64,000 nt of DNA from Heteronotia binoei (taxonomy: Eukaryota). The notes below the pieces were generated by a model that was not told the DNA's origin, searched no databases, and saw only the letters and a program-made list of their open reading frames with translations. This document shows positions 1 through 64,000 of this stretch, piece after piece. Numbering within the stretch: position 1 is the first letter of the stretch; each line of letters begins with the position of its first letter. The position numbers and the translations under genes are program-made. The stretch covers positions 40,982,001 to 41,046,000 of the forward strand of contig NC_083227.1 in the NCBI RefSeq assembly GCF_032191835.1. The letters run 5' to 3'.

Positions 1-234
1 AGAAAATGGTACCAGCCTCTGCTCAAATTTCAACTTCCAGGTGCAGATAATACCCTGTAGAATGCTGTGTTGTATTCTAAACGCAGCAGTCCTCAATCCA
101 ACTGGTGTGGCAACATGATTCCAGCTATTGTCATGTTTCATGTAAACTTCTACTTGGCCACAGTGATCAACTGGGAACTAACATTACCACACAGTTGTTA
201 ACATATTTTGCACAGGTATTTTGCACAGCGTTTT

Positions 235-730
235 CTTTCTGATAATCCCCAGGTGGGGGCAGGGGATCCCCCAGTTTGGAGGCCCTCCCCCTGCTTCAGG
301 GTCATCAGAAACTGGGAGGGAGGGAAATGTCTCCTGGGCACTACATTATTCCCTATGAAAACCGATTCCCATAGGATATAATGGAGAATTGATCAGTGGG
401 TATCTAGGGCTCTGGGGAGGCTGTTTTTTGAGACAGAGACACCAAATTTTCAGCATAGTGCCTCTCCCCAAAATTCCCTCCAAGTTTCAAATGGATTGGG
501 CCAGGGGGTCCAATTCTATGAGCCCTAAAAGAAGGTGCCCCTATCCTTCATTATTTCCAATGGAGGGAAGGCATTTAAAAGGTGTGTGGTCCCTCTAAAT
601 GTGATGGCCAGAACTCCCTTTGGAGTACAACTATGCTTGTCACACCCTTGTTCCTGGCTCCACCCCCAATGTCTCTTGACTCCACCCGCAGAGTCTCCAG
701 ATATTTCTTGAATTGGACTTGGCAGCCCTA
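235..730 (+). mobile_element. Non-autonomous hAT-type MITE (TAGGGTTGCC...GGCAACCCTA family), 5' end degenerate
   Basis: Highly similar to the TSD-flanked copy at 61905..62431; ends in ggacttggcagcccta. Left boundary approximate. Confidence 0.8.
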
Positions 731-1091
731 GGCCCAGTTAGAGTGCTAACATTCAGGTGGGGGATGGAGTTGTCCCAGAATTGCAACAGATCTCTACACT
801 ACAGAGACCAGTTGCCCTGGAGAAAATGGCTGCTTCAGAGGGTGGGTTCTTATGCCATGGAGCCCTGGGGCCAGTGCATGTGAAAAGTATGTGGAGGGCT
901 TGAAACTTTTATTATTTATTTTTATTTTATTTGGTGGATTTATATTCCACCCTTTCCCAAGTGGGCTCAAGGCAGATCGCAGCATAATATAACCAGTTAA
1001 AATACAGCAATAAATTAATAAAATACAATTGAACACAACTCAATAAATATAGCAAACGGGGGGCAGGCTCATATTGCAGAGCACAATATAG

Positions 1092-1227
1092 CAGGGGTGG
1101 CCAACGGTAGCTCTCCAGATGTTTTTTGCCTACAACTCCCGTCAGCCCCAGCCATTGGCCATGCTGGCTGGGGCTGATGGGAGTTGTAGGCAAAAAACAA
1201 CTGGAGAGCTACCGTTGGCCACCCCTG
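1092..1227. mobile_element. Palindromic hAT MITE (136 bp)
   Basis: Near-perfect inverted repeat caggggtggccaac...gttggccacccctg; perfect 8-bp TSD caatatag (1084-1091 / 1228-1235). Confidence 0.9.
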
Positions 1228-1435
1228 CAATATAGTTATCGGCCCGAATATAATAGTTCATATGGTACATCATTGTGGGGGAGGATAAAGATGGTGTAGA
1301 CAGTGAAACAAAGGATGCCCACTTGCCTCAACCAAAAGCCTGGCAGAATAGCTCTGTTTTACAGGCCCTACGGAATGGTAACAAGTCCTGCTATAGTTAA
1401 TGTTAATATAGTTAATAAGAATGCCAATAATTGGT

Positions 1436-1640
1436 GGCGCCTTGACCTGGATGACGCAGGCTAGCCCAGTCTCATCAGATCTCAGAACTGAAGCAGGGTC
1501 AGTCTTGGTTTCTATCTGGATGGAAGACCGCTAAGGAAGTCCAGGGTTGCTATGCAGAGGCGGGCAATGGCAAACCACCTCTATTTGTCTCATGCCTTTT
1601 AAACCCTATGGGGTTGCCATGTCAGCACTTTCCACCCCCA
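1436..1640 (+). mobile_element. 5S rRNA-derived SINE
   Basis: Degenerate 5S-like head (tcagatctcagaactgaagcagggtc...ggatggaagaccg) followed by a ggcaatggcaaaccacctct tail; several related copies in the window. Boundaries approximate. Confidence 0.75.
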
Positions 1641-2012
1641 AGTAGTACGATGATGAACTCTTTATGTTTTATGGATCTTTCACACCAGGAACTATGTCTG
1701 ATGTCACAATTTCCAAATTTCCATATTAGAAAGAAAAACGTCTTACAAAGACATATTATCAGGTTCTATTGGCTGCTGTCTTGGCATCACTGCTACATCA
1801 CAAACTGTTTTTTTCCCCACCAGCCACCCAATCTCAGGGCAAACTACGGGCAATTTCTATGATTTGACCCTTAGTTATATGATTAGTTAGGACCTGCTTA
1901 AAAAAAATTTATGACAGGGAAGAACAACTCACAAAGACATACTATGACCAGCCTTTGGGCTGCCGATCTCTGCTACATCACAATCGGAGAGGGGGGTGGC
2001 CTCCCCAGCCAT

Positions 2013-2061
2013 CCAATCACAGGGCAAAGAGGTGGTCCCTCATTTGAATACAAGAATATAA
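2013..2061 (+). promoter_or_regulatory. Candidate H2B-type core promoter: CCAAT box, octamer-like element, TATA-like element
   Basis: CCAAT 2013-2017, ATTTGAAT 2042-2049 (1 mismatch to octamer ATTTGCAT), AATATAA 2055-2061. Same order as vertebrate H2B promoters, about 80 bp upstream of the ATG at 2138. Confidence 0.5.
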
Positions 2062-2137
2062 CAGAACATGTGAGCCCAGCCCTGAGGCATTCATCTGTAA
2101 GGCATACAGCTGACAGGAGGCACAGAGAATTGAAACA

Positions 2138-2752
2138 ATGGCTGCTTCCCAAGGTCAGAAGAAGAAAAGGGCCCAGCCTCAGAAGAAACTGAAACAGAAA
2201 CTGCCTATACAACCCAAACAAGGGAAGCAGGAGAAGACGAAGCGGACAAGGAGGCGAATGAATAAGTCCCGGAACACAAAGCGATCTTCCAGCGTGTTTG
2301 TGTCTAAGGTGCTGAAGCAGCTGTGCCAAGAAAAGGTGCCCCTCCCAGCCAAGGACAATGAAAAGACAGTCTTTTCGCAACGCTGTTTCCTGGCAAGCCA
2401 AGATGGGCAGCAGCAGCAATGTTTCCTCAGCAATTTCGTCTCCTCTCAAGCTGCCTCTGATACCACGGAGAGCCTCAATGTGCCCATGGTAACGGCATGC
2501 CCTTGCAAGCCAGCTGCAACCAGATGGACTGCCACCATTTCTCCTCCACAGCAGAGTGCCCTGACAAGCCAGCTGTGGCCGGAAGGGCAGCAGCAATACT
2601 TCAGCAATGCGGCAACCTCTCAAGCCCTCTATAGCCAGATGAACACCCTCGCTGCCAAGGAGCTGCACTATGAGGTGAATGAGAGGATGCCTGTGCCCAA
2701 GCAATCCGTCATGTGCTTGTTCGCCAACAAGCCCACCAACCCTCGATATTAG
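2138..2752 (+). CDS. Intronless 204-aa protein with a Lys/Arg-rich N-terminus and a histone H2B-like helix-1 motif (divergent H2B-derived candidate)
   Basis: Strong Kozak context (acaATGg). KRSSSVFVSKVLKQL aligns with H2B KESYSIYVYKVLKQV (9/15 identical) after a basic tail; the rest is Gln-rich and only weakly H2B-like. Confidence 0.5.
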   Translation: MAASQGQKKKRAQPQKKLKQKLPIQPKQGKQEKTKRTRRRMNKSRNTKRSSSVFVSKVLKQLCQEKVPLPAKDNEKTVFSQRCFLASQDGQQQQCFLSNFVSSQAASDTTESLNVPMVTACPCKPAATRWTATISPPQQSALTSQLWPEGQQQYFSNAATSQALYSQMNTLAAKELHYEVNERMPVPKQSVMCLFANKPTNPRY

Positions 2753-3883
2753 CTCAACAACACACTCTTTCTCCCTTGGCTGGCATGAATGATTTCTTAA
2801 GGGGAGAAGGAAGAGAAGACATGGCTAGCCTTTGAAAAATCCCATCTTCCACCTGACATTGCCATGAATGATGCTGAGAAACCCAGTGGTCTAAAGAAAT
2901 GACTTGCCTACAACAATCTTACAAGGGAGGGAGCGAAAGGCCAATCTTTACTTGAGAAAAAGACTTTGAGATGTAAATGTGACAACACCTTCCCCTTTCT
3001 TATTAAAAAGGAGAGAGCTTTTGGCTCCTCTGGATTTCCCAGTGCTTGGATTGTATGTTAGAGATTTCCCTGCAGGACAAGAAACATAAGTTACTATTAA
3101 CATACTAATAAAGTGGGATTTTAGAAAATGTCTCTTGTTTAGCAATGACTTTTTTACTTGTGTTGTGTGTGTGATGCAATAATCACTGGGTTTATGCAGA
3201 AATTGTTATTATTGCTCATGGCGAGTCAAACAATTAAAACAATTAAAGACTAATTACAGTATAAAACAGCCAAAAATAAAACCATGCTAAAAGAAACTCT
3301 GTCTCTACAGTAGTAACCTAACAGTCCAGAAGTCCATTGGGCCGTGGTTGCTGGAATAAGAGCAGGGGCGGGGAGGCCTAAAAACAGGTGATGTCCACTG
3401 CCTCAACTAAAGGCCTGGCGGAAGAGCTCTGTTTTGCAGGCCCTTCAGAACTGAAGCAGATCCTGCAGGGCCTGGATCTCCAAAGGAAGCTCATTCCACC
3501 AGGCAGGTGAAATAAAATTTATATTCCACTATTTGCCCTCACAAGGCCAGCAAGATGGCTAACAATTTAAGAAATGCAAGATAAGATCACATTTTAAAAC
3601 CATTAAAATCAGTTCCCCCCCCCCCCAAAAATACACATCATTACAGCTATTAAAAACAGAGTTGAAATACATACAAAACATTTTTTTAAACACTTAAAAT
3701 GTTGGCTAGGGAGGACAGAATGCCCAACAACAAAAAAAGTTCCTCACCTGCTGGCGGAAAATGGCAACAGACAAATCTCCCTAGGGCGAGAGTTCCAGAG
3801 TTTTGGTTCCATGACCAAGTAGACCCTTTCCCAGGTTGCCACCCACCTCATCTCAGAAGGGGGAGGCACCCAAAGAAGTTCCT

Positions 3884-5390
3884 TGTGGAGACACAGCTGG
3901 GCTGAGCGTCTGTCTGAGAGAGAGTTTGAAGTCAGAAGGGGACAAAACCAGGCACCTTCTGCAAGGGAAACTCTCTGGGAGTTCTGCCAGCACATCTAGG
4001 CAGACTCCTTGCATAAACTGAGATCACTCAAACGCTCTGGAGGGAGGACTGGATTCTGGTGGCTAGAAGGGAATCCCAAGACTCAGACAAGGAATCTAGC
4101 TGTGGCTGACACACAAGAGTGACAGGCTGGTATTAGCTCTCAGAGGTGTGAGTCCTGGAAGCTAGTGTGTATGTCTTTGTGGGAGAATTAATCTGGCACC
4201 AGTCAGAAGTTCTAAGTGTGTGTGGAAAAGAGTGACTGTCAGTTTATGTCCCACTCAGCCTGGGCTGGGACTCCACGGCCCCCCCCCACGCTCGCCAGCC
4301 ATTCCCCCCCCACCGGCACCCAAGGAGCTCCCCGCCTTGCTGCTGGATGCCCCAGCAGCCGCGCCACCACCTACCTGGGCGTCCAACGCCCGAGTGACGC
4401 CCCCGGCAGCACCCCCCAGCCCCCGCAGCTAGCACACATAGCCCCAGGCACGAGGAGTCTGGCTGATGCGCAGCATCGAAGGCGGCCGGGGCTGGGGAGC
4501 AGAGAAGGAGACCAGCAACTGCGGAGGGAGGGGCCGGCAGGCCAAGCTGCGATGGCTGGCACTGCTGTGCCTCGACATTCCACGAAGGCCATGGACGACC
4601 CAGCAGCCCCAGGGTGGCCAAGCCCTGGAGCGCCTCCCCCCGGCATCCAGGCTTATGAATGGGGGCGGAGCCAGAAGGGGGTGGGACCCGGGGAGTGGGG
4701 AGGGAATTGGCAGAGGGATAAAAGGGAGAGGGACAAGAGATTGGGGAGGAAGCTGGCTGAGGCAAAAAGGGGCTGCCAACTGAGAGAGAGAGGAGCCCAC
4801 ACCCATCCAGAGGGAAAAGGGGGCCTGAGGTGCAGTGACCTGGCTCCCTCCCCTAATTCTGAGACCTCAAAGGGACACTCAACCAGGTCTCACAAGGGGC
4901 GATCCAGGCGGGGGGGCGACAGCCGCACCAGGGGACCGCAAGGGGCGCCTGGGGCACGACAGTTTATTATTTTTATGATTTGAGAAGCCAGAGCAGAGGA
5001 CTATATCATCTGAATGGCAAAGCATTCCTAGTGCTCAGTAGGCACTGCCTGCCTGTCCTAGGGTATTGTATAGTTCTAAAGCCTGCCAGTGTTATATTTT
5101 TTATGTTATCTCAGCCTGATAAACCTCTAGTAAATAGTAATTGATTATTCCAGTAACCATCTGCCAACCAACTGATTCGTTGTATTTGATCAGATCTAAT
5201 CAATATTATTTTTATGCCTCTCCCTTGCCTTTTGTAATCCAATAAACATTTCTTTGTTTTTTGTTTTTTAACTGTCTGGTGCCTAGTTTACTTTAGTTCT
5301 GACAAAATTTCTGTGTGTGTGTCTGAGGGAAATTTGGAGGAAATTTTATAATGGTCGCCCTCCCAAGCCGACCGTGACCGATTCCTCACA
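3884..5390. mobile_element. LTR-like element with GC-rich interior (tentative)
   Basis: Begins tgtggag and ends ctcaca (TG...CA); AATAAA near 5241; CpG-rich core about 4260-4960. No clean TSD found. Confidence 0.3.
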
Positions 5391-5904
5391 TTACCATCCT
5401 ACCAACCTATTCTTAGACTGTTTTAAGAATGTTTCTTGCCATGAGTATGTCCATCTTGGTTCAAGTCTGGCCTATGTTAATCATCATAACTTGTGCTGTT
5501 AGGATTTCTTGCTTGTTAATCTATTCTGTTATTTCCATAATGAACACAAGTATCGGTTCTCTACCCTAGGAATGTGGCACGGCCAGCAATTGAAGGTCAA
5601 GTGGCTTTATCTGCACCCAGAGATTCCTACTTCCACTTTTGAGAGGAACCTGCACCAGCTAGCTCAAATAGAGGGGGTGGGGGGATGAGAGATGCTTTTT
5701 ATTGGTAGAGGGGGGAAAGGCACTTTGAGTTTAAGCATGTAACAGCTTAAGCATGTAACCAAGGCTATATTTGTATGTACTGAGCCAGGGGGCTCAGTTC
5801 CACCAAGACTACATCTTGGAACTGTAATATTAATGGATAAACCTTATTTGAGTACATCATAGAGGTGATAATTGATGTGGCATGTGCAGCACTTGACTGT
5901 GGGC

Positions 5905-7330
5905 CCCCCTAAGCACCAAGAATACAGAGCATCACTGCCCCAGACAAAGAGTTCCAAGCATACGCTGTGGCTAATAACCACTGATGGACCTCTGCTCCAT
6001 ATGTTTATCCAATCCCCTCTTGAAGCTGTCTATGCTTACAGCCACCACCACCTCCTGTGGCAGTGAATTCTATGTGTTAATCACCCTTTGGGTGAAGAAG
6101 TACTTCCTTTTATCAGTTCTAACCTGACTGCTCAGCAATTTCATTAAATGTCCACGAGTTCTTGTGTTGTGAGAAAGGGAGGAAAGTACTACTTTCTTTA
6201 CCTTCTCTATCCCATGCATAATCTTGTAAACCTCTATCATGTCACCCCTCAGTCTACGTTTCTCCAAGCTGTAGAGCCCCAAGCATTTTAACCTTTCTTC
6301 ATAGGGAAAGTGTTCCAACCCTTTAATCATTATAGTTGCCCTTTTTTTGCACTTTTTCCATTGTTATAATATCTTTTTTGAAGTGCAGTGACCAGAATTG
6401 TACACAGTACTCCAAATGAGGCAGCACCATCAATTTATACAGGGGCATTATGATACTGGCTGATTCGTTTTCCGTTCCCTTCCTAATAATTCCCAGCATG
6501 GTGTTGGCCTTTTTTATTGCAGTCACACACTGTCTCGACATTTTCAGTGAGTTATCTACCACAACCCCAAGATCTCTCTCTTGGTCAGTCTCCGCCAGTT
6601 CACACCCCATCAATTTGTATTTATAGTTAGGATTTTTGGCCCCAATGTGCATTACTTTGTACTTGGTCACATTGAACCTCATGTGCCATGTTGATGCCCA
6701 CTTGCCCAGCCTTGACAGATCCCTTTGGAGTGCCTCACAATCCTCTCTGGTTCTCACTGTCAGACCTAGAGTCAAGGAAAAGACAGTTGAAGTTCAAGAT
6801 CTTTATTCCAGCTTTATGGACATGCACACGCATTGTCAGAACTGACCTCTCTGTCAGTTCCCCCAACTTATAAACCTTTGCCCTGACCATTATAATTCAA
6901 GCCAAAGCGTGCCAAGCAAAAGTGGGGATATAGTGTGGGGTTTTTGCAAAGCTCTCATCACTGCAGGTGCTTGCTATCAGTTCATGGTTTGCATCTCCTC
7001 CAGCTCTTGCCCTTGGTTACCTAGCAACTAGTCAATTCCCAGACATGCCATCCTCCCTCCAGATAAGCAACAAGTTACAGTTATATCAAAGGTATAGCAA
7101 GCGCAGCCTAGCATTATACAATTGAATACACATGACAAGAGGAACAAGATGGAATGACTCTTGACACTCACCACCCTGAACAATTTAGTGTCATTCACAA
7201 ACTTAGCCACTTCATTGCTTACTCCCAACTCCAAATCATTAATGAACAAGTTAAAAAGCATCAGACCCAGTATCGAGCCCTACCACTTTCCACTGTGAAA
7301 ATTGCCCATTTATACTCACTCTCTGTTCCC
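5905..7330 (-). mobile_element. CR1 LINE 3' fragment (RT C-terminus and 3' UTR), interrupted by a solo LTR
   Basis: Minus-strand ORFs 6070..6330 (LYSLEKRRLRGDMIEVYKIMHG), 6323..6775 (PHLEYCVQFWS) and 7028..7261 (LFNLFINDLE...KFVNDTKL) are typical CR1 ORF2 peptides. Confidence 0.92.
6758..7166 (-). mobile_element. Solo LTR (409 bp) inserted in CR1
   Basis: tgtcag...ttgaca termini; 5-bp TSD ctcac (6753-6757 / 7167-7171); CR1 sequence resumes after it; minus-strand TATA-like and AATAAA signals. Confidence 0.85.
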
Positions 7331-7365
7331 TAGTGAATGCAGTGTTTCGGGAGTGGAGGGAGCCT

Positions 7366-8052
7366 AGAAGGACCCCAAATTGGCTCTCAGTCATCCTGAA
7401 TAGAGGAATGTTTAGTTCAGATTTGACCTTTATAGTATAACCATCTGGAATACAAGTGCCTTAAGACCATAAGTGTTGCTCAGTGGTTAGAACGTACAAC
7501 TAGGATCTTGGAGACCTTGGTTTGACTCCCTACTCTGCCATGGAAGTTCATTGAGTGATGGCGGGCCACTATCTCTTGCTCAGCCTAAGCTATCATTGTT
7601 GTAATGATAAAATGGAGGAGGAGAGAATGATATTTTGGGGGCCCAATGGAGAGAAAAAGAGTGTAAATTACTAATAAATTAAAGAAATTAATTCAGCACA
7701 CACACAAATCCAGCTTGTTCCTAGGTTCATGTATGTACATCCTTTCTTCCATTCAGCACAATGCCCTGGTACCAGTGACTCATGAATAAAGGCACCTCGT
7801 GTTAAGCAGTTTCTCCCTCGAAACAGAAGATTCTAAACCACACTTTGATGCTTAGATTCCTGGCTTGTAGGGTGGGGGCTAACTCAGGTAAACTCACATA
7901 CCTGGATTTTTACTTCATAAGTACCAGAGGAAGAGAAAGGAAGGATGAGCCACATATGTGAGGCTGGCCACACCCTGAGTTTGGGCAGAAAAGGTCTGGA
8001 CTCTGGAGTTTCATGCAGGGTGGAGTCTGGTTTCCTCTTTATGGTGACAAAT
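7366..8052 (+). repeat. Segmental-duplication block B (paralogous to 52817..53762)
   Basis: Non-TE sequence gaaggaccccaaattggctctcag... through ...tttatggtgacaaa occurs in the same orientation at both loci; the second copy carries an extra MITE at about 52948-53156. Confidence 0.85.
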
Positions 8053-9477
8053 AGCCATGTCAACGGAACCATTTGCCCACCTTTCAAGAATGCGTGAGAC
8101 ACATCACTTTAGGGATTTTCTGAGCTGGGGACATGTGCCTTGGTACCAGGAGAAAGCAGCCCACGTCGGAACTCAAACACAGTTTCTGGATAGATCAGGA
8201 AGAAAAACCTTCCAGCTGGGTAAGAGTTAAAAAGCTTAGCACACTCTGTCAGACCTGGTACTAGGGGTTCTGGCACCTCTAGGCCAAGGTCTGTTCCCTG
8301 TCCCCCCCTTACCTTCTCACGCACGCAAAGTGGTGCGGTCCAATGACATCACCGGCCGGCTCCCTTTGAAGCAGGGGAGGGCTGGGCTGAGTGCTCACGG
8401 CGGGAAGCAGCAGCAGGCGCAGGGAAATGGAGGGAAGCAGTGGGCGCGGGGAGAGGGGGTGTCTCATGGCGTCCCTAAGCCAAGTGGCGCCTGAGGCAGC
8501 CTCCTACTTGGCCTACTCCCACGCGCTGGCCCTGCATTCTGTGAAAGCTGATGAATGGAAGTCTGCCTTGACTAGTCTCTATTTCAAAGTTCAGCTTTGC
8601 TTGTGTCCTTTCCTTGTAATGGAATGGTAAGGTCAATCCTGTGATCTGGACAGTTTAGCCTCATGTTTTGCTTCTTTTCTTAATTCCGTAATGCCCTTTT
8701 AATGTTTTGATGTAGTTTTGCAGTGCTCCTGTGCTTTAGTGAAGAGAAATATATTTTAGTAAATAAAGATCGTTTTCCTTCTAAAAATTGCAGACTGTGC
8801 CCAAAGATTCCACCCAGAGAAACTGTCAGCTAGTCCAGGCATAGACCAAAAAAGCTCCTGACTGGACTAAGGACAGGGGAAGATGGGCTGCATAGCAGCT
8901 GACATGCACCCTCATAGCCTCTATCCATGCCTGAAACCACAGGTAGTGGAAGAGTGGTGGCAGCCCCCCAAGTAAGATAAGAGAGGAGAGGAATGGGGGA
9001 AATCCAAGCCCTCTCTCACACACGCCAATTTCGCACAGTGTCTTAGCTACTCTTGGGTAAGAAGAACAAGGAAAACAAGTGTAGAGGATCATCATAGTTG
9101 CATCATCTAAACACAGCAGTAATTCTTGCCCAAGGCCTTGCCCGAGAGTTGGACAGTGGGTGGGAAGCAATACAGAAGGAAACATGAGCTGGAGCAACTG
9201 TCAGGAAGGCCCTGCATCTCCTAATGACACATGTTACTCGGTGAAAAGTTGGAAGGCAACGCGAGGCTTGGTTTACATAATTGGGCATAGGAACAGATTG
9301 CACATTTCACTTCCTGCAAGAGAAACTCCAGTTTACCAGAAGGAGAAGGGCAGGAAGTCATTAGGTTAAAATAAAATTCTAGGAACAGGTTAGCAAAATA
9401 AAACCATTTGGTAATCACAAGATGACAATGAGTAGCCAAGGTGCTCTGCCTGCAAAGGAGGCAAATGTGGTGAAAGC

Positions 9478-9740
9478 CATTTTGGTGTAGGGGTTAAGTG
9501 AGTGGACTCTTATCTGGGAGAACCGGGTTTGATTCCCCACTCCTCACGTGGATCTGCTGGAATGTCCTTGGGTCATTCACAAAGCTCAAGAGCAGTCTTG
9601 GAGAGCTCTCTCAGCCCCACCTACCTCACAGGGCAGAAAAGCTATAAACATGGGGGAGGGGAGGGAAAAGAGATTGTAAACTGCTCTGAGACTCCAAGTG
9701 AAGGGCAGAGTATAAATCCAATCTTCTTCTCCTTCTCCCC
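9478..9740 (+). mobile_element. tRNA-derived squamate SINE (Squam3-like)
   Basis: tttggtgtaggggttaag...gggtttgattccccactcc head, ctctctcagccccacctacctcacaggg body, tcttct tail. Boundaries approximate. Confidence 0.8.
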
Positions 9741-10604
9741 CTCCCCTCCCTCCTTCTTTCCAGCTGCCTCATGTGGAGTTGAAGTCTTAAGCAGAGCTAC
9801 ACCCCTCTAGGTGAAGTCAGTATTTTAGAAGGAGAAACTCAGTTTAGGGCTGCACTGTAGATCCACAGATATCTCTTGTTTATTGGAAGGAAGTGTCACA
9901 GACATCCCTTTTGGGGAGGCCAGCCAGGCAAGGATCTAGGAAGCCATCAGACTACCTTGGTTGCCAGCCTTTAATCCACAGTTTCAAAAAGAGATAGATG
10001 TAAGGCCTCTATAATTCTTTTGCAAGGCAAGTACATATAATTGTTCAACATAAGTCCTGTTCAAAAACCAGGAATCCAGAGAAGGCATCATCCACCTTTG
10101 GAGAAAAGGAAATAAAGATTTCATGTCAACATAAAGCAGAAACCAGGGAAGGCAATACCCTTTTATTTAGAGCATACTAGAATTTCACATTTCCACTAAA
10201 CAATGCATACTGGTGATGGTGGTGGAAAGAGCCATCATGGGGGAGGGATGGTCAGGGATGGTGCATGGGAGCAGGCCATGTAGGCGGCTGCCTAGGGCAC
10301 TGCATGACCTATGGGGCGCCTCTAGGCACCGCCTCCCCACACACCAGCCAGCCCGCTGGGCTTCCTTGTGCTGCGGGGAGGTGGAGTGGGGCCGGGTGTT
10401 TGCACGCCGGGCTCCTCAAGAGGAGCCCATCATGCAAACCGAGCCATCCGCTCCACTTTGCTTCCCCGTGCCACAGAGAGGTGGAGCAGGACCTGGCGTT
10501 TGCACGCCGGGCTCCTCAAGAGGAGTCTGCCCTGCAAACCCGACCATTGGAGGGCAGGGAGTGGGGCCTTGCCGGGGGCGACAAAAGCCCCAGCGCCAGC
10601 CCTG

Positions 10605-10812
10605 GGGATGGTGGCTCAGTGGTAGAGCATCTGCTTGGTAAGCAGGAGGTTCCAGGTTCAATCCCCAGCATCTCCAACTAAAAAGGGTCCAGGCAAGTAG
10701 GCGTAAATAACCTCAGCTTGAGATCCTGGAGAGCCGCTGCCAGACTGAGTAGACAATACTGACTTTGATGAACCAAGTGTCTGATTCAGTATAAGGCAGC
10801 TTCATATATTCA
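10605..10812 (+). mobile_element. tRNA-derived squamate SINE (Squam2-like)
   Basis: gtggctcagtggtagagcatctgctt...ggttcaatcccc head plus gactgagtagacaatactg...cagtataaggcagcttc body; related copies at about 24870, 28880, 51470 (minus) and 63400. Confidence 0.8.
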
Positions 10813-10846
10813 TAAGTCACAGTCCACTTATAGAAACTCCATAGGG

Positions 10847-10982
10847 CAGGGGTGGCCAACAGTAGCTCTCCAGATGTTTTTTGCCTACAACTCCCATCAG
10901 CCCCAGCCAGCATGGCCAATGGCTGGGGCTGATGGAAGTTGTAGGCAAAACACATCTGGAGAGCTATTGTTGGCCACACCTG
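10847..10982. mobile_element. Palindromic hAT MITE, same family as 1092..1227
   Basis: caggggtggccaac...tggccacacctg; degenerate TSD ccataggg/ccatggag. Confidence 0.85.
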
Positions 10983-11720
10983 CCATGGAGTTTTCCAGGC
11001 AAGAGATGTTTTGCCATTGCATAACAAACTTGGACGGCTCCTGTCCAAGTACTAACCAGGGCTCACCCTGCTTAGCTTCCAAGAGCCAATGAGGTCAGGC
11101 TAGCTCCATCAGGCTGAATAGTGCCCACTACAAGCATTAAAATGACCTGAAAGCAATAAAAAGTCTCCATAAAATAAGACAGGAGAGGTCTTCCTTAAAT
11201 AAAATATCTTTCATCATAAGTAGTAAAAGGTCCTACATGGAATAATTAATGAAGGGGGTGTGGCTAATGATGTCACCAGTAGTGATGTCAGCAAGAGCAC
11301 ACCCACTGCGTTACATCCCTGTAAAGAGATGTCAGCAGGCCATGCTGGATGTGATGTGTTTTGGGCACACCCCTCCTCCTCTATTCACTGGAAATGATGT
11401 CAGCCAGGCAGTCTCCCTGCCACATGACTGGAGTGAAGTGCTTAGGACACCCCTCCACTCCTGCATCACAGGAAGTGATGTGGCCAGGCCATTCCCCTTT
11501 CTATGTCACCAGAAATGACGGAGACTCCTAGCATATTAATTGGGCAATTTGCACATTCCCTTGAAATGACATGTTAACTCCATCCCCACCATCACTAGAT
11601 GTGACCTGACCAGCCCTACCCTGCCACCTTCTCCAGCGCCACCCACTGTGGCATAATTCAACTTCCGCCTGCTGTGCCCCACACAGAAATGGGGGAACCA
11701 CCATTGGGAAGGCCCAAGTA

Positions 11721-12552
11721 TAGGGTTGCCACGTCCAATTCAAGAAATATCTGGGGACTTTGGGGGCGGAGCCAGGAGACTTTGGGGGTGGAGCCAGGAG
11801 ACATTGGGGCCAGGAACAAGGGTGTGACAAGCATAATTGAACTCCAAGGGAGTTCTGGCCATCACATTTAAAGGGGCAGCACACCTTTTCAAATGCCTTT
11901 CTTCCATAGGAAATAAGGAAGGATAGGGGCACCATATTTTGGGGCTCAAAGAATTGGACCCCCTGGTCCAATCATTTTGAAACTTGGGGGGTATTTTGGG
12001 GGGAGGCACTAGATGCTATACTGAAAATTTGGTGCCTCTACCTCAAAAATTAGCTCCCCCAGAGCCCTCAATACCCACTGATCAATTCCCCATTATTCCC
12101 TATGGGAATCATTCTCCATAGGAAATAATAGAGTGCCCAGTAGACATTTCCCTCCCCGCCCCCCACACTTTCTAAAGCGGGGGGCGGGATGGCCTCCAAA
12201 CCAGGGAATCCCCTGCCCCCTCCCTCTCTCTCACACACAAATACTTACTGGGTCTTATTCCTGCAGAACTTTACTGGCTCTGAAAACGAAAGCAAAAGAA
12301 AGGGATGGGCCGTTCTCTGAGGAAACTGTTACTGACCCTTTCGCATGAAGCCCTTCCTGTTCCCCACTTCCTGCTCAACCTTAAAGGCACACATTTTAAA
12401 AACTGTTTACAGGTTTCTAAACCTGCAGGAGCTCTAAATCTACAGAATGACTGTGGGGGCGGGGCTTCCCCCACCGGCCAGCTGGCTGGGGGCGGGGAGA
12501 AGCCTGTCAAAACAGGGGATCCCTCGCTGGGACCTGGGGATTGGGAAGCCTA
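11721..12552 (-). mobile_element. hAT MITE (TAGGGTTGCC family, long variant, 832 bp)
   Basis: TIR tagggttgcc; perfect 8-bp TSD cccaagta (11713-11720 / 12553-12560). Confidence 0.9.
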
Positions 12553-13887
12553 CCCAAGTATGGCCATGTGACCCCTCTAGCAACACATCTGGTCACCCCT
12601 GACCAATAGTAAATGGCCTGGGACCTGCCCCAGACTAGGTGATTTGAAGAAAGAAGTCATTTATGCTAACAGACACTCGCTTAGGCTCTTGGTGAGAACA
12701 TGGTAACTCTGGTTAGACCTCTTGTACTTGTCACCCTGCCAGCACTGGTGAGGCCTAACTTCAAAAGGCATTATATCAGGAATTCTAAGGATGAAGAATT
12801 TGTTCCTACAAAGCTTCACATTGCCTTACTGGTGTTTGAATAAGAAACACAAACTAGTTTGGACAGTGGGGAAGCAGCTGCTGACATGTCTGAATTGAGG
12901 TTTCCCAAATATGGTATGGACTGAGGGAAGATATTCTAGATTTGTAGGAGCTGATTCCAGCCAAGAACTCCCAGACACAGGTAATTTGAAAAAACGGAAG
13001 GGAAGGAGGCAGAAATCATTGTGGTGTAGAATGCAGACTATGCATAGAGCTTTTAAGTTAAAAATGTGCTTTTTATTTTCTAGGATACCACAGGCAATGA
13101 GGAAGAACTTTCTCAGTTAACTTACACTGAGCCTACAGAGAAAATTCCTAATGTTATTCTAGCAGAGAACATTCCCATAGAAGAAGAAGACCATAGAGTT
13201 ATACCCCGCCCTTCTCGCTGAATCAGTCTCAGAGCAGCTTACAATCTCCTCTATCTTCTTCCCCTACAACAAACACCCTGTGAGGTAGGTGGGGCTGAGA
13301 GAGCTCTCACTCAGAGAAGGTCTCCTGTGTGCCCCCAAACAATACATTGATTAGTTTTTTTGTGGCGGGGGGGGGAGGGTTAAACAATGATTTGGGAGAG
13401 GCTTGATGTGTTAAAGCAATGTCTTTGATGGAGGCAGAATGTTTTCCTCCTCAGCTGAACTATTGTATTAACTGCTGCTTGATAAGGTTAAATGCATAAT
13501 GAGGAAGCAGGGCCGGGTGTGGACATGATTAGTTGAAGGTGTGGTATAGTTGTTCTGGGAAACCCATTGTCTCTGTATGTATGTCTTTTTCAAGGTGGTG
13601 ATGAGGTTGGCGAGGTCAAGCATTACACTTTTAAAATCATTTCCCAGGCACTTACCACACCAGCCTCCATTTTGTTTGTAATAGAGCCATTTGGTTTCTA
13701 GCTTTGCAACCGAGGCCTGACAGAACACTGCACATATGGTTTTGGGAGGAGGGGGGTAATTTTTTTTTTCAGAATGGGGTTACTACTCTTTTCATGCAAA
13801 CTGCACTTTCTATGGGAGGGCTTGTTGCTAACAGTTTTGGGGGATATGTCAAGCATTTGCCAGGCTTGAAAAAACTTAAAATGCATT

Positions 13888-14950
13888 AAAACCCTCATTC
13901 ACCGTGCATCACGCATCTGTGAACCAAGCCAACTCCAACAGGAACTACACCACCTCAAACAGTCACTGCAGGCCAATGGATACTCCCAACAAGAAATTAG
14001 AAGAGCCCTCCATCCCAGGAGACCATCCACTCCAAATCCTGAGCCACACACAAATGTGGGTACAGCCTTCCTGCCTTACATAAAATCTGTCACCGACCGC
14101 ATTGGCAAAATTCTCAAACGCCATAATGTTGACACAGTCTTCAAGCCCACACAACAGATCCGCCACATGCTGCGCTCGGCCAAAGATATGAGAGATCCAC
14201 TTTCAACCCCTGGAGTCTACAAAATACCCTGCTCCTGTGGTGCAGTCTACATTGGCACTACCCAACGCAGTATCAACACCCGTCTCACCGAACACAAGAG
14301 ACACCGTCGCTTGTTTCAGCCAGAAAAATCAGCTGTAGCTGAACATGCACTTCAAGAAGGAGACCACGTCATCCACTTTGAAAGAACTGAAGTCCTTTCT
14401 ACGGTCTCACATTATCATACCCGCCTGAACAGAGAAGCTATTGAGATTTACAAACACCAGCACAATTTTAACAGAAAGGAAGAAGGCATTTTCATCCACC
14501 AATCTTGGTACCCAGCTCTGCAAAACACCCTACAGACTATAAATTGCAGAAAGTCTCAGAACAACCAGCAAATTCCACAGAACAATCAGCACAGTCAACA
14601 ACCATCTTCCTTATCTTCAAACCCCTTCCAACCCTCCCAGCAATTAACACAGAACAATGGTCACATTCAACAGCCAGTTTCCTTATCACTACCCTTCCAG
14701 GAAGCCCCACCAAACAATGGGCACATCCACAAACCAATTGCCCTTTCATCACACCCCCTCCAGCCTACAAATAGCAGCTCTCCAGCAGCCCTGGCCCCAC
14801 TCAATGCACAGCAGCCAAGAAGGTCTGAGCGCCTGCTCCGGCTGCAATGCCACTGAGGATGTTCTCCGCAGCTGAGAATGAAACGTCTGGAAGGAAAACT
14901 TTCTCCAATAGAACACGGCACTTGATCCCGAAAGACTCTACAAACCCTAA
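13888..14950 (+). mobile_element. Penelope-like retroelement, 5'-truncated, with GIY-YIG endonuclease domain
   Basis: ORF 14056..14856 contains LPYIKSVTDRI...GVYKIPCSCGAVYIGTTQR...SAVAEH...REAIEI; flanked by duplicated ttaaaatgcatt (13876-13887 / 14951-14962). Confidence 0.92.
14850..14890 (+). ncRNA. Minimal type I hammerhead ribozyme motif in the Penelope 3' end
   Basis: cca-CTGAGGA-t-GTTCTC(cgcagct)GAGAAT-GAAA-CGTC-tgg: catalytic core, 6-bp stem II, 3-bp stem I, palindromic ACGT in place of stem III. Confidence 0.7.
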
Positions 14951-14982
14951 TTAAAATGCATTCTTTAACCCTTTTAAAACAG

Positions 14983-16017
14983 GAACAACTACCAGCTGCA
15001 ACAGCATCAGTGGTAGGGTTGCCAAGTCCATTTCAAGAAATATCTGGGGACTTTGGAGGTGGAGCCAGAAGACTTTGGGAATGGAGTCAGGAGACATCGG
15101 GTGGCGCCAGGAACAAGGTTGTGACAAGCATAACTGAGCTCCAAAGGGAGTTCTGGCCATCACATTTAAAGGGACCGCACACCTTTTAAATTCCTTCCCT
15201 CCATTGGAAACAATGAAGAATAGGGGCACCTTTTGGGCGGCTCATAGAATTGGACCCCCTGGCCCAATCCTTTTGAAACTTGGTGGGTATTTTGGGGAGA
15301 GGCACTGGACACTATGCTGAAAATTTGGTGCCTCTGCCTCAAAAAACTTCCTCCCCAGAGCCTCAGATACCTGCAGATCAATTCTGCATTATACCTGATG
15401 AGAATCGGCCTCCATAGGGAATAATGGAGTGCCCAGCAGACATTTCCCTCCCTCCTCCTGCTTTCTGATGACCCTGAAGTGGGGGGGCCTCCAAATTGGG
15501 GAATCCCCTACCCCCACCTGAGGATTGGCAACCCTAATCAGTGGGTATGAGCCACCGCAAAAGGATCATCTCTATGAGAAACCTTCTGAACATGGAAATT
15601 GACAAGGATACAGACTTTATCCCACCTCAGAAACATAAAATGATCATGAGTAGTACTGTAAGAGTTGGAGTTTTAAAACACTGCATTAACAAATATTTAT
15701 ATGAGTTGTGTGAGGGATGTACTCTTCAGGCACCAGCACAAGCAGTACATCAGTTCCTCACCTGGTCTGCAAAAATTGTGGACAGAAAAGTTAAGTTTGT
15801 ATGTGATGAAGTTTGTATAAGCCCTATTGTCCTTGTGACCTTAATTGCCTGGTTCTCACTCAAGAAAATATGGACCAGGTTTTTAACTTATTAAATAAAG
15901 TGGGAGATGCAGCACTCCCAGCAGACTCTTGAAACCATTTTAAATCATGTGCAAGGATATATTAAAGAGAAACATTACCGAACCTATTTAATTTGCCAGA
16001 AAAATGAAAAGAAATGA
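14983..16017 (+). pseudogene. Decayed coding-like exon of unidentified gene, split by an hAT MITE and two frameshifts
   Basis: Acceptor-like ttctttaacccttttaaaacag ends at 14982. Removing the MITE 15014..15536 restores one frame, EQLPAATASVGMSHRKR...VCDEVCIS. Frameshifted continuations read PYCPCDLNCLVLTQENMDQVFNLLNKVGD and QQTLETILNHVQGYIKEKHYRTYL. Confidence 0.35.
15014..15536 (-). mobile_element. hAT MITE (TAGGGTTGCC family)
   Basis: TIRs tagggttgcca / tggcaacccta; perfect 8-bp TSD atcagtgg (15006-15013 / 15537-15544). Confidence 0.92.
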
Positions 16018-16820
16018 AGTGTTACAGTATTGTAATACAAGGAAAAGAGATTGCAGCTCCTTTTTACTGCTTGAAAATAAAATAAACTGTAGATAAAGGA
16101 ACTATTTTGAAATTCAGTGCTGTTTTTTTCTAGCTGTTTTCTCACTTCCTGTAAAAATTAAGAGGATAATATTATTGTGACTCTATATCTTTAATAACAA
16201 TGGTTGTTCTTGTACAGCTTTAATCAATCAACAATGGCCTGTAGAATACTATGATCCACGTTGTAGTGAGTAAGAAGGCTGCCCATAATATTTGCTGGAA
16301 GATTTTATCTCTTTTAAAGACTGGAGCAGTGCCTTCCCTTTAGATATCATTTTCTATTCTTTGGTAAGTTAAAATACTGAATGCATGCATCAACTATTAG
16401 GCAACTAGTTTGGTTGCCAGAATGTATATATTTTGTTCCAGATGGTTCCTGGTAAGAGGTAAAATTTACTCACTGGGGAGGAGACTGTGTGAAGAAACAC
16501 TTCTGATGATTGTTTTGTCTGAAACAGGAAGCCTTCTGCCTAAAGACCCGTTAAGCAATCAACATATATTCTTTGTCAAGCAAGTTTTCCAGTCAGAAAA
16601 ATTAGAAAGTTATGCGTTCTTTAAGCAATCAACAATCTTGTCAAGCAAGATTTGCACTGCCAGAAGCAATTCAAAAGCTAGCTAAGAAGCAATCAACATA
16701 TTCTAAGATAGAAGTAACGTATTCTAAGAAGCAATCAACACATGTGCTTTGTCAATCAAACCTTGCAGTACTAGGAACCCACACAGCCCATGTTGGGAAT
16801 GTTGCTTGGAACTGTGTTTG

Positions 16821-16986
16821 CAGGGCTTTTTTGTAGCAGGAACTCATTTGCATAATAGGCCACACACCCTGATGTAGCCAACCCTCCTGAAGCTTACAGT
16901 TGACCCTGTACTAAGAGCCCTGTAAGCTCTTGGAGGATTGCCTACATCAGGGGTGTAGCAGGAGTTCCTGCTACAAAAAAAGCCCT
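16821..16986. mobile_element. Palindromic MITE (agggcttttt...aaaaagccct family)
   Basis: Terminal inverted repeats agggcttttttgtagcaggaact / agttcctgctacaaaaaaagccct; related copies at about 46800, 52950 and 62640. Confidence 0.8.
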
Positions 16987-18385
16987 GGTTGTTTGACTTC
17001 TGTACCTAATGTGGAACATTTAAACATCGGGTTGGACATTTTTGTGGTGCTTTATGCTCCAGTATTGCGATATTGTAACTTTAAGAGATCCTTTATCGCT
17101 TTGAGAGATATGCTGTGTTTGTTATATAAATAAAAGCAGCTATTTGGTTTATGCATGGTGGTTTCTTTATTACTGTTCCAGTAATTTCTTTTTGTCCCAC
17201 CCTTGAGGATGAAACAAATATTCCATGAAAAATGCATTCAGTGCTCAGAGGAATGTGCCATCATGTTTTCCGAGAACACAAATTAGGTGGTTTAATACCG
17301 TAATGACACAATTGGGCATATATAAGATAGCTACACCCTAAAAACTGAATCAGTTTGGGTTGGAGTGAAAGGCGCTTTGGAAAGAATCTTAGAAATTGTG
17401 TTTTATCTTTTAAATTTAAGATAGATGGGATAAGAGGTGACATGTATGTTTTTTAATTTCTAGTTCCATTGGTATGCTAGCATTTTTTCATGATTATGGT
17501 CCTTTCATCATTTCAAGAGTGATTAGACTGCTTTTTCAAGACCTGCTGCCTGCTTGCCATCTTCAGACAAGAGGTCTGTCCAGCTCATCACCTCATAGAA
17601 AAGAGCAACTGCCTTCCCTTTGCAAGGTAGTTTTAACAAACCTGTGTCTTCTCCCCCTTGCCATCACTCCTGCCTGCCCTTGATCCAGTCACCCAGGTCG
17701 CATCCCAAAAGCTCTCCTGGAAGGTATTCTGGGAACTCTCCAGAAATTGTCTAGAGACTTCCTGGCACCAAATTCCTTAGTTGGTTTCCTACTAGGTTTA
17801 TTTGCATATGTATAGATGTAATCAATCAGGCCTTTGAACTCCTTGCCACTTCCAACCCACCCATCCCCACTTTTAAAGGGGAGGGGGGTTCTCCATAGTC
17901 TCCATTTGAATATAGAACAAAATAGGAGTCAAATTCACCTTTAAGACCAACAAAGTTTTATTCAGAATGTAAGCTTTTGTGTGCTAGCTACATGGATCTA
18001 TCTACTGTTTGAATATAGGTAACAGTTGTGCTTCTTCACAGTTGTTATTGCCAGGGGTTGCTTTGTAGAAAAAAAGGTGGTGGAGCTCATCCAGGGATCA
18101 TTATGCAGCTGCACCTACTATTCAATGGACAAGGTGGGAAGGAGGAGGTGGAACTGTCAGAAAGGTTCAGGAGCTGTGCTCCTGTGAGCTCCCGCTGAAT
18201 TTAAGACCTGGTTATTGCACCTATCAGCAGCCTTTGATGCTGTGGGCCATGACTTTCTGTCATGTTGTCTTGAGGCAGAGGAAGGAATTAAGGAAAGTGC
18301 TTTGGACTGGTTTAAAAATCATGCCTTATGGATCATACTCTGTTTTTTCTTTCTTCTGCATTCACTGTGGAAAGTGTTGGGCAAG

Positions 18386-18996
18386 TGTGGCAGGAATACC
18401 CCTGCAATTGGTGGTTGGTCAGTGAACAGACTAGGTCAGAGGCTCAATCAGGAAAAACGGCAGTTTATTGAAAAAACATGCACGGGCTTCAGACGGACTC
18501 ACGTCCCAAAAATTCTGAAAGCCTCGATATGAGGCATAACACAAGCTTTTATACCATACAGTATCGATACATCAGCCCAATTATCATTTTCACAGGAACA
18601 AGGTGGGGGCTGGGTAGGTACTTTTTGGTACTTTCCATACATGGCATTATTATGTGCAATCTCATGCTTAGCCGCAATTTCCTTTAAAGTAAACATGTTA
18701 TTCTCAGCATCTTTGGGTTTCTCCAGGACTTTTTTCGGGGTGCAAAATACATAATGCTCTGTTCCAGTAAGCATTAGCAAATCCACATTCCCCTTTCACT
18801 GAACTATGCTCTACAGGCAACCACACTTCGCTTGCTTGGGACATCTTTGGCAAGAGCGCAGGGGGAAACCACTTCTTTTTCCCACAGAGAGATTTCACAT
18901 AATGCGCATATTTCAAACTTTGTCCCTTTTACCCTCTTTTATCAAGCTCCCTGGCCTAATCAATTTAATTGCTATTTATTTTGGCACTGCTATACA
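18386..18996. mobile_element. About 610-bp insertion with TG...CA ends (possible solo LTR)
   Basis: Absent from the paralogous site at about 56365-56375 (gtgttgggc|gtgtacccatg is contiguous there); TSD not clean. Confidence 0.45.
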
Positions 18997-18999
18997 AGT

Positions 19000-20560
19000 A
19001 CCCATGCCACAGCCACTATTTTCTGAAAGGGAGTCTGAAAAAATTGAGCCAAGTTGAGGTGACCAGAGATGAAGTTTTAGACCTATTGGGAAAACTAAAA
19101 AATGATAAATCTCCAGGTCCTGATGGCATACATCCAAGAGTTCTTAGGGAACTCAAATGAGATTGTTGATCTACTAACCCATATATGAAACATCACTAAA
19201 TTCAGCTACTTTACTAAAAGAATGGAAAGTAGCAAAACTTACACTGATTTTTTTTAAAAGGAGTCCAGGTGAGAAATTATAGGCCAGTTAACCTAGTGTC
19301 TGTCCCAGGGAAATTACTAGAAATCGTAATCAAAGATTACTAGGGACATAGAGGAACATAGCTTGAGGGAAAATCAACATGACTTTTGCAAAGGGAAGTC
19401 ATGACTCAGCAGTCATTGGATAAGAGGATAACGGATTAAATCTCTAATGGATTGAAAATTGCCTAATGACAGGTAGCAAATAATAGGAATAAATGGACAG
19501 TTCTTCCAATAGAGGAAAGTAACAGTGGGGCCGCACAAGGATCTGAACCCGGGCCAATTCTAGTCAATTTGTTCGTAAATGATCTGTAAGGAGTGAGTTG
19601 TGTAGTGGTACAGTTTGTAGATGACATAGTATTCAAGATGGTAAAAACCAAGGCTGACTTGGCTGTGATGGGCTCCAGCAGTATCTCCACAAATTGGGTA
19701 AGTTGGCAACAATGTGGCAGATGAAGTTCAGTGTTGGTAAGTGTAAGAGGATCTCAACTTCAAGAATAGGCTAGTGGGGTATGAAAAAGATCTTAGGGTT
19801 TTACAGCTCAATGAAAGTGTCAACACAGTGTGCTGCAGTGGTGAAAAAAGTAAACTCTGTGCCAGGATTGTTAGGAAAGGGACTGAAAATAAAATGATCA
19901 ATATTATAATGTCCCTATATAGATCAATGGTGCAGCCTCATTTGGAATATTGTGTATAGTTCTGGTCACTAAGTCTTGAAAAGAACTTCGCAGAGTTGGA
20001 AAAAGTACAGAAAAGGGCAACACACATTAGAGGCATGGAGCACTTTTCCTATGAAGAAATGTCGAACAGTCTGGGACTTTTCAGTTTTGAAGAGACTACT
20101 AACGAGGGACATGATAGAGGTTTATAAAATAATGCATGGAGTGGAGAGAGTTAACAAATAATTTTTTATCTTCCTCTCCCAAAATACTAGAACTTGAAGA
20201 TACCCAATGAAGTTGATGGGCAGTAGGTTCAGGATGAACAAAAAGGAAATATTTCTTTACATAGAGAATGAGTAAAATGTGGAATTCGCTGCCAGTAGAT
20301 GCAGTGACCACAAATATAGACAGCTTTTAAAGGGAATTAGACAGAATCTATCAGTAGCAACTAGCCATGGTGATTCAAGGGAACCTCCACATTCAGAGGC
20401 AATAGACCTCTGAACACCAATCTAGCAGGCAATATCAGCCTCTATGCCCTGTTATTGGATCTCCAGAGGAACTGGTTAGCTACTGTGTGAGACAGGATGC
20501 TGAACTTGATGAACCACTGATCTGATCCGGCAGGGTTGTTCTTATATGCTTATTGCTGTC
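19000..20560 (+). mobile_element. Degenerate CR1 LINE fragment
   Basis: Peptides KNDKSPGPDGIHPRVLRELK, SLYRSMVQPHLEYCV, RDMIEVYKIMHGVERV, followed by a CR1-type 3' UTR. Confidence 0.9.
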
Positions 20561-20663
20561 AGAGAGCAGTTGTCAGCAGTGTGGGACTTCCCTTGTGGGA
20601 AGGGGGGGCAACTCTAAGGCAAACTACTGAGATAAACTATGTTTTCCAAAAACACTTGTCCAC

Positions 20664-20857
20664 CAGTGTTCCCTCTAAGCTGAGTTAGTGTGAACTAGCT
20701 CACAGATTTTTAGCCTCCAGCTCACACATTTTTGTCTTAGCTCAAGAAGAATGATCCCAGAACACACTAATTTATGCAGTAGCTCAAAACTTTAATGCCA
20801 CTAGCTCACAAAGTAGAATTTTTGTTCACAGAACTCTGCAGCTTAAAGGGAACATTG
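20664..20857. mobile_element. hAT MITE (cagtgttccctcta family)
   Basis: TIRs cagtgttccc / gggaacattg; perfect 8-bp TSD ttgtccac (20656-20663 / 20858-20865). Confidence 0.9.
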
Positions 20858-21347
20858 TTGTCCACCTTTAAAAACAAAGAAAGATCAGTTTAGAATACTT
20901 AACTTCCCCTCACTTCTTTATACAACCCAAAGGCAAACTAAGGCTGTGTAAATCTGTAATTTGCATTTCCTGGGCAGAATGCATTGCATGATCTTCATTG
21001 CATCTATTTGAACCCCAAGAGTTACCAAATTCCTTGCTCCTGGCTCCACCGCAAAGTCTCCTGGCTCCACCCCCAAAGCCCCCAGATACTTCTTCAATTG
21101 GACTTGGCAACCCTAATAGATATCTGGAAGACATTTATCAAGAAACTTGCCAGGTGACCTTCACCAACTTCTCTCTCAACATATCATACAAGGGCTGTAG
21201 TGAGGATCCAATGAGGAGAAATAAACATGTGCACAGCTCTGAGCTCATTGGAGGAAGGGTGGTATAAAAATATCCTAATAGGTATGCTGGTCATGTAGCA
21301 TCTTCATGCACAGGTGATGTGATACAACCAGCACAGCCAGTTGTCAG

Positions 21348-21480
21348 GGAGAATTCTCTTTATTTGCATAATAATTAATTATAATAGAAGAAGGAAGAGT
21401 AGGAGCAGGCACTTCCGTGATCTACCCTCTTCCTTTGCACTATTATAAAAGCATCTGGAAAGCATATTTTTGCAAAGAAC
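21348..21480 (+). promoter_or_regulatory. LAAO core promoter (TATA box; C/EBP-like and octamer motifs)
   Basis: TATAAAAG 21444-21451, about 80 bp upstream of the ATG; TTGCATAA 21364-21371 overlapping ATTTGCAT 21362-21369; gggagaattct just upstream. TATA, TTGCATAA and gggagaattct are conserved in the paralogous copy. Confidence 0.7.
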
Positions 21481-21527
21481 TCACCACCGTCAAACTCCAC
21501 TGTCCAGAATCCCAAGGGTGAAGACAA

Positions 21528-21540
21528 ATGGGTATCTTCT
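21528..21540 (+). CDS. LAAO: L-amino-acid oxidase, coding exon 1 (MGIF + T, phase 1)
   Basis: ATGGGTATCTTCT|GTAAGT: 13-nt exon with a consensus donor, downstream of TATA. Phase 1 matches exon 2 (T|CG = Ser) and gives the signal peptide [20 protein letters not shown]. Identical in the duplicated copy. Same size and phase as the IL4I1 first coding exon as I recall it. Confidence 0.8.
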
Positions 21541-23256
21541 GTAAGTAATATTGTGCCAAAGAAAACATCACCAGAACTGCTAATTGCTTTTCATCTTAAA
21601 CATACAATTCAAATGTTCTATTTCACTCTACTTGCTCTTTAGAAATAGCTGCATTTTAATTGTTTTTGGCTTTTGCTTTTGGAGTTTTTTTGTTCGTTTT
21701 TCTTTTTACAAATAACCACCAAGGCCTGTGCATCCTTTGTTCAAATTTTAAAATTGAAGTTGTAGGACAAGATCTGTCTCTCTGTGCTCTGTATTATGTG
21801 CTACATGAAGTGTTGCTATTGTTACTGTCACTTGCAGGGGAGTGATTCTCAGCTAGAACTTCATTTCAGAGTGGCAGCCATGTTAATCTGTTGCAGCAAA
21901 AATAACCAGAAGTTTTGTGGTACCTGAAAAGATTAACAAAATGTATTTCAGCATCAGTTTTGGTGAGCTGCAGCCCACTTTGTCAGATATATGTTGCATG
22001 GATCTTGTCTAGGCAAGCATAAGCATATGAGTAATGGAAAAAATAAATGGAGCTCAAAGGTCCATGAAATATAGGAAAGACAGGGCAAGATGTAATTATT
22101 TGAAATTTAGATGGTATCAGGGAAAGTAGCATTTCCAAGAATCATTCCCATGCAGAGACTATTCCCAAGAATCATTTATAGTTTATTATAGTTCAAACTA
22201 GTTCATACTTATAATAGCTGAGGAAATCCAGGTCCTTGTTCAGTCCTGGGAAGAGGGGGAAGAAACTGCTGGATTCAGTTCAGCACTGGAAGTCCTTTGG
22301 CATTCTCTTTAGTTGGAAGAAGGTATTAATGGATGTCAGTTTTATTTATTATTCTTGTTAATAACTGGAATCCAATTTTTAACCAATGGGATTGAGATTC
22401 ACTCTTCTTGTTTGAGGACACATGGATGCATTACTGTAACTGATAAGGACAAATAAAATATCAAAATTCTTCTGACAATGAATGGTAGAGCTGGTTTATT
22501 AAATGGTCACATTTCTTTTAATAGGAAGATGCTTACTGTTTAAACAAAGATAAATATTTAATTGGTGAACAGTCCTAGTCTCAAAAAAATCCTCTTAATC
22601 TGAATATCTTCATCTTATTTTTTTTTTTATCAACATTCCCTACTGTAGATGTTGTTGGATTTAGTGGCATTAAGAAGGTGTACAACTGGCAAATTGATGC
22701 TTAACACAATTAACTTAAATCAGTATAACTTAAGATGTAAGGAGGGGTCTTGTAGCACTCTGAAGACTTCTGGCATAACATTTTGTGGGCTGGAGCTTCA
22801 CTTTGTCAGACATATGTTGTGGGAAATGCTGTAAAAAGAAGAGTGAAAGGTCCATGAAATACAGGAAGCACAAGAAGTGATGTGATTGTGTAAATTTCAA
22901 ATGTAAACAAGAAAGAGACAATGACCACTCACACTAGCAGTCATTGCAAGTTCCCTTGCTTTGCTATGCTACTTAAGACCTGCAATAACTAAGGAGCTCC
23001 AGATCGTGTTCAATTCTCAGAGATGGTAATCAAACTGTATGTACCTAAGCATCATCAAGTCACAATATATTTATTCCAGCAATGGGCTTTCAAGACAAGT
23101 AAGAAGTAGAGGTGGTTCACCATTTCCTTCATCTGCTGAGCCTTCTTTGGCGGTCTCCCATCCAAGTGGTTCGCTTCTGAGAGATGACAGGTTCAGGCTA
23201 TACCATGCCACCTTCCCTGCCTGTCTCAAATTTAAAAAGTAAAGATAGTCCCCTGT

Positions 23257-23445
23257 GCAAACACCAGTCATTTCCGACTCTGGGGTGACATCGCATCACA
23301 ACGTTTTCACAGCAGACTTTTAATGGGGTGGTTTGCCATTGCCTTCCCCAGTCATCTACACTACACTATCCCCCCAGCAAGCTGGGTACTCATTTTACTG
23401 AGCTTGAAAAGATGGAAGGCTGAGTTAACCTTGATCCGGCTAGGA
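23257..23445 (-). mobile_element. Sauria SINE (Squam1-like) 3' part
   Basis: Reverse complement of the ...aaggcaatggcaaaccacccc...gagtcggaaatgactggtgtttgcacagggga tail; absent from the paralogous copy near 60770. Confidence 0.8.
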
Positions 23446-25040
23446 TCTAATTCATCAGTTTCATGCTGGAAGTCTCCCTTTGAAGTCCTGTTGGTGGAGA
23501 AAAGTGAATGTTAGAATATTCTCTCATCAGTTTCTGAAAACTGCCATTTTTAATGACAGTTTGGATTTTAAAAACAATCTCTGAACATCAAAGTATCAAA
23601 CCAAAGTTCTGCAATGATGCTAACTTTTGGTTGTGTGTTTAATTTCACCTTTGCTCTAGGCAAAGCCTATGAGGAAGTCATCTCAATGGGGAATTTGTAC
23701 CAGTTCGAAGACACGTTTGTACTGAAAGTCAAGCTGCTCTTGCAAAATTCCTAGACTGTTCAATGAGGCTTGTCTGAGGAAATTTACCAGCAGGCTGACT
23801 CAGGTCCATGTGTCAAAGCTAATCTGCCTAAGGGTGTGCCCCAGCAAGTTTCAAACAAATTGATCCTTGCAGATCAGACAGCACTTGTGCAAATGTGCTA
23901 AGCTAAGGAAAAGGCAGAGCTAGGTGGCAAACCCCATGTGGAGGGAGAGTGTGCATAATCTTGAGGTATGTAGTGCTTCCCCTTTTTGAGATTCTGCATC
24001 CTATAATGTAAGTTTCGTGCAGGAAACATTTGTGTTATCTTAGTATATGGCATATCTGCCCAGCATGTGGGAATATTTGACTGGAAAAGATGTTATCCTA
24101 GGACAGTGATGGTTAACCTATGGCAGGGGTCCCCAACCCCTGGTCCGTGGCCTGTTTCCAAGTGGGTCGCGCAACTACCCCCCCCACGCAGCCTCATCTC
24201 CCCCCCCCCCTGCATAGCCTCGTCGTCCCCCATTTATACCATTTTAAGGCTGCATTTCAAATCTGCATATGAATGTCAGCATTGTTCTGACATCAAGATA
24301 TAGTGAGGGTCAACACAAGGAGCGAGTAGGACCTCAACCATAGGCTGCTATTTGGGATGACAGCCCATGTTCTTTTCAAGCTGTTGGTTTCAAGATTGAC
24401 TCCTATAAGAAAACGTAGTTTAATTTACTCTTTAATTCAGTTCTGCCCAAAGAATCTGGGTCAATTTAAGAGACAGAGCTTAATGTGTAAATAATCTTGT
24501 ATAGAAATAGACAGTTCTTTAAGCATCCTGGACACTGACCACTTAGGGCTTATAGGTCAAAAGCAGCACTTTAAATTGGTCCCAGGAATAATCCAGCAGC
24601 CAATGGTTTAAGATTGGCAGATGTGTCATCTGGTTTGCCCTGGTTTGCCCTGGTTAGCAATCAACCACCATATTTTGCATCACCCAATTTCTAGATTCTC
24701 TTCAAAGGCAGCCCCACATAAACCACATTATCTCCATCCATCCATCACAACTGTATCCCACTCTTCATCTGAGGAGTTCACAACACAGATCTCCCATCTT
24801 CCATTTGAGCTTTACAGCAATAGATTTAGATTAAGAAAGAATGGCTTGTCAAGGATACTCATAGATGAATGGGTGTGGCTCAGTGGTAGAGCATCTGCTT
24901 TTCACACAGAAGGTCCCAGGTTCAATCCCTCCCATGTCCACTTAAAATATCAGGTAACTTATGATGTAACAGACCTCCCCCTGAAGTTCTGGAGAGCTGT
25001 CACCAGTCAGAATAGACAGACTATGGTCTGAGTCAGTGGC

Positions 25041-25631
25041 TGTCATGGACTCTGTGGGTTGCTGCCTAACACTGCCACCACTCTGGATTGATGGTCTTTT
25101 GGGAAAGCCCAGAGTACCCTCCCAAGCCCAACCAAAATGCCCCTTTAAGCCGAGAAAAAAAAACCCGGACGTGATGACCAGGCAGAGAACACTAAAAATA
25201 TAAAGGTTTATTAATGCAGGGATGGGTATTTAAACAAGGCAAGGTGCTTAATAGATATAACAGTGTATAAAGGAAAATGAAAATAAACCCTAATGCAGCT
25301 ACCTGTACTTCCCCAAGCCTGTTAGTCGTCTGGGCCCACAGCCCTTTTCCCCAGACCGACTGCCCGTGACTCACTCTACCTTCTGAGTGAGGGAGCCTTC
25401 TCTCAGCCACAGACCATCCTCCCACCCTAACTCTGCCAGAGCAAAGAACAAAGTTCCACAGCCCACAAAATTATGTATCAATCCCCTCACACAATCTCTG
25501 GACACTGATTGGTTACAGCGGGTGCCAAGCATTATGGGGATTGTAGGCTGTGTCTGCTTTCTACTCCCACACTGGTCTTTAGGCCCAGGCCTTCCTAGAC
25601 CTTGTCTCCCAGTCCTTCACAGATCATGACA
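25041..25631 (-). mobile_element. Solo LTR (591 bp) in LAAO intron 1
   Basis: 7-bp TIR tgtcatg/catgaca; 5-bp TSD gtggc (25036-25040 / 25632-25636); empty site gagtcagtggccctgtgcag in the paralog at about 63561-63580. Confidence 0.92.
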
Positions 25632-25988
25632 GTGGCCCTGTGCAGATGACCCATGCACATGTTGATTCACTTTGCAGGGAAGAAGAATGAACATGAGCAC
25701 ACTGGCCCTGGCCATCATCTCAAAATGATTGCTCAATTGATTCCACAGTGCAAATGCATGGAGGAATGCAAATATGTTTGGAAAGCAGCTTCACTGATCA
25801 TGGGGGAGGGGGTTATGCACAGGCACTTCTTCCACATAGTCACACCATGAAGATGACTCAGTGTTGATGAAGAGGTCAAGGGGCAGTGAGTCCACACAAA
25901 TGGATTATCTGCACTGGTCTACAATAAGGCAGCTTTAACATAGAGAAAGTGCCACAAAGTTGTAGATGACTTATGGCCACCTGTAGAG

Positions 25989-26579
25989 CGGGGGTGTCAA
26001 ACATACTGCCTGGGGGCCGAATCAGGCCCCCAGGGAGCTCTTATCAGGCCTCCAAGAAACTGGTTGTCATCTGCTTCCTTCTGTGTAACAGCTTGCTTTG
26101 TCAGGCTTGCTCAGTCACACAGGAGCTATAGAGCAAAGCTTCTATTTTCTCCATTGGCTGAGGCTTATCCCTTGGGGAGGAAGGGAGGGAAGCAGAGCTT
26201 ACTTTGCCAGGCTCTCTCAATTGCACAGCAGAGCTACTCAGCCAAGCCTCTCTTCCTTCTATTGGTTTAGGCTCCTCCCCCTTCTGGTCCACTGGGGAAG
26301 GAAGGAAAGAGACAGGGCTTCCTTTGCCCAGTTCCCTGGATCCCATAGGAGAAGTACAAAGAAAGCACCTTTAAAACCAAGTACTAATGTTTTAAGCATG
26401 TTTTAAGTTTTTTTTAAAAAAATCTTTAATTGTGTTTGTCTGTGTCCTTTATAAAGTTTATATCTCTACTACCTAATCTTAAATAGGTACACATATAGCC
26501 TGGCCCAACATGGCCTGGCTCAACAAGGTCTCATTTATGTCAGATCTGGCTCTCATAACAAATGAGTTTGACACCCCTT
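25989..26579. mobile_element. hAT MITE (caggggtgtcaaac family)
   Basis: TIRs ggggtgtcaaac / gtttgacacccc; TSD (c)tgtagag; empty site in the paralog at about 63775-63790. Confidence 0.88.
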
Positions 26580-26589
26580 TGTAGAGTTT

Positions 26590-26730
26590 TCAAGGCAAGA
26601 GACAGAGATGGTCTGCCATTGCCTGCCTCTGTATAGCAACCTGGGACTTCCTCAGTGGTGTCCCATCCAAGTATTACGCAGCGCTGAGATCTCACAAGAT
26701 CAAACTAGTCTGGGCTATCCAGTCACGGCA
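26590..26730 (-). mobile_element. 5S-derived SINE (shared with the paralogous copy at about 63790-63930)
   Basis: Reverse 5S-like gtcccatccaagta...gagatctcacaagatc...ctgggctatccag; present in both duplicated copies, so it predates the duplication. Confidence 0.65.
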
Positions 26731-28404
26731 CAGACTTTACTATATTATCTGTTGCTGTATGTTTTTTCATCTTGCTCTCACTATATTTTGACTTACGTCA
26801 TACCATTTCTTGCATTGTGTTGTTGAAAAAAGATGCTTAAAGTAATTTCCAAAGCTGTTTAAGTCTTTATTGTACGATTGCAGGACACAGCAAAAGCAGA
26901 ATTTCAGTAGCAGGGTGGTTATTGTCCCAAATACATTTGTTTATTTATTTCATTCAATTTATAGTCCCCCAGATAAGCAGGCATAACTAGATTTTAAGCC
27001 TGGAATTTTCCTGTAAAACCAACTTCTTAATATCTTTTATCTGCAGCTGGCACTGGTTGATTCAGATTAGTCAGTTCTAATTCCAAGGTCACTTACTCTT
27101 TATTTTTGCAGTCATGGCACATTCTGCCTAGCCTACTTGACCACCATTTAAAATGTGTCTCCACACTGGTCTTCCACAGTTTAATATGTCATCTTTAAAA
27201 GTGATGTCCTTTCAGACTTCTGAAATCATACTGCATTGCTTATTAAGTGTAAGCCAAAATGCCCTCAAAAGAGGTTAGGGAATTAACAGGTGGGCACCTA
27301 TGGCGTAAAAGTGAGAAAGGTGGACTATGAATAGCATAGTAAAATAAATGAATAAATAGCAAAATTAACAAAATGCATACCCCACCTTTCTGCCCTTACA
27401 GACACCAAAGCAGCTAACAAATTAAAACATATGTAATAAAATCACATTTTTATAATATTCACAAACAACCAAATAAATAACTTTGAACACAGGTTTCCTA
27501 CCCCTTCCTAGTCCAACAACCACTGTGCAATAGAGGCTCATAAATTATTGCAGTCTGGTCTGAATGTAGCTAATGAATGAATAATTCCTGCTAGAATCTC
27601 CCTTTCCAGGCCAGGGTGCAGCTGAAGATGCAGCCCAGTCTGATACAGCATGTTTTTGGCTGTCAGTCGCACCTAAACATCAAGGAACAAAAAAACAGGG
27701 TGGAGAAAACATGTAAAATAGTAATGATATATGGTGAGATTAATAGCTCAATCCAAGATTACAACAACCTAAACAAGCAACTTGCTTAAGGTCCTTGGCA
27801 TGATTTCACTACCTTTAGTCAGTTTTGATGATATCTGTGCTTGTGAATGCCTGATGGATTTTGCAACGCAGATCTTTTCCAAGGAGAAGCTGATGTTCTT
27901 GAATTGTATCTGCCACTCTTGGATAGGAAGCATGAAGGATCAATTCATTCAGTGCAATTCTCAGGTCAAGGACAACCATCTACCAGATGTTGGCTTACTG
28001 CCATCAGGCCTGCTTGCTTGCACATTCATTCACTGCTTTTGAAGAATTTATTGTTGGTGAATGCTACTTTGCCCTGATCGGCCTTGACTATTACAGAGGA
28101 GCCAAAACAGGGGCAATGTCCAGTCCACTGCATCTGATGCTGGAGTGTAGTGACATCTAACTCCATATGTACAAAATTGTAAATTCTTGTAGACCATTTT
28201 TACATAGAGACTTACTGTGACCAGAGAGGGCAGGAGCCAGCAGCCAGAGCTGTTAGAGGATCATCCGCTGACACTAGCTCCACCACTGCCTCACCTAGAT
28301 GAGAAGGGCTGTCAACCTCCAGGTGGGGCCTGAGATCTCCCAGCATTGCAAGTGATCTCCAGTATACATAGATTATTTCCCTTAGAGAAAATGGTTGTAT
28401 TGGA

Positions 28405-28855
28405 GCCAGTTTGGTGTAGTGGCTAAGTGTGTGGACTCTTATCTGGGAGAACCAGGTTTGATTCCCCACTCCTCCACTTGCAGCTGCTGGAATGGCCTTG
28501 GGTCAGCCGTAGCTCTTATGGGAGTTGTTCTTGAAAGGGCAGCTGCTGTAAGAGCTCTCTCAGCCCAACCTAGGTGTCTGTTGTGGGGGGGGGGTGAGAT
28601 AAAGGATATTGTGACCACTCTGAGTCTCTGATTCAGAGTATAGGCAGGATTTAAATCCAATATGGCCTTGGGTCAGCCATAGCTCTGGCAGAAGTTGTCC
28701 TTGAAAGGGCAGCTGCTGTGAGAGCCCTCTCCAGCCCCACCCACCTCACAGGGTGTTTGTTGTAAGGGAGGAAGGTAAAGGAGATTGTGAGCCGCTATGA
28801 GACTCTTCGGAGTGGAGGGCGGGATATAAATCCAATATCTTCTTCTTCTTCTTCA
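28405..28855 (+). mobile_element. Tandem or nested Squam3-like SINEs
   Basis: tRNA-like head at about 28407, two copies of the ggccttgggtcagcc...gtccttgaaagggcagctgct body, (tct)n tail at about 28840-28855. Confidence 0.8.
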
Positions 28856-28879
28856 TTGGAGGGTGGACTCTACGGTATT

Positions 28880-29085
28880 GGGAGGGTGTGGCTCAATGGC
28901 AGAGCATCTGCTTAATATGCAGAAGGTCCTAGGTTCAATCCCCAGCATCTTCAGCTAAAAGGATCAGTTAGTAGGGGATGTGAAAGATCTCTTTCTGAGA
29001 CCCTGGAGAGCTGCTGCCAGTCTGAGTAAACAATATGTTGATGGACCGATGGTCTGATTCAGCAGAAGTCAGCTTCATGTGTACG
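28880..29085 (+). mobile_element. Squam2-like SINE
   Basis: gtggctcaatggcagagcatctgctt head; ctggagagctgctgccagtctgagtaaacaat body. Confidence 0.8.
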
Positions 29086-29609
29086 TGAATATTGTCTCTC
29101 TGTAACTGCAATTATCTGAACGAAATTTATGACCCCCCCCCCCAGCTGTTATAAATGTTAACTAGCTTAGCGGAATTAGTGAATGGTTTCTGTATTTTTT
29201 CCAGGTTAGAGCTGAAATTTATGTAATTATACATCACTGTGTATTTCCTACATTTTGTGGCCGTCACCCTTCTTTTCCCTCTGAAAATTCCTACATTAAA
29301 TAACTTCATAATGAGGATCCATTCACAGCATATGAAGAATTGGGCCCTCATCCACAAAAGCTTCTGTGGCAATAACATTTTGGCTCTTCCACACAGGTGT
29401 TTCGCTCAGCCCTGGCTCTCAGACTGCCTGTGGTGGTTCTTTCCAAGCAGACACACAATGCTGGCTTGCAATCAATCTCTGCTTGAGTGTTTTAGGGAAC
29501 AGGGACTGGGAAACTCCTTGTTTTGCCTGAGAGAAACATGCTGACATTCAGAGTTTGATGGTGTTGAGCAAAATGGACTGATCAAATGATTGCTTGTAAG
29601 GTAACTTTA

Positions 29610-29815
29610 GCCCTGACCTGGATAGCCCAGGCTAGCCCATTCTCATCTGATCCCGACTACTAAGCAGGGTCAGCCCTGGTTAGAATTTGGATGAGAGACC
29701 ACCAAGGAATACCAGGGTCTATGCAGAGGCAGGCAATGGCAAACCACCTCTGAACATCTCTTGCCTTGAAAACCCCAGAGGATCAACGTATGTTGACTGT
29801 GATTTGACGGTATTT
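29610..29815 (+). mobile_element. 5S-derived SINE
   Basis: gccctgacctggatagcccaggctagccc...aagcagggtcagccctggttag...gagaccaccaaggaatacc, then ggcaatggcaaaccacctctg. Confidence 0.8.
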
Positions 29816-30913
29816 TCTACCACCCCCAAGGTAGCATTATAGATCTATGGCATTCATTACTGCAGGATGTGGAGAGAGCTAGTGGCTTAGAGTAGGTTTC
29901 TGATTGGCCATAACAGCAAACAGAACTCTCATCAATTAGAGGCACTATGTCTCTGAACATGAGATTGTGGGGAGGAACAGAAGAAGACTGCTTTTTGACT
30001 TCCTGCCTTGTTTGTGGGCTTTTCATTTGGCTAGGAAACCAGGTGGCAGACTTTGGTTCTGATCCAGCAGAGCTATTTGGTTCTGCAGGAAGTCCTTGGA
30101 CCACAGGGGGTAGAGGGATCTCTCTGGTTCCTAAAGTCTAGCAGCATTTGGTCAATAGAAGGGATGCGCGTCTCTCAGAATCTGGGAAAACAGAAGGTGA
30201 AAAAGGGTTTCACACTCTGATAAAGAAACAGCCTGGCTATTTTGTGGATGCTGGAATTCTGAACATAGGTGAAGCAGGCACTGACCCACCATTAATTTTT
30301 TGTTGTTGTTAAAACCAGATATGCTGCTGTTCTAAAAACAAAATCTTGTTCTTCAAACGGATTTTAGTAGCATTTGAAACACAATTCTACTGTGGGATGA
30401 ACTTCTGCTCTAGGTGAGGCAGTCTACCCTCTGGCCCAAGTAGGGATGCCTGCCTCCAGGTGGGGCCTGGGAATCCCCCAGAATTACAACTCCTGTCCAG
30501 ATGACAGAGATCAGTTCCCCTGGAGAAAATGAGTGCTTTTCAGGTGGACTCCATTATATTGTACCCCACTGAGGTCCCTGTCCTTCCCAGGCTCCACCCT
30601 CAAGTCCTAGGAGCTTCCCAACCTGGATTTGGCAACCCTACTCCCCACATCCCCTACTGGTGAGCTGGCAACCCTAGCCACATGGGACTCTGAGAACAGC
30701 TTTTGCCTTTCCTTCTCCCCCCTTCCCCAGGGTACAGCCACAGCAGCCAAAAGCCACTGTCCAGCCCTCCCAGGCGCTCATCTGTGTGTCTCTGTGGAAA
30801 GATTAACACTCTGCTGCTTTGTTCCCCAGATATGTTTTAACCTCTCTCTTGTCAGACCAGGAGGATTAAAAAAGAGTGACATTTTTATCTCTCTTCCAGA
30901 GAACACTTTAAAG

Positions 30914-31554
30914 CAGTGGTCCACAATCCCCGGGCCACGGACCACTACCAGTCGGCAGCCCCACCCGCAATGCTGAGCAGCCTTGCCACCCTGCCACCCC
31001 TCGCAGCGCCTCCAGCACCCTCTGTTTTTATGATTTTAAGGTCAGGGAAAGGGCGAAGCGCCGCCTTCTCTGGCTCTTTAAAGGCCGACAACCACCACCA
31101 CCCCCGCCGATTGGCAGCAAAAACGTCCATAGCAGCAGTGAGCAACCCGCTGAAGAAGTGGTGGTGCCCTTGTCTCCTCTCCACTTCCTTCTTGTGCGTG
31201 GGGGGGGGGGGAAGGAGACAAGAGTGGCGCCGCTTCTTCAGCGGGTCACCCGCTGCTGTTATGGAGGTTTTCACTGCCGATTGGTGTGTGTGTGGGTTGT
31301 CGACCTTTAAAGAGCCGGGGAAGGTGGCACTTCACCCCTTCCCTAGCCTTAAAATCGTAAAAATGGAGGATGATAGAGGCACCGCAGGGGGTGGGGAGAG
31401 GCTGTGGGAGGGGCGGTGAGGCTGCACAGGGGCAGGGGCGAGGCTGCATGGTGGTGGGGGTGAAGCAGCGAGGTTGCGTGGTCGCGGAGGGTGGGGCCAA
31501 ATTCGGTGCCCCCACCCTGCCTGTTCCCGGTGCCGCAAAGGTTGGGGACCACTG
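30914..31554. mobile_element. CpG-rich hAT MITE with internal fold-back arms
   Basis: TIRs cagtggtcc / ggaccactg; perfect 8-bp TSD ctttaaag (30906-30913 / 31555-31562); internal inverted repeat about 31026-31092 vs 31297-31364. Confidence 0.88.
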
Positions 31555-31628
31555 CTTTAAAGGATAGGAGGATTATCATAATCTGCCCTTAATGATTACG
31601 GAAATGCTTCAGGTTAATTCATTTTGGA

Positions 31629-31923
31629 AGAGCCCCACGGCACAGAGTGGTAAAGCTGCAGTACTGCAGTCCAAACTCTGCTCATGACTGAGTTTGATCC
31701 TGGTGGAAGCTGGCTTCAGGTAGCCGGCTCATGGTTGACTCAGCCTTCCATCCTTCTGAGGTCAGTAAAATGAGTACCCAGCTTGCTTGGGGGGTGGGGT
31801 GGTAAAGTGTAAATGACTGGACAAGACAATGGCAAACCACTCTGTAAAAAAGTCTGCCGTGAAAACGTTAAAGCAATGTCATCCCAGAGTCAGAAATGAC
31901 TGGTGTTTGCACAGGGGTTACCT
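31629..31923 (+). mobile_element. Full-length Sauria SINE
   Basis: 15-bp TSD ttaattcattttgga (31614-31628 / 31924-31938); ggttgactcagccttccatcc...caatggcaaaccac...gactggtgtttgcacagggg. Confidence 0.9.
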
Positions 31924-32597
31924 TTAATTCATTTTGGAGAAAAGATTAATACAGGATTATGAAATCTCTCCAATAAATATGCACAAAGGCTGGGTCCATA
32001 CAGCCGATTTGGGCTGCCTCAGGAACGCCCTACAGCCAGATTGAAATTGCGCAGTCAAATGCACGCATCTGGGTCCTGCCTCGCTCCTGATCTTACCTTG
32101 TCCTTTGCCCGTCCTGCCACTTCAGAAAGTGATAAAGTGCTTCCAGGGCACCTTTCCTGGCTGTCTGAACAGCTGGGGAGCGCCAAGGAAGCGCCTCCCC
32201 TTCACTTGAGCAGTGTGACCGCTCCTGTCTGGCAATGGGCCATGCATTGTCTGAGCACACCTGGGGCTCTTTCCCCTCTGCCAGCTTTCTTCTGGGATGG
32301 GAGGCTGCCGCTCCAGGCTGCCAATCTGGATCCAGCCAAAGGGTTCTGGGGGTAATTTGCCTTTTCACCCTCATTAACACTGCTCAGCAAAAAGCAGCTC
32401 AAAACATATTAGGAAAGTACTAATCTGTGGTAAATAATCTTGAGAACCGGCCTAAATCTAGGTGATTGTGTCCATGGGTTAAGGAGGAAGCAGGTGTGTC
32501 ATAACTTCCCTCTTAAAGTATGTAATGCTACCACCAGGAATATAATTCCAAACACTTTATTTAATGTTCCTTACTGAGTTGTGCACAAGCTCTAAGG

Positions 32598-33376
32598 CAG
32601 GGGTGTCAAACACCTGGCCCGTAGGGCAGATACGGCCCGCCCAAGGCTTTCATCAGGCTCTTTTTTCTCCCCCTCCTCAACCTCCTGTCCTTTCCCTTTG
32701 AAGCTCCCAGGCTGAGTTTCTTTCACTTTCAGCCTGGGAGCTTCAAAGGCTCTTTGAAGCACCCTTTGAAGCTTGCAGGCTGAGTCTCTCTTCCTGCCTT
32801 TCTTTGCTGGCTGTGCAAGGAAAACGTGGGGTGGATTTTAAAATCCATTCCACATTTTCCTTGCAGTTTTATCTGTATTCTGCAATGGTTTTGATTGGAG
32901 TAGAGATGGTTATATTTTCAGCTTTCCTATAGCTAGCTGAAACTCATGCTTCCTGGAGTTGTGTCCTTGCAATGGACCTAATCTAGTGAGTACTCTAATG
33001 TAGGAACCTACAGCCAAAAGGGGATATTATACTGGAAAGGCGTTGCCAATCTGAGTACAGTGGGGGGGGGGGGAGCTTACAATGCCACTTCATTGTTTCC
33101 ACAGTCAGAGCCTTGTGCTTTTTCTTGATGTTTTATTTTTTACAACTGCATTGCCAAGTTTCACTAGACCCCCACGTTTCCAACTTAAGCTATTGGAAGA
33201 GTTTTAAGAATATTTGTATTTTAAGTCTAAAAAAAATCTTTAATTGTGTTTGTGTCCATTATAAAGTTTATATTTCTACTTCCTGGCATTATATTTTATG
33301 ACACTCATGGCCTGACTCCACAAAGATCCACTTGTGTCAAATCCGGCCCTCCTAACACATGAGTTTGACACCCCTG
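32598..33376. mobile_element. hAT MITE (caggggtgtcaaac family)
   Basis: TIRs caggggtgtcaaac / gtttgacacccctg; perfect 8-bp TSD ctctaagg. Confidence 0.92.
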
Positions 33377-33576
33377 CTCTAAGGCTTCCTCATTGGACTA
33401 CGTGGCCCTAAGGATGAGACTCCTATATTTTAAAATCATAGGACTCTGGGTTAATGCAAAATAAAACAAAACTTTATTTGTATAATAAGCATATTGTTTT
33501 CAGCTTAATTCTTCAATGAAGACCAAGGTGTCACTCTTTTACTTCACACACTCCTTCCCTCTCAAATCTTCCTTTT

Positions 33577-34985
33577 AGGGCTATCAACAACAACAAAAAT
33601 TTGGTAATATCCGGATTCGGAAATATTCAGTAATAAATTCGGAAATATTCACTCTCCCAGTGTTGTTTGGGGCTGCCCTGGAGAGCTGGCATCCTTAGAT
33701 GGTTCTGTGTTTTGTGGCATGGTCATCCCCAAACAACACTGGGAGAGTTGCCCAAGTGCACCAAACATGCTGCTTCTGAGTTTCTCACCCAGATGCCAGC
33801 CCCCCTGCCACAGAACACACAATCTAAGGATGCCAGCTCTCCAGGCCACCCCCAAACAACACCGGGAGAGTTGCCCAAGCGCACCAACCATGCCACTTCC
33901 GGGTTTCTCACCCAGATGCCTGCAGGAAACAGTGGCCTTGGCCAAGGGGCCAGAGCAGGCTACCTGAGGCCCAAAGCAGCAGAGCACAGCAGCCCAGGAA
34001 GGGTTACCAGGTCCCCATCCCCCACCCCCAAACCCAGCCACAAGCACAACAACCAGACCAGGGAGACACTCAGCCCACAGGAAAATGGCCTGTGCTACCA
34101 AGGAACTAAAGCATACCAGAGGCCCAAAACAGCAGAGCAGAGCAAAAATAACTCTTAACAAACTAGACAATGTAATAAAATTATGAAGTGATTAAAACAA
34201 ACAATCCCAGCCAGACCAGTGCCACCCCCAATCCCCCCCAGCAACGCCCACAACACAAAACCACCCAGACACTTATCCAAAGCAGAACAGAAGGTTTTCT
34301 AAAATATAGAAACAAAAACCAACTTATAAAAATTCCCCAATTCCCTTCCCCACAATAAGGGGAAAAAGGAAGGATCTCACCCAGTCAGATGCTGAAGTCT
34401 AGGTCCAGGATCAGGATTCACACCAGGCCACAGAGAGCAGACCAGCAGAGCACTGTGCCAAAGCAGCAGAGGCTCAACACCAGCTCACAGTCTCTCTATG
34501 GCAGCAGGAACAGCAATGGAGTCCAGGGGCAATACCCTCTCTCTGCCCAGGGACAGAACAGAACAGTTTGGAAATAAACTGTTCTGTTCTCTGATTGGCT
34601 TGAGGGGGGAAACATGCAATTCCATTGGAGAATTGCAGTTTCTCCCTTCCCCCTACTTTGCACAACAAAAAAAAGCCCTGAAGGGTCCTGCAGAGCCATG
34701 TATTTCCAATTTGCAGAAAAGCATGCCTCTGATTGGTCAGAGATCTCTTCCCCCCCTCACCCCTCCCCTCACCCCAGCCAAAGGTGGGAAAAGTCCAGGA
34801 AAAGTTGAGAAAGTCAATCACAGACTGCCTTCTCCCTTTTCCCATTGTTTTCTATGGGAGGAATACATTTACCGAATATTTCCGAATAATACCGTAATTA
34901 TTCAGAAATCAGGTATTTGGAATTCAAAAATAGGCTCAGATGCCTATCCGGAAAACCTATTTCCAAATATTTACCAGGTTACTGT
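33577..34985. mobile_element. Probable non-autonomous DNA element with ccgaat/attcgg-rich subterminal repeats and internal direct and inverted repeats
   Basis: attcggaaatattc arrays at the left end mirrored by gaatatttccgaat at the right end; internal direct repeat 33728-33800 vs 33849-33923; inverted copy 33650-33700 vs 33822-33872. Boundaries approximate. Confidence 0.5.
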
Positions 34986-35825
34986 TAATTTTACATTGAT
35001 TTGTAGACCTTGACTCACTCAATTTGTAATCGAATGGTGTTGAGAGATCACAATGAGGCGACCTGGTGGAAGCCAGCAGTTCACCATATATTCAAAATAA
35101 TAAATGAATTTTCAAAAGATATTCCCCTGAGGAAGGCTCGATCAAAATGGACTGTATAGTTGTATAAAATCAGTTGGCAGGAATATTGGACTGTGTGATG
35201 CACTGTACATCAAGGCTTATTATGTATATGAGATTGTTGTAATAGTTGTGTCAATGGATGAGACATTTTGTACTGGTAATTAGAATTTTGAATTTTCTAT
35301 AGGTGATAGAGTTGAAATAATATAATACATACAGAGGAAGAAAACATAAAAGACATACATACATAAGAACATAAGAGAAGCCATGTTGGAGCAGGCCAGT
35401 GGCCTATCCTGTCCAACATTCTGTGTTGTTAAATTGTTTATTAATACATTGAGGGGCAAACATTATGTGTACACACGGAGAGTTGTGTTTGTATTTCTGC
35501 CAGGCTGGATATTGGCAACCCCAAAGGTGGACTGCCTGTGAATGTGGAAGTTCCATTCGGCCCTCATGGCCAGTAGGAAATGATAGACCTATTCCCCATG
35601 TGTATGCTTAATCCCATTTTAAAAGGCTGATTAAGGTAATGGCCATCACAGTGGCAAGTCCCATCACTTACACGTTGCATGAAGAGGTTTTGCTGTTGTT
35701 GTTCTTTGTAATGCTGAACTGAGCATGGATAAGAAGGAACCCTCAGGAAGCAGGCAATGAGGAAAATGTATGCTTAAAACCGATTTCTTTGTGTTTAAAT
35801 TTTTGTATCTGCTTTTTTGACCCAG

Positions 35826-36040
35826 CGCTCTCCTCATTGTGGTTCCTGGTCACACTTCTAAGTTGCAACGGCCAAGAAAGCCCACTGGTGAAATGCTTTG
35901 AAGACCCAGATTATGAAGAATTCCTAGAGATAACCAAGCACGGACTTGAGAAGCCAATGTACCGGAAGCATGTACTGATCGTGGGTGCAGGGATAGCAGG
36001 ACTCAGTGCAGCCCATGTACTCGCAGAGGCAGGGCATAAA
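35826..36040 (+). CDS. LAAO: L-amino-acid oxidase, exon 2 (signal peptide, N-terminus, FAD dinucleotide-binding motif)
   Basis: cccag| acceptor, |gtaagg donor; [41 protein letters not shown]...[24 protein letters not shown] (GxGxxG). Confidence 0.95.
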
Positions 36041-37901
36041 GTAAGGCTCTGACTGAACTTGTGGCCACTTTTCTCATGGAAAAATAGCAACAGTCAAAAG
36101 AATTTTATTCATTTATTTATTGGGCTTTTAGCCTTCCCTCTCCTGCAAGCAGGCTGAGGGTGGGCTACACAAGCAATAAATGACACAATCTGACTACTAA
36201 AATGTCACAACTAATCATTAAAGAACAACAAAATAGCATCAATACATAACAGCAGTAACAATGGATGACATCATCCAATCATTCCATCTCCATCTGCTCC
36301 CATATAAGCTTCCCTCACATGTGCAGGTGGATGGCAATGGATGCTGATAAGCAGATGAAAGACAAATTCCTCATTTAAATTGTTTAAGGATGAATGGATT
36401 TGGAAACTGGGAACTCTGCACTGTAAAGGGTTAAATGAGAACATTTCCCAACAGACCATCATGTAGATGAGCCAAGACATGCCCAGAGAGCTCACTCTGC
36501 TATAGTGTACAAACAGGAATGGATCCAAAATGAATCTGGAAGGTCGGTAGGATCCTTTAATCAATTTAAATGAAGCATTGTATGTGGTTGTGTAATATGT
36601 AATGGATGTTAATGCTGGTTCAGTTGTCTTAACATAAATAACTTATTGTGAATTGTACTCTGTACATGCTCCATGAAAATGCCCTGCGTTTTATCAACAT
36701 GTTTTAACTGTTTTTGAACTCACGTATTTAATATATTTTTATATTATTTCAATAGATTCCACCCAACGAAGCTGCATGCAAAACACATAGGGGTTATACA
36801 ATCATTAAACATTCTTTCCTTTGCACCATTTGTCTTCTCATCTTCGCTTTCCACATGTTAGTCATGCATACCGAGAGCTTGCCAACTACATGTGTGATAG
36901 CAGCCTGTGCTAGTCACAATCTTCCCATTAAACATGGTTGCCTTAGTATGCATATACACATTTGCCATGGACATTCAGCTTTGGCAAGAGTAAAATAACC
37001 AGTGGATTTTCCAAGGTTTGCATTTGCACATGCCAGAGCTGTACATACATAGTCAATATGCATTCTGGCCCTGGTCACACAGCATGGTGAACATCAGGGT
37101 AGCCAACTTCCAGATGGGGCTTGGAGATCTCCAAGAATTACAACTTATCTCCAGACTACAGATCAGTTCCCCTGAAAAAAATGGCTGCTTTGGAGAGTGG
37201 ACTCTGTGGCGTTATAGCCCACTGAGTTCCTTCCTCTCCCCAGTCTCCTCACCCCCCAAATCTCCAGGAATTTCCCAACCTTGAATTGGTAACCTTAGAT
37301 GAACACACATATTAGGAGTTTATAAATGTTTAAACCAATCAATCATAGGTAAGCTCCCTCTCTGTAACATCTGAAATGGACATGTTATTAGAGAAATGTA
37401 AGGAATTAGGGTGGAAAGAGTATGGCTAGTTTTTGCTGTGGTGTGAGTCCTACATTTGAGCTGTATCACCTCACACAGCATATTGAGTTGACCGGGCTGA
37501 ATGCTCCTCCGTCTGAAAAGTTCCCAACACAAATAAAACAGCATATAGGATATACCTTTGTTCCTGACAACTAGTTTTGCTGTGTGCAGGGATTGTTGTT
37601 GTAGGAATGAGCTTTCAGTCACAGCTGACTTGGTACAGGCCAATCACAGCTTTACCACTTCATTTTCTGTGCCTGTTTGTGAGGGGGAGGCCCAAGAATG
37701 AGGAAAGGACAGGGAATGAGAGCTGAAGATGCACTGTGAGGACCTCTGGCCCTGGGAAATAAGGCAAAGAGAGAAAAGAACCAGTGCAGTCAAACAAAGC
37801 TGTCAGCCAAAACCTGACCTTCCCAACTGTCTCCAGATGATGCAAATGTGCCCAAGAGTAAGAGCCATCAAGGAAGTAAACACTTTCTTCTTTGGTTTCA
37901 G

Positions 37902-38014
37902 GTAACAGTTCTTGAAGCCAGTGGGCGTGTGGGAGGACGAATGGAGACCTATAGAAATCAGGTGGAAGGCTGGTATGCAAATCTGGGGGCCATGCGTTTG
38001 CTAAAGGAGCAAAG
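37902..38014 (+). CDS. LAAO: L-amino-acid oxidase, exon 3 (113 nt)
   Basis: tttcag| ... |gtaaga; [38 protein letters not shown] (GG motif and substrate-binding Arg). Missed by the ORF track. Confidence 0.95.
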
Positions 38015-39512
38015 GTAAGACATGAGGTAGCCATGTTGCTTATCTGATCAACAGTCATAAATCCTCTCTTGCTCTTCTTCTGTTGCTCTTTCTGTTACTG
38101 CTTGCCAAGGCTGTGCAGAAGAGATCTATTCTCTTGGCAGTGATTTGGCCTATGCACTAGGATGAGGGCCAGAATTACAACTGCCCTCCAGACTACAGAG
38201 ATCAGTTCCCTTGGAGAGCATGGCTGCTCTGGAAGGTGGACTTGATGACATCATACCGTGCTGAAGTCCCTCCCTTCCCTTCCTAAATCTCACTCTTAGC
38301 AGGCTCCATTCTCCAAAAGTCCAAGGATTTAACAACCTGAGTTGGCACTTGGCAACCCAGACTATGCACTCTTAAGGAAGGACTAAAATATGCCAAGGAG
38401 AAAGAGACCAAAAGTTATGATTGGTCATGGTGCCTGTGTTGTTCAGGAGCCAGGGAGAATTGACAGTGGGGTTGGGGAGATGGCTATTAATACTGATTCT
38501 GTGAACTTAGACAGATCATGGAAAAGGACAGAAGGAAGGGCTGCATCAGTGCTTAGCTCTCCTGGCCCTTTCTTACATGCCCAGGGAAATGCTGATTGCT
38601 ACTTCGGCGTCAGGCAGCAATTTTTCTCTACGCCAGTTTGGCCAGGAGTCCTAGAAGGTTGTTGGGGGGGGGGGGGTTGCCATCTTCTGTGCATGGAAAA
38701 GAGGACACTAGGTGTGTGTGTGTGGTGGGGAGAAGATATTTCTGAATTTCCTGCATTGTGCAGGGGGGTTGGACTAGATGACCCTGGAGGTCCCTTCCAA
38801 CTCTATAAATCTATGAGTACAGCTTTCAGATCTCTCACTTCGACAGACTCAGGGGAGCAGGTTGAAATCTCAGGGTCACCAGCTAGCCCACACATTTGAA
38901 GGCTTCTTTGTGATTTCTGTGCATGTCCATTTGTGGAAATTCTGCAGAAATAGTTTGGATATGGAATACAGTAATCTTGCATTAGAACTCCATCTGCCAT
39001 TTCTGCTGTCCCTACTGCTAGCTTTTCAGGAGGGGTCTTTGCATGGCTAGGCCGAGGGGCATTTCTGCCATAGCAACACAAATGGAAACTGAGACGCACA
39101 CCTTTGTACGCTGCAACCCAGGGAGACAAAGTGGTACAGAGGGTGAACCAGGAACACACAGGGAAGTGAAAATGGCTCTTGAGAAAGTCAACCTGAGCAA
39201 TTCCTATGGTGCTACAAGCCAATTCTACAGAGGTCGCTCAGCTCAGAAGTGCAAACAAGGGGTATTTGGTCAGTCCTTTGCAAACAAGGGGTATTTGATC
39301 GGCCCTTCTGATATCAAACACCATTGCCACTTGAGTGGCCTGTGCTTGTACTATCGGGGTGGGGGGAGAGAGATAGAGAAGCTCCCCCTTATCTGCCTCA
39401 TAGTCCTGTGACACTCAAAATTCAGCTTTACAATTTGGTACCAAAGAATCAGAGTTTTGTATCATTCGAATCTTTTGTCTTTGGCCCATGGTTTCCTCCT
39501 TTCTCCACTCAG

Positions 39513-39714
39513 GATCGTCCATGAATATATAAAGAAATTTGGGCTGAAGCTGTCTGAATTCATTCAGTATAACCCAAACACCTGGTATTTTGTCAACAAC
39601 ATCAGAAAGAGAGCCTGGGAAGTGAGAGAGAAGCCCAGCATTTTGGGATATCATCTGAAGCCTGAAGAAGAAGGCAAAGCCGCTAACCAGTTATTTCGTG
39701 ATGCCATCAAAAAG
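39513..39714 (+). CDS. LAAO: L-amino-acid oxidase, exon 4 (202 nt)
   Basis: ctccactcag| ... aag|gtctgg; [67 protein letters not shown]; phase 2 in, phase 0 out. Confidence 0.93.
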
Positions 39715-41000
39715 GTCTGGACCTTTTAAAAAATGTTTTTAAAAAGAACTATCAACAGATGGATATATAATAAAGCAGTCTTATAAATATAAATGTGTAC
39801 ACTATATCCACCATATTAAGAATCCTTAAGAGCACAGAAAATTACATTAAAGTAGATTCAGCCATTATAATTATAGTAGAGAATATAGCATTGCAAAATT
39901 ATTCACAGGAAATAATCTCAAAACAAGTGATTAAATACATTTTTAAAGACATTCCAGTACCTCCTTCTCCATTATGTTCACTGGAATGTACTGATTCCAG
40001 ATTTTTATAAAAGACCAGATTCAGTCATTACAAACCAAACACTACCCAATTGCTGTATTTTTCTGGAGTTGCTTGATGTTTCCACATCTGAGCTAATGTC
40101 ATATTGGCTGTTATAATAATGTTCTTTTACTCTATATTACGCCTATTCCAGAAAATATGTTGTCAGAGAAAAACGGAGTCAAATGAGGGCAGGGTTTAGG
40201 GAGAAGCCGCAAACCAGATATAATGCCATAGAGTCCACTCTTCAAAGCAGCGATTTTCTGAAGAGGGACAGATCTCTGTTATCTGGAAATCAGTTCTAAT
40301 TCCAGGAGATCTTCATGTCCCACCTGGAGATTGGCAAACCTCTCCCTCTCCCATCTAGATTTATAATCCCAGTTTATGTTATCTGTTTCCTGAAAGCAGG
40401 GACGGATCTAGGGGGGTGCTTGCCCCAGGCGCCGAGGGAGGGGAGGCGCCAAATAGGGTGTGGAGTCCATTGTATTCTATGGGACCATAAGACATAATGG
40501 CCCATAAGGGGGCGTCATTTTTTAATTTTGCCCCCCTGTCAAAAAGCATGTAGATCCGGTTTTGTCTGAAAGTGAGAGTAAACTTTGGTCTTTAAGAATT
40601 TGTGTAGAGCTGGAGCCATATTGCAGCTCTAAGGGCTGTACTACAACCACTGCCCAGGTGGGGTGGGAGGGCAGGGCAGCAACCCCTCTGTGAGGATGAG
40701 AGCAAGACATGGGGCTTACCTCCAGCTTCAGAAGCAAAGCCAGCAGTTGGTACAACTGCAGGGCTGGGCCTCCTCAGAGCTGCAGAAGCAGATAGCCAAG
40801 CTGGGAACACCATAGTGTCAAGCCCTAGGCACATCAGAAACTGATGTAATGCTTCCACATCCTGATGGATTATAAGATTTGGTCTTTAAGAGATTATAGA
40901 TGACCCTGTCTTTGGCTAAAGAGTTAAGAAACACTGATAATATAAGATGGACATGGGAGGGAGAACAGGAGAGTAAATGTTGCAGCTGCCTAGACTGAAG

Positions 41001-41310
41001 GGGGAAAAAAGGAAAGGTCTCCTGTGCAAGCACCAGTCGTTTCCGACTCTGGGGTGACATTGCTTTCACAACGTTTTCACGGCAGACGTTTTACGGGGTG
41101 GTTTGCCATTGCCTTCCCCAGTTTTTTACACTTTCCCCCCAGGCAAGCTGGGTACTCATTTTACCGACCTTGGAAGGATGGAAGGCTGAATCAACCTTGG
41201 GCCGGCTACCTGAATCCAGCTTCCGCTGGAATCAAATTCAGGTCGTGAGCAGAGAGTTCAGACCACAGTACTTTAGTACCGCTGCTTTACCACTTTGTGC
41301 CACAGGGCTG
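41001..41310 (-). mobile_element. Sauria SINE in LAAO intron 4
   Basis: TSD ctagactgaag (40990-41000 / 41311-41321); reverse complement of the element at 31629..31923. Confidence 0.88.
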
Positions 41311-42756
41311 CTAGACTGAAGAAGGAGGTCCAAATCAACTCTGGCTGGTTTAGGGAAAACTGATAGGGCTTTATAGATGGGAAGAACATATTGTGAAATG
41401 GATAAGATGTGCAAGCATGCATAAGTATACCCATTATAGCTTGTTGATGCTTTTATTGCCTTCCATATGTCATGTTGTAAACCACAGCATATCAACAGAC
41501 ACACACATACAAAAAAACCCTGCTCTGGCCTGGATGAGGAGCCCAGCTTTTATTCAGAGACAACAAAGTCAGTGACTCCAGCTCCATCAAGCCAACATAA
41601 GATATGCTGCACCATTCACAGTCATTTTTGCATGTCACCCTTCCTCCAAGGTACTCAGGCTAGCATGGGAACTTCCCACAGGCGAAGATTGTTCTCTTTC
41701 ACTGAGCCATCATGCCTTCTCTCTGGGGAGGAAGATTTGGGCAGTAATTCTTACTATGAGAAAGTTACAACTCTATCCTATTGCATACAAACTAACATTT
41801 CCTAAGATGATCCTATTTGCATCTGTGAAATATTGGTGGTTATGCAGTTCTTCTGGGGTTTTTTGCTATCGTTACAGAAACCCCAGGTTTATTTAAGTTT
41901 GGCAAGCCACCATGTGTGACAGGTAGAACATGTGAGAGCCAGAGGTGTCACTTTTGTCTGGTGCTCTAGAAATCAATCAGTTGGTTAGTTTCTTTGCCTC
42001 ACTGCAATCCAAAAATCAAGAATTGGGTTCTGGAACAAAGGGAAGTGTCGAGTGTTAGATCCATTTTTCTCTGTTATTGTTTACTATTTACCGGTATTTA
42101 TTAAATTAGATTTTTAAATCGCCGTCTCCTGCAAAGCAGGGCACAGAGGGGTGTACATCAATAAAAACAATCATGTATTAATTTACCAGTTGTTGTAATT
42201 GTCCAGAACCCAGCATTGCCTGGGATGGGGCAATCAATTAAATTTAATAAATAAGTTAAAACAATAGAATTACCATTAAAATACAGTAAATGACCTAATA
42301 GGATGATTCTAAGCTACCAACTGTGTCATTGCCTTGTGGCGGCAGAGGCGGGGGGGCAGGAGACAGGAGCACTGGAGAGATGGAAACCATTGCTGTCCCC
42401 AACCAAATGCCTGGTGAAACATCTCTGCTTTACAGGCCCTGTAGAATTGCATTAGGTCCTGCAGAGCCCAGATAATATTTGGCAGAGTTCACTAGGTTGG
42501 AGCAGGCCCTGGCCTTGGTCAAGGATAATTGGACCAAGAAAAGTTCTTATCTGCCAAGCACAATGCTCTTCACGGGGTATAACTAGGATAGGCGGTCCCA
42601 AAGATACATGGGTCTCAGACCATTTAGGGCTTTGAAGGTTAACACCAGAACTTTGAGCTCAATCTGGTACTTTGTTTTCAATACAGCCTTTGCTCATTCT
42701 CCTTACATTATTATTTTTTTCTTTTGAGTCTGACTTTTTCTCGATGTTCCTCCCAG

Positions 42757-42825
42757 GTTTTAGAAGAGCTGCAGAAGACAAACTGCAGCCACATATTTCA
42801 AAAATACGACTCCTACTCAACCAAG
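42757..42825 (+). CDS. LAAO: L-amino-acid oxidase, exon 5 (69 nt)
   Basis: ttcctcccag| ... aag|gtaaac; VLEELQKTNCSHIFQKYDSYSTK (matches venom LAAO [23 protein letters not shown]). Not the frame shown in the ORF track. Confidence 0.95.
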
Positions 42826-44884
42826 GTAAACAAAGTTTCCCTAAAGCTACAGTTCTAACTTTTGAAGTGGGAAGAACCAGCCACGGAACATGAGAGTGTG
42901 GTGGGGGGTACTTATGCCCTACATGCAGCCCTTCTCCAGAATCAAGTTTAAAACAGGAGCTTATTCATTATTCTGTCTTGAAATAGGAAGAGTGGTGGTT
43001 TTGACTGGATAAGTCAACAGCTTTTGAAAACTTTATGTCCAACACGATGGAGAGCTTGCCTGTTGTTCTAGGAATATGCTTCTCACTTTGAGAAGAAGAT
43101 AACTAGAGCTCAGAATCACAGACAGACTTACGCCCAAGGAGAAGGATCCACCACATATTCTGGGTAGAGGGCATGGCTCAATGGCAGAGTGCATGCCATA
43201 GGTTCAGGAAGATGGATTAATTTGAAAGAAAACTGCTGCATTGTGCCACATAACTGACAAAAAGCAGGGGTGTTGAAATTCAAGTTCCACCAGTATTTGT
43301 GGCTGATATGATGAATGGTGGAGGGAACTGTGATTGGCAGTACATCCTTTAAATTTGGTAATGTAAAGGCACTGCTGTGCACCTAGGCTTACCAATCCCC
43401 AGATCCCAGGAGGGGTTCCCCCGCTTCTGCAGGCTCCTTCCTGCCCCCAGTCATCACATTGTATTGAAGTGAAATGGAGCATGTGTATAGACTGCCTGAG
43501 TATGAAGTGTGAGAATTGGATTGCATGAAGCTTGTCGAAGCTTATGTGAAACGAGGATATATGGCCTCGTTGCTTGATATTACTGCCAAGCTGCATTGGA
43601 CTCAAGAATTCTTCAACTGGAGCACTGGACTCTTTTTGGATGCTTCCTCTGACCCTCTTATGCTTTGACAGCATCATAAAGAGACTTTGGGAACCTGGGG
43701 GTGCAGATGTTCTTGTTTGTATGCACTAACAGTGATGTGTCTAATTTGAAATAATTTATTAGTGCTTGATAAAAATTATTTTTTTGTAATTGGTCTGAGG
43801 CTGGTTAACTTGGAGACTTTGTGCCTTTTTTCCCCCTGCTCCAATTTTCCATGTTTCTCTTTTGGCTTCCAGGGGTTCCCCCACTTTTGCAGGCTCCTTT
43901 CTGCCCCCAGTCAACTGGCCTGTGGGGGAAGCCCCACCCCCACAGCCACTATGTGCCTTTTCACCTCAGAAGGCTTATGAAGACTTTGGAAGGGCTTGCT
44001 TTTGAAAAGTGTGTGTGCCTTTAAAACTTTGGAGTTAGATTGAATGGGGTTGGGGTGAGAACTCCAGAACTCATTTGCACAGTAAAATAGAGAGAACCTC
44101 TGGTTTCCCTGTATTAGTCTGAAGAACTTGGTTAAGAGTACAGAATTCAACAACTCCCATGGTGAGTAAATTGTCCCAGTGAGACCACAAAGTGTGTGTT
44201 CCCCAACTGTGTTTATTTTGGCTGCTTTGGCTGGGAGATGAGGGAATGAAGACTGTATTCAGGAGAACTACACTGCTGTGTTTTTATTTATTTATTTTAG
44301 GGAATAGGAAAGTCTCCTGGCTCTACTCCCAAAGTCTCCCAGCCCCACCCCCAAAGTCCTCAGGTATTTTCTGAGTTAGACGGCAACCCTATATAAACCA
44401 CTGGTACCACAAATGTGGGACAGGCAGCTGGCCCTACTTTAGGTCCTCAGCATCTCTAGTTAAAGAATCTCAGTTGGGAAAGCCCTATCTCCACCCGAGA
44501 CCCTCAAGAACCACAGCCAATCAGAATACACAGTCCTGATGCTCATGGTCCTATGGCTCTGTGACCATTGTGCACATGTTTCTATGTGAATATGTAGTCT
44601 ACAACTACTTCACAATAGACCAATGTAAGGAAGTGACCTTCCTTTCACCACCCCTTACTTCTCTGCCAATCAAGCTGCTGGCCTAAGTTTAACATTGGCT
44701 GAAGCAAATAAATACCATTTCTAACAAAATGACCAACACACATTAAAAAAATCTGTGACTATATGAGGAAGTGTGTGTTGGTTTTAATGGCTTTTGAGAT
44801 TTTAATTTGCATGTTTTAATTTGTTAGCTACCTTGGTGATTCTATGGGGGTAAAAGGTGGAGTAAAATTTTGTTAATCATGTTG

Positions 44885-46137
44885 AAAGCAATTGAGCGCC
44901 AGTTAAAGAGGAAAGCAATGCAAAGAAGATGGGGGAAGTTATGTCATCTCCTCACTCTGATTTTGAACTGCTTCTTAAACAATTGGACTATAATCTTAAA
45001 GGCATAATTTCTAAATCCTATGCTATATTGATTTCTCTGGGTAGTGCTCAACGTTTACCATGCCAATCAAAATGGGAACATAATTGTGGAATAGCTCTCA
45101 GCGATGACCAATGGAACAAGATTTGTTCATCTAATTTGTTCCGCACTAAACTGATCAGTTCAAAATTATTATCTTACAAAATTATAACTCAGTGGTACCT
45201 CACACCTAAAAAACTATCCTTAATATCATCTAACCACTCTCCGGTATGCTAGAAAAACTGTGGTGAAGTCGGTGATTTTGCCCACTGCTGGTGGAGTGTC
45301 CTCGAATTATTTCATTCTGGCATGAGATTTTGCATCAATTCAAAATTATAACGGTATATGAAATCCCATTTCTTCTGGACATCTGGCAAGATCGAACAGT
45401 ACCTCAATTTAGGCGAACACTGATATCTAGCATGCTAATAGCAGCAAAAACCCTAATTGCATCAAAATGGAGATCACCTCAAATTCCAACAATCTCCAGC
45501 TGGTTATCCAAGGTTTGGGACATTCTCATACTAGAAAAAATAACATATCCAACATTCAAACTCAGACAATGATATCTAGAAATTCACAGAGAAATTGTTT
45601 CCTTTTATTGTTCATTACAGCAAATGATATTCAACCACACAAACCAGAATATCCTGATCTTCTCTACTTATAAGTTTTTAATATTTTTCTTTTGTTTTTT
45701 CTTCTTTTCCTTTTACTAGTACTTTTTTATTTCTCTCTTTTTCTACCTTCCTTTTCTTTTACTGTGCTAGTCATGGATCGCACCTAATAGTAATTACTCC
45801 ATAGTAATTTTTGGAATAATCTGTAGTAGTTTGCATAAAAATTATTTAGGCAGTTAAGAATTCTTAGCAATGCTTATTTAATAGTTTAATGATAATATGG
45901 GTTCAATTAGATTGATTGTATTTTGATACAGGAATTATTGCCTTAACTTTAATCTTGTTTTCATCTTGATCTCTCTCCTTGGATAGAAAATGGTCTACAT
46001 ATCTGGACACATCTATATAACTTAAAATTCCCACTAGATATTTTATTGTATGTATGTACCGGTATTTATGTTTATTTATAACCTGATTCCATAAGATTAA
46101 TTAATTGTATATGAGTATTAATATTGATATTAACTTG
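44885..46137 (+). mobile_element. L1-clade LINE 3' fragment (ORF2 C-terminus with Cys/His knuckle, AT-rich 3' UTR) in LAAO intron 5
   Basis: YKIITQWYLTPKKL...C(*)KNCGEVGDFAHCWWECPRIISFW...IAAKTLIASKW; runs into the N gap. Confidence 0.85.
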
Positions 46138-46300
46138 NNNNNNNNNNNNNNNNNNNNNNNNNNNNNNNNNNNNNNNNNNNNNNNNNNNNNNNNNNNNNNN
46201 NNNNNNNNNNNNNNNNNNNNNNNNNNNNNNNNNNNNNNNNNNNNNNNNNNNNNNNNNNNNNNNNNNNNNNNNNNNNNNNNNNNNNNNNNNNNNNNNNNNN
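46138..46300. other. Assembly gap (163 N)
   Basis: Run of N in LAAO intron 5. Confidence 1.
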
Positions 46301-46528
46301 GAAGTCCCAGATCGCTTATAAAATCCTTAAGCAGGAGATTTTGGTTGGGGAATTTCCGGATTGTTCCCATCTTCTACAGTTCCCTATTAGGCTCCCAGTT
46401 GTTAGATGTTAAATTGGTACTAGCTTGGCAAATCAATGTAATTAAGTATCTGCATACTGCTTGGCTAAATCTCATGTGAAAAAATGATGCTGACACTCCT
46501 CAGACCTGGAACTCTTTTCTCTTAACAG

Positions 46529-46662
46529 CAATATTTAATCGAGGTGGCAAACTTGAGCCAGGGAGCCGTCCAGCTTATTGGGGACTTGCTAAACCATGAT
46601 GCTAGTTATTACCAGGGCTTCGTTGAGAGTTTGAAAACAGAAATCTTTGCTCGTTCAAAGGG
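46529..46662 (+). CDS. LAAO: L-amino-acid oxidase, exon 6 (134 nt)
   Basis: cttttctcttaacag| ... gg|gtaagc; QYLIEVANLSQGAVQLIGDLLNHDASYYQGFVESLKTEIFARSKG. Missed by the ORF track. Confidence 0.95.
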
Positions 46663-46799
46663 GTAAGCAAATGTGGCTTGCTGGGGAAACTGGGAAAGAT
46701 TAATCCAAGCTGACAAAACATAGTCATTTGTACCCAGTGGGAAATTTCCAGTGTTGCATTATGGCATTTGTCCAAAAAAACCTTTAATGAAGCCCATAC

Positions 46800-47060
46800 A
46801 GGGCTTTTTTTGAGCAGGAATGCACAGGAATGCAGTTCTGGCTGGCTTGGCATCAGGGGTGTGTGGCCTAATATGCAAATGAGTTCCTGCTGGGCTTTTT
46901 CTACAAAAAAGCCCTGTGTGAAACAATGGTGACATCAGGGTGCGGCCTAATATGCAAATGAGTTCCTGCTGGACTTCTACAAAAAAGCCCCGTGTGAAAC
47001 AATGGTGCTATCAGAAGGTGTGGCCTAATATGAAAATAAGTTCCTGCTCAGTTTTTTCTA
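46800..47060. mobile_element. agggcttttt-family MITE with tandem internal units carrying ATGCAAAT octamers
   Basis: Repeated gtgtggcctaatatgcaaatgagttcctgct units at about 46860, 46940 and a degenerate one at 47020. Confidence 0.75.
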
Positions 47061-48488
47061 CCACCCCACCCCCCGGAACCCATATAAATCAATTCACCAA
47101 GAGCAGGACATATTTACCATATAGATTTATTTATTCATTTGCAATATTTATTTATTGCAATATTCATTTGCATTTATTTATTCATTTGCAATATTTCTAG
47201 GCTCACCTTTCTACACCCCAAAATAGTACCCACAACTTCTGGTTCCAAATCAAAAGGTTTTGCCTGTCAAGGGTTATCATTATATGGATAGGACAGAGGC
47301 TGGGAAGCTGCTTTGCCTTCATATCTCTATGAATTTGTGTATTTTTTGCCTTACGCTGACTAGAAACAGTGTACAACAGTGAATTTCCAGAGTTTCTTCC
47401 TCTTCCTAACTTCATGTTATGTACACTACAGATAGAAATGCATAACAGTCAGGAGGGGCAGCACTGTGCTGGACTTTGAACAGAGTGATGGGAGGTTCAG
47501 ATTGCTCCTGAAATCTTGAAGCTCATTGGGTGATCCTGGGCCAATCCCTTTCTCCTGATCCAGCCTACCTCATAGGGTTGACTGGAGGATAAAGCTGGAG
47601 GAAAGAGCCCTAGACATGCTACCCTGAGCTCACTGGAGAAAGGACAGCATCAATCAACCTGTAGCTGGTTCCTTTCTCCTTGCAACTGTAGTTATGGGTG
47701 TGGTTTTACCCTAGCTGAAATGCCATGCATTTATTATAATACAATAAAACTCAAGCAACAGAATAGAACCAGTTAGAAAGCAGTGCAATTTGTATGATAT
47801 TAAACACCTGGGTGAATAGGCATGCTTTTCTTTCACACCTAAAATAAAAAATGGGTGCCAAAGGAAGGGCGGGGATCAGCAACATTATATAAATAAGAAG
47901 GTAGTACATCTCTTACTAAATAGCTGTTCTGCAAAATGCTATACAGCTGCCATAAATCATACTGTTAGGAAGGGTCCAATCACGAAGAGGGTCATATCTC
48001 CAGTAGCTCCAAAGGTCGGGCCATCCAAAGTCAAGCCTCCAGCTACAATCTTAACAAATGAGCAGACTCAAAGTGCACTTGTCAGGATTTTTAGTGTATG
48101 TGTGTTATAGCAGTTAAATGGATATAATGGCACTGTGATATAAAGCTGTCCAGGCTGTTATTATCAGTGAACTCCAGATAAACCTGAAGGCTGATACATG
48201 AGGTTTGTCACTGTGTTGAATCCAAACCAGCCCCAAGAGCAAAAACAAACAAACAAGAACAACAAACCAAAAACATGCAATATAAAAAACACCATTCATT
48301 AATCAGATATTCAGGAGGTCCTGAGATAAACTGAGATTGTATTTTCTATAAAATCCATAAGAAAGTGATGGTTCTGCTTGGAGCAGCTTTTAGCTGAGTT
48401 AGACAACTGCCTAGTCTCCCACTGCCAAGGCCAACTATTTCAATAACAGTTCCTTCTCTCAAGGTGGTGACAGGTCTTACCTCTAGAG

Positions 48489-49085
48489 CAGGGGTGTTGA
48501 ACATGCAGTCCGGGGGCTGAATCAGGCCCCCAGAGGGCTCCTATCAGGCCCCTGAGCCACTGGCTGTGGTCTGCTTCCTTCTCCTTTCTCTTGCTTTCTT
48601 TTGCATCATAGCTTGCTTTGCCAGGCTTGCTCAATTGCACAGGAGCTACAGAGCAAAACCTGTTTTCTCCATTGGCTGAGGCTCCACCCTGGGGGCGAAG
48701 GGGGGAGGAGAGCTTGCTTTGCCAGGCTCTCTCAATCACACAGGAGAGCTACTGATCCAAGCCTCTCTTCCTTCTATCAGCTAAGGCTTCTCCCCCTCCT
48801 GGTCCCCTGAAGAAAGAAGGAAAGAGCCAGAGCTTCCTTTGCCCAGTTCCCTGGATCACACGGGAGAGATACAAAGAAAGCATCTTTATGACCAATAAAT
48901 GCTAATGTTTTAAGATTGTTTTATTTAAAGTTTTTTTTAAAAAAAATATTTGTGTTTTCTGTGTGTTTTACAAATTTTATATCTCTGCTACCCGGCATTA
49001 CATTTTATGACACACACGGCCCAGCCCAACAAGGTCTCATTTATGTCAGATCCGGCCCTCATAACAAATGAGTTTGACACCCCTG
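48489..49085. mobile_element. hAT MITE (caggggtgtcaaac family) at the end of LAAO intron 6
   Basis: TIRs caggggtgttgaac / gtttgacacccctg; TSD ctctagag/ttctagag. Confidence 0.9.
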
Positions 49086-49179
49086 TTCTAGAGTATACCA
49101 GTGGGGGGAAATATTGTGAAGAAGCCCCTCTGTCTTTCTGTTTCCAACCTGTTTATTCAACTTTGCTTTTGTCTTGCAG

Positions 49180-49981
49180 CTATAATGAAATAGCAGGAGG
49201 CATAGATCTACTGCCAAGAGCCATTTACAAAACCATCTCGGGACAGGTACTCTTGAATGCCAGAGTGGTCAGGATAAAACAGAGGAATGGTGCTGTTACT
49301 GCAATATATAAAACGCTTGACCAAAGATTGTCAAGTGTGACAGCCGACTACGCCATTCTCACCCCTACAACAAAAGCTACCCGGCGCATCTATTTTGAAC
49401 CGCCCCTCTCAGCTAACAAATCTGATGCCTTGCGAGCTGCTCACTACAGGAGTGCCACCAAGGTCTTCCTTGCTTGCTCCAAGAAGTTCTGGGAAGCTGA
49501 TGGCATTCATGGTGGGATGTCTCTCACTGATCGCCCATCCCGACACATCAACTACATTGCCCATAATTTCTCCAGTGGCATTGGGGTTCTCTTGGCTTCC
49601 TATGTCAACACCGCTGACTCCGATTTTTTCTTGTCCCTCAGCCATGAAGACATCATTAACATTGTCCTGGATGACCTGTCAGTCATCCATCAGCTGCCTA
49701 AAGAAGAGATACAAAGTATCTGTAACTCCTCAGTGATAAAACGATGGAGCCTGGATCAGTATTCCATGTCTGGCTACACTCGGTTCACCCCCTACCAGTT
49801 TGTAGAGTATACTCAACCTCTTCAGGAGCCAGAAGGTAGACTCTATTTTGCTGGGGAGCACACCTCTTTGCTCCATGGTTGGGTAGACAGTGCAATAGTG
49901 ACAGGACTGAGAGCAGCAAGAGCTATCAATTTTTTGTGTGGGAAGCAGCCCCAGATCATCAAACCATCTAAGAAAAATTAA
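49180..49981 (+). CDS. LAAO: L-amino-acid oxidase, exon 7 (802 nt, C-terminal half and stop)
   Basis: ttttgtcttgcag| acceptor in phase 2; YNEIAGGIDLLPRAIY...AHYRSATKVFLAC...HNFSSGIGVLLASY...WSLDQY...FTPYQF...RLYFAGEHT...HGWVDSAIVTGLRAA; stop TAA ends at 49981. Confidence 0.96.
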
Positions 49982-51469
49982 CTTTTACAACAGACTGGCA
50001 AGGGCATAACTATCCATTAAGAACTTCAACCCAAGACAAATCAAGATTTCCTATGGCATTCACAGATGGCAAAGAAACAAAATGTGATTCAAAGCAAGCA
50101 ATCTTTTGCCAAAGGTGATCCTTCTTTGCAACAGAATGAGAACTTCTCAGCTCCACTCAGAAAGAAATTCAGAACACTCTCATATTTCTGTAACACAGCA
50201 ATGAAATGGTCTTTGTAAAAATTGTATGTGTGCATTATCAGTTCTTTCCTCTATCTGATGTGGAAGGATTATCATAAGTGTGATGCCCCCATTGGCGAGT
50301 GAGCTGGGAAAGGTCAGTAAAGTGCAAATGGATCACATGAATGTATGCACAAACCTTTCCCTACAGTCTTCTTCAGTTACTTATAAGAGTCGATATGGCT
50401 GGGTCCAGACTGGCAGCTTCAGGTACCTGGGCTGGCTCAAAATGGAGTGGCCACATGCTCCTGCACGAGTCACCCATATCCCGCATGGGAGGCACTTTGG
50501 CATGGTCAGACAGCTGTTGCGAACCACCTCCTCAGCTCAGTTCGGGTTTCTTTTTCCCTCCATTCATTTTAGTGGTCATGAACACAAGTGCCCAAGTGCC
50601 TATGCGCTTGGAAGCAATATTGTTGTTTTTTCAAAAGCCAGGTTCACACTGTGCATGTGATTTGCTTGCACAAATCTGTGTCCAGGCACTGGAGAGGCAA
50701 ATTACGTGCGGCAGAGAAATTTGCTACCACTTCGTAAGTGGTAGCTTCTTGGGCCACCTAAAAGGCTCTGGAGGACAGAGTGAGTGTGGGGGCAGGACAA
50801 GAGGCAGATGTGCGCATTTGGATTTGATTTTTAAATCCATTTGCAAGCCATCCCTGTGTCGGCTTATATGCCCTGTCTGGACTCAGCCCATGTCTTGCAT
50901 GAGAAAAAAAAAAATAAAACCACAATGTCAAGGTCCTACAAACACACAGTGGTTATTTTGGCTGCTTGGCCAATAGATGAAACCTTGCTGTCTTACTATA
51001 GATGCAGGTGTGATTGGCAGGTTCCTTTTCGAGCATGAAAGACAGCTAGAGAATTATCTCCTGCTATTTGCTGTAATTCACTGATGGAGGGAGAAAACAG
51101 GGTTTCTGCCCTGACAGGCAGCCAATTCCTTTCTCTGCTTCTGTTTTCTTTCCTGATTTCTTTTCAGTGGCCTTGGAGATCCATCTCAATCCCAATTTTC
51201 CACCTCCAGATCTTCATCTCTTTCTGAAGACACCTCTCCTAGTAGTCCCTGTCTTTCTGTTCCTGATGAAACTCCTGCTGGAAAGGAGAGACCTCAGAAA
51301 GAAAGGCCACTTAGGACAGCCTGTCATTACCAAATGGTAGTTTCCCAGTGCCGAATAAGAATTGCAGGTCTTGAAAAGCCTCTATAAAACTACAAGTACA
51401 GGTGGGGAATAGGGGACAAGGGAGAAAGGGGGGGACAGAGGGACCAGACTGGCAGATCAAAGAGGAACT

Positions 51470-51690
51470 GCCACATATGAACATATAAAGCTGCCTTATA
51501 CTGACTCAGACTCTTGGTCCATCAATGTCAGTATTGTCTACACAGACTGGCAGTGGCTCTCCAGGTTATCAAACTGAGGTTTTTCACACCTATTTGCCTG
51601 GACCCTTTTTAGTTGGAGATGCTGGGGATTGAACCTGGGACCTTCTGCTTATCAAGCAGATGCTCTATCACTGAGCCACTGTCCCTCCCT
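51470..51690 (-). mobile_element. Squam2-like SINE
   Basis: Reverse complement of the 10605..10812 family (aagctgccttatactgactcag...gggattgaacctgggaccttctgctt). Confidence 0.8.
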
Positions 51691-52816
51691 CCACTGGACA
51701 CGCCTCTTGCTACAAGGGCTTTAGGGCACCCCAAGCATGGCACCCCATGCTCCCAAATTTTGTCCCCTGGGGACAGCAAATGAGAAGTCAATATTTTTTG
51801 CCTCTTTATGATTGCCCCAGAAACAGAAAGACATACATCTATCCATACAAAATTTGAAAGATTAAATGCAATGTCTTAGATTCTTTGCTAAAGAAGGACT
51901 CCAAACGATACTGAAATGCGACAACATATTCCCCCTCATTAAAAAGGAGAGAGCCTTTGGTTCCACTGGATTTCCCAATGCTTTGACTGCATGTCAATTA
52001 TGGTTACTGTATCTCCAAAAAAAGATATGGCAAAGCTAGAAAAACTGCAGTAGAAAGCAACCACTGGGCCATTTCCCACATGGATTCTTTACTCAACCTT
52101 GAGTCGAGTCCAATAGCACTGTAGAAGCCAACAGGATTTTGGAGATACAACCTTTTGAGTAAGCTCCCTTGGTTAGATCTGACACAGGGAGGTTTGACTC
52201 TCAAAAGATCATACTCCCCAAATCTTGTTCCTTTCTAGGGTGCTGTTGGACTCAAAACTCGCTGTTCTGCTGCTACCCTCTGGAAACTTACTGAGCCTTG
52301 ACTTTCTTACAGCCATGCTGTTGTCAGGAGCATCCACACAATGTCCTCCTCTATTTATCAGCTTCCATGTCTTCCTCCACTTTGCTGCTATCTTTTCCAA
52401 ACTAATATTTGGGGAAAGATCACAGTCAAAGACTGCTCATACGCCATGTGGCCGGAAAGGATTTTGCAGGTGTCCCCTCCATCGATGCCATTTTCCTTAC
52501 CCCCACCCCCCACAGCCTCCTCATTGCCCCCAAACACACAAATAATGGAGGGCTTTCCAGGCTTTTGTTTTTTAAAACAGGAATTGCTAGACTGAGATTT
52601 ATTATAACAATTTACTGCCACAATCTGCTAGTTCCCAGATAAATGTTTTAATAAATAAATACTAACCTGTCTGGCATGATTTCATTCGTTTCTTTCTTGC
52701 TGGATTAACCCCCTCCCCTTCATTAATGTCTAATAGTGCACCTCTAAGGAAGGGTTACACTGGGTTGCCCAGTTTGGGAAGATTTGGGTACACTTGAAGA
52801 TTTGGGTACAGTGCCT

Positions 52817-53762
52817 AGGAAGGACCCCAAATTGGCTCTCAGCCATTCTGAATAGAGGAATGTTTGGTTCAGATTTGACCTCTATAGTATCACCATCTTG
52901 AATACAAGTGCCTTAAGATCATAAGTGTTGTAGTAGTTAGAGTGTAACAGGGCTTTTTTTGTAGAAAAATCCCAGCAGGAACTCATTTGCATATTAGGTC
53001 ACAGACCCTGACATCAACAGTGTTTCACACAGGGCTTTTTTGTGCGAAAAGTCCAGCAGGGACTCATTTGCATATTAGGCCACACACACCCCTGACACCA
53101 AGCCAGTCAGAACTGCATTCCTGTGCGTTCCTGCTTAAAAAAAAAAAAAGCCCTGGAGTGTGAAACTAAAATCTGGAAGACTCCCCACTCTGCCATGGAA
53201 GCTCATTGAGTGATGGTGGGCCACTCTCTCTCGCTCAGCCTAAGCTACCATTGTTGTGATGATAAAATGGAGGATGAGAGTATGGTATAAGTCATTTGGG
53301 GCCCCACTGGAGAAAAGGTGTAAATTCCTAATAAAGAAATTAAGACAGCACACACACAAATCCAGCTTGTTCCTAAATTCATTTCTATACATCTTTTTCA
53401 TTCAGCATAAGAATGGACTCCTGATTAGAAGCTGAATGCCCAGCTACCAACAACACATGAATGCAGACACCTGGTGTTAAGCAGTTTCTCCCTCAAAACA
53501 GAAGATTCTAAACCACACTTCGATGCGTAGATGCCTGGCTTGTAGGGTGGGGGCTACATCAGGTAAACTCACATACCTGGATTTTTACATCAGAAGCACC
53601 AGAGGAAGTTTCTAGCCAAGATCCTCCATTGAAAAGAGTAAGGAAGCGTGAGCCACATATGTGAGTCTGGCCACAGCACAAGCTGGGTTTGGGCAGAAAA
53701 GATCTCATAAACACTTGGAGTTTCATACATGGAGGAGCCTGGTTTCCTGTTTATGGTGACAA
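52817..53762 (+). repeat. Segmental-duplication block B' (paralogous to 7366..8052)
   Basis: Same non-TE sequence as block B, plus an agggcttttt MITE at about 52948-53156. Confidence 0.85.
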
Positions 53763-53834
53763 ACCTGGGCGCACAGGTTGTGTTCTCGTCAGTGCTTCCT
53801 GTTGAAGGCCGTGGCTTGGATGAGAAAGAAGAAT

Positions 53835-55105
53835 ACTTCAAATAAACGACTGGCTACATTGATGGTGTCGTTAGAAAAGATTCAGATTCTTCCAAATAAA
53901 CGATAAAGAGGATATAGAATTTCAGACGGTCTGGGATGCTTATAAAGCAGTAATGAGAGGAATATTGATTACATTGAATAACAAAGATAAGAGGGCAAAA
54001 GAAAAACAGATGTTGGACATTCAAAATGAAATAAAGAAAAAAAAGGGGAACTGAGAAAAATGCCAGGGGAAAAGAAAATTATAAGGGAGATTACAATATT
54101 AAAAACGCAAATGAGACATTTGTTAAATAAAAAACTTCAATGGAATCTGAAAAGATTGCAGCAGAAATCTTTCGAGGGAGCAAACAAACCCGGAAAATAT
54201 TTGGCCTGGCAACTGAAGAAAAAGAGAGAAAGTAAAATTATTAATAAAATTGTGGTGGATGGAAGAGAAGAATAAAAAGAGAATTCTTTAAGTATTATGC
54301 CAAGTTATTTAAAGGTGTTAAAATAAGGGGGGGAAAGATGGATGAGTACTTACAAAAGATAAAAATAGCACCCTTAGCAGAAAATATGCTAAAAGTTTTG
54401 AACGATCCAATTGAAAAAATAGAAATTGAAGCAGCAATTAATACAATAAAAAATGGAAAAGCACCTGGGCCAGATGGATATACAGCTAAATTTTTTAAAA
54501 CCCTCAAAGAGGAGTTAATCCCGAAACTTCAGAAATTGATGAATATGATAAGAACAAAAGGGAAAATACCAAATACATGGGAGGAAGCTGTTATTTTGTT
54601 GATTCCAAAGGAAGACAGAGATGTTATGAACGTAAAAAATTATAGACCAATTTCATTATTAAATAATGACTATAAAATATATACAAGAATCTTGGCAGAA
54701 CAGTTTAAACAATATTTGATAAATTTTATAAAGGAAGATCAAGCGGGGTTTCTTCCCAAAAGGCAAATAAGAGACAATATCAGAACTGTTGTAAATATTG
54801 TAGAATATTATGAAAGACATCCAGAAAAGGAAGTAGCATTATTCTTTGCAGACGCAGAGAAAGCATTTGACAATTTAAATTGGGATTTTATGTTTGCAGT
54901 AATGGAGAAAATGGAGCTGGGAGAAAGCTTTATGATAAAAGCAATATATACTGAACAATGTGCAAGGCTATGTATAAATGCTGATCTTACAGAAGACATG
55001 ATAATTAGTAAAGGTACAAGACAAGGTTGTCCACTTTCCCCGCTGTTGTTTATAATGACTCTTGAAATATTACTGATGCAAATTCAAGAAGATAAAGAAA
55101 TAGAA
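53835..55105 (+). mobile_element. L1-clade LINE ORF2 fragment (reverse transcriptase N-terminal half)
   Basis: KAPGPDGYTAKFFK...NYRPISLLNNDYKI...QAGFLPKRQIRDNIR...DAEKAFD...GTRQGCPLSPLLF. Confidence 0.93.
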
Positions 55106-55560
55106 AGTAGTGACCATGAGATTTTGGAATTTACAGTCTTAGGGAAGGGAAAAGCTATACGTAGCCAGACTTACAGGTTGGACTTCAGAAAGGCAAACTT
55201 TGATAAATTTAGAACTATGCTGGGTAAAATCCCATGGACAGAAATACTTAGGAAGGGGTTCAGGAGGTCTGGGAGTTTCTTAAAAGCGAAATACTGAAAG
55301 CGCAATCACAGACAATTCCTACGAGAAAAAAAAATGGAAAAAGCCTAAAAAAGCCGAAGTGGCTCCATAAACAGCTCTCTAAAGACTTGAGAAATAAAAA
55401 AGACTCCTTTAGGAACTGGAAGAAGGGCCTTATAACCAAGGATGAATTTAAACAAATCATCAGTGCTTGTAGAGAAAAAGTTAGGAAAGCTAAAGCTCAG
55501 TATGACTTAGGCTGGCCAAAGATGCTAAAAACAACAAAAAAAGGTTCTTTTCTTATGTTC
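55106..55560 (+). mobile_element. CR1 LINE internal fragment (endonuclease C-terminus and linker)
   Basis: SDHEILEFTVL...SQTYRLDFRKANFDKFRTMLGKIPW and KPKWLHKQL...CREKVRKAKAQ peptides typical of CR1 ORF2. Confidence 0.85.
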
Positions 55561-56240
55561 AGAGTAAGAAAAAGAGCTCACAAAGGAGAATTTTTGCACA
55601 CAAAACTCCACAGCTTAGAGGAAACATTTCCACCCTCCATTTTCTCCAGGGGAACTGATCTCTGCAATCTGAAGATGAACTGTATTTCCTGGGGGATCCC
55701 AGGTTCCACCTGGAGACTGCTATCCCTAGAACATACTGTTGGGTCTAGTTTAATATGGCTGGACTGATCAGGCAGCTGTCTTTACCTTCACTTAGCAGAG
55801 CGCTCTTTCTGAGCTTCAGCACAGCTGTGTGACCCAGTCTAATGGTTACCACACTACCTCACAAATTGCACAGAGAGCCTTTGCTTTAAGTAAAGAAACT
55901 AATACTGGTGGATTTATTTAAAGAAACATAACATATAATTGTAGTGGAAAGAAAGAGTGACTATCTGTTCTAGCTAACTATGGATAGCTTTGGATTGATA
56001 GTAGGCCATCCACTTAGTTCAGAACAGGAGGAGAGACACCATGCTGTTCCTCATAATGCATTTGGGGAGGGAAGAAGAAGGAAGAGAAGGAGAACAAGGA
56101 AGAAAGACGTTCCCTGAGATTACATTCTACTGGTTTGAGAGGGTGAGTGAAAGCAGAGCAGACAGGAAGAAGGCTGATATTGTCCTTACTAGCTAGCTTG
56201 CTCTATGGTGTATGTAGTCTTGAAGGACTGAGCAAGAAGC

Positions 56241-56556
56241 ATCTACTATCAGCAACCTTCAACACTATGGACCATGACTTTTTGTCACGTTGTCTTGAAG
56301 CAGAGGAAGGGAAGTGCTTTGGATTGGTTTAAATCTTGCCTTATGTGTTCACTGTGGAAAGTGTTGGGCGTGTACCCATGTCACAATCACTATTTTCAGA
56401 AAGTATAAAACATTGAGCCAACTTGAGATAACCAGAGATTAAGAAACTTTAAATCTACCGGGGAAACTTAAAAAAAAAATTATAAGTCTCCGGGTCCCGA
56501 TGGCATATGTCCAAGAGTTCTTAGGGAACTCAAATAAGACTGTTGCTCTACTAACC
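56241..56556 (+). repeat. Segmental-duplication block C' (paralogous to 18217..18385 + 18997..19180)
   Basis: ctatcagca...ccatgacttt...gtcttga.gcagaggaagg...cactgtggaaagtgttgggc, then the same CR1 breakpoint, in both copies. Confidence 0.85.
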
Positions 56557-57879
56557 CAGGGGTGTCAAACGTGAGGCCCAAGGGCCAGATCAGGCCACCG
56601 AAGGGCTCCTATCAGGCCCATGAACAACTCACTGTCATCTGCTTCCTCCTCTCTCTTTTGCTTCTTTCTGTATTACAGCTTGCTTTGCCAGGCTTGTTCA
56701 ATTGCATGGGAGCTACAGACTTGCAGCCCGCTGCCCCCCATGGCACCACAGTGCGGTGGGCCCCTCCCCATGCTCCCCTCCTTCCTGCGCCTCCTCCTCC
56801 TCCCTCCCTCCCCCACCAGGTCTATTTCAATGCCCGGGAACCAGCGAGTGCTGTGCTATCTAAAGCCCGCCCCCACACTGATCAACTGATCGGCGGGTAA
56901 AACCATGTGGCACACCCACTGTCAGTGCTGGAGCAGGCCAGTAGCAGTGGGAAGGATCATGAAGCCTGAAAGGGTGGCTGCAGCACTGCCTCCTCCCCAC
57001 TTCCTTCCCATTTCAGGCTTTGTGGTCCTTCCCGCTGCTGCTTGCCTGCCCCGACAGTGAGCACACCTGAAAGGGCTGCTGCTGGCCTGCCCTGGCGTTG
57101 ACAGTGAGCACAATGCATGGTTTTACCCACTGATTAGCTGATTGGTGGGGGGGCATCTTTAGATAGCCCAGGAGCACAGCACTTGACCACCCGTTCCCAG
57201 GCATCGAAATAGACCTGGTGGGGTGGGGGAGGGAGGGAGGAGGAGGCTGGGGAGCAGGCAAACTAGGCATTTGCCTAGGAGGGAGGAGGAAGGCCAAATT
57301 CGGTGCCCCTGCCCTGCCGGCTCCATAGGAGGGAGGGGGAAGGCCGAATTTGGTGCCCCTGCCCTGCCAGTGCCCTAGGCAACCGCCTAGTTTGCCTAGT
57401 GGGCCCTGGCTACAGAGCAAAGCCTCTGTTTTCTCCATTGGCTGACCAGTACACGAAGCAGTTTATGTACAAAAACTAGTGATGCCCAGCCATTTCATGT
57501 TTTCCCCTGGGTCTTAGGTTCAGAGCATTGAACATGAGATTTCTGCAATGAATGCCAATAAATTAAAACTAGATTTGCAACTTACAGATGCAGACCTACT
57601 CAAGATTTCTACAGCACAGACACTGTCTCCAAATTTTGATGCAATAAAAGGTGTCAGTTAGCAGAAACATTTAAATAAATGAAATATTGCAAGGGTGCTA
57701 ACATTTTAAGCATGTTTTAAGGTTGTTGTTTTTTTAAAAAAAATTTAATTGTGTTTGTGTCCTTTATGAAGTTTACATATCCACTACCTCATTTCATTTT
57801 ATGACACACATGGCCTGGCCTGACAAAGTCTCAGTTATGTCAGGTCCAGCCCTCATAACAAATTAGTTTGGCACCCCTG
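56557..57879. mobile_element. Composite hAT MITE with a long internal inverted repeat
   Basis: Ends caggggtgtcaaac / gtttggcacccctg; internal arms about 56790-56950 vs 57075-57245 are reverse complements. Confidence 0.8.
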
Positions 57880-58445
57880 CTCTATATGACAGCCCTTCAA
57901 GTACTTGAAGATGGTGTGATCATATCACCTCTCAGTCATCTCTCCGGGCTAAACATACCTAGCTCCTTCAACTTTTCCTCATAGGACTTGGTCTCCAGAC
58001 TGCTTATCATCTTCATTGCCCTCCTCCAGCTTGTCTATATCCTTCCTTAAATGTGGTGCCCAAAACTGAACACAGTACTCCATGTGAGGTCTTAGCAGAG
58101 CAGAGTAAAGTGATACCATCATTTCATGTGATCTGGACACTATAGTTCTGTTAAATGCATTTGCCTTTTTCACCACTGCATCACACTGTTGACTCAATTT
58201 CAGCGTATGGTCCACTAAGACCCCTAGATCCTTTTTGCACATACTACTGCCAAGACAAGTCTCCCCCTATAACCATGCATTGGATTTTTTCTTATCTAAA
58301 TGCAGAACTTTACATTTATCCCTGTTAACATTCATTTTATTGGTTTTAGCCCAGTTTTCCAGCCTGTCAAGATCATTGTGTATCCTGTTTCTGTCTTCTA
58401 CTGTACTTGCAACGCCCCTCCCCCAAAAATTGGTATAATCTGCAA
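57880..58445 (-). mobile_element. CR1 LINE fragment
   Basis: Minus-strand peptide [25 protein letters not shown]...[16 protein letters not shown]. Confidence 0.88.
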
Positions 58446-58554
58446 ATTTAATAAGTACTCCTTCTACATTTAATACCCTAACCTTTACTATGTTTCGTTC
58501 TACCCCCTTTTTTCTTGTTTTTTTTCAGTGTGTGAGTGTGTGCGTGCACCCACC

Positions 58555-58750
58555 CATGCCTGGAAGTCATAGGGGCCTCTGGCGACTCCTACTGGGGCAT
58601 GGAGGACATTCAGACAAGTGCCTTGATACAGCTTGCCTCCCGACTCTGGTATTCTTTGGAATTCTCCCATCCAGATATTTACCAGGGTCTGCCTTGCTTA
58701 GCTTCCAAGATCTGATGAGATCGGGCTTGCCCGGGCTATCCAGATCAGGG
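58555..58750 (-). mobile_element. 5S-derived SINE
   Basis: Reverse complement of the 29610..29815 family. Confidence 0.75.
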
Positions 58751-59206
58751 CTATTCAACCTCCATTTTAAATTTTTCTTTCCATTTTTCTGTAATTGGTT
58801 AATTTAGCTTCTTGTAGATTGGATGATTGATCATTTGCTTGGAATGACACGACTCAGTCAAGGTAAAAGTTTAAATGCATAAACATGGGAAGGGAGAGAG
58901 AATGGAAATAACACTCTTAATAAAGGGGGTGTTTAAAATAATGGGCAAGTGATAGGTATGGCAGTTAATGTAGTATAGATTGATATCTGGAAGACATTAA
59001 TCAAGAAGCTTGCCAAGTGACTTTCACCACATTCTCTTTCAACTTAACATATCCTGCAAGGCTGTTGTGAAGATCCATTGAGGAAGGGAGAAATAAACAT
59101 GTGCATAGCTCTGAACTCGTTGGAGGAAGGGTGGTATAAAAGTATTATAATAGGTAGCATCTTTATGCAAAGGTAAAGTGATGCAACCAGCAGAGCCAGT
59201 TGTTGG

Positions 59207-59340
59207 GGAGAATTCTGTCTGTTTGCATAATAATTAATTATAATAGGAGAAGGAAGAATAGGAGTGCAGGCGCGTCCTCGATTTACTCTCTTCCTTTGTA
59301 CTATTATAAAAACATCTGGAGAGCACGACATTGCAAAGTA
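59207..59340 (+). promoter_or_regulatory. Core promoter of a second LAAO paralog
   Basis: TATAAAA 59305-59311; TTGCATAA 59223-59230; gggagaattct upstream; collinear with the promoter at 21348..21480. Confidence 0.7.
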
Positions 59341-59388
59341 TTCACCACTGCCAGACTTCAATGTCCAGGATCCCTAGGGTGAAGACAC

Positions 59389-59401
59389 ATGGGTATCTTC
59401 T
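59389..59401 (+). CDS. LAAO: Coding exon 1 of a second LAAO paralog (rest of gene predicted beyond the window)
   Basis: ATGGGTATCTTCT|GTAAGT, identical to 21528..21540, at an offset of 37,861 bp. Downstream exons are not in the window, so function cannot be confirmed. Confidence 0.7.
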
Positions 59402-60050
59402 GTAAGTAACATTGTGCCAAAGAAAGCACCACCAGAACTGCTGGTTGCTTTTCAACATACATTTCCAATATTCTGTTTTACTCTACTTGCTCTTCAGAAA
59501 TCGCTGAATTTTTATTTTGTTAGTTTTGGCTTTTGCTTTTGGGGTATTTTGTTTGTGTTTGCAAATAACCGCTCAGGCCTGTGCTTTCTTTGCTCAGATT
59601 TTAGAATGGAAGTTGTAGCAGAAGGTCTGTCTTTTAATGCTCTGTAATATGTGCTATATAAAGCATCATTGTTGTTGTTGTTGGCACGTTATCCTGTTGC
59701 AGCAAAAATAGCAAGGAGTCTTGGGGTACCTTAAAAGCATTGCAGCATAAGAACATAAGAGAAGCCATGCTGGATCAGGCCAATACTCATCCAGTCCAAC
59801 ACTCTGTAAACGGTGGTCAAAACCCAGGTGCCATCAGGAGGTCCACCAGAGGCGCCAAGACATTAGAATCTCTCCCACTGTTGCCCCCACCCCTGCAACA
59901 AGCAACAAGAATACAGAGCATCACTTGCCCCAGACAGAGAGTTCCAGCTATACCTTCTGGCTGATAGCATGCACTCTGCAGGAAATGATCAACCAGGCCC
60001 CAGTTGTCCAAGTGCCACTGGTTGCAGGTTGTCTGCTTTCCCTGCCTTTT

Positions 60051-60863
60051 CAAGCCTTCCTTGGTGGTCTCCCATCCAAGTAACTACCCTCGTTAGCTTT
60101 TGAGATCTGCCAACATCAGGCTTTAGCTATACTATGCTGCCTTCCCTCCCCATATCAAACTACTACATTCTAATCCATCAGTTTCATGCTGGAAGTCTCC
60201 CTTCGAAGTTCTGTTGGAGAAAGGTAATTGTTAGATAGAGATTGAAACCTCTGCTCCATATATTTATCCAGTCCCCTCTTGAAGCTGTCTATGCTGCCAC
60301 CACCTCCTGTGGATATGAATTCCATATGTTAATCACCTTTTGCAAAGCCTAAACTTTGGTGAGCTACAGCCCACTTCATCAGATACATGTTACATGTATC
60401 TTATTTAGGCAAACATATGAATATGAGCTTGTGTAAATTTCAACTGTAAACAAGGAAAGGACAAATACCACTCACAATAGCAGCCATTCAGCTAGTGCAA
60501 TTTCCCTTTATTTGCTATGGTACTTAAGACTTGCAATAACTAAGGAGCCCCAAATCATGTTAAATTTTCAGAGATTATATCAAGTCACAATCCACTTATG
60601 GTGATCCAGCAAGGGGTTTCCAAGGCAAGTGAGAAGCAGAGGTGCTTCACCATTGCCTTAATCTGCCAAGCCTTCCTTGGTGGTCTCCCATCCAAGTAAC
60701 TATCCTCGTTAGCTTTTGAGATCTGCCAACATCAGGCTTTAGCTATACCATGCTACCTTCCCTCTCCATATCAAACTACTACATTCCAATCCATCAGTTT
60801 CATGCTGGAAGTCTCCCTTCGAAGTTCTGTTGGAGAAAGGTAATTGTTAGATAGAGATTGAAA
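60051..60863 (+). repeat. Local 197-bp direct duplication (60051..60247 and 60667..60863)
   Basis: caagccttccttggtggtctccc...gatagagattgaaa occurs twice, 616 bp apart, with only a few substitutions. Confidence 0.9.
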
Positions 60864-61429
60864 TATTCTCTCACCAATTTCTGAAAATTGCATTTTTAAT
60901 GTCAGCTTGGATTTTAAAAGCAACCTCTGAAAATGCCTGATCACCAAAGTGCCAAACCAGTGCAGAATTTGTACCTATGAGGAAGACATGTTTGTACTGA
61001 AAGTCAAGCTGCTCTTGTACAATTTCTAGAGAGTTCAATGCGGTTTGTCTGGGGAAACTTCCTAATAAACTGACAGGTGCACGTGTCAGGGCTGATCTAC
61101 CTAAGGCTGTGCTTCACCCAAGGCTCCAGTGAATTTATCTAATTGGTTTAAACATCTTGCAGATCAGACAGCATTTGTGCAGATGTGCTAAGGAAAAGAC
61201 AGAGCTAGGTGACACATTCCCATGTGGAAGAGGTGTGTGCATAATTTTGTGGAATGTAGTGTTTCACTTTTATGAAATTCTGCTTCCCATAATGTTAATT
61301 TTGTGCTGAAAACTAAACAGACTAGTTGTACAGGAAACATTTGTGTTATCTTAGTATATGCCATGTCTGCACAGTATGTGGGAATACTTGACTGGAAAAG
61401 ATGTTACCCTAGGAGATAATGGGCATACT

Positions 61430-61640
61430 ACATCTTGACCAGAATGAGCTTGGCTACTGAATCTCATTAGATTTGGGCAGCTAAGCAGAGTCAGCCCTGG
61501 TTAGTACTTAGATGAGAAACGGTCAAGGAAAACCAGGGTTGCAACACAGAGGCAGCCAATGCGAACCACCTCTGAACATTTCTTAGCTTGAAAATCCCAT
61601 GGGGTTGCCATAAATCAGGTGCGAGTTGATGGTTCATCAC
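61430..61640 (+). mobile_element. 5S-derived SINE
   Basis: cttgaccagaatgagc...gctaagcagagtcagccctggttagtactt...gcgaaccacctctgaac; not in the paralogous copy-1 region. Confidence 0.7.
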
Positions 61641-61904
61641 TAGCCATACTACAGGGCAGACATTAAAAAGAACATGGATCTCCTTCTGAAAACATACCAC
61701 ACTTCCATGGGGCTAAGCATGTTAGTCTACCACAGACTAACACTTTAATGTGGTATAACTTTGAGAAGCCAGAGGTAATTTCATGACTAAATTGTAATCT
61801 TCAGTTGGCAGACAGATTTATACCCAAAACTTCAAATACAAGTATGTGTCTGTGAAGGGGGTTATTACAAAGAGAAGGCCCTGTTTCCAAGGATAAGGTA
61901 TGTG

Positions 61905-62431
61905 TAGGGTTGCCAATCCCCAGGTGGGGGCAGGGGATCCCCCGGTTTGGAGGCCCTCCCCCCGCTTCAGGGTCATCAGAAAGCGGGGGGAGGGGAGGGA
62001 AATGTCTGCTGGGAACTCTGTTATTCCCTATGGAGATTTATTCCCATAGGAAATCATGGAGAATTGATCCATAGGTATCTGGGGCTCTGGGGGGGCTGTT
62101 GTTTGGGGTAGAGGCACCAAATTTTCAGTATAGCATCTAGTGCCTCTCCCCAAAATACCCTCCAAGTTTCAAAACGATTGGACCAGGGGGTCCAGTTCTA
62201 TGAGCCCCAAAAGAAGGTGCCCCTATCCTTCATTATCCTATGGAAGGAAGAAATTGAAAAGGTGTGCCATCCCTTTAAATGTGATGGCCAGAACTCCCTT
62301 TGGAGTTCAATTATGCTTGTCACAGCCTTGCTCCTGGCTCCGCCCCAGTGTCTCCTGGCTCCACCACCAAAGTCTCCTGGCCCCACCCCCAAAGTCCCCA
62401 GATATTTCTTGAATTGGACTTGGCAACACTA
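61905..62431 (+). mobile_element. hAT MITE (TAGGGTTGCC family)
   Basis: TIRs tagggttgcca / tggcaacacta; perfect 8-bp TSD ggtatgtg (61897-61904 / 62432-62439). Confidence 0.92.
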
Positions 62432-62639
62432 GGTATGTGACATTATATTTCAGAGCACAGATTCAGTAACCAAGGCACTCATAATGTGTTTGGACCACCC
62501 TGACTGTGGATGACTTGGCAAAGTATGATAAATTTGAATGGGGGACATAAAACACTTAACAGGAACACATTTTTTTGTAGCAGGCTAATCACCCCAAGTC
62601 CCTGATTAGTCCAAGTCTCATACTATCATATCTCCATAC

Positions 62640-62808
62640 AGGAGTGAAATTCTAGCAGGAGCTCCTTTGCATATTAGACCACACACCCCTGATGTAGCCA
62701 ATTCTCCAAGATCTTACAAAAAAAGAGCCTTGTAAGTTCTTGGAAGATTGGCTACAACAGGGGTGTGTGGCCAAATATGCAAAGGAGCTCCTGCTAGAAT
62801 TCCACCCA
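62640..62808. mobile_element. Palindromic MITE
   Basis: gaaattctagcaggagctcctttgcata ... tatgcaaaggagctcctgctagaattc inverted repeat. Confidence 0.8.
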
Positions 62809-64000
62809 TGTCTACGTATGAATTCTATCATTGTTATGACATCAAGATATAGTGAGGGTCAACAAGAGGAGTGAGTGGGACCTCAACAATAGGCTGCTAT
62901 TTGGAATAATAGCCCATGTTTTTTTCAAGATATTGGTTGACCATTGCCTCCTATAAGACAATTTATGGTTTTCTTCAGTTCTGGCTGAAGAATCTGGGTC
63001 AATTTATGAGACAGAGCTTAATATGCAAATAATTTTGTATGGAAATTGACAGTCCTTTAAGCATCCTGGACACCAACCACTTAGGGGGTTAAAGGTCAAA
63101 AGCAGCACTTTAAATTGGTCCCAGAAATAATCCAGCAGCCAATGACATTAACATTAGTCTAAGACTGGCAAATGTGTCATTTGACTTGCCCATATTTTGC
63201 ATCACCCACAATTTCTAGATTCTCTTCAAAGGCAGCCCCACATAAACCACATTATTATCCATCCATCACAACCATATCCCATTCTTCATCAGAGGAGTTC
63301 ACAGCACAGTTCTTCCATCCTCCATTTGATCCTTACAACAGAAGATTAAATTAGGTTAAACTGAGGGAATGACTGTTCAAGGATACCCATAGATTATTGG
63401 GTGTGGCTCAGTGGTAGAGCATCTGCTTTTCACACAGAAGGTCCCAGGTTCAATCCTTCCTATGTCTACTTAAAAGATCAGGTAGCTAATGATGTAACAA
63501 ACCTCCCCCTGAAGTTCTGGGGAGCTCCCACCAGTCAAAATAGACAACAGACTATGGGTTGAGTCAGTGGCCCTGTGCAGGGAAGAAGAATGAACATGAA
63601 CACACTAGCTCTGTCCCCCACCTCCAAGTGGTAATGAACACACTAGCCCTGTCCCCCACCTCAGTTGGTTCCACAGTGCAAATGCATGGAGGAATGCAAA
63701 CATGTTTGGAAAGCAGCTTCACTGATAATTGGGGGGGGGGGGGATGCACACCAAGTTGCAGATGATTTATGGCCACCCTGTAGAGTTTTCATGGCAAGAG
63801 ACAAAGGTGGCCTGCTATTGCCTGCCTCTGTGTGGAAACCTGGGGCTTCCTTGATGGTGTCCCATCCAAGTATTAAACAGGGTTGAGATCTCACAAGATC
63901 CAACTAGTCTGGGCTATCCAGGTCAAGGCACAGACTTTACTATATTACTTGTTGCTGTGGGTTTTTTTATCTTGGTCTCACTATGTTTTGACTTATGTCA

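Follow-up and report, generated by a model that had tools for sequence, protein, structure and literature searches.

An intronless gene family of geckos and snakes combines an H2B-type promoter with a protein that is not a histone

Introduction

Near one end of a 64-kb stretch of gecko DNA, the whole of which is here called the window, lies an intronless open reading frame (ORF) whose product begins with a basic tail and whose upstream region carries a CCAAT box, an octamer-like element, and a TATA-like box. An earlier note on this DNA, made from the sequence alone, read the ORF as an orphan gene that may be a fast-evolving, polyadenylated variant or derivative of histone H2B. The locus raises the questions of whether the ORF is a functional gene, whether its product is a histone, and where its H2B-like features came from.

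Results and Discussion

Gene structure and transcription

The ORF with its start context (A at -3, G at +4), the basic tail, the CCAAT, octamer-like, and TATA-like elements, and the AATAAA all lie where the earlier note had placed them (Table 1). The window holds no second copy of the gene, the sole other match being an 84-nt piece of the 3'UTR at 51914-51994, which agrees with the note's remark that the other spacer of the LAAO array has no counterpart. On the opposite strand of the gene runs an antisense ORF of 243 aa with a TTG start (1973-2704, - strand); nothing independent supports it, and it is a by-product of the gene's codon composition.

Table 1. Features of the gene, its relatives, and its surroundings. 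Positions are those of the window unless a locus (L001, L005) is named.
Feature	Position	Strand	Remarks
Distal degenerate tandem duplicate of promoter region	1740-1925	+	Direct repeat D3, 186-nt spacing
CCAAT box (CCAATCA), presumed NF-Y site	2013-2017	+	Invariant in 7/7 family genes
H2B-box-like element CTCATTTGAATAC	2039-2051	+	Contains octamer-like core ATTTGAAT at 2042-2049
TATA-like box AATATAA	2055-2061	+	TATA element 7-9 nt past octamer-like element in 7/7 genes
5'UTR	2090-2137	+	Transcription start at or a few nt upstream of 2096-2101
Coding sequence	2138-2752	+	204 aa plus stop codon, no introns; intact orthologous ORFs, dN/dS 0.29, unspliced reads
Basic N-terminal tail, aa 1-50	2138-2287	+	Lys/Arg/Gln-rich, pI 12, net +19, fast-evolving
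Short helix, aa 51-64, SSVFVSKVLKQLCQ	2288-2329	+	Resembles H2B helix alpha1
Family-specific body, aa 65-204	2330-2749	+	Gln/Ser/Ala/Pro/Thr-rich, pI 7.9; constrained
Internal repeat unit 1, aa 81-105, QRCFLASQDGQQQQCFLSNFVSSQA	2378-2452	+	Self-alignment; DNA repeat family D2
Internal repeat unit 2, aa 138-163, QQSALTSQLWPEGQQQYFSNAATSQA	2549-2626	+	Self-alignment; DNA repeat analysis
Conserved 3'UTR block	2773-2853	+	CCCTGGCTGG ... TGGCCAGCCTG ... TCCCATCTTCCACC; about 80 nt, just past stop codon
Poly(A) signal AATAAA	3107-3112	+	Transcript end shortly downstream
LAAO/IL4I1-type large exon	48950-49981	+	Amino_oxidase, E=2e-42; at least one LAAO-type exon in window
Reverse-transcriptase ORF	54338-55297		RVT_1, E=3e-26; downstream of LAAO-type exon
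Gekko kuhli family genes	L001:8233-8841 and L001:10806-11414		Intact ORFs, annotated KAL8212891/KAL8212892
Naja naja paralogues 1 and 2	L005:10001-10588 and L005:17987-18565		Intact intronless ORFs, 8 kb apart

Transcription was examined in two samples with the same species label, one represented by runs X5 and X7 and the second by run X6, with 6% of each run read. In X5, 21,146 of 10.17 million reads (about 0.2%) fell on the gene, and the number in X7 was similar; X6 had none. The mRNA is very abundant in one sampled tissue and absent in another, and the expressing tissue is probably the germ line. Coverage in X5 and X7 was continuous from 2097 to about 3110 without splice joints, and the summed depth of both mate orientations peaked at about 5,700. 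Read starts piled up at 2097, 2099, and 2101; a few reads reached 2096, and none fell in 1641-2040. This edge (2096-2101) is about 35 to 45 nt downstream of the TATA-like box. Read coverage seldom extends to the very 5' end of a transcript, so transcription probably begins a few nucleotides upstream of this edge, nearer the usual 30 nt from TATA. The agreement with the start predicted in the earlier note (about 2085-2100) is near exact. At the 3' end, the summed depth fell from about 890 (3001-3080) to about 67 (3081-3160) and about 6 (3161-3240). The reads are unspliced and end past the AATAAA, as expected from the note's proposal of an intronless polyadenylated transcript. The RNA library was unstranded, and the + strand was assigned by means of the gene's promoter, poly(A) signal, and coding constraint.

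The note's remark that there is no histone stem-loop was also confirmed, with no Rfam match to Histone3 in 1000-4500 even at an E value of up to 10. The 3' stem-loop and lack of poly(A) that mark a replication-coupled histone gene were not found here. Both untranslated regions contain conserved blocks. In the 5'UTR, GAGGCA and ATTGAAAC(A/C)ATG are invariant and identical in gecko and snake, and the 3'UTR block at 2773-2853 has been kept between gecko and both snake paralogues despite a dS of >1. RNAalifold detected no covarying structure in the latter block, and a structured RNA was therefore rejected; the block may be a candidate binding site for post-transcriptional control.

At about 19 sites, every RNA read departs from the window sequence, and about 11 further sites are polymorphic. 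The reads therefore come from another allele, from pooled animals, or from a gene copy that lies outside the window. Allelic variation is favoured, since a 2015 DNA run has some of the same variant letters. Position 2500 shows three states in the RNA reads, i.e., at least three haplotypes, which point to pooled animals or additional expressed copies. A dip in depth at 2281-2360 probably reflects divergence beyond the 95% cut-off. Within the species label, the region of the basic tail is highly polymorphic or divergent, with some stretches too diverged to map.

Relatives in geckos and snakes

In Gekko kuhli, a word search turned up two hypothetical proteins, which correspond to a tandem pair of intact intronless ORFs of 202 aa. 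The introns annotated for KAL8212891 and KAL8212892 are artefacts, as the DNA shows the reading frames to be uninterrupted. The window and the G. kuhli locus share about 80% nucleotide identity. In the snake Naja naja, the 356-aa protein KAG8127839 is an annotation that fuses two separate paralogues. Both snake paralogues are also present on Logan contigs that, going by similarity to Naja, come from a second snake. Gecko and snake proteins are 41 to 45% identical. Only three clusters matched when 1.84 billion representative proteins were searched exhaustively with HMMER, one from gecko and two corresponding to the snake paralogues, and no family member was found in the predicted proteomes of other sauropsids.

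The gene, which the earlier note called an orphan, is therefore not restricted to geckos, since snakes carry two paralogues. From its presence in both geckos and snakes, we estimate that this squamate family is about 200 My old. Its database entries are only mis-modelled hypothetical proteins, the gene is missing from the protein set of the genome that holds the window, and a literature search found no description of the gecko/snake family. The family is invisible in current annotation, though it has been kept in geckos and snakes and its transcript ranks with the most abundant ones of one gecko sample.

Selection on the coding sequence

We compared the window gene with G. kuhli by the Nei-Gojobori method, taking the body as codon 64 to the end. 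The dN/dS ratio was 0.29 for the whole gene and 0.18 for the body, with 30.5 synonymous differences over 90 sites and 25 non-synonymous differences over 324 sites (Fisher P = 7e-9). The ratio of tail and helix was 0.7 to 0.8 (about 0.75 for the tail), indistinguishable from neutral (P = 0.48). In snakes, the ratios were 0.09 for paralogue 1 and 0.48 for paralogue 2. The variants in the RNA reads carry the mark of coding constraint as well: 8 synonymous and 4 non-synonymous changes fell in the body and 2 and 8, respectively, in the tail (Fisher P = 0.043), and the single indel was an in-frame GCA.

Stops, frameshifts, and a dN/dS near 1 at orthologous loci, which the earlier note had named as evidence against its proposal, were not what we observed; orthologous ORFs are intact, and the gene is real and under purifying selection. 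A non-functional relic (a pseudogene, a transposable-element fragment, or a non-coding RNA) with a reading frame open by chance would account for the near-neutral evolution of the tail and for AlphaFold models that look disordered (see below). Such a relic would not be expected to leave seven intact ORFs across lineages with saturated synonymous sites, indels that are all in frame, a conserved start context and stop position, and a body as constrained as this one. The window also holds a single copy with no hallmarks of a transposable element and with very high, regulated expression. Selection and conservation refute the relic, to which we give almost no credence. A narrow clade, purifying selection, and expression characterise a taxonomically restricted gene family, and all three were found.

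Tail, helix, and body of the protein

The basic tail is followed by KRSSSVFVSKVLKQL; the protein further comprises one short amphipathic helix and the body. The body has invariant residues C95, W130, and C193 and the motif F-x-Q-R..L..QDG..QC.LSN..SS, and it has no credible Pfam or PDB relative. Self-alignment revealed an old internal duplication in the window protein (P = 0.007) and at the same place in Naja paralogue 2 (P = 0.0015). No signal peptide or hydrophobic segment was found in the 204-aa protein (highest 19-residue hydropathy, 0.48). AlphaFold runs with 3 and with 9 sequences gave models with a pLDDT of 34 to 35, about 30 in the body, and with one helix (aa 52 to 64) and a small hairpin. 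Neither run produced a histone fold, but models of such low confidence do not exclude one, and with so shallow an alignment they are weak evidence.

Absence of a detectable histone fold

The earlier note compared the protein with H2B in the tail and the helix that follows it and in further landmarks of the body. For the helix, the H2B alpha1 motif YSIYVYKVLKQV and the gecko segment SSVFVSKVLKQL match with a shuffle P of about 2e-4. The resemblance is thus beyond chance in geckos for a single target chosen in advance; it does not hold database-wide. The match to Pfam Histone (PF00125) reached 13.9 bits (E = 0.066) against a cut-off of 26.4, covered only the tail and alpha1, and was restricted to the 3 gecko members when all members were scanned. 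For the window protein, spurious Pfam matches were equally good (Resistin, E = 0.074; dDENN, E = 0.11). In a PDB search, all 52 matches of the window protein were to H2B, with aa 25 to 63 aligned to H2B residues 10 to 50 at an E value of about 0.5. A gecko-only profile did not improve these matches, and with a 9-sequence family profile they were gone and no histone was found in the PDB. In snakes, the helix shuffle test gave P = 0.18 for Naja paralogue 2 and no match for paralogue 1. The tail resembles the H2B tail in nothing beyond composition (P = 0.087).

We additionally aligned the family by hhalign with a profile of 68 complete H2B proteins from metagenome contigs, fetched with a pattern that excluded the vertebrate VYKVLKQ form. 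The family aligned over 12 columns (P = 0.1, probability 0.6%) and the geckos over 16 columns (P = 0.019, probability 2.4%), in both cases entirely inside alpha1. When the seven genes were searched in all six frames with an H2B model, nothing was found off-frame and nothing beyond alpha1. The body is therefore not a frameshifted histone fold, and the same test together with dN/dS ruled out a frameshifted H2B pseudogene. A hidden histone fold was likewise rejected, as the family profile against the PDB, Pfam, hhalign, and the six-frame test were all empty beyond alpha1.

An extremely diverged but true H2B variant, with a fold interrupted by insertions and an internal duplication and pairing with H2A in specialised chromatin, would explain the collinear short motifs pointed out in the earlier note and the repeated placement by HMMER of aa 158 to 183 on H2B residues 77 to 102. 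That stretch scores about -1 bit, however, and the further landmarks proposed in the body have no statistical support from the PDB search, hhalign, or the six-frame test. The confinement of hhalign to a few columns of alpha1, an H2B model empty across the reading frames, a family profile that finds no PDB histone, and AlphaFold models with one helix and a small hairpin at a pLDDT of about 35 also speak against such a variant, which we consider very unlikely.

The histone fold alpha1-L1-alpha2-L2-alpha3 with the alphaC of H2B was thus not found, and the proposed H2B variant, in the sense of a member of the H2B family, was not supported by Pfam, the family profile, hhalign, or the six-frame test. 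Two properties of replication-independent H2B variants, polyadenylation and restricted expression, are present; the third, a recognisable histone fold, is not. The protein is no histone, nor is it a member of any described family. Without a detectable histone fold it cannot, on current evidence, replace H2B in the nucleosome.

An H2B-type promoter conserved in seven genes

The promoter ties the family to H2B more strongly than any other feature. The arrangement CCAATCA-N24-CCTCATTTGAAT-N7/9-TATA, followed by 77 to 83 nt to the ATG, is common to all seven family genes. In the promoter core, gecko and snake are 77 to 83% identical despite saturation at synonymous sites (dS > 1). The 13-nt chicken H2B box is CTCATTTGCATAC; the family element matches this box at 12 of 13 positions. 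The octamer-like core ATTTGAAT agrees with the canonical ATTTGCAT at 7 of 8 positions, with one mismatch in every member. In H2B genes, the octamer ATTTGCAT is bound by Oct-1 (PMC5706932). The three elements of an H2B-type promoter (CCAAT, octamer, and TATA) are all present, the octamer in this 7/8 form. A distal degenerate duplicate of the promoter region retains a CCAAT box (1828-1832) and lacks the octamer-like element, and the same arrangement occurs in G. kuhli.

The promoter composite is present a single time in the 64 kb of the window, where 0.02 occurrences would be expected by chance. Of 125 fetched loci, only the seven family genes and two genuine H2B genes (L105 and L077) had it upstream. 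The H2B genes used for comparison all came from metagenome contigs. The promoter of L105, a typical metazoan H2B gene, reads GCCAATCAGA, 22 nt, CCTCATTTGCATGC, 5 nt, and TATAAA, with CCTCATTTGCATGC in the place of the family's octamer-like element. Alignment with the L105 promoter gave P < 3e-4 for snake paralogue 2, P = 0.009 for Naja paralogue 1, P = 0.025 for the window, and P = 0.2 for G. kuhli. The H2B-type promoter that the earlier note had recognised is thus conserved in seven genes and resembles that of L105. A remnant of a divergent H2A partner upstream was rejected, as 800-2100 contains no ORF for one.

These data bear directly on an alternative in which the squamate family is just as real but has no H2B ancestry, the tail, the helix, and a promoter of CCAAT, POU site, and TATA having come together independently by convergence or chance. 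The protein similarity is below threshold and confined to geckos, the tail similarity is compositional (P = 0.087, above), the octamer-like core is never the canonical ATTTGCAT, and a transposable-element repeat of the same window carries CTCATTTGCAT-like motifs as well, all of which speaks for this alternative. It fits less well with the great rarity of the promoter composite by chance, with the agreement of spacing and flanks with a genuine H2B promoter, and with an intronless gene whose helix lies at the H2B position relative to the N terminus. We regard independent origin as possible but rather unlikely. Even without H2B ancestry, the locus would reveal a conserved protein family that is new for squamates, whose expression is clearly switched and whose promoter and 3'UTR are conserved to an unusual degree.

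Repeats elsewhere in the window

Inverted repeat copies at 46805-47061 (-) and 52961-53143 (+) are 82 to 92% complementary, lie about 6 kb apart, and flank the last LAAO exon. They are built of units of about 80 nt, each with CTCATTTGCATAT, a perfect octamer, and most likely arose when one transposable element inserted twice, in opposite orientations. The octamer motifs that the window contains away from the gene were set aside, as they proved to belong to a transposable element. Upstream of the gene, a near-perfect hairpin at 1076-1243 has 79-nt arms that are 91% complementary and a 10-nt loop. It matches Rfam mir-5408 and mir-727 on both strands below the gathering scores and resembles the hairpin of a MITE or another transposable element more than it does a curated miRNA. 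The segment 1438-1640 is a high-copy repeat: its summed contig depth was 369 to 593 in one small DNA run, and every RNA run had a few reads on it. Rfam gave a weak 5S-rRNA-like match (20 bits, short of the threshold), and the repeat is possibly a SINE.

Origin of the 5' module

We lean towards a squamate family whose 5' module derives from an H2B gene and was joined to a novel, internally duplicated body, a reading that we hold to be somewhat more probable than not; this grading covers both partial duplication with fusion and promoter capture alone. In the former case, an H2B gene would have been partly duplicated and its promoter, probably with the tail and helix alpha1, joined to unrelated sequence. 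An origin by DNA duplication of an H2B gene is plausible, mainly on the basis of the promoter, and the gecko helix sits at the distance from the N terminus expected of H2B alpha1. Capture of the promoter without any H2B coding sequence fits the data equally well. With a polyadenylated mRNA and no histone stem-loop, expression would be uncoupled from S phase. The tail may act in nuclear import or nucleic-acid binding, and the body may bind a partner.

If the H2B ancestry is true, a core-histone gene here handed its promoter and N-terminal module on to a non-histone protein, an event that can rarely be traced, and the family is a squamate counterpart to the turnover of mammalian germline H2B. 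More speculatively, and in our view rather doubtfully, a squamate ancestor that we place at about 200 My may have trimmed H2B to its promoter, tail, and first helix and added new sequence, giving an abundant "histone-tail-only" nuclear protein of germ cells. Such a protein would work outside nucleosomes, engaging the partners of the H2B tail (importins, chaperones, tail readers, or DNA) through its fast-evolving tail, and its new constrained domain would have a different job. If true, this would be a histone-derived, non-histone chromatin or perinuclear class without a described counterpart.

Comparison with known systems

Canonical replication-coupled H2B genes are likewise intronless and have CCAAT, an octamer-type element, and TATA at comparable spacing, and their products have a basic N-terminal tail, after which a KVLKQ-type helix begins about as far from the start as in the family. 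In contrast, the family lacks the histone fold (alpha2, alpha3, and alphaC are missing), its mRNA is polyadenylated and without a 3' stem-loop, and its octamer core is ATTTGAAT. The window protein, at 204 aa, has an unrelated, internally duplicated body, and its gene is expressed in one sample rather than S-phase-wide. That a histone gene can yield a basic protein outside the nucleosome has a precedent in the H1-derived, protamine-like sperm nuclear basic proteins. These are expressed in spermatids and basic over their whole length, whereas here the basic part is limited to aa 1 to 50, with a body close to neutral (pI 7.9).

The mammalian germline H2B variants comprise H2B.1/TH2B, H2B.W, H2B.L/subH2B, H2B.K, and H2B.N, all of which retain a recognisable histone fold and group with H2B phylogenetically (PMC8857922). 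This mammalian survey makes no mention of reptiles or lizards (PMC8857922). The squamate family resembles these variants in being lineage-restricted, with fast-evolving tails, local duplications, and tissue-restricted expression from mostly polyadenylated mRNAs; it differs in having neither a recognisable fold nor a grouping with H2B.

Orphan and chimeric genes formed by partial duplication and fusion share with the family a narrow phyletic range and a lack of detectable homologues over most of the protein. Tandem duplicates, a body whose structure is uncertain, and strong expression in particular tissues are further points in common. Unlike them, the squamate family is old, being present in geckos and snakes, and is clearly constrained. 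It also appears to retain a recognisable donor promoter, which in such genes can rarely be traced.

Follow-up and report, generated by a model that had tools for sequence, protein, structure and literature searches.

A single old tandem duplication has left two intact, adjacent genes for L-amino-acid oxidases (LAAOs) with predicted secretion at this locus, which form an ordinary pair and not a large toxin-family array. The window—the whole stretch of 64,000 nucleotides analysed here—corresponds to Heteronotia binoei CM063329.1:40,982,001-41,046,000. Both genes, in the following gene A and gene B, are annotated by NCBI on CM063329.1 as "L-amino-acid oxidase-like [Heteronotia binoei]". Public sequence past the window end was added, which is identical to the window over an overlap of 14,612 bp and brings the extended sequence to 91.65 kb in total; coordinates marked "ext" continue the window numbering. 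A second version of this record, which differs from the window in its letters, was left out. The flanks covered in this way are 2.97 kb before duplication unit 1 and 4.8 kb after unit 2. As a whole, the locus is very probably best explained by one segmental tandem duplication with two units, which kept both LAAO genes intact and originated in the Heteronotia lineage.

Self-BLAST of the window and the extended sequence yields a unique collinear chain of 33 same-strand blocks (~13 kb aligned, 73-91% BLAST identity), and the start codons of genes A and B are spaced by exactly 37,861 bp. Both observations bear out the proposal of an earlier note on this DNA that an LAAO gene has been duplicated in tandem in a gecko. 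The upstream blocks listed there as mapping in order are indeed all single-copy matches (2975 to 51914, 7362 to 52813, 7524 to 53179, 18221 to 56246, and 21116 to 58979), and the chain continues via intron 1 up to the window end (26580 to 63779). Unit 1 (2975..51884, plus strand, ~48.9 kb), whose edges are those of the chain, comprises gene A together with 18.5 kb of DNA before it and 1.9 kb on its 3' side. Unit 2 occupies the window from 51914 to 64000 (plus strand) and ends at ~ext 86831, ~22.8 kb beyond the window end, which gives it a total length of ~34.9 kb. They are separated by the junction (51885..51913), whose 29 bp have no match at either end of a unit. To its left, the sequence corresponds to that with which unit 2 finishes (ext 86831), and to its right, to that with which unit 1 starts (2975). 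The locus hence shows what defines a tandem segmental duplication: two collinear same-strand copies, one novel junction at which a 3' end abuts a 5' start, and unique outer flanks.

The neighbourhood of the junction retains a trace of the adjacent gene. At 51087..51317 on the minus strand, unit 1 bears what is left of the last exon of a C2H2 zinc-finger gene, namely its first 69 codons (tblastn, 55% identity, E = 3e-14). This relic was carried into the unit by the duplication, and its zinc-finger part is deleted. The intact last exon is found at ext 85300-86469 (minus strand), and the zinc-finger gene is the right neighbour of the pair. Sequence just outside both unit ends is single-copy, and no repeats that would indicate TE-mediated unequal crossing-over were found at these ends. 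Repeat-mediated recombination is rejected on account of these single-copy flanks and of the 29-bp junction that matches neither end; a non-homologous or replication-based event might instead have generated the duplication. A single such event would have copied ~35-49 kb—the whole venom-type LAAO gene, the ~18 kb upstream of it, and 3' flanking DNA that extends into the last intron of the neighbouring zinc-finger gene—and would have resulted in two head-to-tail units meeting at 51885-51913 of the window. Afterwards, the units would have diverged by ~15%, each acquiring its own insertions and deletions. Copy-specific indels of 0.4-7 kb are numerous, and unit 2 bears a specific insertion of a LINE reverse-transcriptase ORF fragment (54338..55297, plus strand; Pfam RVT_1, E = 3e-26) that has no counterpart in unit 1. 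For an open reading frame in the left flank (2138-2749), no product is on record.

Gene A is complete, with seven coding exons on the plus strand that lead from the ATG at 21528 to the stop codon at 49981 and encode 515 amino acids. Exon 1 (21528..21540) contributes merely the ATG and 10 further nucleotides, ending in phase 1 at a GTAAGT donor. Exon 2 (35826..36040) encodes the end of the putative signal peptide and the GAGIAG FAD dinucleotide-binding motif, and is followed by exons 3 (37902..38014), 4 (39513..39714), 5 (42757..42825), and 6 (46529..46662); exon 7 with the stop codon (49180..49981) covers the C-terminal half of the enzyme and matches solved snake LAAO structures with E = 1e-89. 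Gene B had been foreseen as a second paralog starting at 59.3 kb with its exon 2 located 10-15 kb past 59.4 kb. In the extended sequence, it is complete and intact: coding exon 1 (59389..59401, plus strand) consists of the same 13 nucleotides and GTAAGT donor as in gene A, exon 2 follows 12 kb beyond exon 1, and the six remaining exons are all outside the window, 7.4-17.7 kb beyond its end. Exon lengths are identical to those of gene A, and the product again has 515 residues. Exact spliced models of both genes use canonical sites throughout except for one GC donor at exon 4 of gene B, and both reading frames are open over 1,548 nt. Upstream of each ATG, by 87 nt, a TATA-like box is conserved in both copies (21441..21459 for gene A and 59302..59320 for gene B, both plus strand), with 0 chance matches expected; these boxes may act as promoter elements. 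An assembly gap of 163 N (46138..46300) falls into the fifth intron of gene A at a distance of 229 nt from exon 6, within a 1,382-bp A-specific stretch to which only 20 bp correspond in copy B. On both sides of this gap, the blocks are collinear with copy B and unchanged in orientation, and splicing the coding sequence across it gives exactly the 515-aa protein of the annotation. The gap breaks nothing in gene A.

On the protein level, the Amino_oxidase domain (PF01593) spans the whole product of either gene, and the GXGXXG dinucleotide-binding motif for FAD at residues 58-63 reads GAGIAG in A and GAGMAG in B. The equivalents of R90, R322, K326, Y372, and G464/W465 (Calloselasma numbering) are kept in both copies, among which we take R90, K326, Y372, and G464-W465 to be the substrate-carboxylate and catalytic residues, following the structure literature on Calloselasma rhodostoma LAAO. 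In the alignment, R108, K343, Y390, and G482-W483 are found not only in A and B but in every gecko included. All four cysteines, i.e., both disulfide pairs, are retained in the two proteins, and the hydrophobic N terminus of the gecko LAAO aligns to the precursor leader of 5Z2G. The equivalent of H223 is not conserved (T in A, G in B), a position that also varies among snake and lizard LAAOs. The products of both genes are most likely secreted FAD enzymes, by which L-amino acids would be oxidised with release of keto acids, ammonia, and H2O2.

Between A and B, nucleotide identity of the coding sequences is 90.8% and amino-acid identity 85.9%, with 143 coding sites that tell the paralogs apart, and the non-coding DNA has diverged by a K2P distance of 0.15 over 11 kb aligned. 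The overall dN/dS of 0.39-0.55 climbs to ~1 in codons 181-270, and derived amino-acid changes are symmetric, with 27 in A and 33 in B. With domain boundaries that we presume from the Calloselasma LAAO structure literature, the amino-acid differences amount to 6% in the FAD domain, 16% in the substrate-binding domain, and 19% in the helical domain. Both genes thus appear to be under purifying selection, and the concentration of differences in the substrate-binding and helical domains may translate into different preferred amino acids.

Could the second copy be an assembly artefact—an uncollapsed haplotype or a false duplication? A gap is present within unit 1, which would fit such a case, and the sequencing runs retrieved for the junction had a word share of only 0.04. 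However, haplotypes would be ~99% identical, whereas the copies differ by 9% in coding and ~15% in non-coding sequence, and they bear the copy-specific indels and the LINE fragment described above in units of unequal length (48.9 versus 34.9 kb). The artefact is effectively refuted by this divergence and these insertions and is next to impossible, in agreement with the earlier note, which had held a mis-assembled haplotype to be unlikely. It is also distinctly unlikely that only one copy is functional and the other a silent or decaying duplicate that has so far escaped disabling mutations. The dN/dS of ~1 in codons 181-270 and the GC donor in gene B would be compatible with decay, and a search of sequencing runs with the last exon of gene A turned up no RNA run, but both 1,548-nt frames are still open although neutral sites have accumulated ~0.15-0.19 substitutions each, usable splice sites are present throughout, and the catalytic residues and cysteines are kept in both copies, in addition to an overall dN/dS below 1 and the symmetry of the amino-acid changes. 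That the pair belongs to a larger array—at least three tandem LAAO units, with extra copies to the left of the window or to the right of unit 2—is highly unlikely. In its favour, the upstream blocks at 3-8 kb have counterparts between the two genes, and other squamates (Podarcis, Erythrolamprus) have at least three LAAO-like proteins; these blocks are, however, the 5' part of the duplicated unit itself. The homologous sequence is bounded by 2975 on the left and ext 86831 on the right, with a single junction joining these two ends. In the left flank (1-2974), nothing matches the 3' flank of either gene, the 4.8 kb of right flank give only scattered non-collinear repeat matches, and the right neighbour of unit 2 is the zinc-finger gene rather than a further LAAO. 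By tblastn, no extra LAAO exon was found in the 91.65 kb, including both flanks, and among the best 120 matches only two LAAO-like proteins are from H. binoei. The terms "array" and "cluster", under which the locus had been described before, are hence not supported for these two units with one junction, and neither is the further copy suspected to the left, where the stretch 1-2974 bears no LAAO exon and no flank homology.

The age of the duplication was assessed by comparison with other geckos. The trees pair gene A with gene B as sisters, with support of 100/93 for protein, 97/97 for coding DNA, and 100/100 for non-coding DNA; the last of these trees uses an alignment anchored on copy A that may inflate the closeness of A and B. 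AU tests reject the groupings A+Gekko, B+Gekko, and A with the first Paroedura copy (A+Pp1, p = 8e-14). When Gekko is included, a quartet count in the A-anchored projection gives 49:21:28 (tree 100/100), and a MAFFT-based count is weak with 36:28:19 for A+B, from which a short A+B stem follows. The stem lengths of A+B (0.02) and of the Paroedura pair Pp1+Pp2 (0.017) are indeed short relative to the terminal branches. For the Heteronotia and Paroedura pairs, informative non-coding sites support within-species grouping over the alternatives by 75:24:17. Positional orthology, with A equal to Pp1 and B to Pp2, is rejected by these site counts and the AU tests. Gekko kuhli and Eublepharis bear one LAAO copy each within the gene ± 10 kb.

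Alternatively, the duplication might be ancestral to Gekkonidae and common to Heteronotia and Paroedura, with an early whole-unit gene conversion (concerted evolution) creating the within-species likeness. Paroedura picta shows the same head-to-tail layout with a similar spacer of ~9 kb, both stems are short, and the K2P distance of the Paroedura pair (0.29) equals the Heteronotia-Paroedura divergence (0.27-0.31). On the other hand, within-species grouping extends alike over promoter, introns, 3' flank, and exons, with trees and site counts in agreement, and the positional-orthology pattern shows no excess. A zinc-finger relic in the spacer of Paroedura would have pointed to a common junction, but none was found there; the single copies of Gekko kuhli and Eublepharis likewise speak against a shared origin, which is rather unlikely. 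The trees and AU tests instead indicate separate origins for the pairs of Heteronotia and Paroedura, and the duplication would have occurred in the Heteronotia lineage shortly after the split from the Gekko lineage, being nearly as old as that split. Tentatively, one might go further: independent tandem duplications of the venom-type LAAO locus may have taken place in two or more gekkonid lineages, among them Heteronotia and Paroedura, with the Heteronotia copies retained for tens of millions of years and their changes concentrated in the substrate funnel and pocket (positions 241, 392, and 448). If true, this would imply repeated selection for two secreted oxidases that differ in amino-acid preference or tissue—an innate defence without venom.

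Compared with the secreted LAAOs of snake venoms and other vertebrates (PDB 1F8R from Calloselasma rhodostoma, 5Z2G, 5TS5, and 3KVE), the products of genes A and B match the solved snake structures over their full length with E = 1e-185 to 1e-194. They have in common with these enzymes the FAD motif, the equivalents of R90/K326/Y372/G464-W465, two disulfides, and an N-glycosylation motif, to which an N-terminal signal peptide, putative in the gecko, may be added. Differences from these enzymes concern the equivalents of H223, as given above, and of I430, where A has Y and B has F. The gecko genes fall into a squamate clade that includes the venom enzymes (100/100); however, they belong to its lizard sub-clade, the sister of the snake clade, and hence lie outside the snake venom LAAOs by tree position.

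The Heteronotia pair has a parallel in that of Paroedura picta, likewise head-to-tail at the same locus, with copies 27.4 kb apart. The Heteronotia junction lies inside the neighbouring zinc-finger gene, an arrangement of which Paroedura shows no trace. In the leopard gecko, laao-a, a possible counterpart of A and B, is reported to be transcribed in all three tissues sampled and was taken to have a housekeeping or body role rather than one in venom (Hargreaves et al., bioRxiv 10.1101/006031). This is a different species, and Eublepharis shows a single gene within ± 10 kb. The multi-copy state of LAAO elsewhere in squamates was already known, as was the annotation of both genes, and with two copies annotated beforehand the pair alone changes little. 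LAAO-family genes in non-venomous squamates number four in Anolis, five in Boa, and six in Python (PMC8975721, Table 1). With several such genes on record, the gecko pair, which the earlier note had proposed as a non-venom case of toxin-family amplification, is nothing special, and the defensive role in skin, gland, or egg put forward there is hypothetical. Its value rather lies in a cleanly resolved example, with unit ends and junction mapped, of a venom-used gene family that duplicates in a harmless lizard, too. Podarcis and Erythrolamprus with several LAAO-like proteins and the garter snake Thamnophis with two paralogs (PMC6110522) are multi-copy like Heteronotia. The example of the gecko pair supports the view of LAAO duplication as a general squamate habit rather than a venom-specific event.

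[quoted passage not shown] Both proteins are encoded on one 173-Mb chromosome record, at 41,003,528-41,031,981 (gene A, P0001) and 41,041,389-41,063,650 (gene B, P0002) of GCA_032191835.1 CM063329.1, and both genes are already present in the public annotation. The window accordingly spans CM063329.1:40,982,001-41,046,000 on the plus strand. A literature search found no paper on the LAAO locus in Heteronotia. The fetched locus L001, which equals the window letter for letter across a 14,612-bp overlap, extends the view to 91,650 bp; positions past the window end continue its numbering and are marked ext.

An exhaustive splice-boundary search, required to reproduce the annotated proteins exactly, returned a single solution per gene, both on the plus strand. 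Gene A comprises exons at 21528-21540, 35826-36040, 37902-38014, 39513-39714, 42757-42825, 46529-46662, and 49180-49981; gene B those at 59389-59401 and ext 71355-71569, 74801-74913, 75788-75989, 76669-76737, 78909-79042, and 80849-81650. The exon lengths of 13, 215, 113, 202, 69, 134, and 802 nt do not differ between them, and exon 2 of gene B lies 12.0 kb past 59.4 kb, within the 10-15 kb that the earlier note had predicted. The 13-nt coding exon 1 with its GTAAGT donor is the same in both copies, at a spacing of exactly 37,861 bp as had been noted, and a conserved TATA-like box sits 87 nt upstream of each ATG. Splice sites follow AG...GT throughout, with the exception of a GC donor downstream of gene B exon 4 (L001 26602-26603, ext 75990-75991), where gene A has GT. 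Gene A has an assembly gap of 163 N in its intron 5 (46138-46300), 229 nt before exon 6 and within a 1,382-bp stretch missing from copy B. The blocks flanking it (44774-44937 and 46320-46733) map to copy B with order and orientation kept, and splicing of the adjacent exons 5 and 6 keeps the reading frame.

Self-BLAST recovers every repeat block proposed from the sequence alone (2975 to 51914, 7362 to 52813, 7524 to 53179, 18221 to 56246, and 21116 to 58979), followed by an almost unbroken chain through intron 1 up to the window end; each block is a single-copy match, and strand and order are kept throughout. The 3' flank of gene A (49982-51884) is homologous to that of gene B, which continues to ext 86831, and from 51914 onward the homology is to the sequence from 2975 onward. 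Since these homologies are collinear beyond the genes and switch once—within the 29 bp at 51885-51913—the locus is one two-unit tandem duplication, with unit 1 at 2975-51884 (48.9 kb) and unit 2 from 51914 to ext 86831 (34.9 kb). The units differ in size through insertions and deletions of 0.4-10 kb found in one copy only, including the fragment of a LINE reverse transcriptase at 54338-55297 (Pfam RVT_1, E = 3e-26). On its right, the unit ends inside the final intron of a C2H2 zinc-finger gene on the minus strand; the large last exon of this gene is intact at ext 85300-86469 (L001 35912-37081). At 51317-51087, on the minus strand, unit 1 retains a pseudo-exon relic that covers the exon's first 69 codons (55% identity, E = 3e-14). 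Compared with unit 2, unit 1 lacks about 4.1 kb in which the zinc-finger array lies; the exon fragment was brought into unit 1 by the duplication and the remainder was deleted there. The sequences immediately outside both unit ends are single-copy and, hence, give no evidence for repeat-mediated unequal crossing-over; a non-homologous or replication-based event might have produced the duplication.

Several further elements lie in and around the units. A 204-aa ORF at 2138-2752 (plus strand), overlapping another at 1973-2704 (minus strand), lies 223 bp to the left of unit 1; it has no Pfam match, and no called gene on record corresponds to its product. No copy of it occurs near 51.9 kb, so the ORF did not belong to the segment that was duplicated. 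The window has an interspersed repeat, roughly 500 bp long, in four copies that occur in both orientations and share 80-87% identity (244-732, 11721-12223, 15014-15536, and 61905-62433); an 80-bp piece of it at 21037-21115 stands immediately before gene A's conserved promoter block. Intron 6 of gene A (46800-47065), the inter-gene spacer (52947-53143), and intron 5 of gene B (ext 76925-77120) share a short element whose internal tandem repetition has a period of about 82 bp.

The earlier note had read the locus as an array, probably with another copy to the left. A left-hand unit would require positions 1-2974 to match the 3' flanks of the genes; they show no such match, and the upstream blocks belong to unit 1 itself. 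On the right, ext 86832-91650 shows no collinear match to the unit starts—only short, scattered, out-of-order repeat matches—and tblastn (E <= 10) finds no additional LAAO exon across the 91,650-bp view; the best 120 homologues likewise include only two H. binoei proteins. The array and the left-hand copy are not supported, the real tandem duplicate with an intact second gene stands, and the defensive role that the note proposed is putative. That the second copy might be a mis-assembled haplotype had been judged unlikely, and we agree: 143 of the 1,548 coding sites differ between the copies (90.8% identity), giving 73 amino-acid differences, and the two units agree at 86.5% of 11,004 aligned non-coding sites (K2P 0.15). 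Haplotypes would be far closer, which rules out such an artefact.

A protein tree built from 37 tetrapod LAAOs joins A and B as sisters (100/93), nested in a gecko clade within a lizard clade, which is sister to the snake clade with the venom enzymes. Paroedura picta bears a head-to-tail LAAO pair, Pp1 and Pp2, 27.4 kb apart start to start (loci L003 and L004 on CM110978.1:14,098,706-14,165,504), whose proteins are sisters in the same tree (93/93). Pp1 and Pp2 share about 78-82% protein identity, and their K2P of 0.29 is on par with the Heteronotia-Paroedura divergence. When the four copies are aligned over promoter, introns, and 3' flank, the informative non-coding sites split 75:24:17, the first count being for A,B | Pp1,Pp2 and the others for the two other pairings. 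A six-taxon DNA tree, its alignment anchored on copy A, supports A+B with 100/100 (non-coding) and 97/97 (coding) and Pp1+Pp2 with 97/97 and 100/99, and the groupings A+Gekko, B+Gekko, and A+Pp1 are rejected by AU tests. A MAFFT quartet with Gekko kuhli, made independently of that alignment, gives only 36:28:19. The K2P distances agree with a short A+B stem, as A-B (0.17-0.21) is close to Heteronotia-Gekko (0.17-0.19; Heteronotia-Paroedura, 0.26-0.31). Gekko kuhli and Eublepharis macularius each have one gene and one promoter homologue within the gene +/- 10 kb. An ancestral duplication common to both Heteronotia and Paroedura, homogenised by early unit-wide gene conversion, is improbable. Trees, AU tests, site counts, and distances together point to a duplication that arose in the Heteronotia lineage and is nearly as old as its split from Gekko, in relative terms. 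In Gekko kuhli, a promoter and exon 1 homologue (L006 3415-4133) precedes by about 6 kb the start annotated for the 467-aa protein; hence, this model probably lacks its first exon and N-terminus.

Both proteins align over their full length to solved LAAOs (E = 1e-185 to 1e-194). This alignment, together with a multi-species one, shows that they keep the GXGXXG motif, the equivalents of R90, R322, K326, Y372, and G464-W465, the NCS glycosylation motif, a hydrophobic leader, and the two disulfide pairs. Differences between A and B affect 6% of residues in the FAD domain, 16% in the substrate-binding domain, and 19% in the helical domain, with domain limits following the Calloselasma structure paper. 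Three of them line the pocket—241 (T in A, G in B; H223 equivalent), 392 (N in A, I in B), and 448 (Y in A, F in B; I430 equivalent)—at positions that vary in other squamates as well. Overall dN/dS is 0.39 (NG86) or 0.55 (YN00), with sliding windows at about 1 over codons 181-270 and 0.15-0.3 around the FAD-binding parts. Polarised with five other gecko sequences, 27 derived changes fall in A and 33 in B; hence, neither copy is running away. The best-supported reading is that A and B would be two working secreted oxidases, possibly with differing substrate preferences; we infer activity, secretion, and the difference in specificity alike from the sequences.

LAAO-family genes are also multiple in other non-venomous squamates, with four in Anolis, five in Boa, and six in Python (PMC8975721, Table 1), and two LAAO paralogs are known from the garter snake (PMC6110522). 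In the leopard gecko, a laao-a transcript is reported from all sampled tissues, which was read as a body role and not a venom one (bioRxiv 10.1101/006031). The Heteronotia locus itself is confirmed as a genuine and ancient tandem duplication in two copies, each with an intact gene.
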